Virus record (IMG/VR): IMGVR_UViG_3300025131_000006
Direction: 5' to 3' (one strand)
DNA from: a virus
Length of the DNA: 64,000 nucleotides
Both the position numbers and the translations under genes were made by a program. Shown in pieces: positions 1-64,000 of this stretch; positions within the stretch are counted from its first letter, which is position 1, and each line of letters begins with the position of its first letter. The notes under the pieces are model-generated. The model searched no databases. It had not been told where the DNA came from and saw only the letters and a program-made list of their open reading frames with translations.

Positions 1-104
1 TTCCGTGAGCCGGATATTGGCGATCAGCTAACAGCGATCGCCACAGAAGTGGTGCCCCACAAGCACCGTCGTTTTTTTAAAAAGCTGTCTTTGTACCGAC
101 CGAC

Positions 105-119
105 GTTCAGTCACTGAAC
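105..119. repeat. 15-bp palindrome GTTYAGTNACTRAAC, site 1
   Basis: GTTCAGTCACTGAAC, intergenic. Confidence 0.9.
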
Positions 120-203
120 TTTGGCGCGCGAAGGCGGCTTTTTTTGTGCCCGCAAGCTTGATTACTGATCAAGCACAGATCCCCGACACCAGGAGAACCA
201 GAG

Positions 204-824
204 ATGAGAAGACCAGAGATTGACACGAAGACCCAAATCGAAAGCACACCGAGCTTTGAGCAGCCCACACAGGAAGTGGGTGACGAGATCGCCCACCAGG
301 GAACGTGGGGGTGGCATGCCCTCTCGCAGGTGGACTTCCGCAAGCTCAAGTACGTTCATAAGATGCTGTGGGAGGCGTATTTATTGTGGCGAAGGGGGAA
401 GATTTGCCCGAAGATTGTGCCGTTCGTTACCTACTTCAATGATTGGAGAGAGGTGTGCGAGCATGTGGGGAACATGCATGCACCAAAGGCTCGCATGCGG
501 CAGTATGTGGGCAAGGGCATGCCCATTGCGAAAGGCAATAAGGGCAGCGGAGAGGACTTCACAGGGGCGTGGTTCGAATTGTCGGGGGTGAAGGATACTC
601 GTGTTCATGACGCCGAGGGGCGTCGCTTGAGCGGAGGGTGGGAGGTGTTCTTTAGGGATGCATGGAAGATTGTGGAGGCGTTGCGGTGGGCAAGGGTTCC
701 GCATGACACACCGACGGACGCGGTGACGTTCGTTCCGCCGCACCGGGAGGTGTGGGAGGCGTTGTATGAGAAGCTTACGAGTCCAGCGGCTTACTGTGGT
801 GAATCCACTGTGCAACCCGAATAG
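204..824 (+). CDS. hypothetical protein
   Basis: 206-aa ORF with an AGGAG a few bases upstream; no recognisable motif; converges on and overlaps the 3' end of pncB. Confidence 0.6.
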   Translation: MRRPEIDTKTQIESTPSFEQPTQEVGDEIAHQGTWGWHALSQVDFRKLKYVHKMLWEAYLLWRRGKICPKIVPFVTYFNDWREVCEHVGNMHAPKARMRQYVGKGMPIAKGNKGSGEDFTGAWFELSGVKDTRVHDAEGRRLSGGWEVFFRDAWKIVEALRWARVPHDTPTDAVTFVPPHREVWEALYEKLTSPAAYCGESTVQPE

Positions 825-1956
825 CGTCGGTATCTCCGGTGATCTTTCCCGGTTCGTCCGAGAGCTTGACGACCGGGATTCCGTCGCAGTGCGTCATCTT
901 GATCACGATATTGAGTGGCGTGGGTCCAAAGTTGTTGGTCAGGTTGGTGCCGATACCAAAGGCCACTTGAGCGTCGATCTCGTTGGCTTTGAGGAAGCTG
1001 CTGATGTGACCCACCTGTGTGGGGTTGAGGCCATCGGAGAAGATGAAGGTCTTGGAGGAGAGGTCGATTCCGAGTTCACGGTAGTGTCGGGACATGCGGC
1101 TTGCCCATGCCAAGGGGCACCCGGAGTCGTGGCGAACGCCGCTGTAGCTTCGAGCGAGGAGACCGTCGAAGTCTCGCAGGAACGATTCGGTGCCAAAGGT
1201 GTCTGTGAGGGCGATGCTGACGTTTCCCTTGAAGGTGTCGAGCCAATCTTCCAAGACGTATCGGTTGGCGTACCTCACTCCTTTCAGGGCCGAGTATCCC
1301 ATGAAGATCTCGTGGGCTTGGGTGCCGATCGGTTGCAGGTCATGCCGGTGGGCCAAGTGGACACAGCTTGTGCCCAAAAAGGTGGCGAAGAGGGGGGATC
1401 GTTTCGCGAAAAGATCGACGACTATGTCGTGTCCCAAGCTGCTGTGGCGTCGTCGAAGTCCGAAGTCCGCAACGGGTTGGCCGATCAGTTGAGAGATCTT
1501 CTGCGAGGTTCGGACTCGATAGACTCGTTTTGCGTTCTCGATGGGGTCCACGCAGTGTTGGAAGTAGAGTTCGCTGATTTGGGCCATAAGGGGCACTTCC
1601 CAGAAGATGGCACTCTCCCACGGACCCTCGACCGTGAGGTCCAAGACGCCGTCTTCGGATACGCAGAACTCGACTTGATTGGCGTCGAACTTGAAGTTTC
1701 GCATGTAATCCAAGAAGTGGGGGGGCAAATAGGGGCATCGTTCCCGCAGGAAGGAGATCTCTTCCGGGGTTGTCCGCAGGTACTCCATGCTTTGGAGGAA
1801 GGTGCGGAGGCCATTGACGAACTTGTCAGTATTGAACAGGTATCGGGGGTCACGGTCGAAGAATTTGTATTTTACCGGAGTGCCGGGGCAGTTGCGAAGG
1901 ACGAACGCGGCCATGTTGAACTTGTACAGGTCGTTTTCGAGAATGGATCGGATCAT
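775..1956 (-). CDS. pncB: nicotinate phosphoribosyltransferase
   Basis: PncB motifs in order: SILENDLYKFNM, DFGLRRRHS, GTS, GTQAHE, ALTDTF, GVRHDSG, FSDGL, FGIGTNLT, PLNIVIKM, KLSDEPGK; ATG at 1956 preceded by AGGAG. Confidence 0.95.
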   Translation of the reverse strand: MIRSILENDLYKFNMAAFVLRNCPGTPVKYKFFDRDPRYLFNTDKFVNGLRTFLQSMEYLRTTPEEISFLRERCPYLPPHFLDYMRNFKFDANQVEFCVSEDGVLDLTVEGPWESAIFWEVPLMAQISELYFQHCVDPIENAKRVYRVRTSQKISQLIGQPVADFGLRRRHSSLGHDIVVDLFAKRSPLFATFLGTSCVHLAHRHDLQPIGTQAHEIFMGYSALKGVRYANRYVLEDWLDTFKGNVSIALTDTFGTESFLRDFDGLLARSYSGVRHDSGCPLAWASRMSRHYRELGIDLSSKTFIFSDGLNPTQVGHISSFLKANEIDAQVAFGIGTNLTNNFGPTPLNIVIKMTHCDGIPVVKLSDEPGKITGDTDAIRVAQWIHHSKPLDS

Positions 1957-2011
1957 AAGACGCTCCTGGTGATTGGGTTGCGAATGGCACCTGTGAAGAG
2001 GAAGAGGGGTG

Positions 2012-2133
2012 GGAGAGGGAGAGAACGGAGCCCAAGGACTGTCGCGTCTTGCTTGTGCGCTGCGGTGCCGAGGCACCAACTAAGCCATTGAAGCGTCATT
2101 GCCGTTGGCTTGGGCTCCGTTCTCTCCCTCTCC
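2012..2133 (-). ncRNA. putative structured small RNA, copy 1 (perfect 25-bp closing stem around a 72-nt core)
   Basis: 2012-2036 is the exact reverse complement of 2109-2133; internal hairpin GGTGCCGAGGCACC; directly downstream of the 37-bp promoter-like motif; second copy at 3913-4035 shows covariation. Confidence 0.7.
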
Positions 2134-2140
2134 TGTCGCT

Positions 2141-2177
2141 TGTAATGTCTTTCTCTCCGTTCTATTTTGCGGTGCAC
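2141..2177 (-). promoter_or_regulatory. conserved 37-bp promoter-like motif, copy 1
   Basis: Minus strand GTGCACCGCAAAATAGAACGGAGAGAAAGACATTACA; 7 near-identical copies, each upstream of and co-oriented with small-gene cassettes. Confidence 0.75.
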
Positions 2178-2813
2178 TCACCAAGGGCAGGGAGTGCTTG
2201 GTCTGCTTGTCCGGTTTGCTATGGTCTCCCAAAGTACCTCTTTTTCTGTTTCGGTCAACAGCTTTGCCTCTTGCGAGTACTCCTTCCAGAGGAGGGCATG
2301 TGCTAGATAGCGTCTAGCTCTAGCGAGCGAGGGAGCCGAAGATGTATTTAGCCATGTGTCGCCGCTTATGGCTAATGTTTTGGCGGCAGGGATGGCTCTC
2401 GAATGTGTACGTGTAAGGGTTTCTAGTAGGGAGGCTCGGAGGTTGTTGAAAAAGACACGCCGAAGGTCTCTTGCGAGCTGTGAGAGACCTTCGGAGGGGT
2501 GGGTTCTCCTCATTCCCCTCAAGATCGTTCCGATTCCTGTTCGACAAGGGTTGTGGGGGCTTCGTGCGAACCCGATAATGGGTTTAGGTTGCCTGTGGTC
2601 GCCCTTGGGAGAAAGGTCGAGCATTATGAGTCCGATGGTTTCTGGATCACAGAGCTTCGCTCTTTCTAGCGTTTCCTTTCCGGTAATGGGAGGGGTGTGC
2701 CCCGAAACAGTGACGAGCGAAAAGGTATTGTATTTGTTGAGAACTGTGTAAAAATCTTGCTCTGGGGGAGGAGGCAAGCGTTCGAATGGGAATATGATGG
2801 GGAAGTTTGTCAT
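2178..2813 (-). CDS. hypothetical protein, paralogue of 4083..4709
   Basis: C-terminus WKEYSQEAKLL...LW...TPCPW aligns with WKEIEAHAKLV...MW...TPCPW. Confidence 0.7.
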   Translation of the reverse strand: MTNFPIIFPFERLPPPPEQDFYTVLNKYNTFSLVTVSGHTPPITGKETLERAKLCDPETIGLIMLDLSPKGDHRQPKPIIGFARSPHNPCRTGIGTILRGMRRTHPSEGLSQLARDLRRVFFNNLRASLLETLTRTHSRAIPAAKTLAISGDTWLNTSSAPSLARARRYLAHALLWKEYSQEAKLLTETEKEVLWETIANRTSRPSTPCPW

Positions 2814-2833
2814 GGTCTTTCTCTTCGGGTGGG

Positions 2834-3040
2834 TCACATCCAATCTATGAGGACGGAGTTGGGTGTGCGTGTGCTGTCGTCGCAGTGCACCATGAATTGT
2901 CTTTTTTTCTCGGAGAAGTGGCCTTTTTCGACCTCCGACACACTCATAAATATTCGCCCGTCACGACTGTATTCAGATATGATCACTTCGGCGTTTGGAT
3001 CGTGTTGGAGTAGTTCTTGGATGAGTTCTTTGACAGTCAT
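2834..3040 (-). CDS. small hypothetical phage protein
   Basis: 68 aa, MTVKELIQELLQHDPNAEV is a common small phage protein N-terminus. Confidence 0.65.
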   Translation of the reverse strand: MTVKELIQELLQHDPNAEVIISEYSRDGRIFMSVSEVEKGHFSEKKRQFMVHCDDSTRTPNSVLIDWM

Positions 3041-3059
3041 TTGATGGACCTGTGTGTGA

Positions 3060-3074
3060 GTTTAGTGACTGAAC
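3060..3074. repeat. 15-bp palindrome, site 2
   Basis: GTTTAGTGACTGAAC, intergenic. Confidence 0.9.
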
Positions 3075-3084
3075 TTTCTGTGGT

Positions 3085-3531
3085 TTAGTCTTCCAAGTAT
3101 CGAAGAGAATTTCCGTTATTCCAAGCGGTGACGGCTTCTTTACTCTCGATAGGGGTGGTCGGCATTTTCTCGGCCATATCTTTGATGAGTTGGGTCATAC
3201 CGTCCACAGCGGGGAGCCCTTTCATGTGGATCTTCATCTTGCATCGGTTCGAGACGAGTACCCAGATAATGCCGTGTTTGTCGGTACGGTGCCGCCAGAC
3301 CCAATACCGGGCCGGGGAGGATTCCTCTCCGGTGTAGCAGAAGCTCTGTCGCCCCCAAAGACGCTTGAAGTAGGTGACCTTATCGAAGATAAAGGCCGAG
3401 CGAACGAGCATGGACAGGTATTCTTCGGCGAAGTCCACGCTCAGGACTCGGTGGGGCCACTGCTCAATCTTGTAGACTTCGTCTTCGGAGAGAGCTTTCT
3501 TGTATTCGCCGCGAAGGAAGGATGCGATCAT
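3085..3531 (-). CDS. hypothetical protein
   Basis: 148-aa ORF packed tightly in the minus-strand operon. Confidence 0.65.
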   Translation of the reverse strand: MIASFLRGEYKKALSEDEVYKIEQWPHRVLSVDFAEEYLSMLVRSAFIFDKVTYFKRLWGRQSFCYTGEESSPARYWVWRHRTDKHGIIWVLVSNRCKMKIHMKGLPAVDGMTQLIKDMAEKMPTTPIESKEAVTAWNNGNSLRYLED

Positions 3532-3534
3532 TAA

Positions 3535-3882
3535 TCAGTACCCCATGTAGGTTTGAAAGTCTTGCAGTTCGGAGATCTCAGACATAAAAGAAGGGGAGAA
3601 GGAGGTGTCGCGTTCGACAGCGGGGATACGGAGGCGGATTTTGCCGAGCCGCATTCGAAGGCTCTTGAGTTCGTCGAGGCAGATATACCCCCATTCAAAG
3701 GGGTGTCCGTTGATGGAGGCCAAGCCAAAGGCTCGGTTGGAGTCCATATCGATTTCCGAGATGTACCACGTGGCTTGAGCCGAATTGTGGAACAGTCGTG
3801 CGTAGAACTTGGTCTTGCGACCGTTTCCGTCTTGCGTGTAGAGCGGGGGCACTTTCATGCTTTTCAGAATAAGTTTTTTCAT
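3535..3882 (-). CDS. DUF2958-like protein
   Basis: PPLYTQDG...ARLF...ATWYISE.D....AFGL.....EWGYI.LDEL......VERD..F pattern. Confidence 0.75.
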   Translation of the reverse strand: MKKLILKSMKVPPLYTQDGNGRKTKFYARLFHNSAQATWYISEIDMDSNRAFGLASINGHPFEWGYICLDELKSLRMRLGKIRLRIPAVERDTSFSPSFMSEISELQDFQTYMGY

Positions 3883-3912
3883 TACATAGTCCCTGTAGGA
3901 GAGAAGAGGGAA

Positions 3913-4035
3913 GGTGAAGGAGAGAACGGAGCCCAAGGACTGTCACCGTCTTGCTTGTGCGCTGCGGTACCGAGGTACCAACTAAGCCATTGAAGCGTCA
4001 TGGTCGTTGGCTTGGGCTCCGTTCTGTCTTTCACC
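3913..4035 (-). ncRNA. putative structured small RNA, copy 2
   Basis: 3913-3937 pairs with 4011-4035 (23/25); internal hairpin GGTACCGAGGTACC, a compensatory change relative to copy 1. Confidence 0.7.
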
Positions 4036-4045
4036 CGTTGTCGCT

Positions 4046-4082
4046 TGTAATGTCTTTCTCCTCGTTCTATTTTGAGGTGCAC
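4046..4082 (-). promoter_or_regulatory. conserved 37-bp promoter-like motif, copy 2
   Basis: GTGCACCTCAAAATAGAACGAGGAGAAAGACATTACA on minus strand. Confidence 0.75.
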
Positions 4083-4709
4083 TCACCAAGGGCAGGGAGT
4101 TCTTTTTCCTTCAAGGTTGCTCCACATATCTCGCAGGGTCTCGACGGGCACGAGCTTGGCGTGAGCTTCGATCTCTTTCCATCTCTGTGTGAGATCGTTC
4201 CATGTGAGCCAATGGGCTCGGTTGGAGGATGATGGGTCAAACGAGGGGTCTTTTATCTTTGGGACGTGCCACCGGGGGAAAGCTCTCAGTAGCTCACGCA
4301 TTCGCACGGTGGGGTCTCGCTCCATCTCTAGTTTGAGTCGATATGCTCGACAGACCTCCAAGAGGAGCATCTGGATGCCCTCCTCCCACGGTATTTGGGA
4401 GTTTGTGACCTTTGAGTCTATCCCCATCGACAGAGGGGCACCGACGTCGCGGATGCATGCAACGTCCAAGAGAATGCCGTTTTTGTACCATCCATAAGCA
4501 AAGGCACCAATCGTGTCATCATCTATCAGGTGCCACACATCGACAGCCTTGAGGTGTCCCGTAAGTTGCTCGATGGACCCGTCGTATCGGATGACGAAAA
4601 GAATCTTATCCGGATAGCTTTCGTTTTCATTTGGAATGAGGCAGTCGGATATATCGGACCAGAATGGGTGTCTTGATATGTAATCAAAGCACGGTTCTTT
4701 GGGAATCAT
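4083..4709 (-). CDS. hypothetical protein, paralogue of 2178..2813
   Basis: 208 aa; shared C-terminal block ending TPCPW. Confidence 0.7.
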   Translation of the reverse strand: MIPKEPCFDYISRHPFWSDISDCLIPNENESYPDKILFVIRYDGSIEQLTGHLKAVDVWHLIDDDTIGAFAYGWYKNGILLDVACIRDVGAPLSMGIDSKVTNSQIPWEEGIQMLLLEVCRAYRLKLEMERDPTVRMRELLRAFPRWHVPKIKDPSFDPSSSNRAHWLTWNDLTQRWKEIEAHAKLVPVETLRDMWSNLEGKRTPCPW

Positions 4710-5040
4710 GGGTCTCTCTGTTGATTATCGGCAAAACAAGAAGAGTAGGGGCACTAAGAATAGCAAGGTGGCCAGGAGGGCGATGCCTCCGGCCACGGTC
4801 GTGTATCGGCTCATGGTTGTTCCGTGTGGTCGGTTAGAGCCCCCAATGCGTGAGGAGGACGGCGACGAGTAGTAGGGCTGCTGCCCAAAAGGTCGCGAGA
4901 AGGGGGCCGCGATTGCGGTGCCACCAGAGGGTGTTGTTGGGCTTTCTCTTATTCATACGGACACCTTGTTCGCAGGTTCTAGGTTTGGAGTGGGTTCGGA
5001 ACCCACATGTTCGATTACATGTGGGTTATCGCGACCGATT

Positions 5041-5490
5041 CTATGTCGTAGGGAGGGTGCCGTGGATAGCGACCTCTCGGAGTTCGGACAAGGAGAGACC
5101 TTCGAGGCGGCTTTCCAAGATCCACGAGTTGAGAGCCGCCTCTTTGGTGAACTTGTAGGTTCTGCCGTCTTCGACGCGGACCGCACTCACGGGGTACTTG
5201 CGGCGACGGGGGGCGAATCCGGTGAGTCGGTAGGTGATGCCGCGAGAGGTGAACGTTCTCCCGTAGTCGCTTTCTTCGTATCCGTATCGGGCACAGTTCT
5301 TTTTCCAATCGGCGGGGATGCCGTCTTCGGAGATCGTTGCGAGTTCGAAGGTGAACTTCATCGTTCCTTGGGGGCTGTATGTGCACTTGGTCGTTTCGAA
5401 CTTGAAGTTATTGTCTTCGGCGAAGTCGGCGAGGAGTGCTTGGAGTTTGTTTTGAATTTGTCGAACTTTGGCGGAAGAGAGAGTAGACAT
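5041..5490 (-). CDS. hypothetical phage protein
   Basis: ATG at 5490 with AGGAG RBS; YGRTF...YRLTGFAPRRRKYPV...GRTYKF. Confidence 0.7.
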   Translation of the reverse strand: MSTLSSAKVRQIQNKLQALLADFAEDNNFKFETTKCTYSPQGTMKFTFELATISEDGIPADWKKNCARYGYEESDYGRTFTSRGITYRLTGFAPRRRKYPVSAVRVEDGRTYKFTKEAALNSWILESRLEGLSLSELREVAIHGTLPTT

Positions 5491-5528
5491 GTGTTTTTCT
5501 CCTAGAGAAGGTGTGCGGAAAGTGGGGG

Positions 5529-5873
5529 TTATCGGACTTGTTTGGCAGCGACTGCCGAGAGGGCCATCAGATGCTTGCAGAACATGCTGTTTGCGTTGTG
5601 GTCCGGGCAGGAGCAGTGATGCCACCCGTTCGACCCAATGATGACGTGGTGAATGTTGGAGGCATCGACCCGAAGGTGGGCGGCGAGGCCAACTTGCGAT
5701 TCGTGTCGTTTGATCCAGAAGGAGACAGAGTTGTCGCCTTTGTCGCGGGCTTGGCGAATGATGTCGCGGGCTTTTTGAATCCGGCGATTCATCGCCTCGC
5801 CGACTTCGCCGGTCAGTTGTTTGAAGTTTTGAACCATATGTACGAGGGATTGGGCGTGTTCTCGAAGGGTCAT
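5529..5873 (-). CDS. SWIM zinc-finger protein
   Basis: CSCPD...CKH signature (CxC-xn-CxH). Confidence 0.8.
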   Translation of the reverse strand: MTLREHAQSLVHMVQNFKQLTGEVGEAMNRRIQKARDIIRQARDKGDNSVSFWIKRHESQVGLAAHLRVDASNIHHVIIGSNGWHHCSCPDHNANSMFCKHLMALSAVAAKQVR

Positions 5874-5909
5874 TCTTTTTTTTCTCCCGTTGTTTTTTTC
5901 GATTCGCCC

Positions 5910-5946
5910 TGTAATGTCTTTCTCCTCGTTCTATTTTGAGGTGCAC
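5910..5946 (-). promoter_or_regulatory. conserved 37-bp promoter-like motif, copy 3
   Basis: Identical to copy 2; upstream of the SWIM gene cassette. Confidence 0.75.
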
Positions 5947-5960
5947 TTTTCTTGGAAAGA

Positions 5961-5975
5961 GTTCAGTGACTAAAC
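5961..5975. repeat. 15-bp palindrome, site 3
   Basis: GTTCAGTGACTAAAC, divergent intergenic region. Confidence 0.9.
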
Positions 5976-6117
5976 TTCATTGCTTCTTATAGACATTGTT
6001 TTGTTTTGTGGCCCCGTGGTATAACAGCAAGGGTCGGCTCCTCTCCCCTTTTTTGGAATGAAACGCAAGGGAGTCGTTCTCTTCTTGGGGTCCACTTTTT
6101 ATCGATGGGAGTTATCC

Positions 6118-6909
6118 ATGCGAACGGTGCTGTACAGTCGGTCATATCGAGGCAGAGTCATTAATATTAAGGGAAAGCACGTTCTGGTTCCGGAGTCCGG
6201 CTTTTATGATCCCGCAGTGGATGGCTTGCACCTGTCGGACTTCTCTCGTGTGGAGGGCTTCACAACGACGGAAGTGGAGGATGAACCGGCAGAGTTGTTG
6301 GGGTCGGATATTCCAGAGGTTGCTCTTGTGGAGGAGCCCGCCTTGGAGTCGATCGGTGAAGTGTCTGTCGTGTCACAGGGTATTGCTGTTGAAGTGCCGA
6401 AGGATGAAGGGGAGGTAACAGAGGAGGTGCCTCCAGGGAAGCCAAGCGGAGACCCCACAGAGGAGGTGCCTGTTACCGAGGAGCCTGAGAGCAGTACAAT
6501 AGTGGTGGATGGGAACTTGGAGGTTGTGGATGGGAACTTGGAGGTTGTGGAGGACAAAGAGGAGCCCTCCGAGGAACCCAAGGCAGCGGAGTCCAGTTTT
6601 TCAACAGAGCCTTTGGCAGCAACAGTTGTTGTGGATGGACACTTGGAGGCCGTGGAAGAGAGTACTCCAGACACAGAGGCTGTAGACGCCGTTCTGGAGG
6701 GAGTGGTGGAGTTGGCGACCGAGGAGAAAGAGGCTCTTCAGGAGCAGCAGGATTTGAGCGTGGTGGAGTTGGATGCCGTGTCGGTGACATTCCCCGGATC
6801 GAAAAAGAAGTCCGCTGCTAAAAAGTCATCGCCTAAAAAGAAGTCCGGATCGAAGAAAAAGAGCACGGGCTCCAAAAAGAAAGGTGCGGGCAGGAAAAAG
6901 AGCAAGTGA
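6118..6909 (+). CDS. acidic low-complexity protein with Lys/Ser-rich basic C-terminal tail
   Basis: E/V/P-rich body, tail GSKKKSAAKKSSPKKKSGSKKK; ATG 6118 after GGGAG. Confidence 0.7.
   Translation: MRTVLYSRSYRGRVINIKGKHVLVPESGFYDPAVDGLHLSDFSRVEGFTTTEVEDEPAELLGSDIPEVALVEEPALESIGEVSVVSQGIAVEVPKDEGEVTEEVPPGKPSGDPTEEVPVTEEPESSTIVVDGNLEVVDGNLEVVEDKEEPSEEPKAAESSFSTEPLAATVVVDGHLEAVEESTPDTEAVDAVLEGVVELATEEKEALQEQQDLSVVELDAVSVTFPGSKKKSAAKKSSPKKKSGSKKKSTGSKKKGAGRKKSK
6505..6546 (+). repeat. 21-bp tandem repeat x2 (VDGNLEV), diverged third copy near 6631
   Basis: GTGGATGGGAACTTGGAGGTT repeated. Confidence 0.85.
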
Positions 6910-6955
6910 TAAAAGGGGGGCACCAACAACACGGGCAGAAAGGTGAGAGCAGCAC

Positions 6956-7849
6956 ATGCGTTATGTAAAACAGAACGTCGGCTCCGAGGATACCGTGCAA
7001 CTCTTCACATCTGCGGGTGTGGCGGTGCCAGGTGTCTTGTTCGGCGAAGTAATCGTCGAGATTCGCAAGGCAGGAGCGTCAGGGTGGTCTGCCAAGGCGA
7101 TCACCGGGTCAAATTGGACAGACAGAGGTGCGGGCAATTACGCGCTCAAGTTTGAAAATGCGGATTTTGACACATTGGGTATCTTTCAATACAAGATACG
7201 TCCAAATGGTCCGTCGTTTCAGACCTATCAGGACAGCTTGTATGTTGTCACGACGTTGCCGACGGTGCTGCCTGCTCCACCGACGATCAACTCACAGACG
7301 GACTCGTCTCCGGGCATTCTGCCGAATCCTGTGTACAAGAAGACGGCGCCCAACACCTTAACCATCACCGGAACGGAGTTGTTGAATCCAACGGCGGTGA
7401 CGGTGGGTGGGGTGGCTCTGAGTGTTACCGCAAACACAGACACGTCGATTGCTGTGACGGTGATTGATGCAGTTCCACTTGGAACGGACGTCGAGGTGAT
7501 TGTTGTAACGGCGGGTGGGACCGCTAAAGGGAAAGTCAATGTTGTCGTACACCCGGATGACATTCCAGGTGAGTTGTGCGAGATCCACGGCAAGGTCTTT
7601 AGCACGAAACTAGGGCAGCCATTGAGTGGGGTTGCGGTTTTCGCTATCTTGTTGGATATGCCTGTTATTGTTGATGGCGTGGCATGGACAGATGAGACGA
7701 TTCCAGTATCGACGGATGCACAGGGGGTTTTCTCAGTGAAGCTCCCGCGACAAAAGCGAGTGGAGATTTTTATCCCCAGGACGCAATACCGGCGAGAGTT
7801 TGTTGTGCCTAATGTCGCGAAAGCAGACTTGTTTACAGAGATTCCGTAG
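6956..7849 (+). CDS. putative virion protein with Ig-like (IPT/TIG) beta-sandwich domains
   Basis: TLTITGTELLNPTAVTVGG...TDTSIAVTV..V.VVTAGGT; C-terminal G.PL.GV.V...TDAQG.FSV.L. Confidence 0.6.
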   Translation: MRYVKQNVGSEDTVQLFTSAGVAVPGVLFGEVIVEIRKAGASGWSAKAITGSNWTDRGAGNYALKFENADFDTLGIFQYKIRPNGPSFQTYQDSLYVVTTLPTVLPAPPTINSQTDSSPGILPNPVYKKTAPNTLTITGTELLNPTAVTVGGVALSVTANTDTSIAVTVIDAVPLGTDVEVIVVTAGGTAKGKVNVVVHPDDIPGELCEIHGKVFSTKLGQPLSGVAVFAILLDMPVIVDGVAWTDETIPVSTDAQGVFSVKLPRQKRVEIFIPRTQYRREFVVPNVAKADLFTEIP

Positions 7850-7861
7850 GTGGGAAAGAAG

Positions 7862-10800
7862 ATGTCCGAGCCTGTTGAAACAGTTGAGTCTCCTGATTTG
7901 AGTCCTTCTCCGGAAGCCCTTGATCAGCATGCATTTATGGAGCAGTACCACAAAGAGGATGGTCCGGGGGAGGGAGGGGAACATCAGGTGCGCGATCTGA
8001 TGCGGGATAACTCTTGGGTGCGAGCAGCACATCTTCCGGTGAATCACAGCGAAGCAGGATGGAAGGCGGGTCGAAGAATGCCAGAGGGCATTGATCCGGA
8101 GCACGGGGAGATGTGGGATGGTTTTCGGACAGCCAACAAACTCTCCGCTTTCCATGGAGAGGAGCCGATCCATCCAGATGATTACAGGGAGATGTTTGAA
8201 TCCGACAGGGAAGCACGGGATCAGCATCGTGAATCTGTTTCGGTCTCCGACGTTCTGGGGGGATTTGGCTTGGAGTTGGGGAGGAAGAGTAAGCTTGACT
8301 CCGAGCCCGTTCAAATGGTTTCGGAGGAGCTTGGTCGCCTCCAAGGGGCGGGGATGTCCTTGTCGTCTCCGGGTTATCGTGGGGCTATAAAGTTAGAGAT
8401 GCAGTCACCAGACGACGATCCTGAGTATTGGGCGTATGGCCTGTTGAGAGGTGAGTACTTACCAAAGAAACACGCAATCCGCGTTGACCGCAGCGGTGAG
8501 TCTTTCGCACATGAGTGGTTTCACGCGGTAGATGGCGACTTGGGTTTGCCGAAAAGTTGGTGGCGCCGGGCAGCGCAAAAAGTAAAGACGGCTTTTGATT
8601 TTACCAAATTTGCGGCATCTAATGGTCAAGGAGATAGGCCAGAGTCGAGACACTTAGAGAGCTTTGTGAAGTTCCTTTCGACGATACCAACTGTGCAAGA
8701 GAGATGGGATCGGTCTTATTCGACGGAGTCAAGACCTGGGATGTTGGATTGGTTGCAAGGGGATATGCCGGAAGATCCTGGAAAGGACTTGGCCGAGTAT
8801 ATGTTGTCTCCGCACGAGGTGTGGGCACGATTCGGGGCACAGTTGGTCTCATACAGGTCGGCTGTTGCAGTTGCTCAAGGTAGATTGGCTCACCCGACCT
8901 TGTTGGCAAACCCATACAGTGAGTTGTTGAAAGATCCAGGTCATTGGACACATGAGGAGTTCTCTCGCATCGTGAAAGTATGGGAGAGATCTCCTCTCTC
9001 GAAGATGTTGGAGTCGGGGATAAGAAAGGCTCTTGGGTTTGGGGTGTTCTTGAAGTCTGAGGGCGAGCAACTGTCGCTGCCGTTCTCTATACGGGCACAC
9101 ACTCCAGGTGGCAGTGCTCCGCCTGCTGTCTCGCCACCAACACCTGTTGCGGATTCACCAGGAAGTTCAGTCACTGAACATTCAGGGACGGGCGGTGCAG
9201 CAGTTTCCAACAGCACGACCACCGATTCCTCTCCTGAAGTACCAACGGAAATAGTCCCGCCAGAACTGACCGGGGAGTGGGAACAGGCGGGAGGTGGCGT
9301 GCGGCATCGCGTAAAGGGCTATGTTCCCGTTATGTCGCATCCAAAATACGAAGAGATCGATCTTCATCCAGGGGCTTCTGCGAACGCGAGAGCCCATGCT
9401 TATCGGAATCGACGGGTATTGGAGGAGCCGAAAGTTGTTGATCATATGCCAATCCATGAGTATGGACACAGCGGCCTACATCAGGAGCGGGGGTGGGACG
9501 ATATACCGGGCCGATCCATACATGATCTGGAGGAGATTAACCGCCGGGGTGTGTCGATGCAGCACAGGTATCCATCGGTGGCATCGGTCGAGTTTGAGCC
9601 GGAAGAGATCTATTCGGCGATGGATGGTTTGCAAGCAGAATTCGAGCATCGATTCCAATCACAGCTTGGGGTGGTTAATAAGCACAAATACAAGGCACAA
9701 GTTCCCGACCACGGATTTTCGTTTGCCAATGAAGAGTCTGTGCGGAGTCCGGCACAGGTGGCAGCGGCGACATCTGCTTCGCTGTGGACAGGCGGGAAGG
9801 TCGAATATGTGCGCAATCCGGACCTTTGGGACTCAAACGAACTCGACAAGGAGAGCGTGGGAGGTCCTGGTGGGTGGGAGGGAGAGAGGACGGAAGAGAA
9901 TTACAGGATGGCGCATCGGGTGATGACACAGTTGGCACAACGTCAGGGTGACGAGACAGTGTCAGTTGCTCGTGGGATGGCCATTCCAAGTCATCACGTG
10001 CCAGGGTTTTTGGACAAGATGGACTTGGGAGACATCTCAAGCTGGACCAAGGGAAGTAATTATCAGCCCACTATGACTTTTGTGAGTCATGCCTTGGATC
10101 ATGGGTTTTGGGACGAAAGTCACCTTGAGTCTTTTGAGCACCAGCTTCGGGAAGGGCTGGAGCAGTCGGGGAACTTTGAGGAAGGAAGCGACGAGGTAGA
10201 TCAATTACTCGAAGAATATTTCGAGCACCACGGCGGGCCATTGGGGAACAATGGTGATGCTGACATTTTTGTTGAATTGGACATGGACAGTGAGGTGCGT
10301 CACTTCCGAGAGAGTAATCTTGGGCATTACTCTTCTGGCATGGCAGCAGTCGTGTTGTTGGCCGATACAAATATTGGAACGACACTGAACCACATCTCAG
10401 CTTATCCGGGTGAGTGGGAGCATGTGCTCGGAGGAGAGGCCACGGTGCGCGACGTGCGAAGGATTCCCTCTTGGGATTCAGGTGAGTGGGACGAGGAAGA
10501 TTTTTGGGACCATGATGAAGATGATTATGCCGCTCGCGAAGATCACCCAGCGTACGGAGACACAGGAGAGAAATTTACGGAATTCACGGGTGCCAATGAC
10601 CATCTTGTAGGTGGTCTCGAAATTTACGTTATCAAAGTCGAAGTGGCGCCCAAGTCCGAAGTAAAGAAGGGTCTCTCTCAAAAGGAGAAGCCCAAGCCGA
10701 AGACGTTCCAAGATTGGGTGGATTGGAACTTGAATATAAATCTTCCTCGAAAAGGCAAGGAGGAGCCGAGCACGAACAAGGACGAGAGAAAAGAGCAGCC

Positions 10801-13285
10801 TGTTATCACCAAGGGACCGACTTGGTCGGGGCATAAGTTGCAAGGGCGTGCGAAGGTCGAGGGTATGGACATCTCGATCGAAAACGCTCGCGGCAGCGTT
10901 CGTTCCGGCGTGGACCCGGATGGGAACAAGTGGGAAACGAAGATGCGCGATCCGTATGGGTATATCCGTCGGACACTTGGCGTGGACGGTGACCACTTGG
11001 ATTGTTTTTTGGGACCGCTTGCTCGGCGCCAAGCCGCAGGAGAGGATGTCGAGATCCCAAAGGTGTGGGTTGTTCATTCAAGAGACATTGAGACGGGTAA
11101 ATACGACGAAGACAAGGTGATGTTGGGGTACAAGGGGAAGAGCGAGGCTGTTTCTGCATTTCGGCATCACTATACTGACCCGGACCAGCACATAGGTCCG
11201 GTGTCCGAGTTCACGATGGAAGAGTTCAAGCATCGGATCTCCGACACGATGGAGAACCCGCGAAGATTGGGTCGTGGACGCTGGGTTAGAAAGTCGGAAG
11301 ATGAGTCGCGGGCTCCAAGCTCTCCCTTCTCTGCCAGTGATGCTTCGCAGAGGGCACCGTACCACGTCCAAGACGAGCCCTATAGAGCACCCCAGGCCCA
11401 CGCACCGACCCAGGACGCAAACACGTCGTGGCAGCCCCATTGGGCTGCTGTGGCCCCCACCGCAGAAGCACCGACGGAAGACAACGTGCCCAAAGAGGAA
11501 CTTGTCCCACAAGAAGAACCCCCTCACGCACCGTGGCGTCACATCAGCTTGCCCCACGAGGAATTATGGGAGGAGACGGCATACGGGGAGACGAACCAAG
11601 CTGAAGCGCAGCTTGATACAGGTGATATACAAGACGAGACGTTTGCACCCGGACCTGAATTCCCAGGACAAGACGACAATCAGGCGTCCGACGACAACGA
11701 AGAGAGTGCTCCGGCAGACCCGAAGCCGACTCAAACGCCAGCGTCGAGGACTCGATTCGCTGCTCAAGAGGCTCGTGAGTCTCGTGCCAAAGCATTCAAA
11801 GAGCAGCACAAGGGCTACGAGATACCGAGCTTGACAGAACTTTTGCATCACAACGAAGAGTACGATCACGACATCCACGTGAGCCGTGGGTGGTTTGGCC
11901 AGACTTATGTGGACAACAAGTGGAGTCCAGAGGGAGGAAGTCAAGGTCAAGTACTCGTGAAGTACGGGATTATGTCAGAAGAGGAGCAAGCCATTGCCAC
12001 GGAAGTGGGGGAGTTGGGGATTGGCCCGGTGGTTTTGGACTCCCACGCGGGTCTCGTAGACATCGATGCCAACAGTCCAGGTGTTCGGCAGCTAGAGAGC
12101 TACATCAGCCAAATGCGAGATCGTGGGATTGTCCGGGGCGACTCCGGGGCAGAGCACGAAGGGATGGGGTTGAACACAAACCATCCGTTTGCTGTGCCGG
12201 ACAGCGGGCGCCATAACCGACGAGCCCACTTGGGAGATGCCCTTGACGAGCACAGGGGCGAGTATGACTTCGACATCGAGGAGCGTCGGAATGAGCTTTT
12301 CGAAGGCACGTTGGGGTCTTTGGGCATTGAAGCATACAATGACGATGACCTGATGGCGGATTACGAGCCAAAGGATGTTTTGTATGAAGTGCAGGGGATG
12401 GAAGAGGATGACCCCGACGCTCCTTATAACTCAGACATCTATTGGGGAGAACCGGAGTTCGGTGCCTACTTGGCGGATGTGGTTCGCATGGTGGGTGGAG
12501 ATGAGTATGCAGTCGAAGATGTGGAGCAGACGTACGAAGAGTTGATGGAGATGCAGCGCTTCGCGGACGGCGAAACGAACGGAGACCTGGACGATCACGT
12601 GTTGGAGGCGGGCTTGGAGATGGGCTTGTACCACACGACGTCGATGCTTGAGCGAATCCGGAGCTTACTTAACATAAACAAGCTCCCTGTTGAGAACTTC
12701 CAAATGGGCGCTCGCATGGCGATGGAGTACTTGGAAGGGTACGAGCCGGTGGATGGTCTCTTCGGGGATCAGTACAGTTTCGACTCCGGCGACGTGGAGC
12801 CAGAGACAGCGGACGACGCGGACAAGTGGGTGCGGGCGAGCTTGGGCATCTTGGATATGATGTCCATTTTTCACGGAGAGGGCCTGACCCACGGAGATTT
12901 ACACACGTATAACGTGATGTGGGACGGAGAGGTGGGGCGTTTGATTGATTTCGGGATGGCGCAACGGTACGACCAAGACTCATTGGATTGGGGAGCCTAC
13001 CAGAACTTGCTTGTGAACTTACAGAAGGGTCTGAAGACGATGAGCATGCGGGGAGCAGCGGAGGCGGGCTTGTCGGGAGACAGTCGGATTGCAATGGAAG
13101 CCGGGATGCACAATCTTAGACAAGAGGTCAATGAGCTTGCAGGCAAAGTCACGGATGCACTGACGGACGCTCCAAGAGGAAAGCAGCGGCTGACTATGTA
13201 CTATGGCGACTTTGCCGAGATGGTTCGCGAGAAGACCTTGGATGTCTCCCAAGCGTACCATGAGCTACGATCGAAGTATCTGTAA
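7862..13285 (+). CDS. large polyvalent protein: zincin + ADP-ribosyltransferase + inorganic pyrophosphatase + protein kinase-like domain
   Basis: FAHEWFHAVD..EVWARF (zincin); ARGM..ISSWT..EWEHVL (R-S-E ART); ISIEN.RGS.RSG.D.DG..W....YGYIRRT.G.DGDHLD..DEDKVMLG (polyvalent-type PPase); MEYLEG..HGDLHTYNVM..IDFG (kinase). Alternative GTG start at 7850. Confidence 0.85.
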   Translation: MSEPVETVESPDLSPSPEALDQHAFMEQYHKEDGPGEGGEHQVRDLMRDNSWVRAAHLPVNHSEAGWKAGRRMPEGIDPEHGEMWDGFRTANKLSAFHGEEPIHPDDYREMFESDREARDQHRESVSVSDVLGGFGLELGRKSKLDSEPVQMVSEELGRLQGAGMSLSSPGYRGAIKLEMQSPDDDPEYWAYGLLRGEYLPKKHAIRVDRSGESFAHEWFHAVDGDLGLPKSWWRRAAQKVKTAFDFTKFAASNGQGDRPESRHLESFVKFLSTIPTVQERWDRSYSTESRPGMLDWLQGDMPEDPGKDLAEYMLSPHEVWARFGAQLVSYRSAVAVAQGRLAHPTLLANPYSELLKDPGHWTHEEFSRIVKVWERSPLSKMLESGIRKALGFGVFLKSEGEQLSLPFSIRAHTPGGSAPPAVSPPTPVADSPGSSVTEHSGTGGAAVSNSTTTDSSPEVPTEIVPPELTGEWEQAGGGVRHRVKGYVPVMSHPKYEEIDLHPGASANARAHAYRNRRVLEEPKVVDHMPIHEYGHSGLHQERGWDDIPGRSIHDLEEINRRGVSMQHRYPSVASVEFEPEEIYSAMDGLQAEFEHRFQSQLGVVNKHKYKAQVPDHGFSFANEESVRSPAQVAAATSASLWTGGKVEYVRNPDLWDSNELDKESVGGPGGWEGERTEENYRMAHRVMTQLAQRQGDETVSVARGMAIPSHHVPGFLDKMDLGDISSWTKGSNYQPTMTFVSHALDHGFWDESHLESFEHQLREGLEQSGNFEEGSDEVDQLLEEYFEHHGGPLGNNGDADIFVELDMDSEVRHFRESNLGHYSSGMAAVVLLADTNIGTTLNHISAYPGEWEHVLGGEATVRDVRRIPSWDSGEWDEEDFWDHDEDDYAAREDHPAYGDTGEKFTEFTGANDHLVGGLEIYVIKVEVAPKSEVKKGLSQKEKPKPKTFQDWVDWNLNINLPRKGKEEPSTNKDERKEQPVITKGPTWSGHKLQGRAKVEGMDISIENARGSVRSGVDPDGNKWETKMRDPYGYIRRTLGVDGDHLDCFLGPLARRQAAGEDVEIPKVWVVHSRDIETGKYDEDKVMLGYKGKSEAVSAFRHHYTDPDQHIGPVSEFTMEEFKHRISDTMENPRRLGRGRWVRKSEDESRAPSSPFSASDASQRAPYHVQDEPYRAPQAHAPTQDANTSWQPHWAAVAPTAEAPTEDNVPKEELVPQEEPPHAPWRHISLPHEELWEETAYGETNQAEAQLDTGDIQDETFAPGPEFPGQDDNQASDDNEESAPADPKPTQTPASRTRFAAQEARESRAKAFKEQHKGYEIPSLTELLHHNEEYDHDIHVSRGWFGQTYVDNKWSPEGGSQGQVLVKYGIMSEEEQAIATEVGELGIGPVVLDSHAGLVDIDANSPGVRQLESYISQMRDRGIVRGDSGAEHEGMGLNTNHPFAVPDSGRHNRRAHLGDALDEHRGEYDFDIEERRNELFEGTLGSLGIEAYNDDDLMADYEPKDVLYEVQGMEEDDPDAPYNSDIYWGEPEFGAYLADVVRMVGGDEYAVEDVEQTYEELMEMQRFADGETNGDLDDHVLEAGLEMGLYHTTSMLERIRSLLNINKLPVENFQMGARMAMEYLEGYEPVDGLFGDQYSFDSGDVEPETADDADKWVRASLGILDMMSIFHGEGLTHGDLHTYNVMWDGEVGRLIDFGMAQRYDQDSLDWGAYQNLLVNLQKGLKTMSMRGAAEAGLSGDSRIAMEAGMHNLRQEVNELAGKVTDALTDAPRGKQRLTMYYGDFAEMVREKTLDVSQAYHELRSKYL
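9165..9179. repeat. 15-bp palindrome, site 4 (inside CDS linker)
   Basis: GTTCAGTCACTGAAC encoding SSVTEH. Confidence 0.9.
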
Positions 13286-13302
13286 CCAAACCAGGAGCAA
13301 GA

Positions 13303-13521
13303 ATGAATCCCAAGCGAGAACGAAGCCCCCAGGCCATCGCAGCCCAGATCTTGGGAGAGCGAAAGATGTTGGTGCGCGAGCTTCGCGGCACAGATAAGAG
13401 CGAACACCCTGAGCGATTTCAAGACCTGACCGACAAAATTAGTGCTTTGACGAAGAAACTGTCTGAGCTTCCGGAGAAGCCGACGTCGCGGACGATTCAG
13501 GCCGCTCTGATGTCGAACTGA
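13303..13521 (+). CDS. small helical protein downstream of polyvalent gene
   Basis: 72 aa, AGGAG RBS. Confidence 0.7.
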   Translation: MNPKRERSPQAIAAQILGERKMLVRELRGTDKSEHPERFQDLTDKISALTKKLSELPEKPTSRTIQAALMSN

Positions 13522-13530
13522 GGTGCAGTG

Positions 13531-14766
13531 ATGAGTCCAAAAGACGGTGGTTTTGGGGTATTGCGTAAGAGCGAGGAGCACGACAGCTTCCAGTCGAGCA
13601 GTTATGCCGTACCAAGGGAGCAGATGACGTGGCGTCCTCCCACGCCGAATATTCCGGGCCGCCCTGTTTCGCCTCCAAGTGGGCAGCCCCAGGAACAGGC
13701 CCCGATCACTCCGCCCCCGGTGCAGCCCGGCACAGAGACTCCGACTCCAGAAGACGCTGCGTCGATGCCGAGCTTTCACGATCGTGATCATGGATGGATG
13801 TCGCATCTGTTGCCATCCCAGGAGCATGCGAACAATATGCCGGGGCATACGAAGATGGACAGCGACCAACTTTACATGCACCACAGCTTCGCAAGGCCAT
13901 TCACCGATCTGTCCCAGTTTGATGGTGTGGACTCCAGAGTTGAGCACCGAACTGTACAGATGGGTGACAGGGAGTTCCACCAAGCCAAGGGAGACTTGTC
14001 GCACGAGGCGGTCCACATGGGGAGCTTTGAGAGGCGTTTGGAGCGGGGCCTTGACGGTGGTTTGGAGTTGCACAACGAGCACATGTTGGTGAACCCAGAG
14101 TTCCGGGGCAAAGGGTATTCTTCCCAGTTTTATGCACGCCAAGAAGACTACCTCCGGCAATTGACACAGCACTTGCCGGAGCAAGAGAAAGCAAAGACGC
14201 GGGTCACAATGTTGGCGGATGTGGTGATCGGTCGATACCAATGGATGACGCAGGGGTATCGATTCTCCGATCATGCGACTCGTTCAGACGTCGTGCGCAG
14301 TTGGCATTCTCAATTGGAAGACCTGTTGGCGGGTCACGCGGGCATCGTGGGTCCGGAGGCGGGCAAGAAGAAAAAAGATGTGACGTGGGGCGACTTGCAG
14401 TCGATGGAGCCGAGGTCGTTGGATGACTTGGGGCTCCGCGAGTCTGCGGAGGAGTTGCGGGATAAACTGTGGGACGCACAATATGACGAGAACATCGAGC
14501 CGTGGGACTTGTTGGCGATGGATCCTGGACACCGTTTTTTGATGAGGGCTTATTCGCAGACGGACGAGCAGAACGTTGTGCCGGGCTCGCTGATCAAGTT
14601 CTTGGCGTTGTGTGGTCCGGATTGGTCTGCGGTCAAGTACGTTCATGGTCCCACCGAGAAAGACCAAGAGGGCATCGAGTTCGGCGACGAGCGGCGCCAT
14701 CGAATGGCACAGCACGCCCATCGTTCGGGTCGCCCGTGGGGGTGGTTGCAGTCGCAAGACAAATAA
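13531..14766 (+). CDS. GNAT-family acetyltransferase domain protein
   Basis: VNPEFRGKGYSSQF (acetyl-CoA motif A), then ADVVIGRYQW..QGYRF. Confidence 0.75.
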   Translation: MSPKDGGFGVLRKSEEHDSFQSSSYAVPREQMTWRPPTPNIPGRPVSPPSGQPQEQAPITPPPVQPGTETPTPEDAASMPSFHDRDHGWMSHLLPSQEHANNMPGHTKMDSDQLYMHHSFARPFTDLSQFDGVDSRVEHRTVQMGDREFHQAKGDLSHEAVHMGSFERRLERGLDGGLELHNEHMLVNPEFRGKGYSSQFYARQEDYLRQLTQHLPEQEKAKTRVTMLADVVIGRYQWMTQGYRFSDHATRSDVVRSWHSQLEDLLAGHAGIVGPEAGKKKKDVTWGDLQSMEPRSLDDLGLRESAEELRDKLWDAQYDENIEPWDLLAMDPGHRFLMRAYSQTDEQNVVPGSLIKFLALCGPDWSAVKYVHGPTEKDQEGIEFGDERRHRMAQHAHRSGRPWGWLQSQDK

Positions 14767-14781
14767 TCTCTGTCTATATAT

Positions 14782-14997
14782 ATGGGAACACCGCACCACG
14801 GGAGAGGGAAAATGGAAGATTGGGAACGGAGAGCACGGCAGAGGATTGAAGAGGGAACATACAACGACGGCTTCGGATGGTCCGACATCGGGGGCTTTAC
14901 GGCGAGCGAGTTGCGGACTCTGCGCGAGCAACACGAGGAAGCCGAAAAATCCCTTAGAGATGCGGATGATCCGGGTGTTCTCGAAGAGAAAGATTAG
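14782..14997 (+). CDS. small acidic protein
   Basis: 71-aa ORF directly after the GNAT gene; true start may be the internal ATG (MEDWER). Confidence 0.55.
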   Translation: MGTPHHGRGKMEDWERRARQRIEEGTYNDGFGWSDIGGFTASELRTLREQHEEAEKSLRDADDPGVLEEKD

Positions 14998-15048
14998 ATC
15001 GCAGAACTTGCAATAACGGGCATGGGTGTATTATAAGATTGACGTGGG

Positions 15049-15063
15049 GTTCAGTCACTAAAT
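15049..15063. repeat. 15-bp palindrome, site 5
   Basis: GTTCAGTCACTAAAT (1 mismatch). Confidence 0.85.
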
Positions 15064-15084
15064 TCTCACCCCAAGGTGATTCCA

Positions 15085-16716
15085 ATGCCCATAGAAAATC
15101 CATCGTCACAATCTTTGCCAAAAGCAGGAGTCGTGCCTGCACCGGGTTCCGGGTTTGGAGTTGTTCCGAAAGGGGATGGTACGTCGCGACCTCCAACGTC
15201 GCCAAAGATTGAAGTGGGGGAAGACCTCAGTGTTTCCGATCCATCGGGGTTTGGAGTGCAGTCTCGAAGCCAGGATGTTCGAGGATACGCCCATCCGTCT
15301 GTGCCTGTGCCAGGAGCACAGAGCTTGGAGGAGACGAAGCAGCCGAATATTCCTGTAACAAATGAAAACTTGCCAGGAGAGCGTATCTTCCCCAGTGGTT
15401 ATCCTGCTCCGGCGGATGGGTTGCCACCTGTAACGCCGGAGCAGCTAGAGGCGGACTACCATCAGTTTATGGATAACAGAAGAGCAGACTTGGAGCAGGC
15501 CATACTCCAGGCCAACAGTTCTATTGATCCGCACTCGGATCACTATTCTCGTGTTTTGGAATACGAGCTTTTGGACCATGATCTGAATACGCACGTGGCG
15601 GGATATGCTCATCGTGAGAGACAGGGAGAGAGCCCAACTCAAACGATGGATCAGGTGATGGAGGAGAAAGAGAACGTCAGGAAAATGCACAAGTTGGAGG
15701 CGGAGATTCGAGAGAATGCACCGGATCTCCAGCTTCATGTAAGACAGCACAGCATACCACGGGGCCAAAGCCAATCTGTGTTGAGGGGTTTGGCCGACAA
15801 GACCACGGGTCACGGCACTCCGTGGATGCGAGGGTCGTTTTACAGCTTGTCTCCGCAAGATCAGGATATGTTGGAGGCGATTGCTCTGTTTACAGACGGG
15901 GCCTTTACGAAAGGGCTGCGTGACCCTCATCTTATGGCAGCCGATAATCAACGGGACTCGTTCAGGGGCGTTGTGTCAGGTGCTCGCTTTGCCGACGGAT
16001 CGAGAGTTCAGTTTCACCCGACAAGCAGGGGCTATGTGAAGGCTCACCAAATACTCCGAGAGCTAGGGGCCTCTCCGTACGAAGCAGAGGACGGTGCTTT
16101 GTTTCGCGGAATGACCTTACCGGTAGAGACGATAGAGCATCTCTTGGACGGCGACGAATTCGATCTCCAGGGCGTGAGTTCTTGGACGGATAGCCGAGCC
16201 GATGCTTTGGATTTTACAGCAGGGACTCGACATCCCGGTGTGTTGTTTGTGTTGGAGGAGCCGAAGTGGGGAACAAATATATCGAGATTGAGCAATTTTC
16301 CTCGCGAACGAGAGACAGTCGTGGGTGGTCGTGTCCAGGTGGTGTCGTCTGAGATGTCTGTCCATAACGATGTTCACGTGATTCGCGTCACACACATAGG
16401 GCAGCCGGAGAGCATTATGAAGTCAAAAGATCGTGAGCCAGGACACTTGGACGTTATCGAGCGTGAGTTCCAGCAGATAATGCCTCACCAGCGTAGGAAT
16501 CGCATGGATAGAGAGATGGCACGACGTGCTCAAGCAGAAGAACAAGAGGAGTCGGGCTTCGGTGTTGTGACTCGTGATTCTGAACAGGAAGACGAGGAGA
16601 AGTCTCTTGCGGGGGTTTCTCGGCATATGGTGCAGAGGTTGGCGAAGGAGTCTGTGCGAAGACGCGGGCTTCAGCCAAAGCCCGATGGAGTTTCGGCAAA
16701 GCCACCGGTCACGTGA
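15085..16716 (+). CDS. ADP-ribosyltransferase domain protein
   Basis: LFRGM..GVSSWT..NISRLSNFPRERETVVGG; similar to the ART in 7862..13285. Confidence 0.8.
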   Translation: MPIENPSSQSLPKAGVVPAPGSGFGVVPKGDGTSRPPTSPKIEVGEDLSVSDPSGFGVQSRSQDVRGYAHPSVPVPGAQSLEETKQPNIPVTNENLPGERIFPSGYPAPADGLPPVTPEQLEADYHQFMDNRRADLEQAILQANSSIDPHSDHYSRVLEYELLDHDLNTHVAGYAHRERQGESPTQTMDQVMEEKENVRKMHKLEAEIRENAPDLQLHVRQHSIPRGQSQSVLRGLADKTTGHGTPWMRGSFYSLSPQDQDMLEAIALFTDGAFTKGLRDPHLMAADNQRDSFRGVVSGARFADGSRVQFHPTSRGYVKAHQILRELGASPYEAEDGALFRGMTLPVETIEHLLDGDEFDLQGVSSWTDSRADALDFTAGTRHPGVLFVLEEPKWGTNISRLSNFPRERETVVGGRVQVVSSEMSVHNDVHVIRVTHIGQPESIMKSKDREPGHLDVIEREFQQIMPHQRRNRMDREMARRAQAEEQEESGFGVVTRDSEQEDEEKSLAGVSRHMVQRLAKESVRRRGLQPKPDGVSAKPPVT

Positions 16717-16731
16717 GTTTAGTCACTGAAC
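16717..16731. repeat. 15-bp palindrome, site 6
   Basis: GTTTAGTCACTGAAC, abuts TGA stop. Confidence 0.9.
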
Positions 16732-16759
16732 GTTCACGCCTCACCAGGAGAGCACAGCA

Positions 16760-17011
16760 TTGTTGGGAAAGCCATGGATGATCAAGAACGTGCAAAAGCG
16801 ACGGTTTGGTGCATCAAGCCAGTACATCGTCATCCAATGCCAGGCACCTCACGACATAGAGGTTGCAACCCAAGTCGGAGATTCTGTCGAGAAAGCGGAG
16901 GGAGAGAACTTTTATTTGGCGTTCACGGAGAACGAGTTTGTTCGGGCTTGCAGCCGTGCGTCGCAAATGTCTTCGGACATCGAAGAGTTTTTCGTGGAGC
17001 CCACCGAATAG
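16760..17011 (+). CDS. small hypothetical protein
   Basis: 83 aa, AGGAG RBS upstream. Confidence 0.6.
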   Translation: MLGKPWMIKNVQKRRFGASSQYIVIQCQAPHDIEVATQVGDSVEKAEGENFYLAFTENEFVRACSRASQMSSDIEEFFVEPTE

Positions 17012-17085
17012 TTTTCGGTGATGGGCTGTGCTAGTATGCTCTTGGGGTCCAGGGGCGTTTCTTGGGGTGATAGCGAGACGACACG

Positions 17086-18609
17086 ATGGCACTAACAGAT
17101 CTGAGTATATATTTGGAGCCTCCGCAAGTCCAGGGCACTATGTTGCCCTCAGACGGCTTAATAGAGTTCTCGCGAAACGAGCGTGGTCGGGAGACGGTCA
17201 AGTTACGCCTGATGCCGACTCCCAATGATGGGACGAACACAGGCGAGATCGTCACAATCAAGATGTTCAAGAGCCGCCGGGACGGAACCGAAGAGGTCAC
17301 CCAGGCTCGCAAGACTTTTACGTTTTCGGGCGCCACCCCAATGGGAGGAGCCGAGGTCTCGTGGGACTTGCGCGAGATCGTGTACGATACCAAGAATCTG
17401 TTCCCGGTGGTTCGCCGAGGCGATTACTTCTTTGAGGTCACCCACACGGGTCCGGTCGCGTCGTCGCTGACGAAGTTATCGGACGTGTTCCGCGTCGCGC
17501 TGATGACGTCGGATCGTTTGGAGGCCGAGTGGCTGCGGGGAACGACTCGCAGGTCCAATGACGATCGCGGTGTTCGATTCCAGCCCAAGATCATTACGGG
17601 AGTCCGGGTGATAGAGGTGTCCAAGTCATATCCGTTGGACCTATATCCTCTTCGCTTGGTGAAAGGAAAAGAGGCGACGCCCGTTTGGTTTCTCTCGTGG
17701 GATGGAGGTGAACTGATTCGGTTGGACACCTCTATTACGCAGGCGGCGATCAATGCTTCGTATATTCTTCCTAATCGAACGCAGCAAGACTATATTGTCG
17801 TTCAAGTCGATCCACGACTGCTCCCGACATCGGACACGACAGAACAGTTGATGGTCGATCGGGAGTTGTTGGACCGGGATTCGTTGCGGCGTTGGATCGA
17901 CGCAGAGTGCCAATGGTTAGAGGAGTCCTATTTGCACACGCCGATTGAGCCTGCTTTGTGTGTTTCTGATATGGGAACCTCATTGTCTGGGTTGGGCTCC
18001 ATGGGTCAAGGTTCCGCGTTGACGTCGCTGCCGAACAACAACGATTACGACTTGTTGGGTCCGCCGATTACAATGGAAGACCTGAAGCCTGGTCAGTGGA
18101 TCAATATGCGTGTGCCGTTTGGTTACCCTTTGGAGTGGGAGTACTTTGAGGGTGCCCAGGAGAATCGTCGAGTTGTCAGTGTGCGGGTAGACGCTCTGCA
18201 CACGGGCATTGGGCATCATGTGGAGTTGGTGCCATTTACGAATGCAACAGCATACCAATTCATTGGTTTGCACCTGATGAGTGCCTTGTATAGCCCAAGG
18301 ACGCTGCCGTCGTTCTGGCGTTACAGGTATTGGGCGGGCATTCCGAACCCTGTAACGCCAATGCCGATCATCGAGATCATTGGGATGCGGGCAGCGGTTA
18401 AGGCATTGATGGTCTTGGGACAGATGTTCCGAGGTGGGTATTCGAGCTTGTCAATGTCACGGGATGGGGTCCATCAGTCGGCGAGCTTCACATCTTCGGC
18501 GATGTATGGGATTTACAGTGCGACTATCGAGGGCTTGGAGAAGCGTTTGCAAACCTTGCAGTTGCAGTTGAAGCGAAAGTACTTTGGCATTTATGCGGAC
18601 GTGCTCTAG
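17086..18609 (+). CDS. putative head-tail adaptor/neck protein with N-terminal extension
   Basis: C-terminal GYSSLSMSRDGVHQSASFTSSAMYGIYSATI...LKRKY resembles large-myovirus neck proteins. Confidence 0.55.
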   Translation: MALTDLSIYLEPPQVQGTMLPSDGLIEFSRNERGRETVKLRLMPTPNDGTNTGEIVTIKMFKSRRDGTEEVTQARKTFTFSGATPMGGAEVSWDLREIVYDTKNLFPVVRRGDYFFEVTHTGPVASSLTKLSDVFRVALMTSDRLEAEWLRGTTRRSNDDRGVRFQPKIITGVRVIEVSKSYPLDLYPLRLVKGKEATPVWFLSWDGGELIRLDTSITQAAINASYILPNRTQQDYIVVQVDPRLLPTSDTTEQLMVDRELLDRDSLRRWIDAECQWLEESYLHTPIEPALCVSDMGTSLSGLGSMGQGSALTSLPNNNDYDLLGPPITMEDLKPGQWINMRVPFGYPLEWEYFEGAQENRRVVSVRVDALHTGIGHHVELVPFTNATAYQFIGLHLMSALYSPRTLPSFWRYRYWAGIPNPVTPMPIIEIIGMRAAVKALMVLGQMFRGGYSSLSMSRDGVHQSASFTSSAMYGIYSATIEGLEKRLQTLQLQLKRKYFGIYADVL

Positions 18610-18614
18610 GAGAG

Positions 18615-19829
18615 ATGGAACAGATGGACGATCTTAAGATTGGAGGAGAAGGTCCGGCTTCTGCGGAGGCTCAGGGAGTGCAGGGAGAGGCATCCAGTAA
18701 GCTGCCGTTTCCTCACCCTGTGGCGAATTCGAACGATCTCTCCGGGGCAAGTCGAGACGATCTGGTGAGCCATTATGAGCAGAGGAGCACAGAGCTAAAA
18801 GACCAAGAGATGTTCCAAGCGAGAGAGGCTATGGAACGGGGGGGTTCCCCAGAGGTGGAGCTTGTTCCTTCACACATGCATAGGTATGAGAAAAAGAAGT
18901 TATTTGGAGGGTCGCCACCGCGAGAGCATTCAAAGGAGGCTTGGAAGAGGGTTATTGGCACCGGGAAGAGCCCTGCTTGGGATTGGTATGCTGACTCCCA
19001 AATGCGTGCTGCGGAGGAAGGCCAGCCCCCGACACATATGGATGATTGGATTGAGCAGTGGATGGAGAAGCACAGAACCTCCGTCACAGAAGAGCACAAG
19101 GAGGATGTTCGCAGCGGTGCATTCGCCGAGCGCCGTGGGGTTGATTTGAATGGGGTTGGTGGGGATGTCAGTGTTCATGTGGCTGAAGCGCTTGAGGATA
19201 ACCTGTTAGCACCTCTTCCCAGGAACAGAGGGGCGTTAGGGGTCGTCCATCACAGAACGGGCAATGAGTTCGTGCGTTATGGGGATCTTTACATGGGGGC
19301 GTATCATGTAAAGCAGCACACTATTGAGATTGGGACTTCGGGAGAGTCCTTCGCTCACGAGTTTTTCCACGCTCTAGACAGTGATACGGGTTATAATTGG
19401 TGGGGTAGGGTCAAGATGGAGTTCGGGACTCCTGTGTATGCTTCGGAGGGGTCGGGGCGAACTCCTGAGGCTCGCGAGCTTGCAAAGTTTACCCACCTTT
19501 TGGGGCACTCTTTGAGCAAGACAAGAGGGAGGCACTTAAAAGATTTGTCTCCTGCGGCGAAGAGGTATTTTTACGAGCCGAAAGAGTTGTTGGCTCGATT
19601 TGGAGAGCAAATGGTCTCCCATCTTTCGCACCTGCACGCTGCCCATGGGGTTCACTCAACAGCAACAAAGTTGGCGAAGGACATTGACCATTACTACCAC
19701 AGCCCTGTTCATTGGGACAAAAGAACGCTCCAGGCTCTCCTCCATGTATGGGGTGGTCTGTCTGTCGGAAAGAGGATGCTTGGCGACGTGGAGAAAGCTT
19801 TTGGGTTCGGTGTAATGGTGAAGCTGTAA
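18615..19829 (+). CDS. stand-alone zincin-like (HExxH) protein, paralogue of the N-terminal domain of 7862..13285
   Basis: SGESFAHEFFHALDSD...ELLARFGEQMVS...KAFGFGV vs SGESFAHEWFHAVDGD...EVWARFGAQLVS...KALGFGV. Confidence 0.8.
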   Translation: MEQMDDLKIGGEGPASAEAQGVQGEASSKLPFPHPVANSNDLSGASRDDLVSHYEQRSTELKDQEMFQAREAMERGGSPEVELVPSHMHRYEKKKLFGGSPPREHSKEAWKRVIGTGKSPAWDWYADSQMRAAEEGQPPTHMDDWIEQWMEKHRTSVTEEHKEDVRSGAFAERRGVDLNGVGGDVSVHVAEALEDNLLAPLPRNRGALGVVHHRTGNEFVRYGDLYMGAYHVKQHTIEIGTSGESFAHEFFHALDSDTGYNWWGRVKMEFGTPVYASEGSGRTPEARELAKFTHLLGHSLSKTRGRHLKDLSPAAKRYFYEPKELLARFGEQMVSHLSHLHAAHGVHSTATKLAKDIDHYYHSPVHWDKRTLQALLHVWGGLSVGKRMLGDVEKAFGFGVMVKL

Positions 19830-20029
19830 TGCGAACGGTTGTTCTCAAGTCGCACCGAGCACGAGCGTTGCAGTCCGAGCGACGGCAGTTGCAACGCCAA
19901 TTGGCATCGGCAAGCTCCGAGGGAGAGAGATCGAAGATCTTAGAGGAGCTACGAATCCGGATGGCAGAGATATTGCGGGAAGAGGGGGAGGATCGACAGA
20001 GTGCTTACGGGATAGCCCACATGAAGTGA
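19829..20029 (+). CDS. small coiled-coil protein
   Basis: TAATG stop/start overlap with the zincin gene. Confidence 0.65.
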   Translation: MRTVVLKSHRARALQSERRQLQRQLASASSEGERSKILEELRIRMAEILREEGEDRQSAYGIAHMK

Positions 20030-20063
20030 ATGTTGTGACTATATTGGAGGGGGAGGTGATGGC

Positions 20064-20312
20064 ATGGGTATATGGTATGTGCTGTATGGGTTCACGTTTA
20101 TCGTGGGTTGGACGATTGGGTATTGGGCGTGGTTGCGTATATTGTACCACGCCAAGAAAGCGATGGTTGCACAGGAGAGGTTCTCATTTTTGCTTCATTG
20201 TGCAGTGATGTGGGCGTGGGGTTTTTGGATCTGTCTGACGATGATAGCCCATGCGTGGTGGTTGATGCATTTGATGAATATGGGCGGGTACATGCCGGGG
20301 AGGGATTACTGA
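20064..20312 (+). CDS. small membrane protein
   Basis: Two hydrophobic Trp-rich segments; GGAGG upstream. Confidence 0.6.
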   Translation: MGIWYVLYGFTFIVGWTIGYWAWLRILYHAKKAMVAQERFSFLLHCAVMWAWGFWICLTMIAHAWWLMHLMNMGGYMPGRDY

Positions 20313-20330
20313 GGGGGAGAAGGGAGGGGA

Positions 20331-21530
20331 TTAGATGGGGGTGGCGACGACGCGGGTGAGTTTGGTTTCTCGGTTTCCGCGATAGGTGTCAACGGCTTTG
20401 ATGGTGGCTTTGATTGCGTATGTGGCTCCTCGCTCGATGTCGGGGCATCCGGAGGCGAACCAAGTGGCGACGCGGCCAAGGGCGTCACGGAATTTGCAGA
20501 TAGTGGTGAGTCCGTAGTATCCTTCGCTCGGAAAGGTTCCGATGCAGGTGGCTTCCCATTCGGGGAGTGCGGAGACGCCGTTGTCACGGTCTTTTTTGGA
20601 GAGTTTTCTGCCGATCTTGTCACCTTCGCCGCCGAGCCATTCGGAGGGGGGCAGGGCGGCATCGGCGGCTTTTTCTGCTTCGCGGTTGAGGTGCCGCTCA
20701 TAGGCAGGGATGGCAGCAGCGACGATGCCGATGTTTTTGACTTCGCAGGTTTCCATGGAGCAAGCGACGCGGAGGTTGTGGAGGAAGTCGTTTTTGGTGT
20801 CTTCGGGGAGGGAGGACGCCCAAGCGGTAGCAGCGATGCCGGTTTCGATGTCGGCCTGTTCGGGTCTGTTGGCCTTGAGGCAGAGAGCGTTGAAGGCTTG
20901 GTCAGCCGTGGACTCGCCGGACCAAGATGCTTTGCCGCGACCGAGGAAGCCATAGAGTCGGATTTCACGGGCCACGTAACCGAGGTAGGTGGCGATGCCG
21001 ATGCGGCGATCGGAGGTGTCGTATCGACCTTCCATGTTGAATCTTTGGCAGTCGCGAAGGAAGCTCAAGCGATCGGCGATGTCGGAAGCGGTGGAGAGTC
21101 CAAGGAAGTCGGCGAGGCAGTTGCGACCGACGCGGATGAACGAGCCGTCTTCGTCGTTTTGGAGGACAAAGGTTTCCTTGCGACGCCGTTTGGTGTGGCA
21201 GTGGTCGCAGGAGTTCTTTGCTTCGCGGAAATCGACGGGGAGTTCCACGGAGGTTTTGGGGAACATGTTGATGATATTCCCGGCAGACTCGTGTTGGACG
21301 ACGGCGATGGGGGTGAAGCCCTCGATGACGATCGAGGGCGTATCGACGAGTTCGCCGATGTGATAGAGTTCAAAGAGCCCGGTGGGTCCGAGAACATCGT
21401 GGATCTCGACTTCGTCGGTGCCGGTCCACTCGTAGGAGGGAGGGGTCAGGCCAAAAGAGATAGCTTTTTTGATGAGGCGTTTGATGCGGCGTTCGAATTT
21501 TTTCTTGTTGGTGTCGTGGATGCGAATCAT
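20331..21530 (-). CDS. phage hypothetical protein with Cys/His cluster and OB-like C-terminus
   Basis: CDHCHTKRRRK...VGRNCL.DFLG; C-terminal IKATIK...YRG..ETKLTRV. Confidence 0.75.
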   Translation of the reverse strand: MIRIHDTNKKKFERRIKRLIKKAISFGLTPPSYEWTGTDEVEIHDVLGPTGLFELYHIGELVDTPSIVIEGFTPIAVVQHESAGNIINMFPKTSVELPVDFREAKNSCDHCHTKRRRKETFVLQNDEDGSFIRVGRNCLADFLGLSTASDIADRLSFLRDCQRFNMEGRYDTSDRRIGIATYLGYVAREIRLYGFLGRGKASWSGESTADQAFNALCLKANRPEQADIETGIAATAWASSLPEDTKNDFLHNLRVACSMETCEVKNIGIVAAAIPAYERHLNREAEKAADAALPPSEWLGGEGDKIGRKLSKKDRDNGVSALPEWEATCIGTFPSEGYYGLTTICKFRDALGRVATWFASGCPDIERGATYAIKATIKAVDTYRGNRETKLTRVVATPI

Positions 21531-21531
21531 T

Positions 21532-21678
21532 CTATTCTTCCTCTTTGAGTTCGACGGTGAAGCTTTCGCCTTCGGCGATGTCAGCTACCATTTTGATGAT
21601 TTCCGTTCGGGAGATGTCGGCTGACCAGATGTCTGTTTGGCCATCTTCCCACTTTATTTCCCAGTATTTTTCGCTCAT
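21532..21678 (-). CDS. small acidic protein (48 aa)
   Basis: MSEKYWEIKWEDG..., first gene after promoter copy 4, GGAG RBS. Confidence 0.55.
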   Translation of the reverse strand: MSEKYWEIKWEDGQTDIWSADISRTEIIKMVADIAEGESFTVELKEEE

Positions 21679-21708
21679 CTTTTCTCTCTCCGTCTTGGAA
21701 TGTTCGAC

Positions 21709-21745
21709 TGTAATGGCTTTCTCCCCGTTCTATTTTGCGGTGCAA
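21709..21745 (-). promoter_or_regulatory. conserved 37-bp promoter-like motif, copy 4
   Basis: TTGCACCGCAAAATAGAACGGGGAGAAAGCCATTACA on minus strand. Confidence 0.75.
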
Positions 21746-21762
21746 ACCGGAGGGGTTATCTT

Positions 21763-21777
21763 GTTCAGTCACTGAAT
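21763..21777. repeat. 15-bp palindrome, site 7
   Basis: GTTCAGTCACTGAAT (1 mismatch). Confidence 0.85.
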
Positions 21778-21864
21778 ATTGTGCTTGGATTCTGTACATA
21801 TCTATGGTGATTCGTGTATGGTGTCGGTGGGGTACAGGGCAGCATCACTCTTGGAGTTATTGAT

Positions 21865-24800
21865 ATGGAATTGGTTTGCATCGAATGCTTATCAGGTGGC
21901 TTCGGCTTGTTTGTGAAAGGTGCGGGGCACAAGTACATCAAGCGCGAGTTGGTTTCGACTTCTCCAAGAAAGTATCGGTATTGGTACAAGCTCCCCAGAG
22001 GAGCCTTGGTGCATGATGACGCCGTTCACGTGGGCGCCAAGTTCCGTCATGGTTCCGGTGACGATCGCGGGCACTATCACGTAGACGAGGTCCATGATGA
22101 TGGCTCGGTCAGCGTTACCCACGATGAGACCGGACATACGACCAAAGTGTCTGCACACAAGCTCAAAGACATGATCCACACGGGTGATCATGATCTAGGT
22201 GAATCTCCCCAAGAGAAAGGGGAGCGGGTGCTCCAAAGCTACCAACAGGCTCTCCAGACGGGCACAGACAAGCAGATCTCGCTGCGCTTACATGATCTGA
22301 TGGAGCACGTGGCGGCTTATCCGCAAGAGTCGGTGTCGTTGGGTTATGCGTTGGCTCAAGCAGATCCAGGCGTCAAAGAGGCCATGTTGTCATTGGCTCA
22401 TGGTGGGGTGTCCACGTTCAAGACGCACAAGTCCACAAAGAAGCGTGGAAAGAAGGGCGAGAAAACAAAACACGGTGGAGCACACGTCGAGGTGACGTTG
22501 GAGCACCGTTCGTATGGAAAGATCGTCGAGGATTCGGCCAAGCAGTTGGAGCAGTTGGATGAGTCGGCGATTGTTCAGGAGATCCAAGAGAAGACGGGCG
22601 CCACAGAAGACGAAGCCAAGCAGGCGTTCTTGGCTGTAAAGAACAGCTTGGCAAAGAAGCAGAACTCTTCGAATGAGGGGGCATCGTATCTGGAGCCCTT
22701 CACGATAGACGGCGAGTCTGTTCCGGGCGTTTTTGTTTACAGTGGGAGTAATGAGAGCAAGAAGGGAACTCTTTATGTTCGCGGACTGATCGAGAACGAA
22801 GACGTGTTGGACCCTGGGTTTGGACCGGCTCCGAAGTCTGCGAAGCCGGGTAAGGTTCTCGCTCGTGCTCAGGCTGTCATGCGGTCCAAGTTGGACATAG
22901 GCCGGGTGCGTCAATACACGTTGACGCCGAGTGCTTTGTACGAGTGGTCACACGCTCCGGCAACCGGGGCAGACTTCAAAGAGGTTGATGGAGGGGCTGC
23001 TGATCAGGATAGCCTAGCTAGCCAGGCAGATTCCGGGTCTAAAAGTTCAGTCACCAAACAGTCTCACAAGGAAAGTTCGGACCTGGCTAATAGCCAGGTC
23101 GCCGAAGAGTCACCAGATGAGTTGGACGAGAGCTTGCCTTCCGGCAGCGAGGGTCTTCAATACGAGGGTGCCAAAAAAGGAGGTCAGTACCCCGGAGCAA
23201 TCGTGAGTCACCCAGACTTCCCCGACAAGCAGTTTATGGTTAAGCCAGGACGGGATTTTTTGGTGCACGCAGAAGTTGCCGGTACGAATCTGGCGGCACG
23301 AGTGCTCGGCGACGATGTAGCCAAGGCACGTCATATCGATGTAGGTGGAGCCCCGCAATCGATCGGAAAGGGCCAGCAACACGCATCGATTCAAGAGATG
23401 CGCGAGAACGACGGAGATTTGGTCTCCAATCGATATGACAGTCACATGATCCGGAATCTCCCGCAAGAGTTGAAACAAGATGTGCTGCGTCATCAGGTGG
23501 CGACGTGGTTGGTGGGTGATTCGGACGCTCACGCCGGGCAGTTCTTGCGTGGGACCGACGGGAGTTTGATTCGGATTGACTTGGGTCAAGCGTACAAGCA
23601 CATCGGCAACGATCGGCTCGATCCGAGCTGGCAGCCGAACAATCCCCCGCCGGTAGTATCCCATCTGTTGGTGGGCGATTACGCAAAGGGCCAGGGAGAG
23701 TTGGACTTCACGGACCCCCGGATCAAAGAGGCAGTGGAGAGAGCCGAGTCCATCACAGACGATGAGGTGGCACAAGCAGTCCAGCCGTATGCCGACGGTT
23801 TGGAGAAATCGGGTATTCGCTCTGCGAAAGAGACGATCGCGAAGGCAGTGGCTCGAAAGAACGGCATCCGGTCTGACTTCGAGCAGTACTTCTCCAAGGC
23901 ACTCTCGCAGCGACACGGCAAGCCGATGACGTTTTCGTTTGAGGACGGCATCTCGGAGGGCGGCGTCTCTAAGGGTTTTGGGGTGTGGAGCAAGAGTGGC
24001 ACTCCGGTGGAAGATGCAGACGACTCGACTGAAGCACCGACGAGGTTTCACGGTGCCAAGTTGTTTTATATAGAGCCTTTGATGGAAGAGCCCAAGGGTT
24101 TCGGGGCTCTCACGAAGGGCAGTAAGCATAAGTATGTGAAGCGAGAAGTTCGTATTGGACCTGATGGCAAGAAGCGTTATCGGTATTGGTATAAGCTCCC
24201 CAAGGGACATATCGTGACCGACGACTCTCTTCATATAGGTGCCAAGTTCCGCCACGGTAAGGACGAGGAGCGGGGGCACTTTCATATCGAGAGCATAAAT
24301 CCGGATGGGACAATGAACGTTCGGCATGATGAGACCGGAGAGTTCAAGAAGGTCACGCTCGACAACTTGCGCGGGATGATCCACACGGGAAGCCACGACA
24401 TCGGAGAGAACCCTGCGAGCAAGCTCCAGCGGTTGTTGGAGTCTTTGCACTTAGCGTTGCAGCACGGGACGAAAAAGCAGTACAATAAGCTGTACGAGCA
24501 TGTGATGGAGCACGTGGAGGCGTTTCCTCATATCGCGTTCGAGGGGAACGAGCCTGTCACATCGGACCATGTGCAAGATAAAATGGCGGATGTGTATTCG
24601 GCGGGCAAGCTGTCAGAGCACTTGGACGACCACGAGCACTTGTCGGATGAGGTGAAGTACCAGGGCTTCTTTGCGGAAGCCAAAGCATTGGCCGAAAAGT
24701 ATCATGATGCCTTGGTGGAAAAAGCTAGAGAGGCGGGTGCTAAGGGGTCTTCGTACACATATTGGATTATCAATGAGGCAATCTTTAAAAAGTTAAACAA

Positions 24801-27800
24801 GGAGCAGTCTGCTCTCTTCGAAAAGTACAAAGATGCACCAAAAAGTGTAAAGACATCGGTAGTTGCGTCCCACTTGGGGTCTTCTGTAAAGGGTGTTTCC
24901 CCGCTGATCTCCGAGCTTCAAGCAGCCCATGCGGAAGGGAGTCAGTCGTTTAATGCCAGCGTTGACGAGGTTCACAAGAAGGTTGTTCATATTCGAGGGA
25001 TGGTGGAGTCGGGTCAGCTTTACGCCGATATTTGGAAAGAGCTTGAGGATCTGCGAGAGCATGTGCTCAGCTTGTCGGGTGAGGTCCAACACGAGTTGGA
25101 AGATTCGTACGACTTCCTGTGGACGACAGAGGGCTTGAAAGGAAAGCTGAAGCAGTGGAAGGGGCAAACCTCGTACGGGACGCATGAATATGTCGATCTC
25201 GTGCATATGGGCTTCAATGGTGTCCTGAAAGACATGTCGAAGGCGAAGGCTCTTCAGTACATCAAAGACAACGTGACGTGCGAGTATCACTCGGAGGAAG
25301 AGGCTCTCAAGATCGTGGGAGACTCGTACGATGCGACGGCAGCGACGTTTTTGAATGTCCAAGCCAAGCTCGATTATTTGAAAGACTTGATCGAGTCGGA
25401 GTCAGACAACGCGGATATTTGGGCAGCGGCTGAAGTGCTGTTTATGGAGCTTTCTTCGACAGGGTTGTTTAAGCACCCGGCGTTCGAGGAGATGAAGACG
25501 TGGAAGAAAATCTCGAAGTTTGTGAAAGAGGGCATCGAGGAAGCAGCGAAGTCGCCTACGGACAGTCCGCAAATTCCTGGGTACAAGTATGATGCTCTTT
25601 ACCCCATGGGCTTGGGTGTCAACACTACAGTCTTCGGCACGGTAAAGAAGGAGAACCCCTACGTTAAGCTTGTGAGCGGTAGCGATACCACAAGCCACGA
25701 GGTGTGGGCAGAGGGGATTGATACAAAAGGGAACCCTGCGTACATCCATGTGGGAACAATGGTTCCTGACGAAACATACCCCGATTTGATGCATTGCTTT
25801 ACTCCTGCGGGGAATGAGATCAAGTCAAAGGGCAAGATACCCAAGGGCCTCAAGTGGGGAGGGAACTTGCTTGTTTGGTTCAAGGTGAACGTTACCGAGC
25901 CAAAAGAAGAGTTCACCGATGGCGCCGAGGAGGAGTATCAAGCGTTCTGGGGAGCGACGCCCTTGGGTATAATGACGGGCAAAGGTACACCGAGCGACGC
26001 ACCGGAGCCAGGGTCTGAGTCTGAGTCGGGCGAGAGTTCAGTGACTGAACCGTCGGATGCTGCTCCGGATAGTTCTGATTCTGATGCAGAGCCAAAACCA
26101 GGTAGCCCGGACACAGCATCCGAGACGAGTGCTCCAGCACCGACGCCCAAGAAGAAAAGCATCTTGCAGGGCAAGAAGGCGGTGAAGCATGGGACATTGG
26201 TGACAGGTGGCCAAGTTGCCAAGAAAAAGAACAAAGAGACAGGCGGGTGGCACATTGTTGCGGAAGCCCAACATGGGAACAAGACCGTCGCAAAGGTGAT
26301 TGGCTCGATCCACAAGAAGGGGAGCAAGTGGTACGCGGATAATTCGCCGGAGATAGGAGGCTTCAAGACAGCGGGTGCGTTGATTGAGGTGATGCAGAAC
26401 AAGGCGTTGGATGTCCAAAACAACCCGCCTGCTCCTCCGGTGTCAGAGCAGACACCCCAAGACAAGGTGTCTCAGCTTATATCAGAGTTGAAGACCGTCC
26501 TCGATGCTGGCGATATGTCGGATGATGTGATCTCCACATTCTTTTACAAGATCGAGCAATTGGCGGCCAATAATTACGGTTTGATGCATGATGGCCAGCC
26601 TGTGACCAATAAGCCGTTCTTGTATCAGTTGGTGATGGATGCGGGAACTGCGGGCAACTTAGACAATGCCGAAGGATGGAAGGTCTGGTCTGAGCACAAG
26701 AATAAAGACATCAACGCAGCCGTGTCAAAGCCCAAGGCTCCTGCCGATGTCTGGATGGCTATTCAGAAGGAGACCAACGCAGCCGCGTACAAGAAGCAAC
26801 AGGCCGAAGTGGCGGATAAGTACAAGGCCCATGGCCACCTCATCGAATCCCCACCGGCTATGGGTGGGTTTGGAGCACTCCAGCAAGACAACACATATGC
26901 AGATGGGTCAGTTGGGGCTATTCGTGCGATCCACGATCATGTTCGAGAGAAGTACAACCTCGGCAGCATCTCAGCGAAGCATCACAACAAGCGAAAAGAT
27001 GTCATCGCAGCGTTGTTCCCGGCGGAAAACTCCACGGTGAGTAGCTGCGCGGCGACTTGGACGACGACATCAAACCCCATCGGGTACGGTGGGAGCTTGA
27101 ACAATAACGTAATGTTTCGGTTCTTCTCGATCGCTATGGGCTTGCGGAACTTAGAGGAGGAGATCAGCAAGCTCAAGGATATTTATGGGATGAAACCGCA
27201 GCACGAGCAGCGGTTTCGCCAGGAGTACGCAGAATTTGTCGATCCCTCTCACAGCAGGTTCCGCCAGTTCGAGTGTTTGTTGTTACGTCATGTGGTCTGG
27301 CGAGATGCCGTGATGGCAAATGGCGGAGAGGGAGTAGATACGGCAACGGGCACGCTTCACCTCTTCCGAGGCATGGGCAAACTCTCGAAGGATTATGTTG
27401 ATGGTCTGAGAGAAGGAAACTTGGGTCAGACTTCGGCTGCAAGTTGGTCTACCGTAAAGAGCGTTGCCAACAGCTTCAGCGGCGGGGGCTTTGGAAGCTC
27501 TAGCTATTCGGTAGTGTTTGAGGCCGATAGTGTTCCGATTGAGCACTGTCTCTTGGGTAAACACACAGAAGGAATTGGGTTCGGCAGCGAGAAAGAGGTG
27601 ATTGTTGGAACAGCCCACAAGTCGAAGACCGTTCATGTTTACGTGAAGCCACCAGGGATGGATAAAGAAACAGTGATGCAGGAGAGGAACCTCCCCGGTG
27701 GTACTGTTGTAACGCACAAGTCTCTTGCTCGCGGCGGATTTATCTTGGGCGTGGTGAAGAATTCGGGCTTCCGGACTATTTCGAAGAGCCGGTATGGATC

Positions 27801-27813
27801 GGCGTACGATTAG
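21865..27813 (+). CDS. large polyvalent protein: duplicated HKYxKRE..YRYWY domain, HipA/PI3K-like kinase, C-terminal ADP-ribosyltransferase
   Basis: Internal repeat starting at ~21925 and ~24120; FMVKP..AEV..WLVGDSDAH..F..IRIDLG (kinase); LFRGM..AASWST..SEKEVIV (ART); ATG 21865 after GGAG. Confidence 0.8.
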   Translation: MELVCIECLSGGFGLFVKGAGHKYIKRELVSTSPRKYRYWYKLPRGALVHDDAVHVGAKFRHGSGDDRGHYHVDEVHDDGSVSVTHDETGHTTKVSAHKLKDMIHTGDHDLGESPQEKGERVLQSYQQALQTGTDKQISLRLHDLMEHVAAYPQESVSLGYALAQADPGVKEAMLSLAHGGVSTFKTHKSTKKRGKKGEKTKHGGAHVEVTLEHRSYGKIVEDSAKQLEQLDESAIVQEIQEKTGATEDEAKQAFLAVKNSLAKKQNSSNEGASYLEPFTIDGESVPGVFVYSGSNESKKGTLYVRGLIENEDVLDPGFGPAPKSAKPGKVLARAQAVMRSKLDIGRVRQYTLTPSALYEWSHAPATGADFKEVDGGAADQDSLASQADSGSKSSVTKQSHKESSDLANSQVAEESPDELDESLPSGSEGLQYEGAKKGGQYPGAIVSHPDFPDKQFMVKPGRDFLVHAEVAGTNLAARVLGDDVAKARHIDVGGAPQSIGKGQQHASIQEMRENDGDLVSNRYDSHMIRNLPQELKQDVLRHQVATWLVGDSDAHAGQFLRGTDGSLIRIDLGQAYKHIGNDRLDPSWQPNNPPPVVSHLLVGDYAKGQGELDFTDPRIKEAVERAESITDDEVAQAVQPYADGLEKSGIRSAKETIAKAVARKNGIRSDFEQYFSKALSQRHGKPMTFSFEDGISEGGVSKGFGVWSKSGTPVEDADDSTEAPTRFHGAKLFYIEPLMEEPKGFGALTKGSKHKYVKREVRIGPDGKKRYRYWYKLPKGHIVTDDSLHIGAKFRHGKDEERGHFHIESINPDGTMNVRHDETGEFKKVTLDNLRGMIHTGSHDIGENPASKLQRLLESLHLALQHGTKKQYNKLYEHVMEHVEAFPHIAFEGNEPVTSDHVQDKMADVYSAGKLSEHLDDHEHLSDEVKYQGFFAEAKALAEKYHDALVEKAREAGAKGSSYTYWIINEAIFKKLNKEQSALFEKYKDAPKSVKTSVVASHLGSSVKGVSPLISELQAAHAEGSQSFNASVDEVHKKVVHIRGMVESGQLYADIWKELEDLREHVLSLSGEVQHELEDSYDFLWTTEGLKGKLKQWKGQTSYGTHEYVDLVHMGFNGVLKDMSKAKALQYIKDNVTCEYHSEEEALKIVGDSYDATAATFLNVQAKLDYLKDLIESESDNADIWAAAEVLFMELSSTGLFKHPAFEEMKTWKKISKFVKEGIEEAAKSPTDSPQIPGYKYDALYPMGLGVNTTVFGTVKKENPYVKLVSGSDTTSHEVWAEGIDTKGNPAYIHVGTMVPDETYPDLMHCFTPAGNEIKSKGKIPKGLKWGGNLLVWFKVNVTEPKEEFTDGAEEEYQAFWGATPLGIMTGKGTPSDAPEPGSESESGESSVTEPSDAAPDSSDSDAEPKPGSPDTASETSAPAPTPKKKSILQGKKAVKHGTLVTGGQVAKKKNKETGGWHIVAEAQHGNKTVAKVIGSIHKKGSKWYADNSPEIGGFKTAGALIEVMQNKALDVQNNPPAPPVSEQTPQDKVSQLISELKTVLDAGDMSDDVISTFFYKIEQLAANNYGLMHDGQPVTNKPFLYQLVMDAGTAGNLDNAEGWKVWSEHKNKDINAAVSKPKAPADVWMAIQKETNAAAYKKQQAEVADKYKAHGHLIESPPAMGGFGALQQDNTYADGSVGAIRAIHDHVREKYNLGSISAKHHNKRKDVIAALFPAENSTVSSCAATWTTTSNPIGYGGSLNNNVMFRFFSIAMGLRNLEEEISKLKDIYGMKPQHEQRFRQEYAEFVDPSHSRFRQFECLLLRHVVWRDAVMANGGEGVDTATGTLHLFRGMGKLSKDYVDGLREGNLGQTSAASWSTVKSVANSFSGGGFGSSSYSVVFEADSVPIEHCLLGKHTEGIGFGSEKEVIVGTAHKSKTVHVYVKPPGMDKETVMQERNLPGGTVVTHKSLARGGFILGVVKNSGFRTISKSRYGSAYD
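23045..23059. repeat. 15-bp palindrome, site 8 (inside CDS linker)
   Basis: GTTCAGTCACCAAAC encoding SSVTKQ (1 mismatch). Confidence 0.75.
26036..26050. repeat. 15-bp palindrome, site 9 (inside CDS linker)
   Basis: GTTCAGTGACTGAAC encoding SSVTEP. Confidence 0.9.
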
Positions 27814-27877
27814 GCGGATTCATGGTTTATATTATCCGTATGTCAATGTGAAATAATACACAAGGAGAAAAAAAACC

Positions 27878-28057
27878 ATGGCAAAGAAACACAAAGTGCC
27901 TGCTGAGTTGGCTGCGTTGGGGTTCGAGCACATTCGCTCTGTGAGTTCAGGCGAGGTCTCGTCGGAGAAAGAGGTGATGATGGAGGTGTTGGCTCCGCAA
28001 GATAGGGAGGATGACGCGGAGGACAACGCGGAGGACAGTGCGAAGCCGGAAGAATAG
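27878..28057 (+). CDS. small acidic protein (59 aa)
   Basis: AAGGAG RBS; MAKKHKVPAEL... Confidence 0.6.
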   Translation: MAKKHKVPAELAALGFEHIRSVSSGEVSSEKEVMMEVLAPQDREDDAEDNAEDSAKPEE

Positions 28058-28061
28058 TCCA

Positions 28062-28298
28062 ATGCGAGTAATCAGGTTCTATGAGTGTTGCTACTCGGAC
28101 TGTTGCTCGGAGTGGAAGGTGTCCGGACCATTTAGGTATGGCCCGTACGGCGAGTCTATGTGCCCTGTCTGTGAAAGGCATGGATATATGGTGTCGTCAT
28201 CGATATTAGAACCTGATGCCGCCAGCGTGAGAAGAGGCGTTTTTTTTGCTGTGGCTATTGCCATGTTGGCGATGGGGGCGGCGTATATCGCCTTGTGA
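28062..28298 (+). CDS. small zinc-ribbon protein with C-terminal TM helix
   Basis: CCYSDC...CPVC; hydrophobic tail. Confidence 0.55.
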   Translation: MRVIRFYECCYSDCCSEWKVSGPFRYGPYGESMCPVCERHGYMVSSSILEPDAASVRRGVFFAVAIAMLAMGAAYIAL

Positions 28299-28305
28299 AC
28301 ATCAG

Positions 28306-28320
28306 GTTTAGTGACTGAAC
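28306..28320. repeat. 15-bp palindrome, site 10
   Basis: GTTTAGTGACTGAAC. Confidence 0.9.
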
Positions 28321-28350
28321 TTGGAGTGTGTCTCCTCCAAGGAGGTTTTC

Positions 28351-28884
28351 GTGCAATCTTCTTTGTTTGACCTCCCTCCACCTCCGTCTGATGACAACTG
28401 CGAGTGGTACACTCCAGGGTTTATCGTCGAGGGGGCTCGTGCAACATTGGGAGCGATTGACTTGGACCCTGCTTCCTGCGACGCGGCGAATCGGGTAGTG
28501 AAAGCAAGATCAATCTATACAGTGGAGTCGAACGGGTTGGCCCAAATGTGGTCAGGCCGGGTGTGGATGAATCCGCCATACGGGAGAGAGTTGGTCGAAC
28601 AGTTTACTGAAAAGCTTGTGTCTCATTTTCTTGCGGGAGATGTGACGAGTGCCTTGTGCTTGACGAACAATTGCACAGAGACAGATTGGTGGGGCCATAT
28701 AGCCTTCCACGCAGCCTGTGTGTTGTTCCCTAGTAGGCGGATTCCATTTTGGGGTCCATTGGCGGCAAAGAACGGGCCTCGCCAAGGACAGACATTGTTT
28801 CTATTAACGGAAGACCTGGAGATCATGAGAAGGTTTCAGAAATCCTTTGAGGGGTTGGGTTGTATCGCGAGAGTAATTGCATGA
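28351..28884 (+). CDS. phage DNA N6-adenine methyltransferase (Dam-like family)
   Basis: EWYTP, IDLDPAS, GL...WSGRVWMNPPYG; GTG start after AGGAGG. Confidence 0.9.
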   Translation: MQSSLFDLPPPPSDDNCEWYTPGFIVEGARATLGAIDLDPASCDAANRVVKARSIYTVESNGLAQMWSGRVWMNPPYGRELVEQFTEKLVSHFLAGDVTSALCLTNNCTETDWWGHIAFHAACVLFPSRRIPFWGPLAAKNGPRQGQTLFLLTEDLEIMRRFQKSFEGLGCIARVIA

Positions 28885-29102
28885 CGTATACAGACGAAGA
28901 GAAGGAAGAGTACCGGTATGAGATCTATAAGGGCGGATGGGAGGGCTACCGAGCCAAGCTTGTTAAGGGGAAGAACTTTGGTTTTGTCAGGCCAATGATC
29001 GTGCTGACGGAGCAGGGGCCTCGGCGACTTGGAATACCGCGAAACTGCGTGAGAGAGGACAGGGAGTTTTGGGGGAAGGGGCATCCAGGGCAAGATTTGT
29101 GA
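28881..29102 (+). CDS. small hypothetical protein
   Basis: ATGA overlap with the methyltransferase stop. Confidence 0.5.
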   Translation: MTYTDEEKEEYRYEIYKGGWEGYRAKLVKGKNFGFVRPMIVLTEQGPRRLGIPRNCVREDREFWGKGHPGQDL

Positions 29103-29243
29103 TGCCGTGGTGGGGGATTGCGGCAACCGCAGCGAGGACGTATAAATAAAAGACCAGATGTCTTGGGCCAGCACCATCTCAGAATGTGGTGACTTATATC
29201 GGGGGCTTGGGGGCATCTGGTCTTTTATGCTGTGGAGAACAAT

Positions 29244-30071
29244 ATGCCATTCCGAGACAGTGCTTTTGGGGTTGATTGGGATTTTGGTTTGGCCGACGCG
29301 ATGGTGGGCGAGCGCGGCGATGTTGTTGTCCACGAGATCGGAGTCCGGTGCCCATGTGTGCGGGTACACCCCAGTGAGGGCTCTGTCGGCCAGCCCAAGG
29401 CAAACTGTAAGCGGTGCCGTGGTAGATCTATTTTTTACGTCGAGCCGGTGCGTCTCGTGGGTTTGGTGACGAGCATGAGTGCGAATGCGCTGTGGTCGTC
29501 AGTGGGTTGGGTGTCGCCGGGAGACATGTTGTTCTCGCCAGGGGCTCGTGCTCGCCGCATGAGCAACGGAGATCGGATCACAGCGACGGCTCCAATGCCT
29601 TTCGAGGGGCAAGTGATCTTGCGCGGGGTGGACTCCGTCTTTTCTCCACGCACAGACGATCTTTTGGCGAATGAGGATCTCTTGTATTGGGAGTCCGGTT
29701 ATCGCCAGGCAGTTTGGTTGGAAGACGAGGATGACAATGTATACCGTGCAGGCGAGTATGTATTGGACGGTCGCCGAATCAAGTGGACCGATGGATGTGG
29801 CCCGGCAGTCGGGAAAAAGTATGGTGTGAAGTACGAGGCATTTTTTGAATACATCGTGTGGATTCCCCCAGCCGAGCGTTGGGACATGGCCCGCGAGTTG
29901 GGCCAACGTGTGATGTTGCGACGCTCTGTGGTGGAGGTTAATCCAGGGATGCACCCAATTATTGAGCCGTGGGCAGAGCGGGTGGAGGGGAATCCTTTCC
30001 AGGGGTACGAGAACCCCTATTCGTTGTATACTGATGAGCCATTGTCCAAGCCCACGAAACCGCAGCGGTAG
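29244..30071 (+). CDS. putative head-closure/neck protein
   Basis: RCPC...CKRCRG Cys motif; position upstream of the sheath gene. Confidence 0.55.
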   Translation: MPFRDSAFGVDWDFGLADAMVGERGDVVVHEIGVRCPCVRVHPSEGSVGQPKANCKRCRGRSIFYVEPVRLVGLVTSMSANALWSSVGWVSPGDMLFSPGARARRMSNGDRITATAPMPFEGQVILRGVDSVFSPRTDDLLANEDLLYWESGYRQAVWLEDEDDNVYRAGEYVLDGRRIKWTDGCGPAVGKKYGVKYEAFFEYIVWIPPAERWDMARELGQRVMLRRSVVEVNPGMHPIIEPWAERVEGNPFQGYENPYSLYTDEPLSKPTKPQR

Positions 30072-30077
30072 ATCGCG

Positions 30078-30512
30078 ATGTTCAAGTCCATAGGCGAGAG
30101 TTTAGAGCGAGAGCTTGGGAAGATGTTGCAGCATTGGGGAGGGGAACTGCAAGGTCTTCAGGAGATCGAAGTGGAGCAGGACGATTCTGTGGAGGAAGCA
30201 GGTCTACAGGATTCGAGCCTTAATCGAATGACAGAGCGGGCACCGGGGATGCAGGACTTCTTGCGCTTGACGGGTCCACCGCAGACCCCGATGGGCTTCA
30301 ATCAGGGCGTGTACACCCCCAGAGCCTTCCCAGGTGCTCCTCCGTTGCTTCCAAGTGGTCCTTGGGGTATGCAGCCAGTTGTTCCGCAGCAGCAGCCCTT
30401 TGCGTATGGTTCGGCACCGGAGTCTGGTGTGGAAGCGGATGGTGTCGATAAAGAGAAGATGGAAGAGGCCGTGGTCGGTGTGATGGAGCGCGTGCTCCAA
30501 AGGATTTTATAA
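30078..30512 (+). CDS. hypothetical protein
   Basis: 144 aa in operon; TAATG overlap with the next gene. Confidence 0.6.
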   Translation: MFKSIGESLERELGKMLQHWGGELQGLQEIEVEQDDSVEEAGLQDSSLNRMTERAPGMQDFLRLTGPPQTPMGFNQGVYTPRAFPGAPPLLPSGPWGMQPVVPQQQPFAYGSAPESGVEADGVDKEKMEEAVVGVMERVLQRIL

Positions 30513-31453
30513 TGGCATTGCCAGAGACCGTGATTGAATGGGCCTGTCGTCGGGCGTGGGAGTTCTTGGAGAGGTATCCTCGAACGATGGGGTATTTTGC
30601 CGAGGAGATGTCGCCGACGCAGCAAGAAGAGTACAAGGAGATCTTGCGAAACCAGAAACTCAGTAATAGCGTGGTTTTCTTGAATCCTGTGGGAGGCACC
30701 CCCATGCTCCCTATTACGGTGATCTCCCCACAGAACGACGTGGAAGACGTACAGTTTGTGGGAGATGAGGCGGACGATTACATTCCCCCGGAAGAGTTGC
30801 CGTTTCCCCCGGTGGCACCGGACGACTACCGAGACGGCGAGGCGTATTACGGGATATTGAGCGGTCTGACGACAAAGCCGCAGTTTATCCCCCGTGGGGG
30901 AGACGCCAGTTCTGACGTGACGAGGCACCACGACAAGGTGGAGTTGCATCGTGGCATCCAGCGGTATTGGGGAGACGAGCAACGGGAGAAGGTCGGATTC
31001 ACGCAAAAGGTCTTCAACGCACTCAAGGCGTATATTGGTGCACGGGCTGTGATCGACCGGGTGACTGTGAGTATCAGTGTGAAGGCGATTAACGGTGAGC
31101 AGGCCAATACGTTTGCCCGGATATTGCGCTCTGTGCTCCGGCAGTGGTCCGAGTGGTTCCACGTGAACGGTATCCAGAATCCAATTTTCTCAATGGGTCC
31201 TTTGTACGTGGATGCTGACTTGCAGCCAGCAGCAGGTGGAAGCGGTGCTTCGGCTCGCGATATAACGATGTCGTTCCAATATGAAGACCGATTTTACGAG
31301 GTCTTGCCGGTCTTGGCTAAGTTTATGGTGGAGGTGGACATGGTGACGCCAACAGGCGACGAGGACGGAGGAACTGATCTGACTCGTGTGGCAACGATTG
31401 AGGCGGGAGAGTCCGTCTTGAAAGTGCCGGATTTGCCAGACGAAGACGAATAG
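30512..31453 (+). CDS. putative tail completion/terminator protein
   Basis: Size and position directly before the sheath gene. Confidence 0.45.
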   Translation: MALPETVIEWACRRAWEFLERYPRTMGYFAEEMSPTQQEEYKEILRNQKLSNSVVFLNPVGGTPMLPITVISPQNDVEDVQFVGDEADDYIPPEELPFPPVAPDDYRDGEAYYGILSGLTTKPQFIPRGGDASSDVTRHHDKVELHRGIQRYWGDEQREKVGFTQKVFNALKAYIGARAVIDRVTVSISVKAINGEQANTFARILRSVLRQWSEWFHVNGIQNPIFSMGPLYVDADLQPAAGGSGASARDITMSFQYEDRFYEVLPVLAKFMVEVDMVTPTGDEDGGTDLTRVATIEAGESVLKVPDLPDEDE

Positions 31454-31471
31454 TATACTTTGGATGTCAGT

Positions 31472-31486
31472 GTTTAGCGACTGAAC
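31472..31486. repeat. 15-bp palindrome, site 11
   Basis: GTTTAGCGACTGAAC (1 mismatch). Confidence 0.85.
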
Positions 31487-31635
31487 ACTTTAGCGAAAGC
31501 AAGAGTGGCCAAAGACCAAAACATTTGCTATAACAAAAGAAGCAACCGGGTCTGAGCGGGCAGCAGAACCGAGAATCGTATATCCAACCGATAGTTGGAA
31601 TCACTCGTATCCGCTGCGGCGATGGGGATCTAAAG

Positions 31636-34600
31636 ATGGCTCGTTCGGTCGTTTTTCATGGCAAAGTGATTGTTCATCCGAGTGCTACGGCATACGTAGA
31701 CACTACCGGGATGGCACAACCTGGCGTTGATTTGAGCCAAGTGGCTGGCTGTATCGCCGAAGCTCCCCAAGGGCAACCTGGGATTCTCCATGCTTTCGCG
31801 GAGGCTGATAACGCGGTTGTGTATTTTGGAGAGGGCTCTGATGCGGCGGAAGCAGTCCGCTTGTTGTTGGAGGAGCCCAAGGATGACCGCGTGGACCAAG
31901 GTGCCGCGTTGGTCTTCGTGTATTGTCCGAGTCAGAACCAACAAGCCGAGTATTGGCTCGCGATGACGCCCAAGTACGAGGTAAACGGAACCACGTTGGT
32001 GGGTGCGGGCGGTTACGAGGTGACGGTGGAGGCTGCTGCTGATCGCGTAGGCAGCACCCATGCGTACATCGACGTGTTGGACACAGCGTTGACGGGCATC
32101 CAGCCCAATCAATTGAAAGATATGATCGTGGAGATCTCCCAAGGGTGGGGGAAGGGACAGCAGCGACAAGTGCTGTCTTCGGCGGCATCTCCTGTGGCGG
32201 GGCGCCAACGCTTAAAGCTCCGCTTGGATCAGACGTGGAACATCACGCCGTTTGCATCGGGCGTGGTGACGAAAGTGAAGCTCTTGGTGCCGTCGATCCA
32301 GTTGCTCTCCAGCGAGTGGGGGCCGGGCGGGAACCTGAACGATGGGTATTTTCGCCCCGAAGATACAAACGACCAGGACAAGGGATACAAGTTCCTTCAC
32401 CGCTACAATTATAACGAGGAGGTCACGGCGGTCCCGGTAGGCGGCACGAATGACCCGGCGTTTGAGATTCACGTTGACCCCACAGGGGGTTCGGTGACCC
32501 CGACGGATTGGATTCGGCCTCAACCTGTTGGGATCGAAGGAACGACGAAGACGGCACGTTCAGGTGTCGATCACACACAGTCGGCTTCGACGGGTCTGGC
32601 TCTGAATGGTGGGTCTCTTGGGGTGGCTAATGACCACCAAAACAGATGGATTGCTGTCACGGGTACAGACCGAACGGCGAACGGCGGCTACTACAACGCG
32701 ACGGTTTCGTGTGTTGCGGCAGTCACGGGAACGATCCCGGCAGGGTCGGTGCTGAAAGATCCGACGGGTAAGTTGGCGACCTTTGTGAAGGTGGAAGGTG
32801 TCGAGGTCCACTTCGCACAGCCGACAGGGCAGTTTGGCAGCGGTGTGAAGCTCGACCTGATTCCTCCGGACGTGAATAACTTCGTGACCGTTGACGCTGT
32901 CCCGAATCATTCTCCGGCGGCTGCGGGCGGATGGGTCCAGTTCACGTATGGCGAGACCGTGACAGCGACAGGTGGCGGCACCGGGAAGTTCATCGAAGAG
33001 ACCGACACGGGCGAGTTGATCTTGGGCACCATCGTGGGAACCATCGCCGACGGTGATACGCTGTCGGGAGCTACTGCGGTTCGAGACGGCGGCACTCCCA
33101 TCTTGAAGAGCACAGATGCCCTGTACGCTTCTCACGTCGAAGCGATCGGCAATATCTATAAGTTGGCCAGCCACACGTCAACGGTCGCGACCTTGACGGA
33201 CAAGCTCCCCAATCCGCTGATGTCGGGGTTGGGCTTTGTGCCAGGATCTGGTCTCCAATACAAGGTTATGACCTTGACCGATGTCGAGTTGCAGGTCACA
33301 GGCAAGTCGGGGAAGGCGGAGTCTTTGGCGATTGTGCTGAAAGACTCGAAGTCGTCTCCTGCGTGGACACAGACTCTGATAACGGTGGACCTGACCAAGT
33401 ACAACACGTACCAATCGTTGCGGGATCACTTGAACGAGAGTATTTGGGTGTTGTCGCGGTACGGGAACGGTCGTGCTCCGAACATCAACCCGGAGCGGTT
33501 CGACTTCGGGCAGCTTGCGGACCATTGGCAAGCGAACCTGGCATTCGGGGATGGTCCGGGTGCGACGTACGGGCAACGCAGCAAGTACGGCATCGTGCGT
33601 GACAACGTCCAGAAGGTCGTGGGTTGGCTGAACCAGAACCATGGCCGCTTCACGGCGGTTCGTGCGACAGGTGGCTTCGACGGTGGCTCGGCAGGGTATG
33701 CCTCTTCGTTTGGCGGAGCCGAGCCAGACACACAGACGGTGCACCAACAGTACTATAATGGGCTGTCAGGTGACTCGATCGTTCGCAAGGCGAGCGACAC
33801 GGCAGATCCGTTCTATCCCATTTCGTGGGCACACGGGTTCGAACAACTGCGGACGAACGACACGATCCGGGTGGATATTCCCTGTGCCTCGACGCCGAGA
33901 CGCGGGTGGGCCACGACCGATGTGGAGACGCTGCTGACCGACTTTAAGGCCCACTTGGACTTGTGCGAGTTGGAGCGTGTCTACCGCAACGGGTACTTTG
34001 GTCTCTCGGCTCCCTTGGAGAGCACAGCGACGACGACAGGGCTTTTGGAGTGGGTCAAGAAGATCAACCAAGAGAGCATGTCGTTGTGTGGCCAGGAGAT
34101 CTTGGAGACCACGACGCGGGGTATTCCGGAGTGGATGCCGGTGTGGGCGTTGGGTTGCAAGACGGCGGCGATGCAGTTGGGCAGTGACTTGGGTGAGGGC
34201 TTCTCGCTCAAGCACATCTCGGCAGACAATATCCGCTCACCCTTGGGTGATTGGGAGCCGACAAACCGCGTACAAGCTCGAAAGGCATCGTTGGGTGGCT
34301 TGCTGTACGTCAAGCCCCTGCGAGGCTCTTTCCGTATCAATCGCGGCTACACCACGCACGTGTCGAGCGACAACTTGGCTCGGACGGACATCAACGTGTG
34401 GGAGATCCGGAATGATCTGACACGCGGTATTCAAATTTTGATTGAGGATATGTTCATCGGGGAGGGTACGGGGTCGCGAGCCGAAGGTGTTCGCTTCAAG
34501 GCTCGTGCTTCCCCCGGTTCGATTCGAGGAGAGATTACCACCTTCTTGGCGGAGAAGAGGGCGGAGGGGATCATAGTGGACAGCGAGATCAATGGTAAGC

Positions 34601-34737
34601 CGATCTTGGCGTACCACAGCTTGTCCGTGAAGATTTCGGGTGACATTGTGCGGATCAAGTTCGGGTGCTTCCCGAAAGCAGCACTCAACTTCGCCTTGGT
34701 TGACATGGCGTTCCAATTGCCGCAACTCTCGGCTTAA
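31636..34737 (+). CDS. contractile tail sheath protein (1033 aa, large insertions)
   Basis: N-term FHGKVIVHPSATAYVD; C-term FRINRGYTT...INVWEIRNDL...FIG...I.TFL.......GII...ISGD.V.I.F...P. Confidence 0.85.
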   Translation: MARSVVFHGKVIVHPSATAYVDTTGMAQPGVDLSQVAGCIAEAPQGQPGILHAFAEADNAVVYFGEGSDAAEAVRLLLEEPKDDRVDQGAALVFVYCPSQNQQAEYWLAMTPKYEVNGTTLVGAGGYEVTVEAAADRVGSTHAYIDVLDTALTGIQPNQLKDMIVEISQGWGKGQQRQVLSSAASPVAGRQRLKLRLDQTWNITPFASGVVTKVKLLVPSIQLLSSEWGPGGNLNDGYFRPEDTNDQDKGYKFLHRYNYNEEVTAVPVGGTNDPAFEIHVDPTGGSVTPTDWIRPQPVGIEGTTKTARSGVDHTQSASTGLALNGGSLGVANDHQNRWIAVTGTDRTANGGYYNATVSCVAAVTGTIPAGSVLKDPTGKLATFVKVEGVEVHFAQPTGQFGSGVKLDLIPPDVNNFVTVDAVPNHSPAAAGGWVQFTYGETVTATGGGTGKFIEETDTGELILGTIVGTIADGDTLSGATAVRDGGTPILKSTDALYASHVEAIGNIYKLASHTSTVATLTDKLPNPLMSGLGFVPGSGLQYKVMTLTDVELQVTGKSGKAESLAIVLKDSKSSPAWTQTLITVDLTKYNTYQSLRDHLNESIWVLSRYGNGRAPNINPERFDFGQLADHWQANLAFGDGPGATYGQRSKYGIVRDNVQKVVGWLNQNHGRFTAVRATGGFDGGSAGYASSFGGAEPDTQTVHQQYYNGLSGDSIVRKASDTADPFYPISWAHGFEQLRTNDTIRVDIPCASTPRRGWATTDVETLLTDFKAHLDLCELERVYRNGYFGLSAPLESTATTTGLLEWVKKINQESMSLCGQEILETTTRGIPEWMPVWALGCKTAAMQLGSDLGEGFSLKHISADNIRSPLGDWEPTNRVQARKASLGGLLYVKPLRGSFRINRGYTTHVSSDNLARTDINVWEIRNDLTRGIQILIEDMFIGEGTGSRAEGVRFKARASPGSIRGEITTFLAEKRAEGIIVDSEINGKPILAYHSLSVKISGDIVRIKFGCFPKAALNFALVDMAFQLPQLSA

Positions 34738-34886
34738 TCATCGCAGGTCTGAGGAGGGCAGTCGTCGGGGCTGTTTTGGCATACGATCAAGGAGATGTAT
34801 GCTCCTCCATATATAGCCAACGCTGTGATCAAGTCCAACATGTGGGTGAGGTATTCGACTCCTGTTTCGATGATATAGTACAGCAT
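34734..34886 (-). CDS. small hydrophobic protein
   Basis: 50 aa; its stop overlaps the sheath stop (TTAA). Confidence 0.35.
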   Translation of the reverse strand: MLYYIIETGVEYLTHMLDLITALAIYGGAYISLIVCQNSPDDCPPQTCDD

Positions 34887-34923
34887 CTCCGGGTTCCTGT
34901 TTTTGAGTGTCTTTGGCGTGGGC

Positions 34924-35160
34924 TTAGTAGAGTCCGTACATGGCCTCCATGGCATGCTCGTTGAGTTGTTCTTCGATCAGGTCTTTGGCGTCGGCAGCAG
35001 CCGCAACGACCTCTTCCCATGTGGGCATGGTGTCGGACACAAATTCGAAGGTGTGTTCGATGCCGTCGATAAGGGTGTCGATGTACCAAATATCTTCCTC
35101 TTTGACGGTTTCCACGATCTCGATGCTCGGTTCGGGTGGGGTCCATTGGGTGTCGTTCAT
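34924..35160 (-). CDS. small acidic protein
   Basis: GGAG RBS, MNDTQW... Confidence 0.6.
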   Translation of the reverse strand: MNDTQWTPPEPSIEIVETVKEEDIWYIDTLIDGIEHTFEFVSDTMPTWEEVVAAAADAKDLIEEQLNEHAMEAMYGLY

Positions 35161-35195
35161 GTGTTTTTCTCCGTAAACGTGTGATGAGGGTGTTC

Positions 35196-35591
35196 TTAGA
35201 CTTTTGCCGAGGAGTACCAATGGGGGGAGTCTTCGAGGTGTTCGTAGCTGAGTTGGGCTTCCTTTACCCGACTTTTGAATCGGTCGGCTTTGTCTCGGTC
35301 AGCAGCCTTCATGATGGAGAAGGTGTGGTCGTGATACCACCTCTTCATTGCGTGGACTTTTCCTCCGGGCTCCCGTGAGCACAATTCTGCGATAAGCTGT
35401 TGCGTGTCGCGGTGGAGGTCCATGCGGAATCGTATCCACGTGCTTCCTGCGAGGTGTTGCGGGTTGTGTCGGATGCGTTTTTGCAATATCGTGCACTTTC
35501 CATTACACAGGAAGCAGATGCCGCCGCAGACGTGGCTGTAAGCAGGGATGGTTCCTTCGGCTCGACATCGTGGGCAAGGAATCTCAGTCAT
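35196..35591 (-). CDS. zinc-finger phage protein
   Basis: CPRC..EG.IPAYSHV.GGICF.CNG. Confidence 0.7.
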   Translation of the reverse strand: MTEIPCPRCRAEGTIPAYSHVCGGICFLCNGKCTILQKRIRHNPQHLAGSTWIRFRMDLHRDTQQLIAELCSREPGGKVHAMKRWYHDHTFSIMKAADRDKADRFKSRVKEAQLSYEHLEDSPHWYSSAKV

Positions 35592-35877
35592 TGGCTTCTC
35601 CGTAAATGTGTCTGTGAAGAAAGTGTGCGTAAGATTCGCTCAGAGTTTCGCAGAGGACGTGACCCTCGCGGGTGAGTGAGAATTGGTCCTTGTGGATAAG
35701 TCCGCGTCGGACGAGAGCTTTTATTGTTGAGCGGTGAATCCCAGATCGATGTTTCTTGAAGTGAAGGAGAGAGGACGCTTGTTTTTGGGTGATTCTGTAT
35801 TCCGCGAGGGCGTCTTGTTTTTGCCTAGAGAACGCTTCTCGGAGATTCGTGTAGTCGGGGGCGTTTTCCATGTTCAC
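35584..35877 (-). CDS. small protein, possible winged-helix fold
   Basis: GAGGAG RBS; TIKALVRRGLI.....LTREG. Confidence 0.6.
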   Translation of the reverse strand: MNMENAPDYTNLREAFSRQKQDALAEYRITQKQASSLLHFKKHRSGIHRSTIKALVRRGLIHKDQFSLTREGHVLCETLSESYAHFLHRHIYGEAND

Positions 35878-35955
35878 ACTCCTCGCTGAGTCTTTTTGGG
35901 GATTTTGTTGGTTTCGACTCTCACTGTTTTTTTTCTCCGTCTTGGAATGTTCGAC

Positions 35956-35992
35956 TGTAATGGCTTTCTTCCCGTTCTATTTTGAGGTGCAC
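35956..35992 (-). promoter_or_regulatory. conserved 37-bp promoter-like motif, copy 5
   Basis: GTGCACCTCAAAATAGAACGGGAAGAAAGCCATTACA on minus strand. Confidence 0.75.
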
Positions 35993-36013
35993 CGCTCTCT
36001 CGCGTGTGGAATT

Positions 36014-36028
36014 ATTTAGTGACTGAAC
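36014..36028. repeat. 15-bp palindrome, site 12
   Basis: ATTTAGTGACTGAAC (1 mismatch), next to a TTGACA box. Confidence 0.85.
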
Positions 36029-36029
36029 A

Positions 36030-36058
36030 TTGACAACAGTATATCGGACTCGTATGCT
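36030..36058 (+). promoter_or_regulatory. sigma70-type promoter
   Basis: TTGACA-17 nt-TATGCT upstream of 36129. Confidence 0.65.
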
Positions 36059-36128
36059 ACATTTTGACATGGCAGAGGGGTCTGCTTGGCGAGCCTCCGA
36101 CGATCTGTAGCCCAATAGGAGAGAAAAG

Positions 36129-36695
36129 ATGGCTGATCGATTTGGAAGCACAACGTTTGTCAGTGGAAATGAAGATTGGTCTGCGAAGCTGCGAGACCTT
36201 GGCGATGGCCCGCAAGGTCCGTTTGCCGATGCACGACTGCTGGGTGCCTTTATGGGGCCTGCCATGAAAGTCGCCAGCTTCGAATGGCAGACCAACGTCA
36301 CAGCCCTTCCCGATTCGGCAGGAACGTCTGCGGTTATCGCAGACGTGGACAATGTCGAGCTTGCCTGTGGCTTCGAGCCCTTCGCTGCGATCTTGTTTGT
36401 CTACCCCAACCCCGCTGCCCCTGGTCTCATCATCACGGGCGAGGTCTTCATGAAAGTTGCGGGAATGGAAACCTTGAGCTTGAGCATCGCCTCGGTGGCC
36501 GACACGGTTCGCAACCAATTCCGCGACGGCGCCCTCAAATTTACCCACAGTGCGGCTCCGACCATCGAAGACTCGGTCATGCGCTTCAACAAGATCGACA
36601 CGGCGAAGTCCGACGGCTCGGTCGTCAGCGTCCTCAGTGCCGCGACGAGTGCGACCGCTGATGGCTATCACCGCCTCATCGTCCTCGGCAAGTAG
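36129..36695 (+). CDS. putative virion structural protein
   Basis: AGGAG RBS; many C-ending codons; lies between sheath and tube genes. Confidence 0.55.
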   Translation: MADRFGSTTFVSGNEDWSAKLRDLGDGPQGPFADARLLGAFMGPAMKVASFEWQTNVTALPDSAGTSAVIADVDNVELACGFEPFAAILFVYPNPAAPGLIITGEVFMKVAGMETLSLSIASVADTVRNQFRDGALKFTHSAAPTIEDSVMRFNKIDTAKSDGSVVSVLSAATSATADGYHRLIVLGK

Positions 36696-36910
36696 TCGAA
36701 TCAACTTCCTCTTTGGTGTTTGCGAGCACCTCCTCTCTACGCTGTTGCTCTGGGTCAAGTCATCTCCTACGACAGCCCCTCGGTAACGCCCCTCATCGAT
36801 TCTGGCCCTGTTTCAGGGCGATCCCCCTCTTTGTTCCCCTGTTTCATATCTGTTTGTGCGTCAGCACACTTATTTTATATGGGAGCTTGCAGTTCCCCAG
36901 GAGAAGCAAC

Positions 36911-37324
36911 ATGGCTCGCACATTTGCTGGTTCTCGTGCTCGTTTCGTCGTCCAAGGTCGTAAGTTTGCGTACGCGGGCGGCGTCAGCGGCGAAGAAACG
37001 GTCGATCTCGAACCCGTGGACGTCATGGACATGGTCGAGGTCTTGGAGTATGTTCCAGTAGGGTACCGCTCCAACTTCACAGTCAATCTGTTTCGGGTGA
37101 TTGGGTCTTCGCTGAAGAACCAAGGAATCTATCCGACCCAGAACAACATCTTGACCAGTGGAGAGGTCAACGCATCGGTGGAGGACAAGATCACCGATCG
37201 CGTGGCGTACCTGTTCCAACGGTGTCGAGCGAACACCAAGAACTTCGACTTTTCGGCTCGGTCTCTCGTGACAGAGACACTGAGCATGTTTGCGATTCGC
37301 GTATTGGACGAGTCGCAAGTGTAA
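36911..37324 (+). CDS. tail tube protein
   Basis: TFAGSRARF.V.G...AYA.GVSG.E....EPVDV.D..EV.EYVPVGY; follows sheath, precedes chaperones. Confidence 0.8.
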   Translation: MARTFAGSRARFVVQGRKFAYAGGVSGEETVDLEPVDVMDMVEVLEYVPVGYRSNFTVNLFRVIGSSLKNQGIYPTQNNILTSGEVNASVEDKITDRVAYLFQRCRANTKNFDFSARSLVTETLSMFAIRVLDESQV

Positions 37325-37364
37325 TTGGCCTCGGCCACCCCCGCAACCCCAGGAGAGATCGCTT

Positions 37365-37850
37365 ATGGCTACGGGCAGAAAGAGCAAGGGAGCTTACCCA
37401 CGAGAACTCGTCTTCGAGATCGACTACACGTCTATGGACGATGGGATTCGCTACGAGGGCCGGTTCACGGCTCGGCGACCCAATGTCTTCCAATGGATGG
37501 AGATGGAAGGTCTGAAGTCGAAGATGTTGGGCGGCAAGTATTACGACCCGGACAATCCGGGTTGTGGTGTGCCAGAGCACATGGAGATGATGGCAGAAAC
37601 AGCCGCTTTCTTGCGAATAGCGATTATCGACGCCCCGGAATGGTGGGGAGAGGAGGAGATCTTCGACCCCGGATTGCTCGCAGCAGTCTTCGCAGAGGCG
37701 CGAAAAGTCGATCCCTTTCGCTACGATCCAGGGGAAGAGTCGGGAGATAACGAAGAGCGGGTGGGAGGTCGTGGAGAGCCAAGCCATAGCCAACATCACG
37801 AACCCCAGCACACAGACAGTCTTGCGTCGATGGTGGACACAGAAGTATAA
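37365..37850 (+). CDS. tail assembly chaperone
   Basis: YEGRFTARRPN...AFLR.AI.DAPEWW; position before tape measure. Confidence 0.7.
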   Translation: MATGRKSKGAYPRELVFEIDYTSMDDGIRYEGRFTARRPNVFQWMEMEGLKSKMLGGKYYDPDNPGCGVPEHMEMMAETAAFLRIAIIDAPEWWGEEEIFDPGLLAAVFAEARKVDPFRYDPGEESGDNEERVGGRGEPSHSQHHEPQHTDSLASMVDTEV

Positions 37851-38574
37851 ACTTCCCATCACAAGCGATGCTTGGCTGCGTGCTGACCCGATGGAGTTGA
37901 TGATCGAGTTCATGGAGGACATGCTGGAGGATGACGAAGACGAAGCCCGCAAGGCTCGGCTGAAGCATCTGGGTCGTGAGTCTGCTGTGACAGGTGATTG
38001 GCTTACCGATTATTGGGAGCGTCAGGTCGCTCGCGGCGAGACTCCGGACTTGGATGCGTTTGAGCCGGAGAACGCTCGGAAGCGGTGGGAGGCCATGCGA
38101 GAAGCATCTCGGCGATATACGGAACTGACCGGTGACCCATTTTATATGGACCCGATCCAAGATCACTTCTTGGAGATCGACCAGATAGAGAACAGTCGTC
38201 AGTTCGGTGATCACGAGCAGCTTCAGACGTTGACGGCATTGGCGGCCACAGGAGATCGAGACGCGATGGAGATGTTGGCAGAAATCCAAGGGGAGCACTC
38301 AGCGGGGCGCCCGGTGGATGACGCGATCGACTCTCGGATGCCGAGGACATTGAATTGGGTGGACCCGTCCAGCTTGGATGCGAACGGGTTCCCCGATGAA
38401 TTGAGCTTTGGTGAGTCGGGTGTCTCGGAGAGGCGAGCGAGTCGTCCGGCTCCGGTGATTCCATCTGAGACGGGCGTGGCAGACGTGTTTCGGCAGGCAG
38501 GCGGGAGCGACGCAGACGCGGCGTTTGCGAAGGCGGCTGAGATGGGTTGGTTCGAAGGTGAATGGGATGATTAA
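37771..38574 (+). CDS. second tail assembly chaperone ORF (probably reached by +1 frameshift)
   Basis: LRRWWTQKYKLP...ELMIEF.ED; overlaps the first chaperone in the +1 frame. Confidence 0.65.
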   Translation: MESQAIANITNPSTQTVLRRWWTQKYKLPITSDAWLRADPMELMIEFMEDMLEDDEDEARKARLKHLGRESAVTGDWLTDYWERQVARGETPDLDAFEPENARKRWEAMREASRRYTELTGDPFYMDPIQDHFLEIDQIENSRQFGDHEQLQTLTALAATGDRDAMEMLAEIQGEHSAGRPVDDAIDSRMPRTLNWVDPSSLDANGFPDELSFGESGVSERRASRPAPVIPSETGVADVFRQAGGSDADAAFAKAAEMGWFEGEWDD

Positions 38575-38589
38575 GTTCAGTCACTGAAC
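38575..38589. repeat. 15-bp palindrome, site 13
   Basis: GTTCAGTCACTGAAC, abuts TAA stop. Confidence 0.9.
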
Positions 38590-38617
38590 TTTTTCTTTGG
38601 TTTAGGGAGATGCTGGC

Positions 38618-40837
38618 ATGAAGCGCATGAAGATTCCGGTCGAATTGGAATTACAGTACGATCGGTTCCAATCTCAGATGGGGCAGATGTCGAGGTCGTT
38701 GCAGCAGGACATGCGGCGGGTTCCCAGGCAATCCCAAGCAGGTATGATGTCGGATGTGATGTTCCCTCAAGGCGGGAACATGCGTCGCAGCGTGCGGCAT
38801 CGTATGCGAGACTTCAGCCGGACGTTGTCTTTGGGCTTCAAGCAAGAGATGCCTCGAATGTCCCGGATGTTCACGCAGTCGTCGAAAGGCGTCGCTGACT
38901 TTGGGAAGATGGGCAAGAAGAGCTTCGATGAGTTGGGGAAGGCGGCTCGGAAGGCTCGTCGGGTCGTAGAGAAAGAACTGAATGCCATTCGGCGGGCACA
39001 GTCTCGCATGGGTTCGATCGGGGGTGGAGGCGGAGGGAGTCGTCCGGTCGCTCTCCGCAGTGGCGGCGCTGCATCGATGGGCGGCAGGGCTCGCGGATAT
39101 GCAGCACAAGGCATGGGGTGGTTGAGCACTCTCGGTGTCTATGGCATGCAGGGGATTATCACAGGCGGCATCCAACAGGCAGTGGGTGCGTATGAGAACC
39201 GCGAGGACAATCGGCTGGAGTGGGCACCGTACATGACGGGGGGGGCAGGTCGCGGGCGCAATCCATATATATCGGGACGGAAGTACGGATACACGCCTGC
39301 CGAGGCAGCACAACTTCAGGGCACCGGCTCCAAGTTGGGGATGGGTCGTTCGGCAGAAGCGGGTGATTGGGGCTTTCAACTGATGCGTGGTTGGGGCCAA
39401 GAGGGTTTCACGACCGGAGCGGGCATGATGCGTCGTGGCCGGGGAACCAAGACAGCCAAGCAAGAGTTTATCCGGATCTTCGCAGCGGGTATCAAGTCGG
39501 GGTTGGATGAAGGTCGTATCCCGGAACTGTTGGAGGGCGCGAACCGGCTCTCGGAAGAGATCATCACGGTGACGCCGAAGAGCGACGGCATGAAGGCGAT
39601 CGTTCAGCAGTTGGCCATGATGAATTCGTCGGGTCGGCCAGGGTTGATGGGTAAGTACGGTGCGAGTGCGTTGGGCCAAATGGATAAATCCATCAGGGGC
39701 TCCAGCGGGGCATCGCAAGCTTTTCTATTGCGGGCGTTTGGATTTGGGCGTGGAACCAGCTTCTTTGACGCTTATCGTCGCATGGAGCAAGGGGCTTCGA
39801 ACCCGGAGAATATTCGGGACATTCTGGCCCAAGGCAAGAGAGAGTACGGCACCGGGAAGTACGGTGGAGGCACGGCACGAGAGACGTTGTTGGCGTTGAA
39901 GAATTTCGGCATGAAGAGTACGTTTGTGGCTGAAGACGTCGCCAGGGTTTATTCCGGTTCAGGCAGCTTGGCAGACAAGCAGAGTCAAATCCAAGCGATC
40001 TTGCGTGGTGATAAAGACGGGACGATTGGGGGCATGAAGGGGCGTGGAGATGCCCACGTCCAGAGATGGGGTCGTCCCAGTAGGTTGCGTGCCAGAGACG
40101 CCGAGAGATACGCCAGAGTAGCAGAGAAAGGCAAAGGCAAAGGGCAACACGATCTGTATTCGATCAAAGAGCGGGCATCTGATGTCGCGTACAAGCTCTT
40201 GGGGAGCACAGGTCCGCTGATCAAGAAGGTGGTTCTTCCCTTCAGCAAGTGGCTTGTCGAGTTCATGGAGAAGAACAAGGGTCTCTTGAAAGACATCGTG
40301 GGTGGGTTTGCGACCTTCGTGAGGGTCTTGGGTGGTGCTGTTGGATCGTTGGTGACGATGGCAATCAAATTGGGGCGCAAGTTCGGGTTGGGCGGGAAGC
40401 CCACCCCGAAGTCCAAGTTCCAAACAGGCTCCGGCCAATGGAAGGGAACGGGGTTCGGGAAGCTGTGGAATTACTTCGAGATGAAAGCAGCCGACGCCAG
40501 CCGGGCCAAGTTCTTGAGTGGTTGGTCGGCGCAATTGAAGAAAGATCCGGCGGCTCGGAAGAAAATGGAGACATTTTACCGAGGCTTGGTGAAGCAAGGA
40601 AAGACTGCCTTGAAGTTCGGGCATGATCTGCCATATGGAGTGGCGGGTGACAAGACCAGGGCGGAGTGGAGAAAGCACCACACGGATCACTCTTCCGAAT
40701 TTGGCGGCCAGTTCGTCATTGTGCCGATGGGGATGTTGCGTAAGGTGTTGTCGGGTGCCAGTGTGGCGAATCTGCCAGCAGCACCTTCTCGGAAGACACG
40801 AGCCAAGGCCAAGAAGGGTCGAAGCGTCAAGAAGTAA
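38618..40837 (+). CDS. tape measure protein
   Basis: Gly/Ala/Met/Arg-rich helical protein after the chaperones. Confidence 0.7.
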   Translation: MKRMKIPVELELQYDRFQSQMGQMSRSLQQDMRRVPRQSQAGMMSDVMFPQGGNMRRSVRHRMRDFSRTLSLGFKQEMPRMSRMFTQSSKGVADFGKMGKKSFDELGKAARKARRVVEKELNAIRRAQSRMGSIGGGGGGSRPVALRSGGAASMGGRARGYAAQGMGWLSTLGVYGMQGIITGGIQQAVGAYENREDNRLEWAPYMTGGAGRGRNPYISGRKYGYTPAEAAQLQGTGSKLGMGRSAEAGDWGFQLMRGWGQEGFTTGAGMMRRGRGTKTAKQEFIRIFAAGIKSGLDEGRIPELLEGANRLSEEIITVTPKSDGMKAIVQQLAMMNSSGRPGLMGKYGASALGQMDKSIRGSSGASQAFLLRAFGFGRGTSFFDAYRRMEQGASNPENIRDILAQGKREYGTGKYGGGTARETLLALKNFGMKSTFVAEDVARVYSGSGSLADKQSQIQAILRGDKDGTIGGMKGRGDAHVQRWGRPSRLRARDAERYARVAEKGKGKGQHDLYSIKERASDVAYKLLGSTGPLIKKVVLPFSKWLVEFMEKNKGLLKDIVGGFATFVRVLGGAVGSLVTMAIKLGRKFGLGGKPTPKSKFQTGSGQWKGTGFGKLWNYFEMKAADASRAKFLSGWSAQLKKDPAARKKMETFYRGLVKQGKTALKFGHDLPYGVAGDKTRAEWRKHHTDHSSEFGGQFVIVPMGMLRKVLSGASVANLPAAPSRKTRAKAKKGRSVKK

Positions 40838-40861
40838 TCCCCACCTCCAGGAGTTCGCCAG

Positions 40862-43219
40862 ATGCCGCGACAGCGAAGATTCAGACTTGGTGCCCAAGAC
40901 CACGCGATCCACGGGACGTGCAGTGTTTTCGTGGCGTCGCATTACGGCGTCGCAGGAGACATGGGCCGGGGTCAGTATGATCTGAGTCGCGACGTGTCGC
41001 GGTGCGAGGTCGAGCGGTCGCTCCAAGGGAGCACGGCTCAGATGACGATCTTGCCGAATCGTCCGTACACCAGTTGGGTGTTCCCCGGTGATTGGATCTC
41101 GATCTACATGGCGACCAACGCGGACGACCCGGAAGATTATGGCGTGACCACGAATCCGGTGCTGCGATCTGTGCCAGGGTCGAACTTTCGGATCTTCTTT
41201 GGCTTCGTGAGGTCTATTAAGGAGGACTCTGTCACGAACCCACAGACGGGAGCCACGCAGGTTCGCTATAATATCAGTTGCACGGGAGCACAGTCTTCTT
41301 TCGAGTCAACGAATGTGTACTTCAATCGGTCGTTATCGTCGAAGACAAAGTTTGGCGGGTACTTGCCGGGTATGTCCAGGTTGTCGTATGGAGCGCCGAT
41401 GGCCGGTACACCGACGACGTTGCCGCGTGGACTCGCGATGTCGTACATGGGATTTGGCGAGCAGTTTTTGATGCCGACCCATTATCCCCAAGGAACGCTT
41501 GGAGATGAGGCCGAACGCAGGCGCCGAGTCCGGCGGATGTTTTCGGTGGCCAAAGAGATCGAAGAGTATTTCGGCTTCTGGAATGTGCGGGGTACGGGGG
41601 AGACGAGCAAGCCGACTGCCTTGGGAACATCGCTTCGTTATTTGCGAGAGGAGTTGTTGAGTCAGAGCATTCTCAGCATGATGGACTTGTTCTCTTACAC
41701 AGAGGACTTGTTCGTCGATGGTGCCCTGAATGACGGGTCGTTTCACGAGCAGGCAGGGACGGTCTGGTCGATCATGTTCGAGAACTGCAACCCCATCATA
41801 AATGAGATGTGGGTGGGGTTGTTGCCACAGCGTGACAACGCGACCGGCGAGCGGATCTTTGGTGGCAACGTGGATGAGTGGGGGCAGGCACCCAACCTAG
41901 TTCCTTCTTTGATCGTGCGAGAGCGCCCGTTCTCGTGGAGGAATGAGTTCTATATGCTGCCTGTGGCTTTGCGGGCGAATGCGTCGATCGCGAAGCGACG
42001 AATATTCTTGGGAGATGTCTTCTTTTCGCGGAGAGGGCAGCCCGGCGGGACACAGTACGAGAAGATCTCTCCGGCGGGAGATGTCTTTCCATTGATAGAC
42101 GAGGTGACGGGGGGCTTGGCGGTACAGAGTCCCTTGGGTTCGGGGATTCGCGGAGTGGACCGATTCCGATGCCCGGTACAATATATCCAACGTGAGAGCT
42201 TGGGCTTGTCGGATAACGATATGTTCAACTTTTTCATGATCACACAGACCAAGACGCCGTTGACACAGCCGATGCAGAAGCTGGCAGCGTTGCACGACGG
42301 ATTGATTCCGATGTTTTATCCGGAGTCGATCAAACGACACGGGCTTCGGGTTCGAGAGATGGCCACGCAGTTCATGTACACCGGGCGGGGTGGGATTTCG
42401 ACGTCTCGTGGTATGAACTTCGTCCTTCGCTGCTTATTGTTGAACGACGTGTGGTATCAGAACTCTCCGTGGTATCGACGCGGGTCGCTCGTGGTCCGCC
42501 CGTGCCCTGGCGTGCGAGAGGGCATGATGTTGGACATCGAGGGTCCGGGCCGAGAGGAGTCGTTCTATATCGAAGCGGTCAATTATTCATATGCTTCGTC
42601 GGAGTCGGGGTCGTCGGGTGGGACGTGTGCGATGGGTATGACGGTTACGCGAGGGCAGCCTGGCTTGAGCAACCCGGAGTTGCGCTTCCCGTATGCGGCT
42701 CCTGACTCGGTTGATATTTACCTGCGCGATGCCGTGACGGGCAAGCTTGGCTCCAAGGTGGAGCGGCCACTGTCTCCGGTGCAGCCAAAAGTGGAGCAGA
42801 GTCCATATTCTTCGGATGCGGCTCGCATCAAAAAGTTTAAGTCGTTGGCGGAGACGTGGATCGACAAGGGTGATATTCCCATCTCGACAGGGGTGGGGTT
42901 TTTGTTGGACTTGCAGACAACCACCACAATGGAGCAGGCGTATGAGACGCTGCGGACGTTACCGACCCCGTCGGGGATGGACCCCCAGGAGTGGATCACG
43001 GTCTCTCGCAAGTTGGAAGCAGAGGCACAGGGTGCCCTTCGGGTGCGCGTGGAGCAGATTCCTCCGGTCCCGGCGACGTTGGACCGCATCTCAGCGGGAA
43101 CGGCTCCGTGGGGGCGCCGTAAGTGGCACTATCGTTTGTACACGGGAGCCCGAACCCTGTGGGACAAGTTCCGCGAGAGCCGGGTGGGCCAGTGGATGAC
43201 CAATCGATTTGGAATATAA
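40862..43219 (+). CDS. baseplate hub protein (gp27-like)
   Basis: Position after tape measure; SIKRHGLR...RGSLVVRP.PGVR.G......FYIEAV...TVTRG. Confidence 0.65.
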   Translation: MPRQRRFRLGAQDHAIHGTCSVFVASHYGVAGDMGRGQYDLSRDVSRCEVERSLQGSTAQMTILPNRPYTSWVFPGDWISIYMATNADDPEDYGVTTNPVLRSVPGSNFRIFFGFVRSIKEDSVTNPQTGATQVRYNISCTGAQSSFESTNVYFNRSLSSKTKFGGYLPGMSRLSYGAPMAGTPTTLPRGLAMSYMGFGEQFLMPTHYPQGTLGDEAERRRRVRRMFSVAKEIEEYFGFWNVRGTGETSKPTALGTSLRYLREELLSQSILSMMDLFSYTEDLFVDGALNDGSFHEQAGTVWSIMFENCNPIINEMWVGLLPQRDNATGERIFGGNVDEWGQAPNLVPSLIVRERPFSWRNEFYMLPVALRANASIAKRRIFLGDVFFSRRGQPGGTQYEKISPAGDVFPLIDEVTGGLAVQSPLGSGIRGVDRFRCPVQYIQRESLGLSDNDMFNFFMITQTKTPLTQPMQKLAALHDGLIPMFYPESIKRHGLRVREMATQFMYTGRGGISTSRGMNFVLRCLLLNDVWYQNSPWYRRGSLVVRPCPGVREGMMLDIEGPGREESFYIEAVNYSYASSESGSSGGTCAMGMTVTRGQPGLSNPELRFPYAAPDSVDIYLRDAVTGKLGSKVERPLSPVQPKVEQSPYSSDAARIKKFKSLAETWIDKGDIPISTGVGFLLDLQTTTTMEQAYETLRTLPTPSGMDPQEWITVSRKLEAEAQGALRVRVEQIPPVPATLDRISAGTAPWGRRKWHYRLYTGARTLWDKFRESRVGQWMTNRFGI

Positions 43220-43234
43220 GCAAGAGGAAGAGTC

Positions 43235-44392
43235 ATGTCAGACGATTGGGGATATTATGACGACCAATACGACGAGGATGATCTCCCGGTAGAGTCCGGG
43301 CTCATGATGTTGGCGAACGAGGGCGTGCGTCATATCAATGGTCCGGTCTTGGGGGTGGTGCTCCAGGTGAACGCTGCGGACTCAGGTGACCACTTGTTTG
43401 TGCAGTCGCGGCGGGGAGATGGGGATACGTCAGCGGCGAGTCCGTACTTGGAGGCTGATGTTCTGGTTCTGTTCAATGGCGTGGAGGACAATATGGTCCT
43501 GCGGCATTGTGTGATCCTGCAAGGGAAGACCAGCCGCTTGGGACCGTCGGAGGACGAGCCGAATGACTTCACCGAGGACGTTCCGAATGGTTGCACCAAG
43601 ACAGAGCTTGGGGCAATTCGAAACGGTCAGGAAGTCCCGATCGAAGATCTGTCCGGGGATTGGGTGCTCGTGGACTTTATCGGTGGGTTGCTACAACTCC
43701 CAGTGGTCTTGACGTATTTCCCTAACCCATACAATCAGGTGGACGCGGCTCGTGAGGAAGACGGTCGGCGGTTTACGCTGCGACGCAATGGCTCCGGCAT
43801 TGTTATCCGGGGCAATGGTGATCTGGAGATCACGCATCGATCGGGACAGTTTCTGCAATTCCGTGGCAAAGAAGTGACGATGAAGTCCATCGGCGGCCAG
43901 ATGATTCACCTCGACGAAGGGGGAGACGTCAACGTTGTCGATGGTCGCGGCAATGTCATATTGATGGAGGAGGATGGCGTCACGATCAACACAGGAGATT
44001 GTGCGATTGCGCTGTTGGATGGAGATGTCACGATCCAGGCGCCAGAGAAGTCCGTCTCGATTATCGCCAAAGAGTTGGATGTCATGGCCGAGAGAATCGG
44101 GATGGCGGGAGGAGGCGGGGGTAAATCTCTCGTGACAGAGGCGTTTCTGCCAGTGATGGAGCAGTTTGTCGCTGCGGTGGATACGTTACAGGAGGCGATC
44201 TTTGCTTTCGCGGAGGCTCAGTCTTTGATTGCCGCTGCCTCGACAGGAACTGTTCAGAAGCTATTGCCGGGGTACAAAGCTCTGTCTGCGATAGCCAAGG
44301 CGAACGACGTGGCTGTCGAAGCAGTGCGTACTATTTTGAACGACGACAAGGCAGCAGCGACGTTGCGAACGATTGTGTTTGAGGCCGACTGA
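43235..44392 (+). CDS. baseplate central spike (gpV/gp5-like)
   Basis: GDWVLVDFIGG....PVV OB-fold end followed by short beta repeats. Confidence 0.7.
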   Translation: MSDDWGYYDDQYDEDDLPVESGLMMLANEGVRHINGPVLGVVLQVNAADSGDHLFVQSRRGDGDTSAASPYLEADVLVLFNGVEDNMVLRHCVILQGKTSRLGPSEDEPNDFTEDVPNGCTKTELGAIRNGQEVPIEDLSGDWVLVDFIGGLLQLPVVLTYFPNPYNQVDAAREEDGRRFTLRRNGSGIVIRGNGDLEITHRSGQFLQFRGKEVTMKSIGGQMIHLDEGGDVNVVDGRGNVILMEEDGVTINTGDCAIALLDGDVTIQAPEKSVSIIAKELDVMAERIGMAGGGGGKSLVTEAFLPVMEQFVAAVDTLQEAIFAFAEAQSLIAAASTGTVQKLLPGYKALSAIAKANDVAVEAVRTILNDDKAAATLRTIVFEAD

Positions 44393-44407
44393 GTTCAGTT
44401 ACTAAAC
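44393..44407. repeat. 15-bp palindrome, site 14
   Basis: GTTCAGTTACTAAAC, abuts TGA stop. Confidence 0.9.
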
Positions 44408-44423
44408 TTGAGGACCAAAATAA

Positions 44424-44720
44424 ATGCCTGCTTTCAAGCCCAACCCCGGATGCACTGTCCCGAACGTTAAGCAACCACCGGATGTGAAGAAATTCTTGGA
44501 TGCCCTTGCTAAGTCGTACGCAAAGCTTGTCACAGAGAATCCCTTGAGCCGTGCGGCAGACAGGGCAACTAAGGAGATTGAGCGTATGAAAAAGAGAATC
44601 AGCACTCAGGAGAGGGTGTGGCGAAGCCAAGTGGAGAAGATTTTGGCGTATGCGGAGTTGGGGGATAAACGGTGTCCATTGCCCCAAGTTGTAGACAAAG
44701 ATGCTGTTCAGAAGCCATAA
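44424..44720 (+). CDS. hypothetical protein
   Basis: 98 aa in the tail operon. Confidence 0.6.
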   Translation: MPAFKPNPGCTVPNVKQPPDVKKFLDALAKSYAKLVTENPLSRAADRATKEIERMKKRISTQERVWRSQVEKILAYAELGDKRCPLPQVVDKDAVQKP

Positions 44721-44765
44721 TGGCACCCACGGGCAAGTAACTATAAGAGAGTGAGGGCTCGCCGT

Positions 44766-46592
44766 ATGGGCAAGCAATTCAGCACAGAACTAGAGAACAC
44801 ATCGCTGTTACGTCAGATGCAGCTTGTGGAGGCTCGCCCGAATCCCGGAAACAAGGGACCGTACCTGTACGCTCTGTATTTATTGGACGCGAGCACGGGA
44901 AGAGTCGTCAAGCAGTTTGGGTTTGATATTCCTCCCCAGGTCAACCGATTGGGCGAGGACTTCGCAGGAGATGTCGCTGCGGGCCAAGAGGGCGGGTATT
45001 GGACAGATGACCGTGGGCAGTACTTCAAGATGTTGCAAATCAGCGGGACGTTCGGGTTTCGACCGACGCGAGTGCGTGTTGGTATAGATGGTCCGTTGGG
45101 GAATCTGCTGAACCGCGTCGCTCGTGCTTCCAATCAGTTGGTGCGTTCGGCCCAAGCGTTGGCCGGGACTGCAACGGGAGCACCGACGATCCCGTCGGGA
45201 GAGACCACTGGGTTCGACCGCCTTCGCAAGCTGCTGAATCTGTTGAGATTATATGGAGACCTGAAAAAACATCGCTCGACGGCAGCCAGTGCTGTTCTCG
45301 TATGGGCCAATTGGAAGACCGGGGAGGTCTACACGGCACAGCCGATCAAGTTCGAGAGAGACCGCACGGCTCCAGGGGGCCGGTACAAGTACAACTACAA
45401 CTTCACGTTGCGCTTACTCTCTCCACTACAGGTGACGGCTCCTCCCGACTATCTGCACAATCCGCTGACGCCAAACGGTAAGCGCCAATGGTTCCAGAAG
45501 ATGCGCCAAGCGATGTCGGTGGTGCGAAATGCAATCGGCTTGGTGGGAGAGACGATCGATGCCGGGGTAGACTTTGCCGAAGATGTGATCCGGACGGTCA
45601 TTGCTCCCTTGCGGGAAGTGATGAACACGGTTGAGCGCTTGATGGACACGGGGTTGCGGGTCGCGTCTTTTCCGTTGGAGACGTTGCGGAGCGTGCATCA
45701 GGCTGCGTACCAGACCGCGATCTCGCTGATGCAGAAAGGCCAGGCGTACCGGGACTTGGGTCAAGAGTACTCTCGGTTGGCACGGGGCATACGCCAAATG
45801 TGGCAGTCCTTGTCGGTCTATGGGTCTTCTGACGTCAACAGCGACTTAGATGAGTATGGATCGAAGTACGGGCGCCGACACGTTCCCGACGTCGAATACC
45901 CAGACGAGGTGATGGTTGACGCTCCTCCTCCTTACAACACGACGTTTGAGCCGGGCACTTGGATGGCACCGACCGGGAAGCGGGCCATGCGGGTTCCATC
46001 GAATGCGACGATTCGCCAATTCGCCGACCGAGTCTTGGGTGATCCAGGCCGGTGGTTGGAGATTGCCCTGCTGAATCGCCTGCAAGCTCCGTACTTTGAT
46101 GCCAACGGCGATGGCGTCTTGGTCAAGAAGCCTGGTGACCTGATCGACGTTCCGGCGGACGTGTCTGCCGAGGAAGGGCAGGTCATTGACCTGAAACAGA
46201 ACACCGACATCACAGAGTTCGGCACAGACTTCCGCGTCAATCTGGAGTCGCGACGGTTTGTGATAAAAAACGGCGACATTGATATTGTATCGGGCACCGA
46301 TAACCTTCGGCAGGCCATGTACATTAAGATCTGGACCGAGCCGGGTGACTTGGTCTTGCATCCGTGGTTTGGGTTCGATCCGGATATTGGCGAAGGCTTG
46401 GTATTGGATATGGTCTCGCGTTATTATCTGCAACTCCGGACGACGATCCTGAGTGACACCCGCATCGCAAAGATCTTGTACATGTCGTTCCGCTCCCAAG
46501 GAGATGTTTTGTTCGCCGACGTCATCTTGGAGCCTAAAAACCAAGACGGTGCCAAGGCACTGCGGTCGCTCAAGATCGGCTCTGTCCCATAA
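44766..46592 (+). CDS. baseplate protein: tube-initiator-like N-terminus + LysM-like + gp25-like C-terminus
   Basis: TIRQFA.RVLGD..RW.EIA.LN.L (LysM-like); G.DNLRQA......TE.GDL.LHP.FG...ILSD.RI (gp25-like). Confidence 0.65.
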   Translation: MGKQFSTELENTSLLRQMQLVEARPNPGNKGPYLYALYLLDASTGRVVKQFGFDIPPQVNRLGEDFAGDVAAGQEGGYWTDDRGQYFKMLQISGTFGFRPTRVRVGIDGPLGNLLNRVARASNQLVRSAQALAGTATGAPTIPSGETTGFDRLRKLLNLLRLYGDLKKHRSTAASAVLVWANWKTGEVYTAQPIKFERDRTAPGGRYKYNYNFTLRLLSPLQVTAPPDYLHNPLTPNGKRQWFQKMRQAMSVVRNAIGLVGETIDAGVDFAEDVIRTVIAPLREVMNTVERLMDTGLRVASFPLETLRSVHQAAYQTAISLMQKGQAYRDLGQEYSRLARGIRQMWQSLSVYGSSDVNSDLDEYGSKYGRRHVPDVEYPDEVMVDAPPPYNTTFEPGTWMAPTGKRAMRVPSNATIRQFADRVLGDPGRWLEIALLNRLQAPYFDANGDGVLVKKPGDLIDVPADVSAEEGQVIDLKQNTDITEFGTDFRVNLESRRFVIKNGDIDIVSGTDNLRQAMYIKIWTEPGDLVLHPWFGFDPDIGEGLVLDMVSRYYLQLRTTILSDTRIAKILYMSFRSQGDVLFADVILEPKNQDGAKALRSLKIGSVP

Positions 46593-46622
46593 TAGCCATG
46601 AACCAATAATCATACCCGAAAC

Positions 46623-46637
46623 GTTCAGTTACTAAAC
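46623..46637. repeat. 15-bp palindrome, site 15
   Basis: GTTCAGTTACTAAAC. Confidence 0.9.
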
Positions 46638-46658
46638 ATAAACAATGGTGGGCCTGAT

Positions 46659-56521: not shown

Positions 56522-59500
56522 ATGCCACGAGCACCGAAATTCCATAACGCCGAGAGAGTGGACCTGCCTGACTTCACTCACGCGACAGAGACGCACCCAG
56601 TGGGGTTGCGTGACAACCTGATCGACTTGGTCTTGGGCAATGGTGTGTACCAGGGCTTTCGGGCAGAAGTCCCGGCGAATCAGATTAACGCCAACAAGGG
56701 TATGGTGACGATCTTCAATGGAGTCGTCGGGACTTGGGGTGGTCGCATGATCAACGCTGAGACGGGAGATGTCAGTCAGTCTTTCCCGTTGCGCGGCTCC
56801 AGTACGGAGTTTTGGATCGAGGTCGAGTTCATGTGGATCGAAGACAGCTTCGATGGTCGGACGGTCTACGACTCGACCAAGGCGAACGTCTCGCCGTTGC
56901 CAAACGGTCAAGAGGTGGACATCGCTCGCATGTCTACGAGGTTGACGCCAGGGTGGCGGATCAAGCATCCCATTCGTCAGAATCCGGCGGGCTCTCGCAG
57001 CACGCCAGGGTATGCCCCGCAGGGCTTCTCTTCGGATGATCCAAATGTGATGCCGCTGATGGTGTTGCGGACCAACTCCCAAGGTCAGATTGTCTTTGGG
57101 AACCCAAACAGCGACAGTACCGGGAATGACCTGACGACGATCTCGTTGGCAGGTGGATCACGCCAGGTCATTCCGGTGATCGGGTATGGAGAGCACGAGA
57201 CGCGGCAGGTCGGCGGGAAGACGGTGCGGATTGGTCGAAAGGCGACAGACCAACGTCCTCGTGTATTTGAGCGATTGGAAGCTCCGATGCGCTATGGCGA
57301 CACGGGAGAGATTATCGGAGACACCGAGTCGGACCATTGGGCACGAGACCTGAAGAGCGTCTATGATCACTTGGCGACGCAGATGGCTCGCGTGGTCTTG
57401 GGCTTGGAGACACAGACTCCCACAGAGAACGGCGTATCGGTGGCGGGTGCCGAGTATTACGAGGGTGTGTTGATCGATGTGGACCCGGATTGGAGATGGG
57501 TCAAGGTCACCTCGATGAGCGTGGAGACGCTTGTGAACCCCGACATAATGCCTGACGATTGGGCAAATTGGACGTTCCAGATCCGATCGGGTCCGTGGAA
57601 TGGGTTCTATGCCCAAGTGCATCGTCAAGAGAAGAAAGACGGCAGCGGCCATTACAAACTGTGGTTGCACCAACAATCGTATCGTCCGGATTGGTGGCCT
57701 CTGCCTAATGCCGCAGCAGACACTCCCGCTATTCGCTTGGTGAACGGACGGCGTCGGAATTGGGCGGCTCTGCCGATGCCGAATTCGGGCAATCGTGGTC
57801 TGAACGCATTGGATGACGAGGTGGTCGGCGCCCGCAACGACATCTTCACGCAGCTTGCGTTACCGTCTCTGCGAGATGCCCTGAGTTCCCAAAAGTCATA
57901 CGACATGACATTCTCCCCGGTGCGTGCGCAAATCGGGGGTGGTGGTGTCACGGCTCCGGTCTTTGCTGACGTGGTCGTGGATAACACGGACGTGGCGACC
58001 ATGCAGTCCGCCGCGACTGCTTGGCAAAACATGGTCCTGAATTGGAACAGCCCGCAGCAAGGGGGTCGGATGTTGTTCCGCAAGGGCTTGTATGACTTTG
58101 CTTTATTGGGTGGTGTGCCGACCCATACGGTCTTCACGACAGCGGGTCAAGGCTCTAGCGGCTGGCTCTTCCAAGGCGAGGGTATGGACACGACGACACT
58201 GAAGATGACGACGGCAGCGACATCACAGGACCACATCTTGTTCGATCTGACGAACTGCTCCGAGATGACGTTCCGGGACATGACGATTCACGGCAAGGGT
58301 AGGGTGTTCAATGCCAGCGGCTGCTCCAATATCCGATTCGAGAACTGCAAGTTTGTCGCGGAGTACGATGACGTCACCAGCGCTCGACCCGCTCTTGACT
58401 TGGGCGCGATGACAGGGTTCGAGTTTCACGGGTGTGTTTTTGAGTTGTCTGGGCAGGGCGTCAAGGGAACGACAGCTTCTGAGATGGTCGTCAAGGATTG
58501 TCGATTCAGTGAGGTCTCCGGGAACACGGTCACGGAGGTCTCTGGTTACTGGTGGAACACGGGCGTTGTGTCTGACAGTCGATTTGAGGATTGTTTGTTC
58601 ACGGGTCCAGCCTCTCTGGTCGGGATGCGATTCCAGAGCAATATAACGACCTCAGTGCTGCGTAACGTGCAGGTGCGGTGTGAGGTCGACGCAGCCTCGG
58701 TCGAGGGCCTGATTGCCTTTGAGGCAGGTTTCCTTAAGTCTAGAATGGAAGGGTGCCTCTTGGGTGAGGCTGGAGGGAGTGCTTCTCCGAGAGGAATATC
58801 GGGTGGCGGCAGCATGGCCGACTCGACGATCTCTGACACCTTGATTGAAGCTGTCTCGGGAGTTGGTATTCTTCTTGGTTCCCTGCTAGATTCAGATTTG
58901 TCTGGTGTTCGGATCAAGTGCAGCGGCACTCGCCCTGCTGGATCGGTGGGACTCAGCGCAGGGCAAATGGACAGAAGCACGATCTCTGCTATGACAGTGC
59001 TGTCTTTCGAGACGGGGATATTGTGTGTTGGTACATCGGAATACAATAATATCTCGTCGTCTATTATTCGTGAGGTGGAGTTTGGTATCGACTTCCACGT
59101 TCTCGGTTCGCACTCGACTGGGTGCCAGTTCAATAAGTTCACCGACAATACGATTCATGGGTTCGGTATTGCTTCGGGAGTCGGTATCCGAATCGAGTCA
59201 TCCTTCTCGAATACATGCGCGGGAAACAATATCTACAACTTCCAGTACGGGATCACCTCTAATGGCGATAGCTCGTTTGGAAGCCAAGGCATCGTCCTTA
59301 CTGGGAATCGTTGCGTTACGACAGAGTCGGGGTACTTGGTTGAATACACGATCGACAGCGTCGTAACAGGGAACAGCGCGGCTGTTGCAACGACCTCCGG
59401 CTTTTCTTTCTCTAACTCTGTGAATATCGTGTGTTCAGGCAATCACGTAGAAGGCGTGGCGACGAACTACCCGTACTGGCTGGGAGGAATATCAAACCCA

Positions 59501-59686
59501 AACTGGGCGGAGAATGTCAGGGGCGGAATGCTCTCGGCTAAGGCAGGCGGGACCTGGATAATGGATGCCACTGTCAATAATAACAGTGTTCTCGCTGGAG
59601 ACCTTGGAAACGGAAACATGGTCATCTTCTATAATACGTGGGATGGTGTCTTCCCAGCCGCAAAGATAGATGATCTAATCTTGTAA
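56522..59686 (+). CDS. tail fibre/tailspike with right-handed beta-helix
   Basis: GG.MLFRKG.Y, FQGEG.DTT.LK, repeated FENC.F/FHGC.F/TGN motifs. Confidence 0.75.
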   Translation: MPRAPKFHNAERVDLPDFTHATETHPVGLRDNLIDLVLGNGVYQGFRAEVPANQINANKGMVTIFNGVVGTWGGRMINAETGDVSQSFPLRGSSTEFWIEVEFMWIEDSFDGRTVYDSTKANVSPLPNGQEVDIARMSTRLTPGWRIKHPIRQNPAGSRSTPGYAPQGFSSDDPNVMPLMVLRTNSQGQIVFGNPNSDSTGNDLTTISLAGGSRQVIPVIGYGEHETRQVGGKTVRIGRKATDQRPRVFERLEAPMRYGDTGEIIGDTESDHWARDLKSVYDHLATQMARVVLGLETQTPTENGVSVAGAEYYEGVLIDVDPDWRWVKVTSMSVETLVNPDIMPDDWANWTFQIRSGPWNGFYAQVHRQEKKDGSGHYKLWLHQQSYRPDWWPLPNAAADTPAIRLVNGRRRNWAALPMPNSGNRGLNALDDEVVGARNDIFTQLALPSLRDALSSQKSYDMTFSPVRAQIGGGGVTAPVFADVVVDNTDVATMQSAATAWQNMVLNWNSPQQGGRMLFRKGLYDFALLGGVPTHTVFTTAGQGSSGWLFQGEGMDTTTLKMTTAATSQDHILFDLTNCSEMTFRDMTIHGKGRVFNASGCSNIRFENCKFVAEYDDVTSARPALDLGAMTGFEFHGCVFELSGQGVKGTTASEMVVKDCRFSEVSGNTVTEVSGYWWNTGVVSDSRFEDCLFTGPASLVGMRFQSNITTSVLRNVQVRCEVDAASVEGLIAFEAGFLKSRMEGCLLGEAGGSASPRGISGGGSMADSTISDTLIEAVSGVGILLGSLLDSDLSGVRIKCSGTRPAGSVGLSAGQMDRSTISAMTVLSFETGILCVGTSEYNNISSSIIREVEFGIDFHVLGSHSTGCQFNKFTDNTIHGFGIASGVGIRIESSFSNTCAGNNIYNFQYGITSNGDSSFGSQGIVLTGNRCVTTESGYLVEYTIDSVVTGNSAAVATTSGFSFSNSVNIVCSGNHVEGVATNYPYWLGGISNPNWAENVRGGMLSAKAGGTWIMDATVNNNSVLAGDLGNGNMVIFYNTWDGVFPAAKIDDLIL

Positions 59687-59695
59687 TCTTGTAGA

Positions 59696-59710
59696 GTTTA
59701 GTGACTGAAC
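59696..59710. repeat. 15-bp palindrome, site 19
   Basis: GTTTAGTGACTGAAC. Confidence 0.9.
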
Positions 59711-59723
59711 CCCAGGAGGTGTC

Positions 59724-60062
59724 ATGAGCTTGTCCAAGTCAGACCTGATCGAGAGGTACACGACCGATCCCACCAGCGATCAGATGATAGACGCCTCTGT
59801 CGACATCGTGAAGGACTTGGCCTCTCGCATCAAAGACGTCCAGACAACTCCTGCGGTGCACTCCGCGTACAAGCAAGCCAAGCAACTGTTTCGAGCTTAT
59901 GTGCGTGCGTGTGGGTTCACGGAGACAGCGGAGTTCCAAGCGTTGTTCTCCGAGATCGTGAAAGAGATGAGCCCGGAGCTATGGGAACTTGTGGAAGCAG
60001 GCAAGATGATCAAAGACGTCCAGCAAAAGAAGCGGGTGCGTCGGTCTTTGTGGAGAATATGA
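59724..60062 (+). CDS. hypothetical protein
   Basis: AGGAGG RBS, 112 aa. Confidence 0.7.
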   Translation: MSLSKSDLIERYTTDPTSDQMIDASVDIVKDLASRIKDVQTTPAVHSAYKQAKQLFRAYVRACGFTETAEFQALFSEIVKEMSPELWELVEAGKMIKDVQQKKRVRRSLWRI

Positions 60063-60289
60063 CAGGCATATAAAAAAAGATTGAGATTGTTTGTCAGGTT
60101 TTCGTCACGGGCTGCGTTTTCTTTGTCAGAGGCCAGAGGGTTCCCCTCCCCTTTGGCGTGGTCGTTCTAGCGACGATCATAAAAAACAGTTGGCTTTGGT
60201 GCCAACCTCGAATGGCTGACCGGGTTCCCCTCCTTGGTCGGCCATTTTATTTTAAGGGGAGAACGGATGGGTCGGGGGCCAAACATCCA

Positions 60290-60883
60290 TTATGTTTCCA
60301 TTACGGTGGCGCGGCTGAGAGCGATCGAGGCTTGCACCAAGGCAACAGCTTGGAGGGTGTTTTCGCTGTAGTCCTCGGTGTCTGGGGGCATAGTTCCCTC
60401 ATATTCTTGCCACGCGAACCCGAATGCCTCACATGGCGGCATGTCGTTTTCGATGTTTTCTCTCCATTTTCTTTCAATCAGGGTGGCAAAGGCAGCAAGG
60501 TCGGGGTCTTCTCGTCGAACCTGCTCCAGGTGGAACTGAGCCATTTCGGGAATAAAGACCGTCGTTCCCGTGATGCACGAGCCCAAGAGAGGGGAGTTGT
60601 CGGCGTCGAGCCATTCGGAGTTCGGAGCCGTGAAGATATGGGAGCTATCCGGGTAGGTGCCGTCCACGACCAAGATGACGCCCGTCAGCACATCGGAGAC
60701 CGTGTCCATGGTCGTGAAGCGAACGGTTCCCTTGGGAGTGGTCAGAGTGGTGCGTTGGGCACTCTCTCCGCCCTCCACTTCGATGCTGGCTTTTCGAAAG
60801 AGTTCAAGAGCTTCCGTGTAGAACGTGCGAATGACGTCTTGTCGCCGCTTGTCTTTGAGTTGTCTCAGAGTGCTATCAGGCAT
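60290..60883 (-). CDS. hypothetical protein
   Basis: AGGAGG RBS, 197 aa. Confidence 0.65.
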   Translation of the reverse strand: MPDSTLRQLKDKRRQDVIRTFYTEALELFRKASIEVEGGESAQRTTLTTPKGTVRFTTMDTVSDVLTGVILVVDGTYPDSSHIFTAPNSEWLDADNSPLLGSCITGTTVFIPEMAQFHLEQVRREDPDLAAFATLIERKWRENIENDMPPCEAFGFAWQEYEGTMPPDTEDYSENTLQAVALVQASIALSRATVMET

Positions 60884-60997
60884 GGTGCCCTCCTGTGAGT
60901 TGAGGCTTTTCGGCCCGGTGAGTCGGCTTGTTCAACAGTATCTATATAAGAAAGGGATTCGGGTACTCGGACACGGATTGACCAAGTTTTGCAGAAA

Positions 60998-61034
60998 GTG
61001 CACCTCAAAATAGAACGGGGAGAAAGCCATTACA
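60998..61034 (+). promoter_or_regulatory. conserved 37-bp promoter-like motif, copy 6
   Basis: GTGCACCTCAAAATAGAACGGGGAGAAAGCCATTACA. Confidence 0.75.
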
Positions 61035-61082
61035 AGCGAACCGAAAAGCCCCGAATATTCCACATGTCGGAGAAAAGAAAAG

Positions 61083-61313
61083 ATGTTGCAGCAACTCCAA
61101 ACAATCCTGACGCCCGGTCTCATGATCGGAATCATCTCTGTCCTCTTGTTGATCTTGTGGGTTATTCGCGGATTCCGCCGCAACAGCCCCTTTGTCATCC
61201 TGTGTGCGTATTTCGGGCTCACCATCGTGGGCGGCATCGTGTGGGTTATCTGTATGGCCGGTCCTTGGACGATGGTTTCTTACTGTGTGATCTCGAAAAA
61301 GTGTGGAGGTTGA
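61083..61313 (+). CDS. small two-TM membrane protein
   Basis: Two hydrophobic helices; GGAG RBS. Confidence 0.65.
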   Translation: MLQQLQTILTPGLMIGIISVLLLILWVIRGFRRNSPFVILCAYFGLTIVGGIVWVICMAGPWTMVSYCVISKKCGG

Positions 61314-61314
61314 G

Positions 61315-61623
61315 ATGAGCGGATTTTGGGCAGAATATAACGAGAAGATGGAAGCCGGTGCTATTGGAAGCCAGAGCGACCTCCGCCGAGAGTTGGCTCT
61401 CTTGAACTGCAATACCCTCTTGTTCTTGTTGGGCAAAGAAGACTCGGAAGATGCAGCGTTTTTTGCCGAACTCACCACCGAACTCAAGGACGTGATCCGA
61501 GAGAATGGCGAGTCCGCACACATCCGAATCCGCAGCCCCGAAGGCTTCACCCCCAAGTTCACCTTGGGCAACATCCACAGAGGATTGCAGTCTCGCGGTG
61601 TCGAGCCAATAAGGCTCCTGTAG
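61315..61623 (+). CDS. hypothetical protein
   Basis: GGAGG RBS. Confidence 0.65.
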   Translation: MSGFWAEYNEKMEAGAIGSQSDLRRELALLNCNTLLFLLGKEDSEDAAFFAELTTELKDVIRENGESAHIRIRSPEGFTPKFTLGNIHRGLQSRGVEPIRLL

Positions 61624-61639
61624 TCCTAGTCCTGTGTGA

Positions 61640-61654
61640 GTTCAGTCACTGAAC
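61640..61654. repeat. 15-bp palindrome, site 20
   Basis: GTTCAGTCACTGAAC, extends to GTGAGTTCAGTCACTGAACTCAC. Confidence 0.9.
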
Positions 61655-61678
61655 TCACCAATCCCCCTATTCTCCGGT

Positions 61679-61715
61679 TTGCACCTCAAAATAGAACGGG
61701 GAGAAAGCCATTACA
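61679..61715 (+). promoter_or_regulatory. conserved 37-bp promoter-like motif, copy 7
   Basis: TTGCACCTCAAAATAGAACGGGGAGAAAGCCATTACA. Confidence 0.75.
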
Positions 61716-61745
61716 AGCGAACATTCCAAGACGGAGAAAGAAGAG

Positions 61746-61886
61746 ATGAAAAGACGATTTGAAATGCCCCGAACCCTGACGCAAGGCGAACTTACTACCG
61801 AACTCCAGAAGAGTCTTATTGTGGACTCTCTGGTCCTGCTGAGCAGCATCGGTAGCTGTTGGTGGATCACTTTCCTCCTCAAGTAG
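61746..61886 (+). CDS. small protein (46 aa) with hydrophobic C-terminus
   Basis: Only ORF behind promoter copy 7; GGAG RBS. Confidence 0.5.
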   Translation: MKRRFEMPRTLTQGELTTELQKSLIVDSLVLLSSIGSCWWITFLLK

Positions 61887-61893
61887 GTGGACC

Positions 61894-62301
61894 CTACCAA
61901 TCACTCTCTTCCCTACGAGCAGCCTCCAGCTGGATCAATTCCGGTGGGGGCTTTTCTGCATTGTCCACCGTCACAATAATCGGGGGAGTAAAGTGGGTTG
62001 TTGCCGTTTCGTCCCAATCCAAGCTTGCTCCCCTGACAATTATGGAGAAGTCTGTATCAGTGGTTGCATCACTTTCAGGTGCAGAGAGATCATAACACCA
62101 AGTTGCGAGTCTTCTGCTTGCGGTGGTCGATGATGCCATGGGTGGCAGAGGTGGAGTGAGTGTTACCTTCTCGCGTTTCTTTTTCTTGCCCCCGTATTTG
62201 CCCCCAGATCGATCTTGGAAGTATCTAGGGTCTCGACCCTTGCCGTGGTGACGTCTGTGCGTCCCGCCTCCCCTGGCTCCACCTTTTCCTTTTTTGCTCA
62301 T
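61894..62301 (-). CDS. hypothetical protein with basic N-terminus
   Basis: MSKKGKGG...; in operon with upstream minus-strand genes. Confidence 0.55.
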   Translation of the reverse strand: MSKKGKGGARGGGTHRRHHGKGRDPRYFQDRSGGKYGGKKKKREKVTLTPPLPPMASSTTASRRLATWCYDLSAPESDATTDTDFSIIVRGASLDWDETATTHFTPPIIVTVDNAEKPPPELIQLEAARREESDW

Positions 62302-62305
62302 TGCC

Positions 62306-63049
62306 CTACCAATCCGAAGATGACTTGCGGGACTCACTAAGGCTTCCCAAGAAATCGTGAGACTTCTCGTTTAAGGTTCTCTCCAAGTCTTCTCTTATCT
62401 TATTAGCACAATCTAGCAAGCGGTCCTTCGCAGCTTTCAACTCTTCTCGGAGGACTTCACCTTCGACGGTCTCGGTGATAGCGGCGACCCGCTCTTCCAG
62501 AGCTTTGAGTTGTGCTCGGACGTGCTCCGTAAGCTCTTCTAGTAAAATGTCCGCTCGTCTGGCGATCTCTGCGAGAACAGCTTCTGTTAATTCGCGTGCC
62601 TTCTCTGTGATGCGCTTCTCGAAGAACAACTCATTCCTGCTCCACCATTGTTCGAATATCGTCGCGTGAGCATCTGATGGATTGCTTGGTGTCAAGATAC
62701 CGTGTGGGTTGGGAGTCCACGCCCACGGCTCTTTCGCCAACAGGGTCTTCGTGGGTTTTCTGAGAGGGTCTCTGAAGAGGGGGTATCGCCTGACGTCGGA
62801 GGGTGCTCTTTTCTTGTAACCGGAGAACATGTGTCTGGCGTAATCTGCAACATCCGCAGTAGGTTCCACGTCGATTCTCTCGATAGCTCTGTGAGCCCAA
62901 CCAGGAATCCCCGGCTCTGGTACAGGTTCGGGATCGCGAGCGGATGCCTCCTTTCGCATCTCTTTCACAACCTCACTGATAAAAACGTCAGCGGGTGATA
63001 GCGAGGCGATAGGGAGCGGAGTGGGTGACTCCTTACCTCGACCACTCAC
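62306..63049 (-). CDS. hypothetical coiled-coil protein
   Basis: GTG start after GAGGAGG; heptad-rich C-terminus. Confidence 0.6.
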   Translation of the reverse strand: MSGRGKESPTPLPIASLSPADVFISEVVKEMRKEASARDPEPVPEPGIPGWAHRAIERIDVEPTADVADYARHMFSGYKKRAPSDVRRYPLFRDPLRKPTKTLLAKEPWAWTPNPHGILTPSNPSDAHATIFEQWWSRNELFFEKRITEKARELTEAVLAEIARRADILLEELTEHVRAQLKALEERVAAITETVEGEVLREELKAAKDRLLDCANKIREDLERTLNEKSHDFLGSLSESRKSSSDW

Positions 63050-63992
63050 TGCTGCCTCCTCTCCGGCTCTCTGCCGACCTGAGTTTGTCGATCGATAGAG
63101 GTGCCTCCTCGGCTTCTGTTTCGCTCTCCTCGACGCTCTCAGGTGCCGCCATGTCCTGAATAACCCAACCCGCCTCACGGAGTTTTTCGATATACTCCTG
63201 TATGATCTCATCCCGTTGGATCTTCCGGTGAGAGTCAAACGCGAAAACAACGGCACTAGAATGACACAGGTGGGGGAGCGGAGCGGGGAGAGCACGGGCG
63301 TAATGATCCATGCCTCCACCATACAGGCTTGAAAGCTTCGCGATAGCCGTTTCTCTGCTGAACCCTCTTTCGATGTCGTGCAGCATGTACCTCACGTTTG
63401 GAACAGGGATACCCTCGCCTCGTGCTACCGAGACAACTCTCGAACGAATCCGGTCTGGTAGTTCGCCAAGTGCAATCCCAATAGGGTGAAACTCCAAAGC
63501 AGAGCCCTTGGAGCCCCCATGCAGGGAAGCACGAAACATGGGCTCCTCCTCTCCCTCTATCTTAATAGCCTTGATCGATCGCTCCGCTGCTTTGACCAAC
63601 TCGGACTTCTTTTCGGGAGAGGGCTCCGTCGATTCACCTTCGCTATCTTCTGTGTCCTTCTCGACCAGGTGTCTCCTCGTTGTGAGAAGAGGAGACAAGG
63701 AAGCCTTGGTCGCCAAGTCGGGAGCGGTCTCGACTTCTGCGACGATGACGGTGGCATTAGGGTCTGTCGCGGACAACAGGCGAATAAGAGCGTCCCGCTC
63801 CGGTGTTCCCTTTTTCAGTGCCAAGATAAGCTCGTTGGCACTCACGCGGTACTGCTCTGTCTTGGCACCTGTGCCCTTGGAGAGTGCTTCTCCGATGCTC
63901 CCTGCTCCTGTTGCGATGGGAGGCATGAATGGCTCGGTAGCTGCTTTCAGTGCCTCGGACAGATCCCTCATTTCAGGAGTGAGTTCTGTCAA
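63033..63992 (-). CDS. hypothetical protein (probably continues beyond the window edge)
   Basis: At least 319 aa open reading frame. Confidence 0.6.
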   Translation of the reverse strand: MTELTPEMRDLSEALKAATEPFMPPIATGAGSIGEALSKGTGAKTEQYRVSANELILALKKGTPERDALIRLLSATDPNATVIVAEVETAPDLATKASLSPLLTTRRHLVEKDTEDSEGESTEPSPEKKSELVKAAERSIKAIKIEGEEEPMFRASLHGGSKGSALEFHPIGIALGELPDRIRSRVVSVARGEGIPVPNVRYMLHDIERGFSRETAIAKLSSLYGGGMDHYARALPAPLPHLCHSSAVVFAFDSHRKIQRDEIIQEYIEKLREAGWVIQDMAAPESVEESETEAEEAPLSIDKLRSAESRRGGSSEWSR

Positions 63993-64000
63993 AACTGCCT

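Follow-up and report, generated by a model that had tools for sequence, protein, structure and literature searches.

What keeps a 15-bp palindrome recurring about every 3 kb along a viral genome? In the window, i.e., the whole 64,000-nt stretch of DNA analyzed here, an initial annotation had located 20 such sites and read them as a candidate genome-wide lattice for a dimeric DNA-binding protein. The 20 starts were confirmed exactly (15 perfect copies of GTTYAGTNACTRAAC and five with one mismatch, Table 1), at an expectation of 0.01 from dinucleotide shuffles of the window. A scan of the window for further sites with two or three mismatches returned zero, and the motif family is therefore sharply bounded. 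The palindrome has a 7-1-7 layout with the fixed spacer and 13–16-bp size range of ParB-family loading sites. Only the 15 bp and weak A/T flanks are conserved.

Table 1. Copies of the palindrome in the window, with their type and surroundings.
Positions	Site	Context
105-119	GTTCAGTCACTGAAC, C/G type	intergenic, 84 nt before ORF at 204
3060-3074	T/G type	10 nt past stop of minus-strand ORF 3085-3531
5961-5975	C/A type	divergent intergenic; 15 nt from promoter-like motif 5927-5945
9165-9179	intragenic	within 1811-aa ORF (7850-13285)
15049-15063	1 mismatch	12 nt before ORF 15076
16717-16731		abuts stop of ORF 15076-16716
21763-21777	1 mismatch	divergent intergenic; 18 nt from promoter-like motif 21726-21744
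23045-23059	intragenic, 1 mismatch	within 1999-aa ORF (21814-27813)
26036-26050	intragenic, perfect	within 1999-aa ORF (21814-27813)
28306-28320		immediately before ORF 28321
31472-31486	1 mismatch	between 313-aa gene and sheath gene
36014-36028	1 mismatch	divergent intergenic; 22 nt from promoter-like motif 35973-35991
38575-38589		abuts stop; 28 nt before 739-aa gene; sole terminator-like-scoring site
44393-44407	GTTCAGTTACTAAAC subtype	abuts stop; plus-strand RNA without fold
46623-46637	GTTCAGTTACTAAAC subtype	plus-strand RNA without fold
49025-49039	W-centre subtype	plus-strand RNA without fold
52043-52057	reverse complement of 49025 site	
56490-56504	GTTCAGTTACTAAAC subtype	plus-strand RNA without fold
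59696-59710		13 nt before ATG at 59724
61640-61654		25 nt before plus-strand promoter-like motif at 61680

The gaps between the sites range from 1282 to 5884 bp (mean 3239 bp, CV 0.41), in agreement with the range and regularity first described. This CV was reached in 0 of 4000 uniform shuffles and in 0 of 4000 shuffles in which sites were drawn at random from the 54 gene junctions, keeping 17 intergenic and three intragenic sites. Under the junction null, the probability of a minimum gap of ≥1282 bp was 0.0003, and that of a maximum gap of ≤5884 bp was 0.002. The initial annotation had named as evidence against a lattice a spacing as irregular as that of sites scattered at random among gene junctions; this was not observed. 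A similar evenness was found in one relative of the phage (m102, CV 0.43, P = 0.002), while it was weak in another (m103, CV 0.67, P = 0.07). For 52 normalized gaps pooled from six contigs, the CV was 0.47 compared to 0.90 for an exponential distribution (0 of 20000 simulations).

Seventeen of the 20 sites lie between genes, which reproduces the earlier count with gene calls from a codon-score heuristic plus hand additions rather than a curated annotation. The remaining three (9165, 23045, and 26036) are situated in two very long ORFs. Spacers that carry a site have a median length of 45 nt, whereas those free of sites measure about 11 nt. Most sites were found inside long co-directional operons, 13–30 nt ahead of a start codon; overall, sites follow closely on stop codons and precede start codons by 13–45 nt.

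Syntenic relatives were retrieved through the sheath protein. Six of them (sheath 40–46% identical) carry palindromes of their own at 2–4 kb spacing: CTTTACTNAGTAAAG, CTTTAGANTCTAAAG, CTTTACANTGTAAAG, TTCAGANTCTGAA, TGTTAGN4CTAACA, and GTTGAN5TCAAC. Each relative thus has a different palindrome at a density similar to that of the window. All 7-1-7 variants retain a G:C pair at positions 6/10, although its strand flips, and asymmetric variants of the G.A type occur. Intragenic sites, including perfect copies, are frequent (9 of 15 in m103 and 4 of 14 in m102). Along the orthologous tail genes G6 to G11, the window, m102, and m103 use different junctions for their sites; the junction of the 31472 site, for example, has a site in m102 and none in m103. 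Private motifs, sites shifting between orthologous junctions, and frequent intragenic copies together point to a co-evolving, phage-encoded dimeric reader and to selection on spacing, and they argue against promoters, terminators, and gene-specific operators. The drift between junctions and the intrusion into coding sequence also bear out the earlier remark that the array is unlike a regulon with few operators. Likewise, the motif variants specific to each lineage suggest that the reader would be encoded by the phage rather than by its host, as had been supposed.

The symmetry of the element is that of double-stranded DNA. Exact matches were found 15 times with a spacer of 1 nt and never with any other spacer tested (0 to 7 nt). 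Lone half-sites are not enriched (three vs. about 12 expected). Named by the variable bases of their two halves, six sites are C/G, seven T/G, seven C/A, and none T/A; about 2.5 of the latter would be expected for independent halves (our arithmetic, P about 0.07), so that the independent variation noted before is acceptable. T/G and C/A variants are balanced with respect to strand (7 vs. 7 overall, 5 vs. 6 within plus-strand transcription units). Four C/A sites (44393, 46623, 49025, and 56490) were tested for folding of their plus-strand RNA, and none formed the hairpin (z-scores −0.2 to +1.3). Because of the missing strand bias, the 1-nt spacer, the lack of enriched half-sites, and C/A sites without an RNA fold, reading by a symmetric dimer on DNA fits better than an RNA hairpin, and the preference of the initial annotation for a dimeric DNA-binding protein is upheld by the invariant spacer and the unfolded C/A sites.

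As the palindrome recurs about every 3 kb, within genes wherever intergenic space is lacking, and differs in each relative, this uncultured large (jumbo) phage probably encodes a dimeric protein that uses the sites to mark or coat its entire genome. A homodimer encoded by the phage lineage itself would read the palindromes in cis as double-stranded DNA, and selection would maintain one site roughly every 2–6 kb whatever the gene content. Where possible, sites would be fitted into the room separating a stop codon from the ribosome-binding site that follows, and into coding sequence where genes are long. No part of the genome would consequently be more than a few kb away from one. The likeliest use would be that of loading or target sites for an activity spreading over or marking the entire phage chromosome, in analogy to the parS, OB, and NBS sites of ParB-family clamps. 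We give this full reading, including selected spacing and whole-genome spreading or marking, about an even chance; protein binding at the sites, as well as the identity and the activity of the protein, are what we infer. The initial interpretation as a whole is partly supported.

The alternative with the most in its favor is an array for global transcription control, in which a phage repressor or silencer would use the sites as operators to block or tune transcription along the genome, as with Cluster A stoperators, P1 C1 operators, or KorB at OB. The location of most window sites between genes speaks for it. Because four of the 20 sites lie 15–25 nt upstream of a conserved promoter-like motif, the sites may have some regulatory role; the site at 36014 furthermore abuts a sigma-70-like promoter (36030-36058). 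In the KorB/OB precedent, too, scattered palindromes go together with silencing over long distances (PMC11790492). Gene-specific control, however, would not be expected to produce even spacing or sites that drift among orthologous junctions; many sites of the relatives are deep inside genes, most window sites lie in co-directional operons without promoter-like sequence nearby, and the parts examined showed neither an integrase nor a repressor. On balance, we regard transcription control as an unlikely explanation. It overlaps with the spreading or marking model in that the reader would be the same and only its output different.

Phage-specific promoters or terminators, forming a lattice of transcript boundaries as known for T7 promoters, are improbable. 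The positions just past stops and shortly before start codons are compatible with them, T7-type promoters are fairly evenly spread and partly intragenic, and the A/T-rich flanks look terminator-like at some sites (e.g., 38575). A perfect palindrome, on the other hand, lacks direction, promoter and terminator counts in the 20 kb scanned equal the shuffle level, the stems are short and AT-rich with a C.A mismatch on the sense strand in a third of the sites, and positions are not kept at orthologous genes. Relatives carry perfect sites inside essential structural genes, where a terminator would harm. Intrinsic terminators, with a G+C-rich stem, a U tract, and a position at unit ends, were considered as candidates and rejected: one of six sites in the 20 kb scanned (36–56 kb) was terminator-like, C/A sites remained unfolded, and copies are intragenic.

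Binding of a host factor, such as a host regulator or nucleoid protein, appears very doubtful. Two unrelated actinophage-like contigs of 67% GC from one metagenome carry the identical palindrome at high density, which could mean a shared external reader. Close relatives of the phage, however, use other palindromes, and in 185,579 genomes of prokaryote species each match among those listed was single and isolated. No proteins common to the window and the two high-GC contigs were found, and their GC content differs from that of the window by 13 points. Just as far-fetched is a selfish or recombinational repeat, be it a miniature mobile element or a hotspot for module shuffling. Five adjacent sites at 44–57 kb share a W-centre subtype (three of the five are identical), which suggests local copying or module exchange; against this, no flanking repeats or target duplications surround the short conserved core, and evenness together with in-frame intragenic copies points to selected position, not spread. 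An RNA hairpin acting as a processing site, mRNA stabilizer, or translational operator is already largely refuted and the least credible of all: although the sites are transcribed within operons, adjoin ribosome-binding sites, and in their C/G and T/G variants can pair into a 6-bp stem closing a 3-nt loop (flanks included, −8 to −10 kcal/mol), seven of 20 carry C.A on the plus strand and those tested did not fold, T/G is not preferred over C/A in plus-strand units, and relatives show asymmetric variants of the G.A type.

Among known systems, the closest precedent for the proposed genome-marking sites is the 17-bp dyad repeat of Cluster O mycobacteriophages (TGTTCGGNNNCCGAACA in Corndog), the function of which is unexplained; >30 copies are found genome-wide, about a third intragenic and without orientation to transcription (PMC4351075). 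Both have 7-bp inverted arms, a short free centre, and genome-wide copies, and the present lattice likewise comprises tens of intergenic and intragenic copies without transcriptional orientation. In contrast to the evenly spaced sites here (CV 0.41), the 34 sites of Corndog are crowded at the right end (CV 1.07). Within Cluster O the motif does not vary, whereas each relative of this phage has a diverged one, and hosts and phage types are unrelated. Corndog encodes an orphan ParB-like protein, gp90 (ParB_N).

Cluster A stoperators are similar in that dozens of short sites are scattered along a phage genome and mostly occupy small gaps between genes. According to the summary in PMC4351075, they are asymmetric and oriented with transcription; the site described here is palindromic, and its asymmetric variants are distributed 5 vs. 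6 in plus-strand units.

Like the lattice, the OB sites of the IncP plasmid RK2 consist of short palindromes scattered across a mobile replicon. RK2 has about 12 OB sites per 60 kb, which are tied to promoters and partition, and even spacing has to our knowledge not been reported for them. KorB has ParA (IncC) and KorA as partners, neither of which was seen in the DNA of this phage that was examined. The half-site TTTAG, contained in the OB core of KorB (TTTAGCGGCTAAA) as well as in OA of KorA (GTTTAGCTAAAC), is also present in the palindrome of this phage, and KorB is a ParB-family, CTP-dependent sliding clamp acting at a distance (PMC11790492). Palindromes of 12–16 bp that are read by a dimer and mark a whole molecule or domain, as proposed here, are also employed by parS/ParB, NBS/Noc, SBS/SlmA, and matS/MatP. 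These are host-chromosome systems, in which parS and matS arrays are clustered and the others irregular and much sparser, tens of kb apart; we know of no such array evenly spaced at 3 kb. The TGTTAGN4CTAACA variant of one relative (L104) resembles the parS sequence in length and in the outer TGTT/AACA bases.

Which protein could read the sites? Scans of about 30 window proteins revealed no DNA-binding domain, in agreement with the earlier remark that the window shows no obvious cognate protein. Our best candidate comes from genes of the relatives, outside the region homologous to the window. Using Pfam, QueC, QueD, QueE, DUF6884, and ParB_N were found there, clustered with a DpdA-like gene; the ParB/Noc/KorB-fold gene directly follows the latter in a QueD-QueE-DUF6884(DpdC-like)-QueC module with a putative role in 7-deazaguanine (Dpd-like) DNA modification. 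None of these genes is present in the window. Their joint presence recalls the Dpd systems, for none of which a lattice is known to us. Bacterial DpdA/DpdB exchange G inside a palindrome, inserting preQ0 about once per 1000 nt, DpdA being TGT-like and DpdB a ParB-fold NTPase dimer (PMC10164549). DUF6884 is related to DUF328/YaaA, the family of DpdC (PMC5699537, PMC11701544). DpdB is, however, of the DndB-like DGQQR type, whereas the relatives encode a ParB-fold protein of ParB/Noc type, whose GEHRWRA motif is similar to the ParB box GERRxRA. The DpdA-like assignment is tentative and based on gene context and on BLAST similarity (E 2e-20) to a phage gene that carries the annotation queuine tRNA-ribosyltransferase; searches of Pfam, NCBIfam, and PDB sequences gave no match, and a low-confidence model matched generic TIM barrels only.

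The predicted model of the ParB_N protein (P0007 family, pLDDT 83) aligned in Foldseek over about 180–205 columns with Noc, ParB, and KorB structures, among them KorB 8qa8 and 8qa9. On its own, the proposal that this NTPase is the reader is tentative and rather to be doubted than accepted. In a ParB/Dpd version of the genome-marking model, the lattice would direct sparse, even modification or clamp loading to phage DNA only. The initial annotation had suggested looking for a DNA-binding gene that co-occurs with the motif. The candidate is encoded in all four relatives in which that region was recovered (L110, L112, L113, and L197), but the P0007 family is not generally associated with lattices. 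At least three copies of any palindrome occurred at 2 of 64 IMG/VR loci of P0007 homologues and at 1 of 51 controls, the latter count leaving out three loci on two contigs that had been retrieved by searching for the motif, and the two P0007 loci had ordinary promoter operators. The Arthrobacter phage Mufasa8 has the DpdA-like/ParB pair without a dispersed palindrome, and in m102 no ParB-fold protein was found within the 32 kb examined. Across the family, the helical region that follows the NTPase domain is conserved and has a rather acidic character, which in our reading would not be expected of a specificity-determining DNA reader. In L112 and L197, a copy of the motif closely precedes the DpdA-like/ParB operon, and in m103 one is located inside the ParB gene.

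A search of the window for GTTYAGTNACTRAAC with at most one mismatch returned 20 copies, at exactly the coordinates listed in the initial annotation, compared to 0.01 expected from dinucleotide shuffles. No sites with two or three mismatches were found in the window. The two arms are separated exclusively by a 1-nt spacer, and positions 1-15 are almost invariant except for Y4, R12, and the center; there is a weak bias toward A in the upstream flank and toward T in the downstream flank. Lone half-sites are not enriched (three observed vs. ~12 expected by composition). By heuristic gene calls, on which this split rests, 17 sites are intergenic and three lie within the ORFs of 1811 and 1999 aa.

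The gaps between neighboring sites range from 1282 to 5884 bp, with a mean of 3239 bp and a CV of 0.41. Two null models were simulated 4000 times each, one with uniform placement and the other with placement at random gene junctions (54 junctions, 17:3 split retained). A CV as low as 0.41 was obtained in none of the 4000 simulations of either model. Judged against the junction model, both the lack of short gaps (P = 0.0003) and the lack of long gaps (P = 0.002) are significant. The spacing is thus more regular than random placement at gene junctions, and the genome-wide protein-binding lattice proposed in the initial annotation withstood the shuffle test set there. Spacers that carry a site have a median length of 45 nt vs. 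~11 nt for those without, so a site in the window represents an insertion into otherwise minimal spacers, at a cost in genome space.

Syntenic contigs were recovered via the sheath protein, and two of them were extended (m102 and m103). Every recovered relative carries its own palindrome at a density similar to that of the window (see the table), with mean gaps of 2.1-3.8 kb. Evenness in m102 (CV 0.43, P = 0.002) matches that of the window; m103 is less regular (CV 0.67, P = 0.07). For 52 pooled normalized gaps the CV was 0.47 vs. 0.90 for exponential gaps, and none of 20000 simulations gave a value as low. As the motif varies among relatives while architecture and density are kept, the comparison implies that the reader of the palindromes is phage-encoded and evolves together with the sites. 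When prokaryote genomes, one for each species, were scanned, the matches listed were isolated single ones only, a result that lends no support to a host motif.

Orthologous genes of the window, m102, and m103 were paired by BLASTP. A site occupies the junction preceding the sheath gene in both the window and m102, whereas m103 has its sites within the sheath gene and within the gene before it. Site positions also differ among the orthologous tail-region genes G6 to G11, a comparison spanning the orthologues of the 267-aa to 613-aa tail genes. Intragenic sites, perfect copies included, make up 9 of 15 in m103 and 4 of 14 in m102, and the symmetric double change CTTCACTGAGTGAAG is present in two of the intragenic m102 copies. 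Drifting positions combined with preserved spacing fit a distance-based function and would not be predicted for promoters, terminators, or gene-specific operators. Between 36 and 56 kb of the window, one of six sites is terminator-like, and promoter-like and terminator-like counts show no excess over shuffles.

An RNA hairpin under selection would favor U.G over C.A pairs on the sense strand. No such preference was seen: positions 4/12 of the 20 window sites are C/G in six, T/G in seven, C/A in seven, and T/A in none. Since a C/A site reads as T/G from the opposite strand, the asymmetric form is equally frequent in both orientations, and the asymmetric variants inside plus-strand transcription units split 5 to 6. 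All four C/A sites tested as plus-strand RNA lacked a hairpin (z-scores -0.2 to +1.3). The absence of strand bias and the four unfolded C/A sites uphold the earlier preference for a dimeric DNA-binding protein over an RNA hairpin, and a symmetric dimer reading double-stranded DNA is the simplest fit.

The center base divides the window sites by region. It is C or G in all 13 sites at 0-43 kb and A or T in all five sites of the baseplate module (44393-56504), three of which are identical (GTTCAGTTACTAAAC); the sites at 49025 and 52043 are mutually reverse complementary. This split and the identical copies suggest local copying or module exchange, and the module may come from a relative whose motif differs slightly.

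Scanning ~30 window proteins revealed no DNA-binding domain. A conserved module is present in four relatives; in one of them, m103, it is located ~17 kb upstream of the sheath gene. In L112 its order is QueD (PTPS), QueE (radical SAM), DUF6884, QueC, a 265-aa protein, and a ParB_N protein; the other relatives have a partial set each. Three small genes without assigned function come after the module. DUF6884 is related to YaaA/DUF328 (PMC11701544), the family to which DpdC belongs (PMC5699537). From these genes, 7-deazaguanine DNA modification is predicted for this jumbo-phage lineage. An Arthrobacter phage Mufasa8 gene annotated as queuine tRNA-ribosyltransferase gives a full-length match to the 265-aa protein (E 2e-20); in Mufasa8, too, this gene comes directly before a ParB_N homologue and FolE, QueC, QueD, and QueE genes. 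The protein has no sequence match in Pfam, NCBIfam, or PDB, and its low-confidence model (pLDDT 60) matches generic TIM barrels only, so we infer that it is DpdA-like.

The ParB_N proteins of the relatives (246-280 aa) show GEHRWRA in place of the GERRxRA box of ParB. Their best PDB sequence matches are Noc and Spo0J, and a model (pLDDT 83) aligns with Noc, ParB, and KorB chains over ~180-205 columns. L112 and L197 each have a motif copy close upstream of the DpdA-like/ParB pair, and m103 has one within the ParB gene, in its 3' portion. The recovered pairs of candidate reader and motif comprise three motifs for four ParB_N proteins. Compared to the rest of the family, the jumbo-phage clade has a ~30-aa insertion and a C-terminal (C/H)CPxCGH knuckle, and could be specialized. 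A ribbon-helix-helix C-terminus, seen by eye in non-jumbo members, was discarded for want of Pfam support.

The idea that ParB_N proteins generally go with palindrome arrays was rejected, as only 2 of 64 IMG/VR loci encoding a homologue have at least three copies of one palindrome and no dispersed palindrome was found in Mufasa8. In those two loci, the 14-bp palindrome TAAACCCGGGTTTA lies between the -35 and -10 elements of ordinary promoters; we take it to resemble the Noc-binding site, and these sites may be KorB-like operators. We consider it about as likely as not that the lattice acts at the DNA level, is under selection for spacing, and serves a phage-encoded dimer; the ParB/Dpd pair, from a family that does not mark lattices, is a rather unlikely candidate for its specific reader.

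Phage genomes with dispersed palindromes are on record (Cluster O), to our knowledge without an explanation so far. ParB-family arrays are known from chromosomes and plasmids, and we know of none forming an evenly spaced genome-wide lattice in lytic-type jumbo phages; nor do we know of arrays of the parS, OB, NBS, SBS, or matS type in lytic-type phage genomes. Those arrays share with the lattice the logic of palindromes marking a whole molecule, but are clustered or irregular and much sparser. Among published cases, the closest is the 17-bp dyad repeat found in Cluster O mycobacteriophages. Their type phage for this repeat, Corndog, has 34 copies, one third in genes, with no orientation and "unknown function" (PMC4351075). 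The Corndog sites are unevenly spaced, with a CV of 1.07 (computed here) vs. 0.41 in the window. Corndog gp90 is an orphan ParB-like protein with a GQRR box, and the repeat section and repeat discussion of the Cluster O paper make no link between gp90 and the repeat (PMC4351075). Stoperators are asymmetric and oriented, whereas the window sites are palindromic and without orientation bias; the lattice therefore falls outside that class. Dispersed OB palindromes are the loading sites of KorB, which is a sliding clamp of the ParB family (PMC11790492); the OB core has the TTTAG half-site in common with the window palindrome. In bacterial Dpd, DpdA and the ParB-fold ATPase dimer DpdB exchange guanine within a palindrome, about once per 1000 nt (PMC10164549).

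What is new here is the regularity of the lattice, statistical proof that even spacing overrides gene boundaries, its persistence through a motif divergence that defines a co-evolving cis/trans pair, and a concrete candidate link to a DNA-modification module with a ParB-fold NTPase beside 7-deazaguanine genes. One proposal, which we consider quite improbable, is that the lattice is a self-supplied "password" array marking phage DNA as self. The lineage-specific palindromes would be the loading sites or targets of a phage ParB-fold clamp together with a DpdA-like transglycosylase, which would place sparse 7-deazaguanine marks or a protein coat on phage DNA only, with a guaranteed maximum spacing of ~6 kb. 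Whether a translocating nuclease came from the host, as a Dpd-like restriction enzyme, or from the phage, as the enzyme that degrades host DNA, it would in every case reach a "self" mark before cutting. Site and reader would be free to co-evolve, since the sensor would recognize the mark rather than the sequence. If the link between the lattice and the candidate module is true, it would show how a virus can direct an activity at all of its own DNA while sparing that of the host, and would provide a sequence rule, the first one, for sparse deazaguanine marking; if it is false, the lattice remains a clean, testable system to find a new genome-wide DNA reader.

The window has a G+C content of 55%, a strongly positive and constant GC skew, and dense plus-strand ORFs interrupted by short minus-strand cassettes. 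Its recognizable genes are of the contractile-tailed phage type, and it also encodes very large virion-type proteins, one with an InPase domain. Among 50,697 deposited phage records, none matched the window at the DNA or protein level. Queries for exact copies of two window proteins likewise retrieved no record. A single IMG/VR relative of the phage was found. The relatives are metagenomic contigs only, up to 228-234 kb, which makes this an uncultured jumbo-type phage lineage. The InPase domain occupies residues 998-1129 of the 1811-aa ORF (E 2e-38), followed by a weak kinase-like C-terminus; in relatives, InPase is a stand-alone gene (~155 aa). The 1999-aa ORF contains an internal duplication (72% over 107 nt).

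Features and their coordinates in the window, its relatives, and other phages
Feature	Contig or sequence	Position, interval, or number	Strand
Sheath	window	31636-34737	
Baseplate J-like	window	46659-48311	
Baseplate wedge	window		
1811-aa ORF	window	7850-13285	
Internal duplication, 1999-aa ORF	window	21973-22079, 24178-24284	
Duplicated non-coding segment	window	2007-2136, 3908-4038	
Terminal tag of two ORFs	window	61894-61938, 62306-62350	-
Promoter-like motif copies	window	2158-2176, 4063-4081, 5927-5945, 21726-21744, 35973-35991	-
Promoter-like motif copies	window	60999-61017, 61680-61698	+
Sites in tail-gene interval	window	G6/G7, G9/G10	
Sites in tail-gene interval	m102	G6/G7, G7/G8, inside G9, G10/G11	
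Sites in tail-gene interval	m103	inside G8, G8/G9	
Palindrome, m102 (L111 + L102)	CTTTACTNAGTAAAG	14 in 32 kb	
Palindrome, m103 (L110 + L103), also L105 and L112	CTTTAGANTCTAAAG	15 in 32 kb (m103)	
Palindrome, L197	CTTTACANTGTAAAG	1 in 4.2 kb	
Palindrome, L113	xTTCAGANTCTGAAx	1 exact and 2 with one mismatch, in 13 kb	
Palindrome, L104	TGTTAGN4CTAACA	5 in 14 kb	
Palindrome, L106	GTTGAN5TCAAC	3 in 9 kb	
7-Deazaguanine/ParB_N module	relatives	L110:1-3566, L112:6790-12099, L197:393-3686, L113:934-4816	
TAAACCCGGGTTTA at three strong promoters	phages of ~60 kb with ParB_N homologue	L128:9368-13653, L130:13529-18068	
Corndog gp90	Corndog	L199:4424-5932	
67%-GC contig	IMGVR_UViG_3300037193_000597	L006, L085, L070, L007	
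67%-GC contig	IMGVR_UViG_3300037193_000179	L084, L079, L090	

Two 67%-GC contigs with an actinophage-like terminase, both from one metagenome, carry a palindrome identical to that of the window (GTTCAGTNACTGAAC), with 26 copies in one contig of 36 kb and nine in the other, a density far above that of the window. In most cases a small gene follows, with its ribosome-binding site 10-25 nt beyond the copy. These contigs have no proteins in common with the window. The identity is probably convergent; the alternative is a reader family common to both. A ParB_N gene on a 67%-GC contig was rejected as a candidate, being of the ordinary terminase-linked "ParB-like nuclease" type with marginal similarity to the ParB_N proteins of the relatives.

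A promoter-like motif (TGCACCTCAAAATAGAACG) occurs in seven copies in the window, with a 19-nt core and conservation up to ~43 nt in the longer copies; two extended copies are 100% identical. It heads small-gene or RNA cassettes, and four copies have a palindrome 15-25 nt upstream. A non-coding segment of ~130 nt is duplicated (89-90% identical), each copy behind such a motif. Two window ORFs end in the tag L-x6-[RK][RK]-x2-S-[DE]-W.

Follow-up and report, generated by a model that had tools for sequence, protein, structure and literature searches.

Organization of the locus

The window, that is the whole stretch of viral DNA analysed (64 kb), carries near one end a leftward gene cluster in which an inverted-repeat element of about 122 nt is present twice, each time behind a promoter-like box and ahead of a gene. 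The features of this region are the following.

775–1956, minus strand: nicotinate phosphoribosyltransferase gene (pncB-like), downstream of copy 1 of the element (PF04095, E 4e-55; PF17767, E 1.5e-31)
1990–2011, minus strand: pyrimidine tract ending in ACAGG, 3' of copy 1
2012–2133, minus strand: element copy 1, perfect terminal stem of 25 bp (arms 2012–2036 and 2109–2133), core of 72 nt, 155.7 bits with covariance model R1
2064–2077, minus strand: internal 5-bp hairpin of copy 1, loop CUCG on this strand, one compensatory G-C to A-U change relative to copy 2
2141–2177, minus strand: 37-nt promoter-like box (GTGCACC ... CATTACA), A-variant, before copy 1
2178–2195, minus strand: 3' end of the 211-aa upstream gene, comprising five codons (TPCPW) and the TGA stop, 18 nt identical in both cassettes
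3535–3882, minus strand: DUF2958-family gene (Pfam E 1.4e-10), first of the four-gene module downstream of copy 2
3891–3912, minus strand: pyrimidine tract ending in ACAGGG, 3' of copy 2, in the predicted fold base-paired to AGGGA, a Shine-Dalgarno-like sequence of the next gene
3913–4035, minus strand: element copy 2, stem with 23 of 25 bp (arms 3913–3937 and 4011–4035), core of 73 nt, 152.6 bits with covariance model R1
3966–3979, minus strand: internal hairpin of copy 2, counterpart of that at 2064–2077
4046–4082, minus strand: promoter-like box, A-variant, before copy 2
4083–4100, minus strand: 3' end of the 208-aa upstream gene (orphan), comprising five codons (TPCPW) and the TGA stop, the same 18 nt as at 2178–2195
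5910–5946, minus strand: third A-variant box, heading this leftward gene cluster, with no element behind it

The best matches of the nicotinate phosphoribosyltransferase show 51–54% identity and are found on bacterial contigs, and the DUF2958 protein has one relative with 54% identity. No relatives were found for the 208-aa protein encoded upstream of copy 2, and the neighbouring small proteins have no Pfam match. The phrog_2319 protein (399 aa; 20331–21530) has no relative above 34% identity, and among the ORFs scanned with Pfam there was no gene for an RNA polymerase or an RNase III.

The two copies of the element share both flanks, and positions 2007–2199 and 3908–4104 are about 90% identical with sharp borders, indicating that a larger cassette was duplicated once and that the copies did not arise independently. 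The cassette of about 195 nt consists of the last five codons and the stop codon of the upstream gene, the 37-nt promoter box, the element and the pyrimidine tract. The two upstream genes were considered as possible paralogues, but this was rejected, as the similarity has an E value of 0.075 once the shared tail is removed. The direct repeats bracket a four-gene module of small genes, with the 208-aa orphan gene abutting copy 2. The cassette is unchanged in a second public assembly, and the near-identical public contigs L008 and L079 (100%) and L078 (99.96%) add no variation.

The promoter-like box is found seven times in the window against 0.00 expected by chance, and each copy is oriented with the gene downstream. 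Behind five of the seven boxes comes a conserved plain leader of about 30 nt that includes a Shine-Dalgarno sequence and an ATG. At the other two this leader is replaced by the element, which is located between the box and the Shine-Dalgarno sequence and ATG of genes that are both on the minus strand. No σ70 hexamers at a workable spacing can be found in the box, which by its distribution behaves as a phage promoter and is probably phage-specific.

Predicted structure of the element

The arms of copy 1 are complementary at 25 of 25 positions, and those of copy 2 form Watson-Crick pairs at 23 of 25. One of the two mismatches in copy 2 is a G·U on the plus strand and an A·C on the minus strand, and the plus strand of this copy has 24 of 25 pairs when the G·U is counted. 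No other local inverted repeat in the 64-kb window is long, and none comes near the two stems in length. The predicted fold is a single stalk of 25 bp with a core of 72 nt, with z-scores for copies 1 and 2 of -8.6 and -6.2 on the minus strand and -8.0 and -6.4 on the plus strand; the shuffled sequences never folded as well. The corresponding folding energies are -73.9 and -56.1 kcal/mol on the minus strand and -75.4 and -66.1 kcal/mol on the plus strand. The pairing by itself does not settle which strand is the RNA, and the plus strand is predicted to fold slightly better. The loop of the internal hairpin, CUCG on the minus strand, presumably belongs to the YNMG tetraloop type. In copy 1 the pyrimidine tract downstream could pair or form a triplex with the 5' arm; on inspection this is not conserved in copy 2, and the idea was dismissed.

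The original prediction had described a perfect 25-bp stem around 72 nt in copy 1, 23 of 25 pairs in copy 2, a pyrimidine tract ending in ACAGG after each copy, a location behind a promoter-like motif, and unrelated genes downstream. All of these hold: the coordinates and the pairing of both stems are as described, the tract is present at both copies, the downstream genes encode a nicotinate phosphoribosyltransferase and a DUF2958 protein, and the stems begin 7 nt (copy 1) and 10 nt (copy 2) past the CATTACA end of the box.

Changes between the two copies

The copies are separated by 11 substitutions, six of which make up three compensatory pairs. With the structure defined from copy 1 alone, as many pairs among 11 substitutions had a probability of 2.5e-5 in 200,000 random placements. 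The outer arms have changed together, from GGAGAG/CTCTCC in copy 1 to GGTGAA/TTCACC in copy 2, and the internal hairpin has changed from GGTGC..GCACC to GGTAC..GTACC. Both changes had been pointed out from the sequence, together with a nearly identical core and a preserved structure, and on each point the comparison agrees, with pairing kept beyond chance. The changes are unevenly distributed. The outer 11 bp of the stem have 6 of 22 positions changed, with covariation, against 0 of 28 in the inner 14 bp (Fisher P 0.005) and 5 of 72 in the core (P 0.018 for outer stem against core). In the consensus fold of the minus strand two of the core changes are compatible wobbles (G·U to A-U and G-C to G·U) and the others are unpaired.

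As the base changes between the copies keep the pairing, the fold is taken to be real. From the counts of changes it also follows that the outer stem is constrained in pairing only, and the inner stem and the core in sequence; the invariant inner 14 bp and the near-invariant core suggest a further, sequence-specific partner. Correction of a palindrome at the DNA level, in the course of replication, could likewise yield changes that look compensatory.

Search for related sequences

A search of the 64-kb window against Rfam 15 gave no match at the gathering score, in agreement with the original prediction, in which the element was not recognised as a known family. With E values up to 10, positions 1900–4200 matched only generic miRNA-precursor hairpin models, with 19–39 bits against thresholds of 53–184. 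ARAGORN detected no tRNA or tmRNA gene in the window, and on these negative results a tRNA-like, Y-RNA-like or ribozyme identity was rejected.

Among the INPHARED phages, megablast with positions 1–20000 of the window and blastn with the cassette gave only a chance match of 26 nt. In IMG/VR, scans for the promoter, the stem pattern and an 18-mer of the core returned chance matches only (L001–L007), and in the JGI metagenome contigs a core 20-mer had no match and the promoter pattern only chance matches. The pattern of the inner stem matched 18 times in the GTDB genomes, where about 17 matches are expected by chance; none of these sequences is similar to the element, and one is an ordinary tRNA.

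A covariance model built from the copies had been proposed as a check on the element. Model R1 was built on the minus strand and is uninformative about which strand is the RNA. It detected no element beyond the two copies in the window and contigs L008 and L078, about 76 kb of the roughly 160 kb of this genome, and no copy in seven bacterial genomes (G001–G007). In 43 IMG/VR loci encoding a homologue of the 399-aa protein it found one unrelated terminator hairpin, in L058. The proposed check thus gave no homologue and no covariation beyond the two copies. Since no relative is present in any collection searched, the covariation rests on two sequences of shared ancestry.

A putative RNase III stalk in a proposed cis-acting leader

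The reading that we favour, tentatively and at somewhat less than an even chance, is that the element works in cis, both as a leader and as an intercistronic RNA, with the 25-bp helix as a stalk for RNase III processing and a core constrained in sequence. The element would be transcribed from the phage promoter box just upstream, within leftward early transcripts, the minus strand being the probable RNA strand, and it would also be intercistronic in read-through transcripts from promoters further upstream. The idealised substrate of the E. coli RNase III is 22 bp long, corresponding to two helical turns (PMC3867540). With 25 of 25 and 23 of 25 bp the stems reach the two turns or so (20–22 bp) of this E. 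coli-based measure, from which the RNase III of the host may differ, and the helix has the length and regularity expected of a substrate for the host enzyme. With a cut, the cistrons upstream would be parted from the operon that follows, the new 3' end would keep a duplex, and the messages of pncB and DUF2958 would start at a defined position rich in pyrimidines; a core of about 75–100 nt would be freed as well. Many T7 promoters are followed by such an arrangement. The stability or the translation of the messages might be affected as a result. Against this reading stand the origin of the covariation in one sequence pair, the slightly better fold of the plus strand, and the form of the T7 RNase III sites, which are smaller, have an internal loop and lack a perfect stalk capped by a 72-nt domain. 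Palindrome correction could, moreover, maintain the complementarity of the arms with no selection acting on an RNA.

If the proposal is true, an orphan marine phage uses the T7 plan of a promoter with an RNase III stalk, with a much larger helix; the conserved core, present behind only two promoters, belongs to no known RNA family, and the NAD-salvage and DUF2958 operons would be controlled post-transcriptionally apart from the rest of the genome. The cassette is in addition a clean natural case of a promoter and leader moved as a unit, by which five codons now end two unrelated proteins, and this movement bears on the shuffling of accessory-gene regions in phages. As the element has two copies only and lacks relatives, the finding will be of limited practical use before its transcripts have been mapped.

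Alternative explanations

The element might also act in cis by binding a protein or the polymerase, as an antitermination or anti-pausing RNA of the put or nut kind or as a translational operator for a phage regulator of just these two operons. The presence of two copies, each just past an early promoter, recalls putL and putR of HK022 (PMC9378689) and is in line with this, as is the sequence constraint on the inner stem and core; the operon after copy 2 holds a 15-bp palindrome (3060–3074) with no promoter box after it, where read-through may consequently be needed. However, palindromes of this genome are unlikely to be strong terminators, because the same ones sit between most late genes, a Put RNA has about 70 nt and two irregular stem-loops in place of a perfect 25-bp stalk, and RNase III would probably cut such a perfect helix regardless of any other binding partner; we regard this role as unlikely. 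The stem might also be a processing stalk and nothing more, and the excised core of about 75–100 nt a stable small RNA, produced twice early in infection and acting in trans as a regulator or as a decoy for a host or phage protein. The anatomy of a stalk and a domain resembles that by which RNase III cuts out the rRNAs and certain sRNAs. One sRNA processed by this enzyme is described in PMC11745405. The inner stem and the core are far better conserved than the outer stem, and one copy precedes an NAD-salvage gene, a setting suggestive of counter-defence. The conservation of the core is, however, weak evidence, because the entire cassette is about 90% identical between the copies; the core has no complementary target of more than 10 nt in the window, the element has no homologue in the collections searched, and two leader positions would be odd for a dedicated sRNA gene. 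A trans-acting RNA is on balance improbable, and the same low expectation applies to an undescribed class of phage small RNA, in which the core, released by host RNase III from a transcript of the phage polymerase, would bind a specific host or phage protein, for instance as a decoy, or would remain on the polymerase as a novel kind of processivity element. As a decoy it may be linked to the adjacent NAD-salvage and accessory genes, early in infection. It is very unlikely that the plus strand is the functional RNA, antisense across the leaders of pncB and the DUF2958 operon. The lower folding energies of that strand and its 24 of 25 pairs in copy 2, the G·U included, would fit, but neither a promoter box nor a σ70-like promoter reading into the element was found in that direction, no terminator follows the element, and the evidence comes down to a single difference of G·U against A·C.

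The feature could instead function as DNA: a miniature inverted-repeat remnant of the Correia or REPIN kind, a cruciform or a recombination site, with the arms kept complementary by palindrome correction and not through selection on RNA. Terminal inverted repeats of 25 bp and a total of 122 bp are near the Correia dimensions (PMC2649163), both strands fold equally well, and the sharp cassette borders and the foreign gene tail point to recombination or shuffling; a single insertion into the standard leader, later copied along with the cassette, would give the present arrangement. However, only these two copies are present, and as they have their flanks in common they provide no case of an independent insertion. 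Target-site duplication is lacking, apart from a trivial CA on both sides of copy 1, with none at copy 2, and no further copy was found in about 76 kb of this genome, IMG/VR, the JGI contigs or the seven bacterial genomes, the GTDB matches to the stem pattern being unrelated and as many as chance predicts. Covariation extends to the internal hairpin of 5 bp, and selection accounts better for the contrast of the outer with the inner stem. A function as DNA is given a low probability. Translation of the cassette, by read-through of the upstream gene past its TGA, at a CxxU selenocysteine site or as a coupled small ORF, is extremely improbable. The frame is open for 74 and 66 codons from the TGA to a stop overlapping the next start (ATGA and TAATG), and the shared C-P-W followed by TGA would read as CxxU if the TGA were decoded. 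Against this, a 1-nt indel shifts the frame between the copies, the frame is open in 16–23% of local shuffles preserving the composition, TGA is a normal stop in the window (ending 12 of 40 long ORFs), and the five other sites of the box are clearly not coding. On the indel, the shuffles and the use of TGA the coding reading was rejected. In a bacterial SECIS a small hairpin starts no more than a few tens of nucleotides past an in-frame UGA, but here the 45–50 nt or so after the TGA are the unstructured box and the stem is at least 44 nt downstream, too far for such an element.

Comparison with known systems

The Correia elements of Neisseria (CREE, nemis) have terminal inverted repeats of 26 bp and a conserved core in a total of 104–157 bp, and when located between a promoter and a gene they become part of the mRNA and are bound or cut by RNase III, with altered expression (PMC2649163). 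The phage element resembles them in its terminal inverted repeats of about 25 bp, its conserved core and a total length within 100–160 bp. Correia elements are, however, mobile: they occur as about a hundred or more scattered copies that have TA target duplications and differ in their flanks, whereas the phage element has two copies with common flanks and no duplication, and is absent from the genomes searched.

In T4-type phages, repeated cassettes of a promoter and a stem-loop (PeSL) flank modules of accessory genes and ORFans and are points of recombination (PMC2839356, PMC4122927). The direct repeats of about 195 nt described here are comparable, being 90% identical, bracketing a four-gene module and sharing a gene tail. 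The PeSL consists of a σ70-like promoter and a terminator stem-loop, but the present box is not σ70-like, and the stem of the element is downstream of the promoter, far larger, and not followed by a U-run.

Phage HK022 has two structured antitermination RNAs, putL and putR, which act in cis and are each located past an early promoter; the Put RNAs have about 70 nt and two irregular stem-loops, and act on the zinc-binding domain of the beta-prime subunit of the host polymerase (PMC9378689). The two copies of the present element are likewise each past a promoter, but the fold of two stem-loops in about 70 nt is not found, there being one long perfect stem and probably a phage-specific promoter.

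A long helix flanking the 16S and 23S rRNAs allows RNase III to excise the enclosed RNA. The arrangement is similar in that a flanking helix encloses a structured RNA (PMC3867540), but in the phage the enclosed RNA has just 72 nt and is part of an mRNA leader.

The RNase III signals of phage T7 (R0.3, R1.1, R3.8, R6.5 and others) are hairpins of about 50–60 nt in which an internal loop specifies one cut, and several of them sit directly behind T7 promoters. The present element differs in its perfect 25-bp stalk and conserved 72-nt core, branched or rod-like, and shows no sequence similarity to the T7 sites. It is like them in that a stable predicted hairpin is located between a promoter-like box and the first gene, and would also lie between cistrons of longer transcripts, in recurring within one genome, and in having a helix long enough for RNase III, for which 22 bp is the ideal (PMC3867540).

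The duplicated cassette

The candidate leader RNA, an element of about 122 nt, is found twice on the minus strand, and its stems are present as the original prediction described them: in copy 1 (2012–2133) two 25-nt arms with 100% complementarity enclose 72 nt, and in copy 2 (3913–4035) 23 of the 25 pairs are Watson-Crick and the arms enclose 73 nt. They are by far the longest local inverted repeats in the whole window, the runners-up being 15–17 nt. Folded alone, the copies have z-scores of -8.6 and -6.2 on the minus strand and -8.0 and -6.4 on the plus strand, and no shuffle matched the stability of either copy on either strand. In the gap just 5' of the gene starting at 29232, positions 29146–29228 contain a perfect inverted repeat of 15 bp with its arms 53 nt apart, which could be a further structured leader or else a terminator.

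By alignment, the copies lie in homologous blocks, 2199 to about 1990 and 4104 to about 3891, with about 90% identity and sharp borders. Read on the minus strand, each block has the following order.

Parts of the cassette
2178–2195 and 4083–4100 (-): gene tail of 18 nt, consisting of the upstream gene's five final codons, for TPCPW, and its TGA stop
second part (-): promoter-like box of 37 nt, GTGCACC to CATTACA
between box and element (-): linker of 7 or 10 nt
fourth part, after the linker (-): the element
final part (-): pyrimidine tract ending in ACAGG

The two upstream gene products (211 and 208 residues) show no detectable relationship without the shared tail (E 0.075), and the 208-residue protein has no homologues among 5.8 billion proteins. 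Since the flanks and gene tail are homologous and the upstream proteins otherwise unrelated, we infer that a regulatory cassette, together with the gene tail, was duplicated or transferred once to give both copies, which are not independent occurrences. The unrelated proteins share the TPCPW end because the duplicated cassette extends 18 nt into both genes, and their native C-termini seem to have been replaced by it. Public assemblies of this phage that are nearly identical to the window (Logan SRR5251702; JGI 3300002514) add no variation but rule out that the cassette arose as an assembly artefact.

Beyond its TGA the upstream gene's frame remains open in each copy, up to a stop that overlaps the next start codon.

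Open frames across the cassette
1953–2177 (-): ends at an ATGA overlap
3882–4082 (-): ends at a TAATG overlap

Translation of the cassette is rejected because the copies differ by a frameshift, shuffles that preserve local composition keep the frame open in 16–23% of trials, which is compatible with chance, the five remaining box sites are clearly non-coding, and TGA is an ordinary stop in the window, ending 12 of 40 long ORFs.

Constraint on pairing and strand of the RNA

Within the element, 11 substitutions and a single 1-nt indel separate the copies. Six of the substitutions fall into three pair-preserving double changes: two in the outer stem (the outer 11 bp), A-U to U-A and G-C to A-U, and one in a 5-bp internal hairpin, G-C to A-U. 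Another two changes disrupt pairing in copy 2. When 11 random substitutions with the observed transition/transversion mix were simulated on the structure of copy 1 alone (25 + 5 pairs), at least three compensatory pairs arose by chance in 2.5e-5 of 200,000 trials. Changed positions amount to 6 of 22 in the outer stem, 0 of 28 in the inner stem (Fisher P 0.005) and 5 of 72 in the enclosed core (P 0.018), and from this uneven spread it follows that the outer stem is constrained only in pairing, and the inner 14 bp and core in sequence. The proposal that the structure is under selection thus holds for the pairing, which is kept beyond chance, but not for its cause: the covariation, all of it from two related copies, demonstrates preserved pairing only, since templated palindrome correction at the DNA level can also maintain complementary arms.

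As for the strand of the RNA, the pairing fits either one. RNAalifold gives a rod-like structure of 45 pairs on the minus strand, with the core changes wobble-compatible or unpaired, and an equally good one of 43 pairs on the plus strand, where one mismatch of copy 2 becomes G.U and folding energies are lower. The context favours the minus strand, on which all genes, boxes and Shine-Dalgarno sequences around the element are located.

The promoter-like box

The 28-nt core of the box occurs seven times in the window versus 0.00 expected, and all copies are oriented toward the next gene.

Box sites
2141 (-): A-variant
4046 (-): A-variant
5910 (-): A-variant
21709 (-): box
35956 (-): box
61007 (+): box
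61688 (+): box

At five of the seven sites the box leads into a conserved leader of about 30 nt that carries a GGAG Shine-Dalgarno sequence and ATG; the 122-nt element takes the place of this leader only at boxes 2141 and 4046. The three boxes with the A-variant (GAAAGACATTACA) form one leftward cluster, and the elements should therefore also be intercistronic when transcripts read through from promoters further upstream. Workable sigma-70 hexamers are absent from the box, and a consensus scan found no host-type promoter near the element on either strand. In its behaviour, as read from the sequence, this box resembles a phage promoter.

A genome-wide 15-bp palindrome (GTTYAGTSACTRAAC) is located 20–50 nt upstream of four of the seven boxes (5910, 21709, 35956 and 61688), and one copy lies within the operon after element copy 2; the palindrome and box pairs look like end-of-unit and start-of-unit signals.

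Palindrome copies
105–119
3060–3074
5961–5975
about 21763
about 36014
about 61640

Searches for relatives

No known RNA family had been recognised in the original prediction, and Rfam agrees, with no match at gathering score and, at E up to 10, only miRNA precursor models that match as generic long hairpins, with scores far under their thresholds. ARAGORN finds neither tRNA nor tmRNA. Related DNA was not found in INPHARED, IMG/VR, JGI metagenome contigs or GTDB genomes; the inner-stem pattern has 18 matches in GTDB versus about 17 by chance, none of them related on inspection. The proposed covariance-model search for homologues, with a model built from both copies, yielded no further relative: only the two copies were recovered from the window with 6.4 kb to its left and 6 kb to its right (L008 and L078, near-identical public contigs of the same phage), and nothing from 43 IMG/VR loci and 7 bacterial genomes. 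The nearest proteins elsewhere are 34–54% identical to those of this phage, which appears isolated among the sequences searched.

The NAPRTase gene and its surroundings

The nearest relatives of the NAPRTase encoded after copy 1 (51–54% identity) are on large bacterial contigs (L009–L012), which hints at capture from a host and may also point to the host lineage. One of these contigs is from a MAG labelled Deltaproteobacteria, its phylum having only 6 genomes in the set used. On the Logan contig the public annotation calls a 441-aa antisense ORF at 766–2091 (+) of the window (L008 1985–3310) instead of the NAPRTase gene on the opposite strand, 775–1956 (-), which has Pfam support with E 4e-55; this is the probable reason for the absence of the phage's own NAPRTase from the protein collection. 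Spurious long antisense ORFs are common in the window. GC skew is +0.12 to +0.26 over almost all of 1–64000, including the first 6 kb with minus-strand genes, and is therefore independent of transcription direction. At the right end, ORF translations in 61894–63992 (-) show several S-[DE]-W-type tails (ESDW, SSSDW, SSEW then SR).

Possible function and comparison with known systems

The regular 25-bp helix is longer than the 22 bp of an idealised substrate of bacterial RNase III (PMC3867540). If the minus strand is transcribed, cleavage of the stalk by RNase III would be the default expectation; such a cut would detach the upstream cistrons from the operons of pncB and DUF2958, produce duplex ends and free the core. 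By analogy with phage T7, the element is most plausibly an RNase III processing stalk behind a phage promoter, a reading we hold tentatively and at slightly less than even chance. A stalk by itself does not account for the conserved core and inner stem, which point to a partner protein or a role in trans as well, and for this reason two other explanations are retained: a put-like or operator RNA (PMC9378689), unlikely but in keeping with a further partner, and release of the core as an sRNA, which is somewhat more doubtful still. An element acting at the DNA level is also improbable: its anatomy is very near that of the Neisseria Correia elements, which are 104–157 bp long with inverted repeats of 26 bp and are cut by RNase III once transcribed (PMC2649163), but the hallmarks of a mobile element are absent here, with neither dispersed copies with unrelated flanks nor target duplication.

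The PeSLs of T4-type phages (PMC2839356, PMC4122927) are similar in that a shuffled promoter cassette brackets an accessory-gene module, but their make-up of sigma-70 promoter and terminator is absent from the cassette. The leader element in this duplicated promoter cassette is real, is under structural constraint and has so far no parallel; its fold is convincing and belongs to no known family, with the evidence coming from two related copies. It is best seen as a variation on the phage arrangement of a promoter and then a processing hairpin. In the RNase III sites of T7 a phage promoter is followed by a strong hairpin and then a gene, and the layout here is the same.

What the first reader, a model, noticed from the sequence alone, without database searches (positions are those of the whole stretch)
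9035..24120. A repeated GFG[VLA]xx[KR][SG]-like tag marks termini and domain boundaries of all five effector proteins
Seen: GFGVFLKS (9035), GFGVLRKS (13549), GFGVVPKG (15151), GFGVQSRS (15247), GFGVVTRD (16555), GFGVMVKL-stop (19803), GFGLFVKG (21898), GFGVWSKS (23974), GFGALTKG (24097). All lie near N/C-termini or between domains; shorter K-S/G sites (EVKKG, ITKG, VRKS) also flank the PPase domain. Known: in SPO1/A511/Twort-like myoviruses the capsid precursor is cleaved after Lys before a small residue. Inference: a combined head-packaging and prohead-protease signal that turns these polyproteins into separate enzymes ejected with the DNA, i.e. an addressable cargo tag.
Basis: partly seen in the sequence, partly recalled or inferred. 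Interest (0 to 1): 0.8.

Follow-up and report, generated by a model that had tools for sequence, protein, structure and literature searches.

The report
Capsid-leader-like tag on phage cargo proteins
Five large accessory proteins of an uncultured phage carry a short tag, Gly-Phe-Gly-hydrophobic-x-x-Lys, that looks like a shortened copy of the capsid-protein leader which related phages cut off during head maturation. The tag probably marks these proteins for trimming, and perhaps loading, inside the virus head, but no cut or packaging has been measured.

Summary
All nine GFG[VLA]xx[KR] sites lie at the stated coordinates in five + strand ORFs. About 0.04-0.06 sites are expected by chance. None occurs in the other 11,233 residues of the window, and the codons differ between copies. 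Two pairs of copies are paralogous, so seven are independent. Three are N-terminal leaders, with Lys at residue 13, 13 and 18. One is C-terminal, and the rest lie at domain ends or in linkers.

The phage's own head genes lie upstream and could not be fetched. Relatives with the same neck and tail genes have a capsid protein and prohead protease of the SPO1/Twort/A511 type. In that family the capsid leader ends in [L/I]-x-K|[A/S]. Scaffold-position proteins are packed with such sites. About 40% of representative leaders also hold GFG at a fixed distance upstream. The cargo tag joins both elements in eight residues.

My best reading (0.5) is a prohead-protease processing tag, perhaps also a head-targeting tag, on polyvalent cargo proteins (InPase, kinase-like and HExxH domains). 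Rivals are cutting by the cargo's own HExxH domain, whose two copies end exactly in the tag, and an encapsulin-like docking peptide.

This scan has reported similar cargo polyproteins with other cut-site codes in other genomes, and noted this same tag in overlapping windows of this genome.

The parts
7850..13285 (+). 1811-aa polyvalent protein (likely start ATG 7862). N-terminal HExxHxxD domain at residues 63-402, inorganic pyrophosphatase (InPase) domain at 998-1129, kinase-like catalytic-loop region at 1664-1711.
   Evidence: ORF. Pfam PF18823 InPase E 1.7e-38, and APH/RIO/Pkinase hits. PHROG hits include minor head protein, virion structural protein and DarB-like families.
8036..9055 (+). 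HExxHxxD (LPD1-like, possibly zincin-type) domain of the 1811-aa protein. HEWFH lies at 8510-8524. The domain ends in the tag.
   Evidence: 30% identity, E 7e-31, to the 404-aa protein, with the alignment running to the tag. No Pfam hit.
8261..8290 (+). Loose tag copy GFGLELGRKS, with Lys two residues later than in the core tag.
9035..9058 (+). Tag GFGVFLKS, preceded by IRKAL and followed by a Pro/Ser/Thr-rich linker.
10802..10816 (+). Short site VITK|G, just upstream of the InPase domain.
   Evidence: L001 (MWFLK|S) and G001 (SVRK|S) have K|S directly before their InPase domains.
11282..11296 (+). Short site WVRK|S, just after the InPase domain.
13528..14766 (+). 412-aa cargo protein (start ATG 13531, 411 aa). 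No homologue was found; it has weak GNAT-like motifs.
   Evidence: Self hit only in 5.8 billion proteins. GAGG-type ribosome-binding site before ATG 13531. Pfam GNAT E 0.09.
13549..13572 (+). Tag GFGVLRKS as an N-terminal leader (residues 7-14 of the 411-aa protein).
15076..16716 (+). 546-aa ORF, called as 527 aa from GTG 15133. No homologue was found.
   Evidence: self hit P0001 of 527 aa. AGGAG before GTG 15133.
15151..15174 (+). Tag GFGVVPKG as an N-terminal leader (residues 7-14 of the 527-aa form).
15247..15270 (+). Tag GFGVQSRS, 32 residues after the first, in a polar N-terminal region.
16555..16578 (+). Tag GFGVVTRD inside an acidic linker, before the last 46 residues.
17086..18609 (+). 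Conserved 507-aa neck or tail-proximal structural protein without a tag. The cargo genes are inserted on both sides of it.
   Evidence: 47-50% identity in L001 and G002, and 30-35% in 37 capsid-linked loci. Atlas label 'tail protein'.
18615..19829 (+). 404-aa stand-alone HExxHxxD (LPD1-like) protein. HEFFH lies at 19356-19370.
   Evidence: Paralogue of 8036-9055. Atlas matches LPD1 clusters with score 0.93 and TM 0.65 by row. No Pfam hit.
19803..19826 (+). Tag GFGVMVKL at the very C-terminus, followed by TAA, which overlaps the ATG of a 66-codon ORF.
21814..27813 (+). 1999-aa protein (likely start ATG 21865), with a duplicated HKY[IV]KRE...YRYWYKLP domain at residues 36-177 and 769-906.
   Evidence: ORF. 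Internal repeat of 50% identity, E 6e-46. No Pfam or PHROG family.
21898..21921 (+). Tag GFGLFVKG as an N-terminal leader (residues 12-19 from ATG 21865), directly before the first HKY domain.
22816..22839 (+). Loose tag copy GFGPAPKS.
23974..23997 (+). Tag GFGVWSKS, followed by an acidic 33-residue spacer.
24097..24120 (+). Tag GFGALTKG, directly before the second HKY domain.

Best explanation
The tag is a portable processing signal, and probably also a head-targeting signal, that imitates the N-terminal leader of the phage's own major capsid protein.

Inferred steps:
1. The five late proteins are polyvalent cargo proteins made together with head and neck proteins.
2. Their tags are presented to the Herelleviridae-type prohead protease, which cuts after Lys or Arg in hydrophobic-x-K|[S/G/A].
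3. Cutting removes the 13-18-residue leaders of three proteins.
4. Cutting also splits the 1811-aa and 1999-aa chains, and the 527-aa protein, at domain borders.
5. The GFG part, shared with capsid leaders, most likely gives the extra contact that brings the proteins into the procapsid or to the protease.

Shown here: the tag's specificity and statistics, its position, the cleavage rule of the capsid family, and the kinship of the clade's heads.

Inferred only: that this phage's own protease has this rule, that the proteins are in the head, and that they are cut.
For: 1. The tag is sharply specific: 9 copies against 0.04-0.06 expected, none in neck, sheath, tube or baseplate proteins, and varied codons.
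2. Three of the five proteins carry it as a leader ending at residue 13, 13 or 18. This is the layout of known head-cargo propeptides.
3. Relatives with the same neck, sheath and tube genes have a capsid protein (phrog_752) and protease (phrog_1028) like those of Bacillus, Staphylococcus and Listeria Herelleviridae. In 37 of 80 capsid-anchored loci, a homologue of window gene 17086-18609 lies 3-5 kb downstream, in the same gene order.
4. The cleavage rule is supported as follows. PDB 9row chains start at S25 after K24. The aligned Lys is invariant. In 136 representatives P1 is K in 132, P1' is A in 121 and S in 11, and P3 is L or I in 132. ORFs between protease and capsid gene have 35.1 such sites per 1000 residues against 4.9 elsewhere.
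5. In the tag, P1 is K or R, P1' is mostly S or G, and P3 is hydrophobic in 8 of 9 copies.
6. GFG is a conserved element of capsid leaders: 53 of 136 representatives have it, 40 of them at one fixed spacing, and 74 of 80 IMG/VR loci have it.
7. The family already uses mimicry of the capsid N-terminus. Protease C-tails carry EEK|AL[ST]AGG...LVPESLEG, a copy of the mature capsid N-arm.
8. The cargo nature fits: InPase polyvalent proteins are predicted to be virion-packaged (PMC5512222), and PHROG neighbours include minor head and virion proteins.
9. The InPase domain is preceded by hydrophobic-x-K|[SG] in three phages, once as a 5-residue leader, MWFLK|S.
Against: - The phage's own capsid protein, scaffold and protease were not seen. 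The link rests on relatives at 30-60% identity and on unverified first-stage notes.
- The spacing from GFG to Lys is 6 in the tag but 14 in capsid leaders.
- P1' is D in one copy and L in another.
- The C-terminal copy would lose only one residue if cut.
- Related head regions (80 loci) and the giant cargo ORFs of relative G002 lack the tag, so there is no comparative conservation.
- Two HExxH domains end exactly in the tag, which fits a different cutter.
Confidence: 0.5

Rival explanations
1. The tag is the cut site of the cargo's own metallopeptidase. The HExxHxxD domains (the 404-aa protein, and residues 63-402 of the 1811-aa protein) would process the polyvalent proteins in cis and in trans, in the head or after injection. 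This is what has been proposed for zincin-like MPTase domains of polyvalent proteins. The domains would end in the tag because they release themselves there.
For: - Both paralogues keep SGESFAHE[FW]FHA[LV]D and both end in KA[FL]GFGV[MF][VL]K.
- An Asp three residues after HExxH is described for a phage-type MPTase clade, and MPTases are proposed to process polyvalent proteins (PMC5512222).
- The tag and the HExxH domains occur together in this phage only. Relatives L001 and G002 have neither.
Against: - There is no Pfam hit to any peptidase family, even at E 5.
- The Atlas neighbours are LPD1, a domain of unknown function.
- The structure model was too poor to test the fold (pLDDT 46).
- Removing 13-18-residue N-terminal leaders is typical of prohead proteases and has no obvious purpose for self-processing.
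- The tag's K|small rule and its GFG both match the capsid leader, which this reading leaves as coincidence.
Confidence: 0.2
2. The tag is a docking peptide only. It would work like an encapsulin targeting peptide, binding a pocket on the inner face of the HK97-fold capsid protein, or on scaffold or portal, and loading cargo without needing to be cut. The GFG of the capsid leader would use the same pocket.
For: - The tag works at N-terminal, internal and C-terminal positions, and is often present in several copies per protein.
- The C-terminal copy makes sense only as a binding tag.
- Its shape resembles family 1 encapsulin peptides (GSLxIGSLK, GGDLGIRK, LTVGSLRR; PMC10960027). Compare GGFGVLRK in the 411-aa protein.
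- GFG is conserved in capsid leaders at a fixed spacing.
Against: - The sequence does not match the encapsulin consensus residue for residue.
- Eight of the nine copies are not C-terminal.
- The Lys followed by a small residue, and the hydrophobic P3, are exactly what the family protease needs, so cutting is hard to avoid if the tag enters a procapsid.
- There is no structural or binding test.
Confidence: 0.15
3. The tag has no signalling role. It would be a linker remnant spread by duplication and module shuffling among a few recently expanded genes.
For: Two pairs of copies are clearly inherited with their neighbouring domains. The five genes are lineage-specific, and two have no detectable homologues.
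Against: - Seven copies have unrelated flanks.
- Codons have diverged while the residues are kept.
- Three copies sit at the same distance from an initiator codon in unrelated proteins.
- The chance expectation is about 0.05.
Confidence: 0.07

Closest known systems
Phage T4 capsid targeting sequences on internal proteins IPI-III and Alt, removed by prohead protease gp21 (reviewed in PMC9026906, PMC9958956)
   Same: Both are short N-terminal leaders on unrelated head-cargo proteins that end in the prohead protease's cut site. In T4 the leader both targets the protein and is removed.
   Different: T4 cuts after Glu (L/I-x-E) with a different protease family. T4 leaders are N-terminal only. Here the site is hydrophobic-x-K|S/G with an added GFG, and it also occurs inside giant proteins and at a C-terminus.
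Propeptides of ejection and inner-body proteins in giant phages phiKZ, 201phi2-1 and SPN3US (PMC5694885, PMC7411985, PMC10052503)
   Same: Many head proteins, including enzymes ejected into the cell, are processed at a shared motif by the prohead protease.
   Different: Processing there has been measured by mass spectrometry; here nothing has been measured.
N-terminal leader of Herelleviridae major capsid proteins (A511, K/phi812, SPO1 types)
   Same: The same rule of Lys before a small residue with a hydrophobic P3 applies. GFG is present in SPO1-like and marine members.
   Different: The capsid leader is 23-35 residues long with GFG 14 residues before the Lys. The cargo tag compresses this to 8 residues and sits on non-capsid proteins.
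Polyvalent proteins of phages and conjugative elements (Iyer et al. 2017, PMC5512222)
   Same: These are large chains of unrelated effector domains, including InPase, encoded next to structural genes. They are predicted to be packaged and processed.
   Different: That work proposes embedded zincin-like peptidases as the processors and defines no linker motif. Here a sharp linker or leader motif matches the capsid protease rule.
Family 1 encapsulin targeting peptides (GSLxIGSLK and relatives; PMC10960027)
   Same: These are short Gly/hydrophobic/basic peptides that load unrelated cargo into an HK97-fold shell.
   Different: The consensus is different, encapsulin peptides are nearly always C-terminal, and they are not cleaved. 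Binding of the phage tag to a shell has not been tested.

Membership tests
Prohead-protease-processed head cargo with a targeting leader (T4 IP/Alt type) | Short N-terminal leader ending in the protease's consensus site | tested here: met
   Three of five proteins have GFG-x3-K at residues 7-13, 7-13 and 12-18 from start codons that have a ribosome-binding site.
Prohead-protease-processed head cargo with a targeting leader (T4 IP/Alt type) | The same site is used in the phage's own capsid protein and scaffold | tested here: inconclusive
   The phage's own head genes lie outside the window and could not be fetched. In relatives and the wider family the rule [L/I]-x-K|[A/S] holds for capsid leaders and for ORFs in the scaffold position.
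Prohead-protease-processed head cargo with a targeting leader (T4 IP/Alt type) | Protein present in the mature head and cut at the site | not testable with these tools
   This needs virion proteomics or N-terminal sequencing.
Polyvalent proteins (Iyer et al. 2017) | Large protein combining several unrelated effector-type domains | tested here: met
   The 1811-aa protein has an HExxHxxD domain, InPase PF18823 (E 1.7e-38) and a kinase-like region. The 1999-aa protein has a duplicated domain plus long unassigned parts.
Polyvalent proteins (Iyer et al. 2017) | Encoded among phage structural or packaging genes | tested here: met
   The genes flank the conserved neck gene upstream of sheath and tube.
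Polyvalent proteins (Iyer et al. 2017) | Zincin-like MPTase domain as processor | tested here: inconclusive
   The HExxH plus Asp at +3 fits a described clade. There is no Pfam hit, the Atlas neighbours are LPD1, and the model was poor.
Herelleviridae-type head (capsid protein phrog_752 plus protease phrog_1028) | The phage's own capsid protein and protease belong to these families | not testable with these tools
   The genes lie upstream of the window. The inference comes from relative G001 and from synteny in 37 of 80 capsid-anchored loci.
Family 1 encapsulin targeting peptide | C-terminal peptide matching GSLxIGSLK or LTVGSLRR-type consensus | tested here: not met
   Only one of nine copies is C-terminal. 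The residues do not match the consensus quoted in PMC10960027; only the general shape is alike.
Family 1 encapsulin targeting peptide | Binds a pocket on the luminal face of the HK97-fold shell protein | not testable with these tools
   The phage's own capsid protein was not available and no binding test was possible.

The most novel reading that the evidence does not exclude
A tailed phage has turned a piece of its capsid protein's own leader into an 8-residue address label that works on any protein at any position. The GFG part docks the protein inside the assembling HK97-fold shell, as encapsulin targeting peptides do. The hydrophobic-x-K|S part lets the head protease release it. This would be a phage counterpart, and possibly an evolutionary relative, of encapsulin cargo loading, and a ready-made tag for loading foreign proteins into phage heads.
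Probability: 0.2. Interest if true: 0.8.

Novelty: new variant of a known kind. Interest (0 to 1): 0.6.

Why it matters
Head-packaged, injected proteins are a main way in which phages defeat host defences in the first seconds of infection. Rules for how proteins get into heads are known for only a few model phages, namely T4 and the phiKZ group, and both cut after Glu.

If this reading is right, it provides:
- a Lys-type rule for the large SPO1/Twort-like capsid lineage and its many uncultured marine relatives;
- evidence that a cargo tag can arise by shortening the capsid protein's own leader;
- a very short candidate tag that could be tested for loading reporters or enzymes into phage heads;
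- a concrete pair of hypotheses, capsid protease against embedded metallopeptidase, for how polyvalent proteins are cut. That question has been open since these proteins were described.

Tried and rejected
Fetching the phage's own head module failed:
- No whole genome is held.
- An exact 42-base pattern was absent from viral contigs.
- Neither the window's first ORF nor the sheath recovered the contig from metagenome contigs.
- Genome contigs gave nothing.

Homologue searches gave little:
- Megablast of the cargo region, and tblastn of the sheath, the 412-aa protein and the 404-aa protein, found nothing among 50,697 phage records.
- The 412-aa and 546-aa proteins have no homologues in 5.8 billion proteins apart from themselves. 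Conservation of the tag in orthologues therefore could not be tested.

Searches for the tag elsewhere were negative:
- The compressed tag was not found in 80 capsid-anchored IMG/VR loci.
- Capsid-like long leaders were not found on non-capsid ORFs there.
- The giant ORFs of relative G002 do not carry the tag.
- GFGVLGR[SE] in the baseplate-hub-like protein of L001 and L013 is part of that protein and is not kept in the window's homologue, so I rejected it as a tag.

Structure and complex predictions were not usable:
- The HExxH domain model had pLDDT 46 and the 546-aa segment model had pLDDT 31. Both were too poor for fold searches, so none was run.
- Complex prediction with the G001 protease (residues 1-172, 16-row alignment) and the 45-residue leader region of the 411-aa protein returned no verdict.

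Other points:
- The held library did not contain a text stating the A511 cut site. I used the PDB chain start instead.
- The simple pattern hydrophobic-x-K-[ASG] is only weakly enriched in the cargo proteins, so I do not rely on it.
- A DNA-level repeat explanation is rejected because the codons differ.

Full report
**What the window is.** The 64-kb window is from an uncultured large myovirus-like phage. Almost all long ORFs are on the + strand. PHROG profiles identify a tail sheath (31636-34737) and baseplate proteins, and the tail tube is at 36911-37324. A virion structural protein lies at 29232-30071 and a Dam methylase at 28321-28884. No isolated phage is close: megablast and tblastn against 50,697 records found nothing.

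**The observation.** They lie in the reading frames of five long ORFs: 7850-13285, 13528-14766, 15076-16716, 18615-19829 and 21814-27813. Two looser copies were not listed: 8261 GFGLELGRKS and 22816 GFGPAPKS.
- The pattern GFG[VLAIM]xx[KR] occurs 9 times in 5,172 residues of these proteins.
- It does not occur in 11,233 residues of the other + strand ORFs.
- Shuffles give a mean of 0.04, and none of 5,000 reaches 9.
- In 1.35 Mb of related phage DNA the pattern occurs 8 times in 672,975 residues of open frames, so about 0.06 is expected here.
- Codons differ between copies, so the constraint is on the peptide.

**How many copies are independent.**
- The 404-aa protein (residues 102-403) is a paralogue of residues 63-402 of the 1811-aa protein (30% identity, E 7e-31). 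Both alignments end in KA[FL]GFGV[MF][VL]K.
- In the 1999-aa protein, the 159 residues that start just before the tag at 21898 are 50% identical to those starting before the tag at 24097.
- Seven occurrences are therefore independent, which is still far above chance.

**Position of the tags.** I used the start codons that have a ribosome-binding site and that gene callers chose.
- Three proteins begin with a leader in which GFG is at residues 7-9, 7-9 and 12-14, and the Lys at 13, 13 and 18.
- One tag is the C-terminus of the 404-aa protein.
- The others close the HExxH domain, open the duplicated HKY...YRYWYKLP domain, or lie in acidic or polar stretches. Not all flanks look disordered.

**What the proteins are.**
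- The 1811-aa protein has an inorganic pyrophosphatase domain of the polyvalent-protein type (PF18823, E 1.7e-38) and a kinase-like catalytic region.
- Its PHROG neighbours include minor head, virion structural and DarB-like families.
- Iyer et al. describe such InPase domains as phage-specific parts of polyvalent proteins that are probably packaged in virions (PMC5512222).
- The HExxH domains carry an Asp three residues after the motif, as in one phage-type metallopeptidase clade of that paper. However, they hit no Pfam family, resemble LPD1 clusters only in the Atlas, and could not be modelled.
- The 412-aa and 546-aa proteins have no detectable homologues.

**The cargo genes are lineage-specific insertions.**
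- Relative L001 (IMG/VR, 40.7 kb) has homologues of 6956-7849, 17086-18609, 29232-30071, 30512-31453 and the sheath, in the same order.
- Between them it has only a stand-alone 157-aa InPase.
- Relative G002 has unrelated giant ORFs (2655 and 1254 aa) at the same two places around the neck gene, without the tag.

**The head type.** The phage's own head genes lie upstream of the window and could not be fetched. I therefore used relatives.
- A tail-tube alignment found ten IMG/VR contigs.
- In one of them (G001, 52 kb) the upstream region encodes, in order: a portal with a LAGLIDADG intein, an InPase-bearing 1116-aa protein, a protease of phrog_1028, two scaffold-position proteins, and a capsid protein of phrog_752.
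- Both capsid protein and protease match hundreds of Herelleviridae records from Bacillus, Staphylococcus, Listeria and Enterococcus phages.
- A scan with a capsid alignment gave 80 further loci. In 37 of them a homologue of window gene 17086-18609 lies 3-5 kb downstream of the capsid gene. It is followed in 22 by a homologue of 29232-30071 and in 12 by the sheath.
- The window's neck and tail module is thus regularly coupled to this head type.
- Unverified first-stage notes on the same genome fit this picture: an intein in the portal, a capsid N-terminus with GFG and LNKAL, and a scaffold rich in K-S sites.

**The cleavage rule of that head type.**
- In alignment A5 one Lys is invariant near the N-terminus...EDALK|SFTTGYG (A511-like)...EDVVK|SFQTGYG (K-like)...DALNK|ALEAGH (SPO1-like) and ...DQLQK|ALEAGY (G001).
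- PDB entries 9row, 9rox and 9roz hold the K-like capsid protein as a 439-residue chain that starts at S25, directly after that Lys.
- From memory, Loessner and Scherer (1995) reported removal of 23 residues from A511 Cps. I could not read that paper here.
- Among 136 full-length representatives from a search of 1.84 billion proteins, P1 is K in 132, P1' is A in 121 and S in 11, and P3 is L or I in 132.
- ORFs between protease and capsid gene in the 80 loci carry 35.1 hydrophobic-x-K-[ASG] sites per 1000 residues, against 4.9 elsewhere. This is what is expected of scaffolds that the protease destroys.
- G001's two such proteins have 34 and 24 hydrophobic-x-[KR]-[ASG] sites per 1000.

**How the tag relates to the capsid leader.**
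- The tag's second half fits the cleavage rule: Lys or Arg, then mostly Ser or Gly, with a hydrophobic residue at P3 in 8 of 9 copies.
- Its first half, GFG followed by a hydrophobic residue, is a conserved part of capsid leaders. It is present in 53 of 136 representatives, in 40 of them exactly 14 residues before the Lys, and in 74 of the 80 IMG/VR loci.
- The tag is therefore best described as a compressed capsid leader.
- The family also uses capsid mimicry elsewhere. Protease C-tails contain EEK|AL[ST]AGG...LVPESLEG, a copy of the mature capsid N-arm behind a cut site.
- The InPase domain is preceded by hydrophobic-x-K|[SG] in the window (VITK|G), in G001 (SVRK|S) and in L001. In L001 it forms a five-residue leader, MWFLK|S.

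**Most likely mechanism.** The five proteins are late-expressed head cargo. Their tags bring them to the prohead protease, and perhaps into the procapsid. The protease cuts after the tag's Lys or Arg, removing the leaders and separating domains of the giant chains. I give this 0.5.

**Weak points of that reading.**
- The phage's own head genes were not seen.
- The GFG-to-Lys spacing differs between tag and capsid leader.
- Two copies have an atypical P1'.
- One tag is C-terminal.
- The tag is absent from all 80 related head regions and from G002's cargo, so there is no comparative support.

**Rivals.**
- The HExxH domains, which end exactly in the tag, may be the cutters, as proposed in general for polyvalent proteins (0.2).
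- The tag may be a docking peptide like encapsulin targeting peptides (GSLxIGSLK, GGDLGIRK), without obligatory cutting (0.15).
- It may be a passive linker remnant (0.07).

**Comparison with known systems and verdict.** The closest systems are T4 capsid targeting sequences and the propeptides of phiKZ-like ejection proteins. The logic is the same, but those systems use a different protease family and cut after Glu. This scan has reported similar cargo polyproteins with other motif codes in other genomes, and first-stage readers noted this tag in overlapping windows of this genome. I rate it a new variant of a known kind. The link between a cargo tag and the capsid protein's own leader is the new element.

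Noticed in passing
L017:4791-5561 (- strand) and protease genes in L024-L103: Prohead proteases of this capsid family carry in their C-terminal tail a near copy of the mature capsid N-arm behind a Lys-Ala site (EEK|AL[ST]AGG...LVPESLEG). This probably co-assembles them into the procapsid and then lets them be released.
   Followed up: partly
window 19827-20029: The C-terminal tag is followed by TAA in a TAATG overlap with a 66-codon ORF that begins MRTVVLKS, again hydrophobic-x-K-S near an N-terminus. First-stage notes say the phage has an ochre suppressor tRNA. In-frame read-through of this TAA gives no obvious extension.
   Followed up: partly
window 15076-16716, residues about 340-415: The 546-aa protein has a motif triad like R-S-E ADP-ribosyltransferases (FRG ... 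SSWT ... ERE), which would parallel T4 Alt. There is no Pfam or PDB sequence hit, and the AlphaFold model failed.
   Followed up: partly
window 13528-14766, residues about 180-215: The 412-aa protein has a weak GNAT acetyltransferase-like stretch (RGKGYSSQ; Pfam E about 0.1).
   Followed up: no
window 21919-22344 and 24118-24531: There is a duplicated 140-residue domain (HKY[IV]KRE...YRYWYKLP...GAKFRHG...RGH[YF]H) with no family assignment. Each copy starts directly after a tag.
   Followed up: partly
L019 (G002:50000-65904), - strand: Relative G002 has giant ORFs of 2655 and 1254 aa, with acidic tandem repeats (EEDTQVSSRPEED, QEDDQQ), at the same two places around the neck gene where the window has its cargo genes. 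The neck gene seems flanked by hypervariable cargo islands.
   Followed up: partly
L001 13899 and L013 9633: The baseplate-hub-like proteins of two relatives share GFGVLGR[SE] at the same position. The window's homologue (40862-43219) has EDYGVTTNPVLRS there.
   Followed up: partly
L008 7330-7590 and L010 4287-4556: The sheath genes of two relatives contain an insert that resembles residues 108-201 of the window's baseplate wedge-like protein (46659-48311). This looks like a shared decoration domain.
   Followed up: no
L017:11565-14588 (- strand): The portal gene of relative G001 carries a LAGLIDADG intein and is followed by a 1116-aa InPase protein. The same arrangement was noted by first-stage readers for the window's own genome.
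   Followed up: partly

Follow-up and report, generated by a model that had tools for sequence, protein, structure and literature searches.

Tagged polyvalent proteins, predicted to be loaded into the capsid, in the late operon of a divergent marine myovirus

Bacteriophage T4 carries an ADP-ribosyltransferase (ART) and other proteins in its head, which are loaded by means of a short peptide that the prohead protease removes. Outside T4, P1, and the phiKZ/SPN3US group, the selection of such cargo for packaging and its later cleavage are, to our knowledge, largely obscure. The idea of polyvalent proteins rests mostly on comparative genomics. These are giant multi-domain proteins encoded in virion gene neighborhoods, and their injection and the proteolytic release of single units have been proposed (PMC5512222). 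A review covers Alt and the internal proteins of T4, including the sequence that targets them to the capsid (PMC3012670). For SPN3US and phiKZ, two papers (PMC7411985, PMC10052503) describe a large head-packaged protein mass that enters the host and is cut at a motif common to head proteins.

We analyzed five late genes, referred to as A, B, C, E, and F, in a stretch of 64,000 nucleotides of DNA (the window) from a large uncultured marine phage, a very divergent myovirus. According to the ORF calls, and as an earlier note on this DNA had claimed, the five genes are co-oriented on the + strand; they lie within a late structural operon, with gene D between C and E. Gene A (7850-13285; 1811 amino acids [aa]; alternative start, the ATG at 7862) encodes an LPD1-like HExxH domain, an ART, a pyrophosphatase (InPase), and a Ser/Thr kinase. 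Gene B (13528-14766; 412 aa) encodes an N-terminal tag, a P-rich linker, and a conserved domain of 270 aa, and gene C (15076-16716; 546 aa) encodes three tags and an ART. Gene E (18615-19829; 404 aa) consists of a stand-alone LPD1-like HExxH domain with a C-terminal tag. Gene F (21814-27813; 1999 aa), for which the ATG at 21865 is the more probable start (giving 1982 aa), encodes a leader, module X, an atypical kinase, a second leader, two further modules, and an ART. Four domains are assigned in A and, besides the two leaders, three in F. The first base of A directly follows the stop of the preceding gene, E begins 6 nt past D, and neck, sheath, and baseplate genes are found just downstream of the cargo genes. 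The view that the cargo genes would be operonic with structural genes is supported. Although B, C, and D are in one frame, several different stop codons intervene, and a read-through joining them was set aside.

Gene D (17086-18609, + strand; 507 aa) lacks the tag and is enclosed by cargo genes. It matched phrog_772 (3.9e-12) and the adaptor/neck chain 8q01_b (E value of 0.0074), giving weak to moderate support for a head-to-tail adaptor (neck) protein. Of the earlier proposal of a neck-like gene between the cargo genes, the position stands, and the neck identity is supported to this degree.

The combination of ART, kinase, InPase, HExxH, and LPD domains is common to this locus and to the polyvalent proteins of Iyer, Burroughs, Anand, de Souza, and Aravind (2017). 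The statement that such domain types are typical of phage polyvalent proteins is supported, the InPase, LPD, ART, kinase, and metallopeptidase types all being present in that set (PMC5512222). Because the genes are polyvalent proteins by kind, the domain set is not new; the tag and the leader, however, go beyond the published description. Indeed, in contrast to the described proteins, the set is here spread over five genes and punctuated by a short shared tag, and in F it is headed by a module of 140 residues that is absent from Pfam. Furthermore, the matches obtained with the family of the F kinase are to HipA_C and PI3_PI4_kinase and not to a polyvalent-kinase model.

Three ART domains are encoded, all on the + strand: in A (9755-10462; aa 636-871; R708, S730, E855-W-E857), in C (aa ~260-420; R344, S368, E411-R-E413), and in F (27181-27708; aa ~1790-1965; R1852, S1877, E1926-K-E1928). 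The R-G, S, and ExE columns were invariant across an alignment of 13 sequences, and the family profile matched the solved structures of Vis (5.4e-16), ExoT (2.9e-9), and Tre1 (1.3e-8), in good agreement with the three R-S-E ARTs initially read from this DNA. These same elements align with those of the solved R-S-E ARTs (Vis, ExoS/ExoT, Tre1, and HopU1; PDB 4xzj, 6gnn, 6dre, and 3u0j), while the domain of A differs from them by an extra acidic insert of ~100 residues. Taken alone, none of the window ARTs matched a Pfam ART model in single-sequence scans of domain pieces (E ≤ 5), and a single-sequence PDB search with the ART of C returned noise only. In the ESM Atlas, C was grouped with ADPrib_exo_Tox clusters; its Atlas model (pLDDT of 0.58) reached a TM score of 0.54 to one ART cluster.

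The InPase of A (10841-11236, + strand; aa 998-1129) is family I pyrophosphatase-like, with the DGDxxD motif present. It corresponds to Pfam PF18823 (E value of 1.7e-38; profile positions 11 to 133 of 135), and at 132 bits versus a curated cut-off of 26.8, this match bears out the pyrophosphatase claim. The same region matched PHROGs named minor head protein, virion structural protein, and DarB-like antirestriction protein. The Ser/Thr kinase of A (11885-13282, + strand; aa ~1346-1811) contains an insert of ~215 aa, HGDLHTYN at 1681, and DFG at 1700. In Pfam, it passed the APH cut-off and scored 21 bits against Pkinase, under the cut-off of 31.7, and its family profile matched more than 2,300 solved kinases (best, 5.5e-9). 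The HGDLHxxN and DFG motifs, the APH match, and the solved kinases together uphold its assignment.

The HipA/PI3K-like atypical kinase of F (23146-24048, + strand; aa 445-745) harbors K477, D571-x-H573, D589, and Q592. K477, D571, H573, and D589 were invariant in 42 sequences, and a Gln takes the place of the loop Asn. HipA_C was matched by 12 of these 42 family members and PI3_PI4_kinase by 5, and weak PDB matches of the family were obtained to Vps34 (0.013) and HipA (0.12). The domain of F itself matched neither HipA_C nor PI3_PI4_kinase in a single-sequence Pfam scan (E ≤ 5). The claim of a HipA/PI3K-like kinase is thus borne out at the family level only.

The LPD1-like domain of A (8012-9064, + strand; aa 55-405; HEWFH at aa 221 to 225) is a paralogue of E, in which the motif reads HEFFH (aa 248 to 252). 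In an alignment of seven LPD1-like domains, H154, E155, H158, D161, and E230 were invariant (HExxHxxD plus a distal Glu), and a structural model placed these residues on helices 152 to 164 and 228 to 249, after a three-stranded sheet. The best matches were zincin-like, with lethal factor at an E value of 3.1e-4. Compared with LPD1 (PF18796) clusters of the ESM Atlas, the domains scored 0.93 by features and a TM of 0.65 by structure (normalized to the matched model), and an LPD1-bearing protein carries the same HExxH and PxE..AR motifs. Neither HExxH domain had a direct Pfam match, LPD1 included (hmmscan, E ≤ 5). We assign both, with moderate confidence, to an LPD1-related, zincin-like group. 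Of the two zincin domains announced in the earlier note, the HExxH motif and downstream Glu are present, and the zincin-like fold has this moderate standing. LPD1 is counted among the domains of elusive function (PMC5512222); compared with the Pfam family, the window family shows a gluzincin-type signature, and the locus suggests a zincin-type domain for Pfam LPD1.

For gene B, a GNAT acetyltransferase had been proposed. GNAT-like motifs (RGKG and Y..QGY) can be recognized, and the best E values against GNAT models were 0.01 to 0.1, those of B itself being 0.07 to 0.1. Among the 10 members of the family, one other matched a GNAT-like model (0.011), the second Gly of the acetyl-CoA loop was not conserved, and the PDB search with the B domain gave no match. 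The GNAT was therefore not confirmed, and because of this, the acetylation arm of the supposed payload is not supported either.

What unites the five proteins is a short tag with the consensus G-F-G-hydrophobic-x-x-K/R followed by a small residue. GFG[VLA] occurs 11 times in the 5,172 aa of the five cargo proteins and is absent from the remaining window proteins, which total 13,254 aa; in 5,000 residue shuffles of the cargo, the mean was 0.29 and the maximum was 4. Tags are found at N termini (B8, C26, C58, and F29), at domain ends (A396, C494, F721, and F762), and at one C terminus (E397). On the + strand, they correspond to GFGVFLK at the C-terminal end of the LPD1-like domain of A (9035-9055), GFGVLRK in B (13549-13569), three sites in C (nt 15151, 15247, and 16555), and GFGVMVK in E (19803-19823), one residue before the stop. 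In F, GFGLFVK opens the first leader, GFGVWSK is situated at the atypical kinase (nt 23974), GFGALTK belongs to the second leader (nt 24097), and a tag-like GFGALQQ without K/R precedes the ART (26866-26886). Tags are unlikely at two further sites, GFGL at A138 (nt 8261, + strand; in the LPD1-like domain) and F335, both of which occupy conserved columns of folded modules. Between the ART, InPase, and kinase of A, no GFG tag was found. A second B-like domain is encoded by a further tagged cargo gene, 6 to 8 kb upstream of the window, whose protein (P0159) bears the tag near its C terminus, with six residues after the Lys. Cuts at the C termini of E and of this upstream protein would achieve little, so that cleavage cannot be the sole role of the tag.

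The leader of F is a module of ~140 residues present in two copies. Copy 1 (21865-22353, + strand; aa 18-180) reads GFGLFVK and then GAGHKYIKR...YRYWY...HDETG, and copy 2 (24064-24546, + strand; aa 751-911) is 50% identical to it (E value of 7e-49). We aligned 57 copies from ~40 proteins, each with one to four, and found the Lys just before G-x-G-HKY to be invariant. The copies are mostly N-terminal or at the starts of cassettes, and the other carriers are about 38 giant proteins; in other phages, the same leader is joined to homologues of B, the A kinase, E, the ARTs, and the InPase. The leader had no Pfam family and no PDB sequence match. Its predicted fold (pLDDT of 80) is a small beta-barrel plus three helices, for which Foldseek returned no match in PDB or BFVD at E ≤ 0.001, and VIA-align and the Atlas gave only generic matches to Tudor/SH3-like barrels and three-helix bundles. 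Support was also lacking for the idea of a self-cleaving activity via the conserved His, Asp, and Glu. The first leader is followed in F by module X (aa 181-440, + strand), which is conserved in four relatives and had no match in a PDB search.

With the region, the sheath, and D as queries, INPHARED yielded no close relatives, and neither did IMG/VR with A, F, and the capsid protein of the relative described below; one metagenome scan yielded a 1-kb fragment only, and word-based protein searches returned the window's own proteins plus one distant match. On one JGI contig (loci L003, L005, and L006), a head protease was recognized by its match to phrog_1028 (3.6e-37) and a major capsid protein by its match to phrog_752 (1.9e-94); a scaffold-like gene is also present. 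The contig harbors an ART cassette flanked by the tag VGFGI[KR]GRDGE at residues 6 and 388, and a D homologue, about 54% identical, closes the cargo array. The N terminus of its capsid protein reads GGFG...LQK-ALAAG, and the C-terminal part of its protease contains ELK-ALAAA. The link that we infer between the tag and the capsid propeptide comes from this one relative. In a second relative (L004), four leader-plus-cargo genes directly precede the homologue of window gene 29232. Cargo is exchanged among related phages, with other cargo at the same locus.

Our preferred explanation, to which we give a probability of roughly 0.6, is that these genes encode polyvalent effectors that are loaded into the capsid, processed by a protease, and injected; packaging, cleavage, ejection, and targets are the inferred parts of it. 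The cargo proteins would be made late and taken into the prohead by the shared tag, which probably serves to load them for injection with the DNA, and in F the tag-opened leader would also take part in loading. Cuts at or near the tags, made by the head maturation protease, by the HExxH domains of the cargo itself, or by both, would then give single units. Once ejected with the DNA, these units would ADP-ribosylate and phosphorylate host proteins, and the InPase would hydrolyze pyrophosphate or a nucleotide-like compound. The enzyme domains thus appear meant to act in the next host cell, and their families suggest a role in host takeover or anti-defense, as the earlier note had proposed; the proteolysis arm may process the cargo itself rather than attack the host. 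The T4 signal is N-terminal only and is cleaved after Glu, whereas the window tag is N-terminal, internal, or C-terminal, with a candidate cut after Lys or Arg. The ejection and inner-body proteins of SPN3US and phiKZ are unrelated in sequence, with another motif and another capsid lineage (the relative is of the phrog_752 type), and the enzymatic content of the window cargo is far more explicit.

Alternatively, the proteins could be late cytoplasmic enzymes that stay unpackaged and, as is the case for T4 ModA/ModB and the T7 kinase, work in the cell that produces them, with the tag docking them on an intracellular partner or marking them for turnover. The extreme C-terminal position of the tag in E and P0159 would suit a docking peptide, but the genes are embedded in a structural operon and enclose an adaptor gene, the InPase segment matches virion-protein PHROGs, and the GGFG element is also found in the capsid propeptide region of the relative. 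Moreover, the published view of polyvalent proteins with such domains is that they enter the cell together with the DNA (PMC5512222). We consider this alternative unlikely.

We judge equally improbable a scheme in which packaged cargo is cut at the tags by its own LPD1-type HExxH domains instead of the head protease, the zincin-like domains then being processing enzymes and not effectors. In favor of this scheme, the tag or one of its variants directly terminates every LPD1-like domain in the alignment of seven, neither HExxHxxD nor the distal Glu varies, and Iyer et al. proposed such a role for the metallopeptidase domains of polyvalent proteins (PMC5512222). Far less likely still is that these are mainly structural internal-head proteins, comparable to the inner body or ejection mass of phiKZ and SPN3US, with enzyme-like domains as non-catalytic relics. 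More than 5,000 cargo residues, long low-complexity linkers, and several modules without enzyme signature would fit such a function. However, cargo is swapped between related phages, unlike a structural core, and the catalytic residues speak against relics, being intact in each of the ARTs and HExxH domains, in the InPase, and in the two kinases.

We tentatively propose, at somewhat less than even odds, that the GFG-h-x-x-K tag and the HKY leader form a portable address and processing code, behind which enzymes would be loaded, cut by the head protease, and injected. If so, related phages would swap ART, kinase, InPase, HExxH, and topoisomerase-IB-like domains at a single fixed site lying between head and neck genes, and the cleavage site would be of the same kind as in the capsid propeptide. 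Such a code would allow injected effectors to be predicted in uncultured phages and proteins of choice to be packed into phage heads. The case is compact and lends itself to testing, with a defined tag, a leader of which other phages carry more than 50 copies, a protease motif in common with the capsid of a relative, and a fixed slot for exchangeable enzymes.

Three features were absent from the earlier note, namely the duplicated leader of F, several further modules, and a gene on the opposite strand (20331-21530, - strand; 399 aa). This gene is outside the cargo set and encodes a conserved hypothetical protein of large phages (phrog_2319, E value of 1.2e-58; 157 phage records). The + strand ORF at 20691-21548 was discarded as its antisense shadow.

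The earlier note had described five co-oriented genes with a neck-like gene between them, and this layout holds. The window carries the plus-strand cargo genes A (7850-13285, 1811 aa), B (13528-14766, 412 aa), C (15076-16716, 546 aa), E (18615-19829, 404 aa), and F (21814-27813, 1999 aa), with gene D (17086-18609, + strand, 507 aa) between C and E. The start of F is probably at 21865, since the database version and the homologues begin at a methionine 17 codons in. Because A begins one base past the preceding stop and E begins 6 nt past D, the set is operonic with structural genes; a Dam-type methylase, a virion structural protein (phrog_1004), the tail sheath, and baseplate genes follow on the 3' side. 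On the 5' side, the array is adjoined by a gene for a 297-aa Ig/CarboxypepD_reg-like protein (6956-7849), which is 50% identical to the product of the gene at the equivalent position in a relative. One gene inside the array, absent from the earlier note, lies on the opposite strand (20331-21530, -; phrog_2319, E 1.2e-58) and encodes a conserved hypothetical protein found in 157 phage records, including large Vibrio, Aeromonas, and other phages; a homologue is called RecT-like in one record. No nucleotide or protein match to the cargo region, the sheath, or gene D was found in INPHARED; the window derives from a large, very divergent myovirus.

Reading the translations of the window's proteins, we recognized a peptide, G-F-G-[VLA]-x-x-K/R (the tag), with 11 copies in A, B, C, E, and F and none among the remaining 13,254 protein residues. 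When the cargo residues were shuffled 5000 times, tags averaged 0.29 per shuffle and never exceeded 4, and a six-frame check of the window returned a single other GFG[VLA] within a real gene, one GFGA in the gene at 49057. The tags are positioned at N termini, at domain ends, and at the very C terminus of E. The GFG at A138 and the nonmatching GFGP at F335 coincide with columns conserved in folded modules, so these two are probably not tags; the GFG site at F1685 is missing the basic residue. The stop codon is TAA in A, B, and E alike (13283-13285, from 14764, and 19827-19829), and the frame of B stays open for 76 codons past its TAA (14764-14994), with GFG-like residues therein. An 879-aa cargo-type gene was also seen in the DNA upstream of the window (L002 773-3409, ~8.4 to 5.8 kb before the window start). 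Its product harbors a second B-like domain and two tags near the C terminus, GFVVKSG and GFGVVKKG, so the payload exceeds the 20 kb of the array.

In F, the tag starts each of two copies of a leader module of ~140 residues that are 50% identical (E 7e-49). This leader is present in ~38 of the best 150 matches, in 1 to 4 copies per protein and mostly at the N terminus or the start of a new cassette, and the proteins carrying it include homologues of B, the A kinase, E, the ADP-ribosyltransferases (ARTs), and the InPase. Across 57 aligned copies, K30 (the lysine of the tag), H34, Y36, R39, Y51, Y53, G81, H82, and H98 are invariant. The leader matched no Pfam family and no sequence among solved structures; its model (pLDDT 80) predicts a hairpin, a small barrel, and three helices with a disordered tag segment, and fold searches with it gave only generic matches. 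A basic module at F residues 181 to 440 (22354-23133) is conserved in four relatives, always directly after the leader, and matched neither a family nor a PDB entry.

Several of the enzymes proposed earlier were borne out. The ART regions of A, C, and F are only weakly alike pairwise, with motifs in register, and an iterative search among the fetched relatives connects them. All three retain R, S, and ExE; R-G, S, and the second glutamate of ExE are invariant in a 13-sequence alignment, whose profile matched the solved ARTs Vis toxin (5.4e-16), ExoT (2.9e-9), Tre1 (1.3e-8), and, below these, ExoS, HopU1, and XopAI, while SpvB (0.05) and Certhrax (0.16) were weak matches only. In the ESM Atlas, the C product lies among ADPrib_exo_Tox clusters (features 0.89, structure TM 0.54). 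The pyrophosphatase was confirmed at A 998-1129 by PF18823 (132 bits); this region also matches PHROGs labelled minor head protein, virion structural protein, and DarB-like antirestriction protein. The Ser/Thr kinase-like domain of A possesses HGDLHTYN and DFG and scores above the Pfam cut-off for APH and below that for Pkinase. Its profile, built with two relatives carrying canonical glycine-loop and VAIK-type motifs, matched >2300 solved Ser/Thr kinases (best 5.5e-9). On our own reading, its N-lobe spans ~1346-1395 and precedes a ~215-residue insert, a placement made by eye that MAFFT did not reproduce.

For the F kinase, an exhaustive HMMER search with F 18-1200 returned 972 mostly giant proteins (E <= 0.001), many with the domain in tandem; two tandem copies were observed in many giant metagenomic proteins of 1000 to 6300 aa (P0023-P0105). 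K, D-x-H, D, and Q are invariant in 42 aligned copies, and the profile gave weak matches with aligned catalytic loops to Fam20B (0.0047), Vps34 (0.013), and HipA (0.12). Of the 42 members, 12 matched HipA_C and 5 PI3_PI4_kinase, though the window's own copy matched neither. The HipA/PI3K-like label describes the family fairly but is not a demonstrated membership.

The HExxH domains of A (63-402) and E (102-403) are paralogous, sharing 30% identity (E 8e-31). The Atlas neighbors of E are LPD1 (PF18796) clusters, and the HExxH and PxE..AR motifs also occur in an LPD1-bearing protein; LPD1 was counted among domains of elusive function in 2017 (PMC5512222). HExxHxxD and a glutamate ~75 residues downstream are invariant in seven family members, whose profile matched the catalytic domain of anthrax lethal factor (3.1e-4) with HExxH aligned, and the AlphaFold model (pLDDT 69, pTM 0.72) runs from three strands to an HExxH helix and a Glu helix. 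The motifs of the two claimed zincins are upheld, and their zincin-like nature is probable, not proven.

The GNAT assigned to B was not confirmed: the well-conserved family of B numbers ten copies, one of them the second copy upstream in the same phage; only two members matched GNAT models (E 0.01-0.1), and the family matched no solved structure. For the neck-like gene D, matches to the adaptor/neck protein of PDB 8q01 (E 0.0074) and to phrog_772 were obtained, the former with the C-terminal 75 residues, and in a relative the cargo genes are followed by a homologue with ~54% identity; D is best read as a neck adaptor.

Three pieces of one JGI record (L003, L005, and L006) were read as a single related contig. 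Its head genes run in the order protease (phrog_1028, 3.6e-37), scaffold-like, and major capsid protein (phrog_752, 1.9e-94), followed by an opposite-strand block, the homologue of 6956-7849, five cargo genes including one for a topoisomerase-I-like protein, two short genes without assigned function, and the D homologue. The first cargo gene (L005 10001-12142) has a precomputed Pfam match to eukaryotic-type topoisomerase I (PF01028), and its product has GF-x-hydrophobic-K tags near the C terminus. The ART cassette of this relative bears the same tag on both sides (residues 6 and 388). Its capsid N terminus reads GGFG...LQK-ALAAG, the C-terminal part of its protease ELK-ALAAA, and its scaffold-like protein has several hydrophobic-x-K-small sites. 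Upstream of the protease, a 1304-aa protein (L006 3143-7054) shows a degenerate leader hairpin (GGYKYIRR...WNYAY) and may be a portal-side or minor head protein that employs the leader element. In a second relative (L004), four leader-plus-cargo genes directly precede the homologue of window gene 29232.

The products of A, B, C, E, and F belong by kind to the phage polyvalent proteins (PMC5512222, PMC7824862). As the note had stated, their domain types are typical of this class: ART, kinase, GNAT, InPase, metallopeptidase, and LPD domains are already listed in PMC5512222, which also proposes injection and proteolytic release, so the enzyme arsenal itself is of a known kind. Unlike the proteins described there, the present set comprises five tagged genes, the tag, the leader, and a fixed, exchangeable slot. 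Most likely, the tag or leader would load the cargo into the prohead, where the head protease would cut it at h-x-K before a small residue, and the cut cargo would then be ejected; these three steps, as well as the targets, are inferred. Parallels are the T4 capsid targeting sequence and, in SPN3US and phiKZ, the processed ejection proteins. The tag lies at the extreme C terminus of both E and the upstream gene, which argues that it is recognized as a docking peptide and is not a scissile site alone. Self-processing of the cargo by its own HExxH domains is less likely but stays a live rival to cutting by the head protease, because the tag closes each such domain.

Finally, a 15-bp palindrome, RTTYAGYNRCTRAAY, occurs at 19 sites across the window (105-61654) versus 0.02 expected. 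The copies are mostly intergenic, two being within A and F; sites within the array are at 9165, 15049, 16717, 21763, and 26036.
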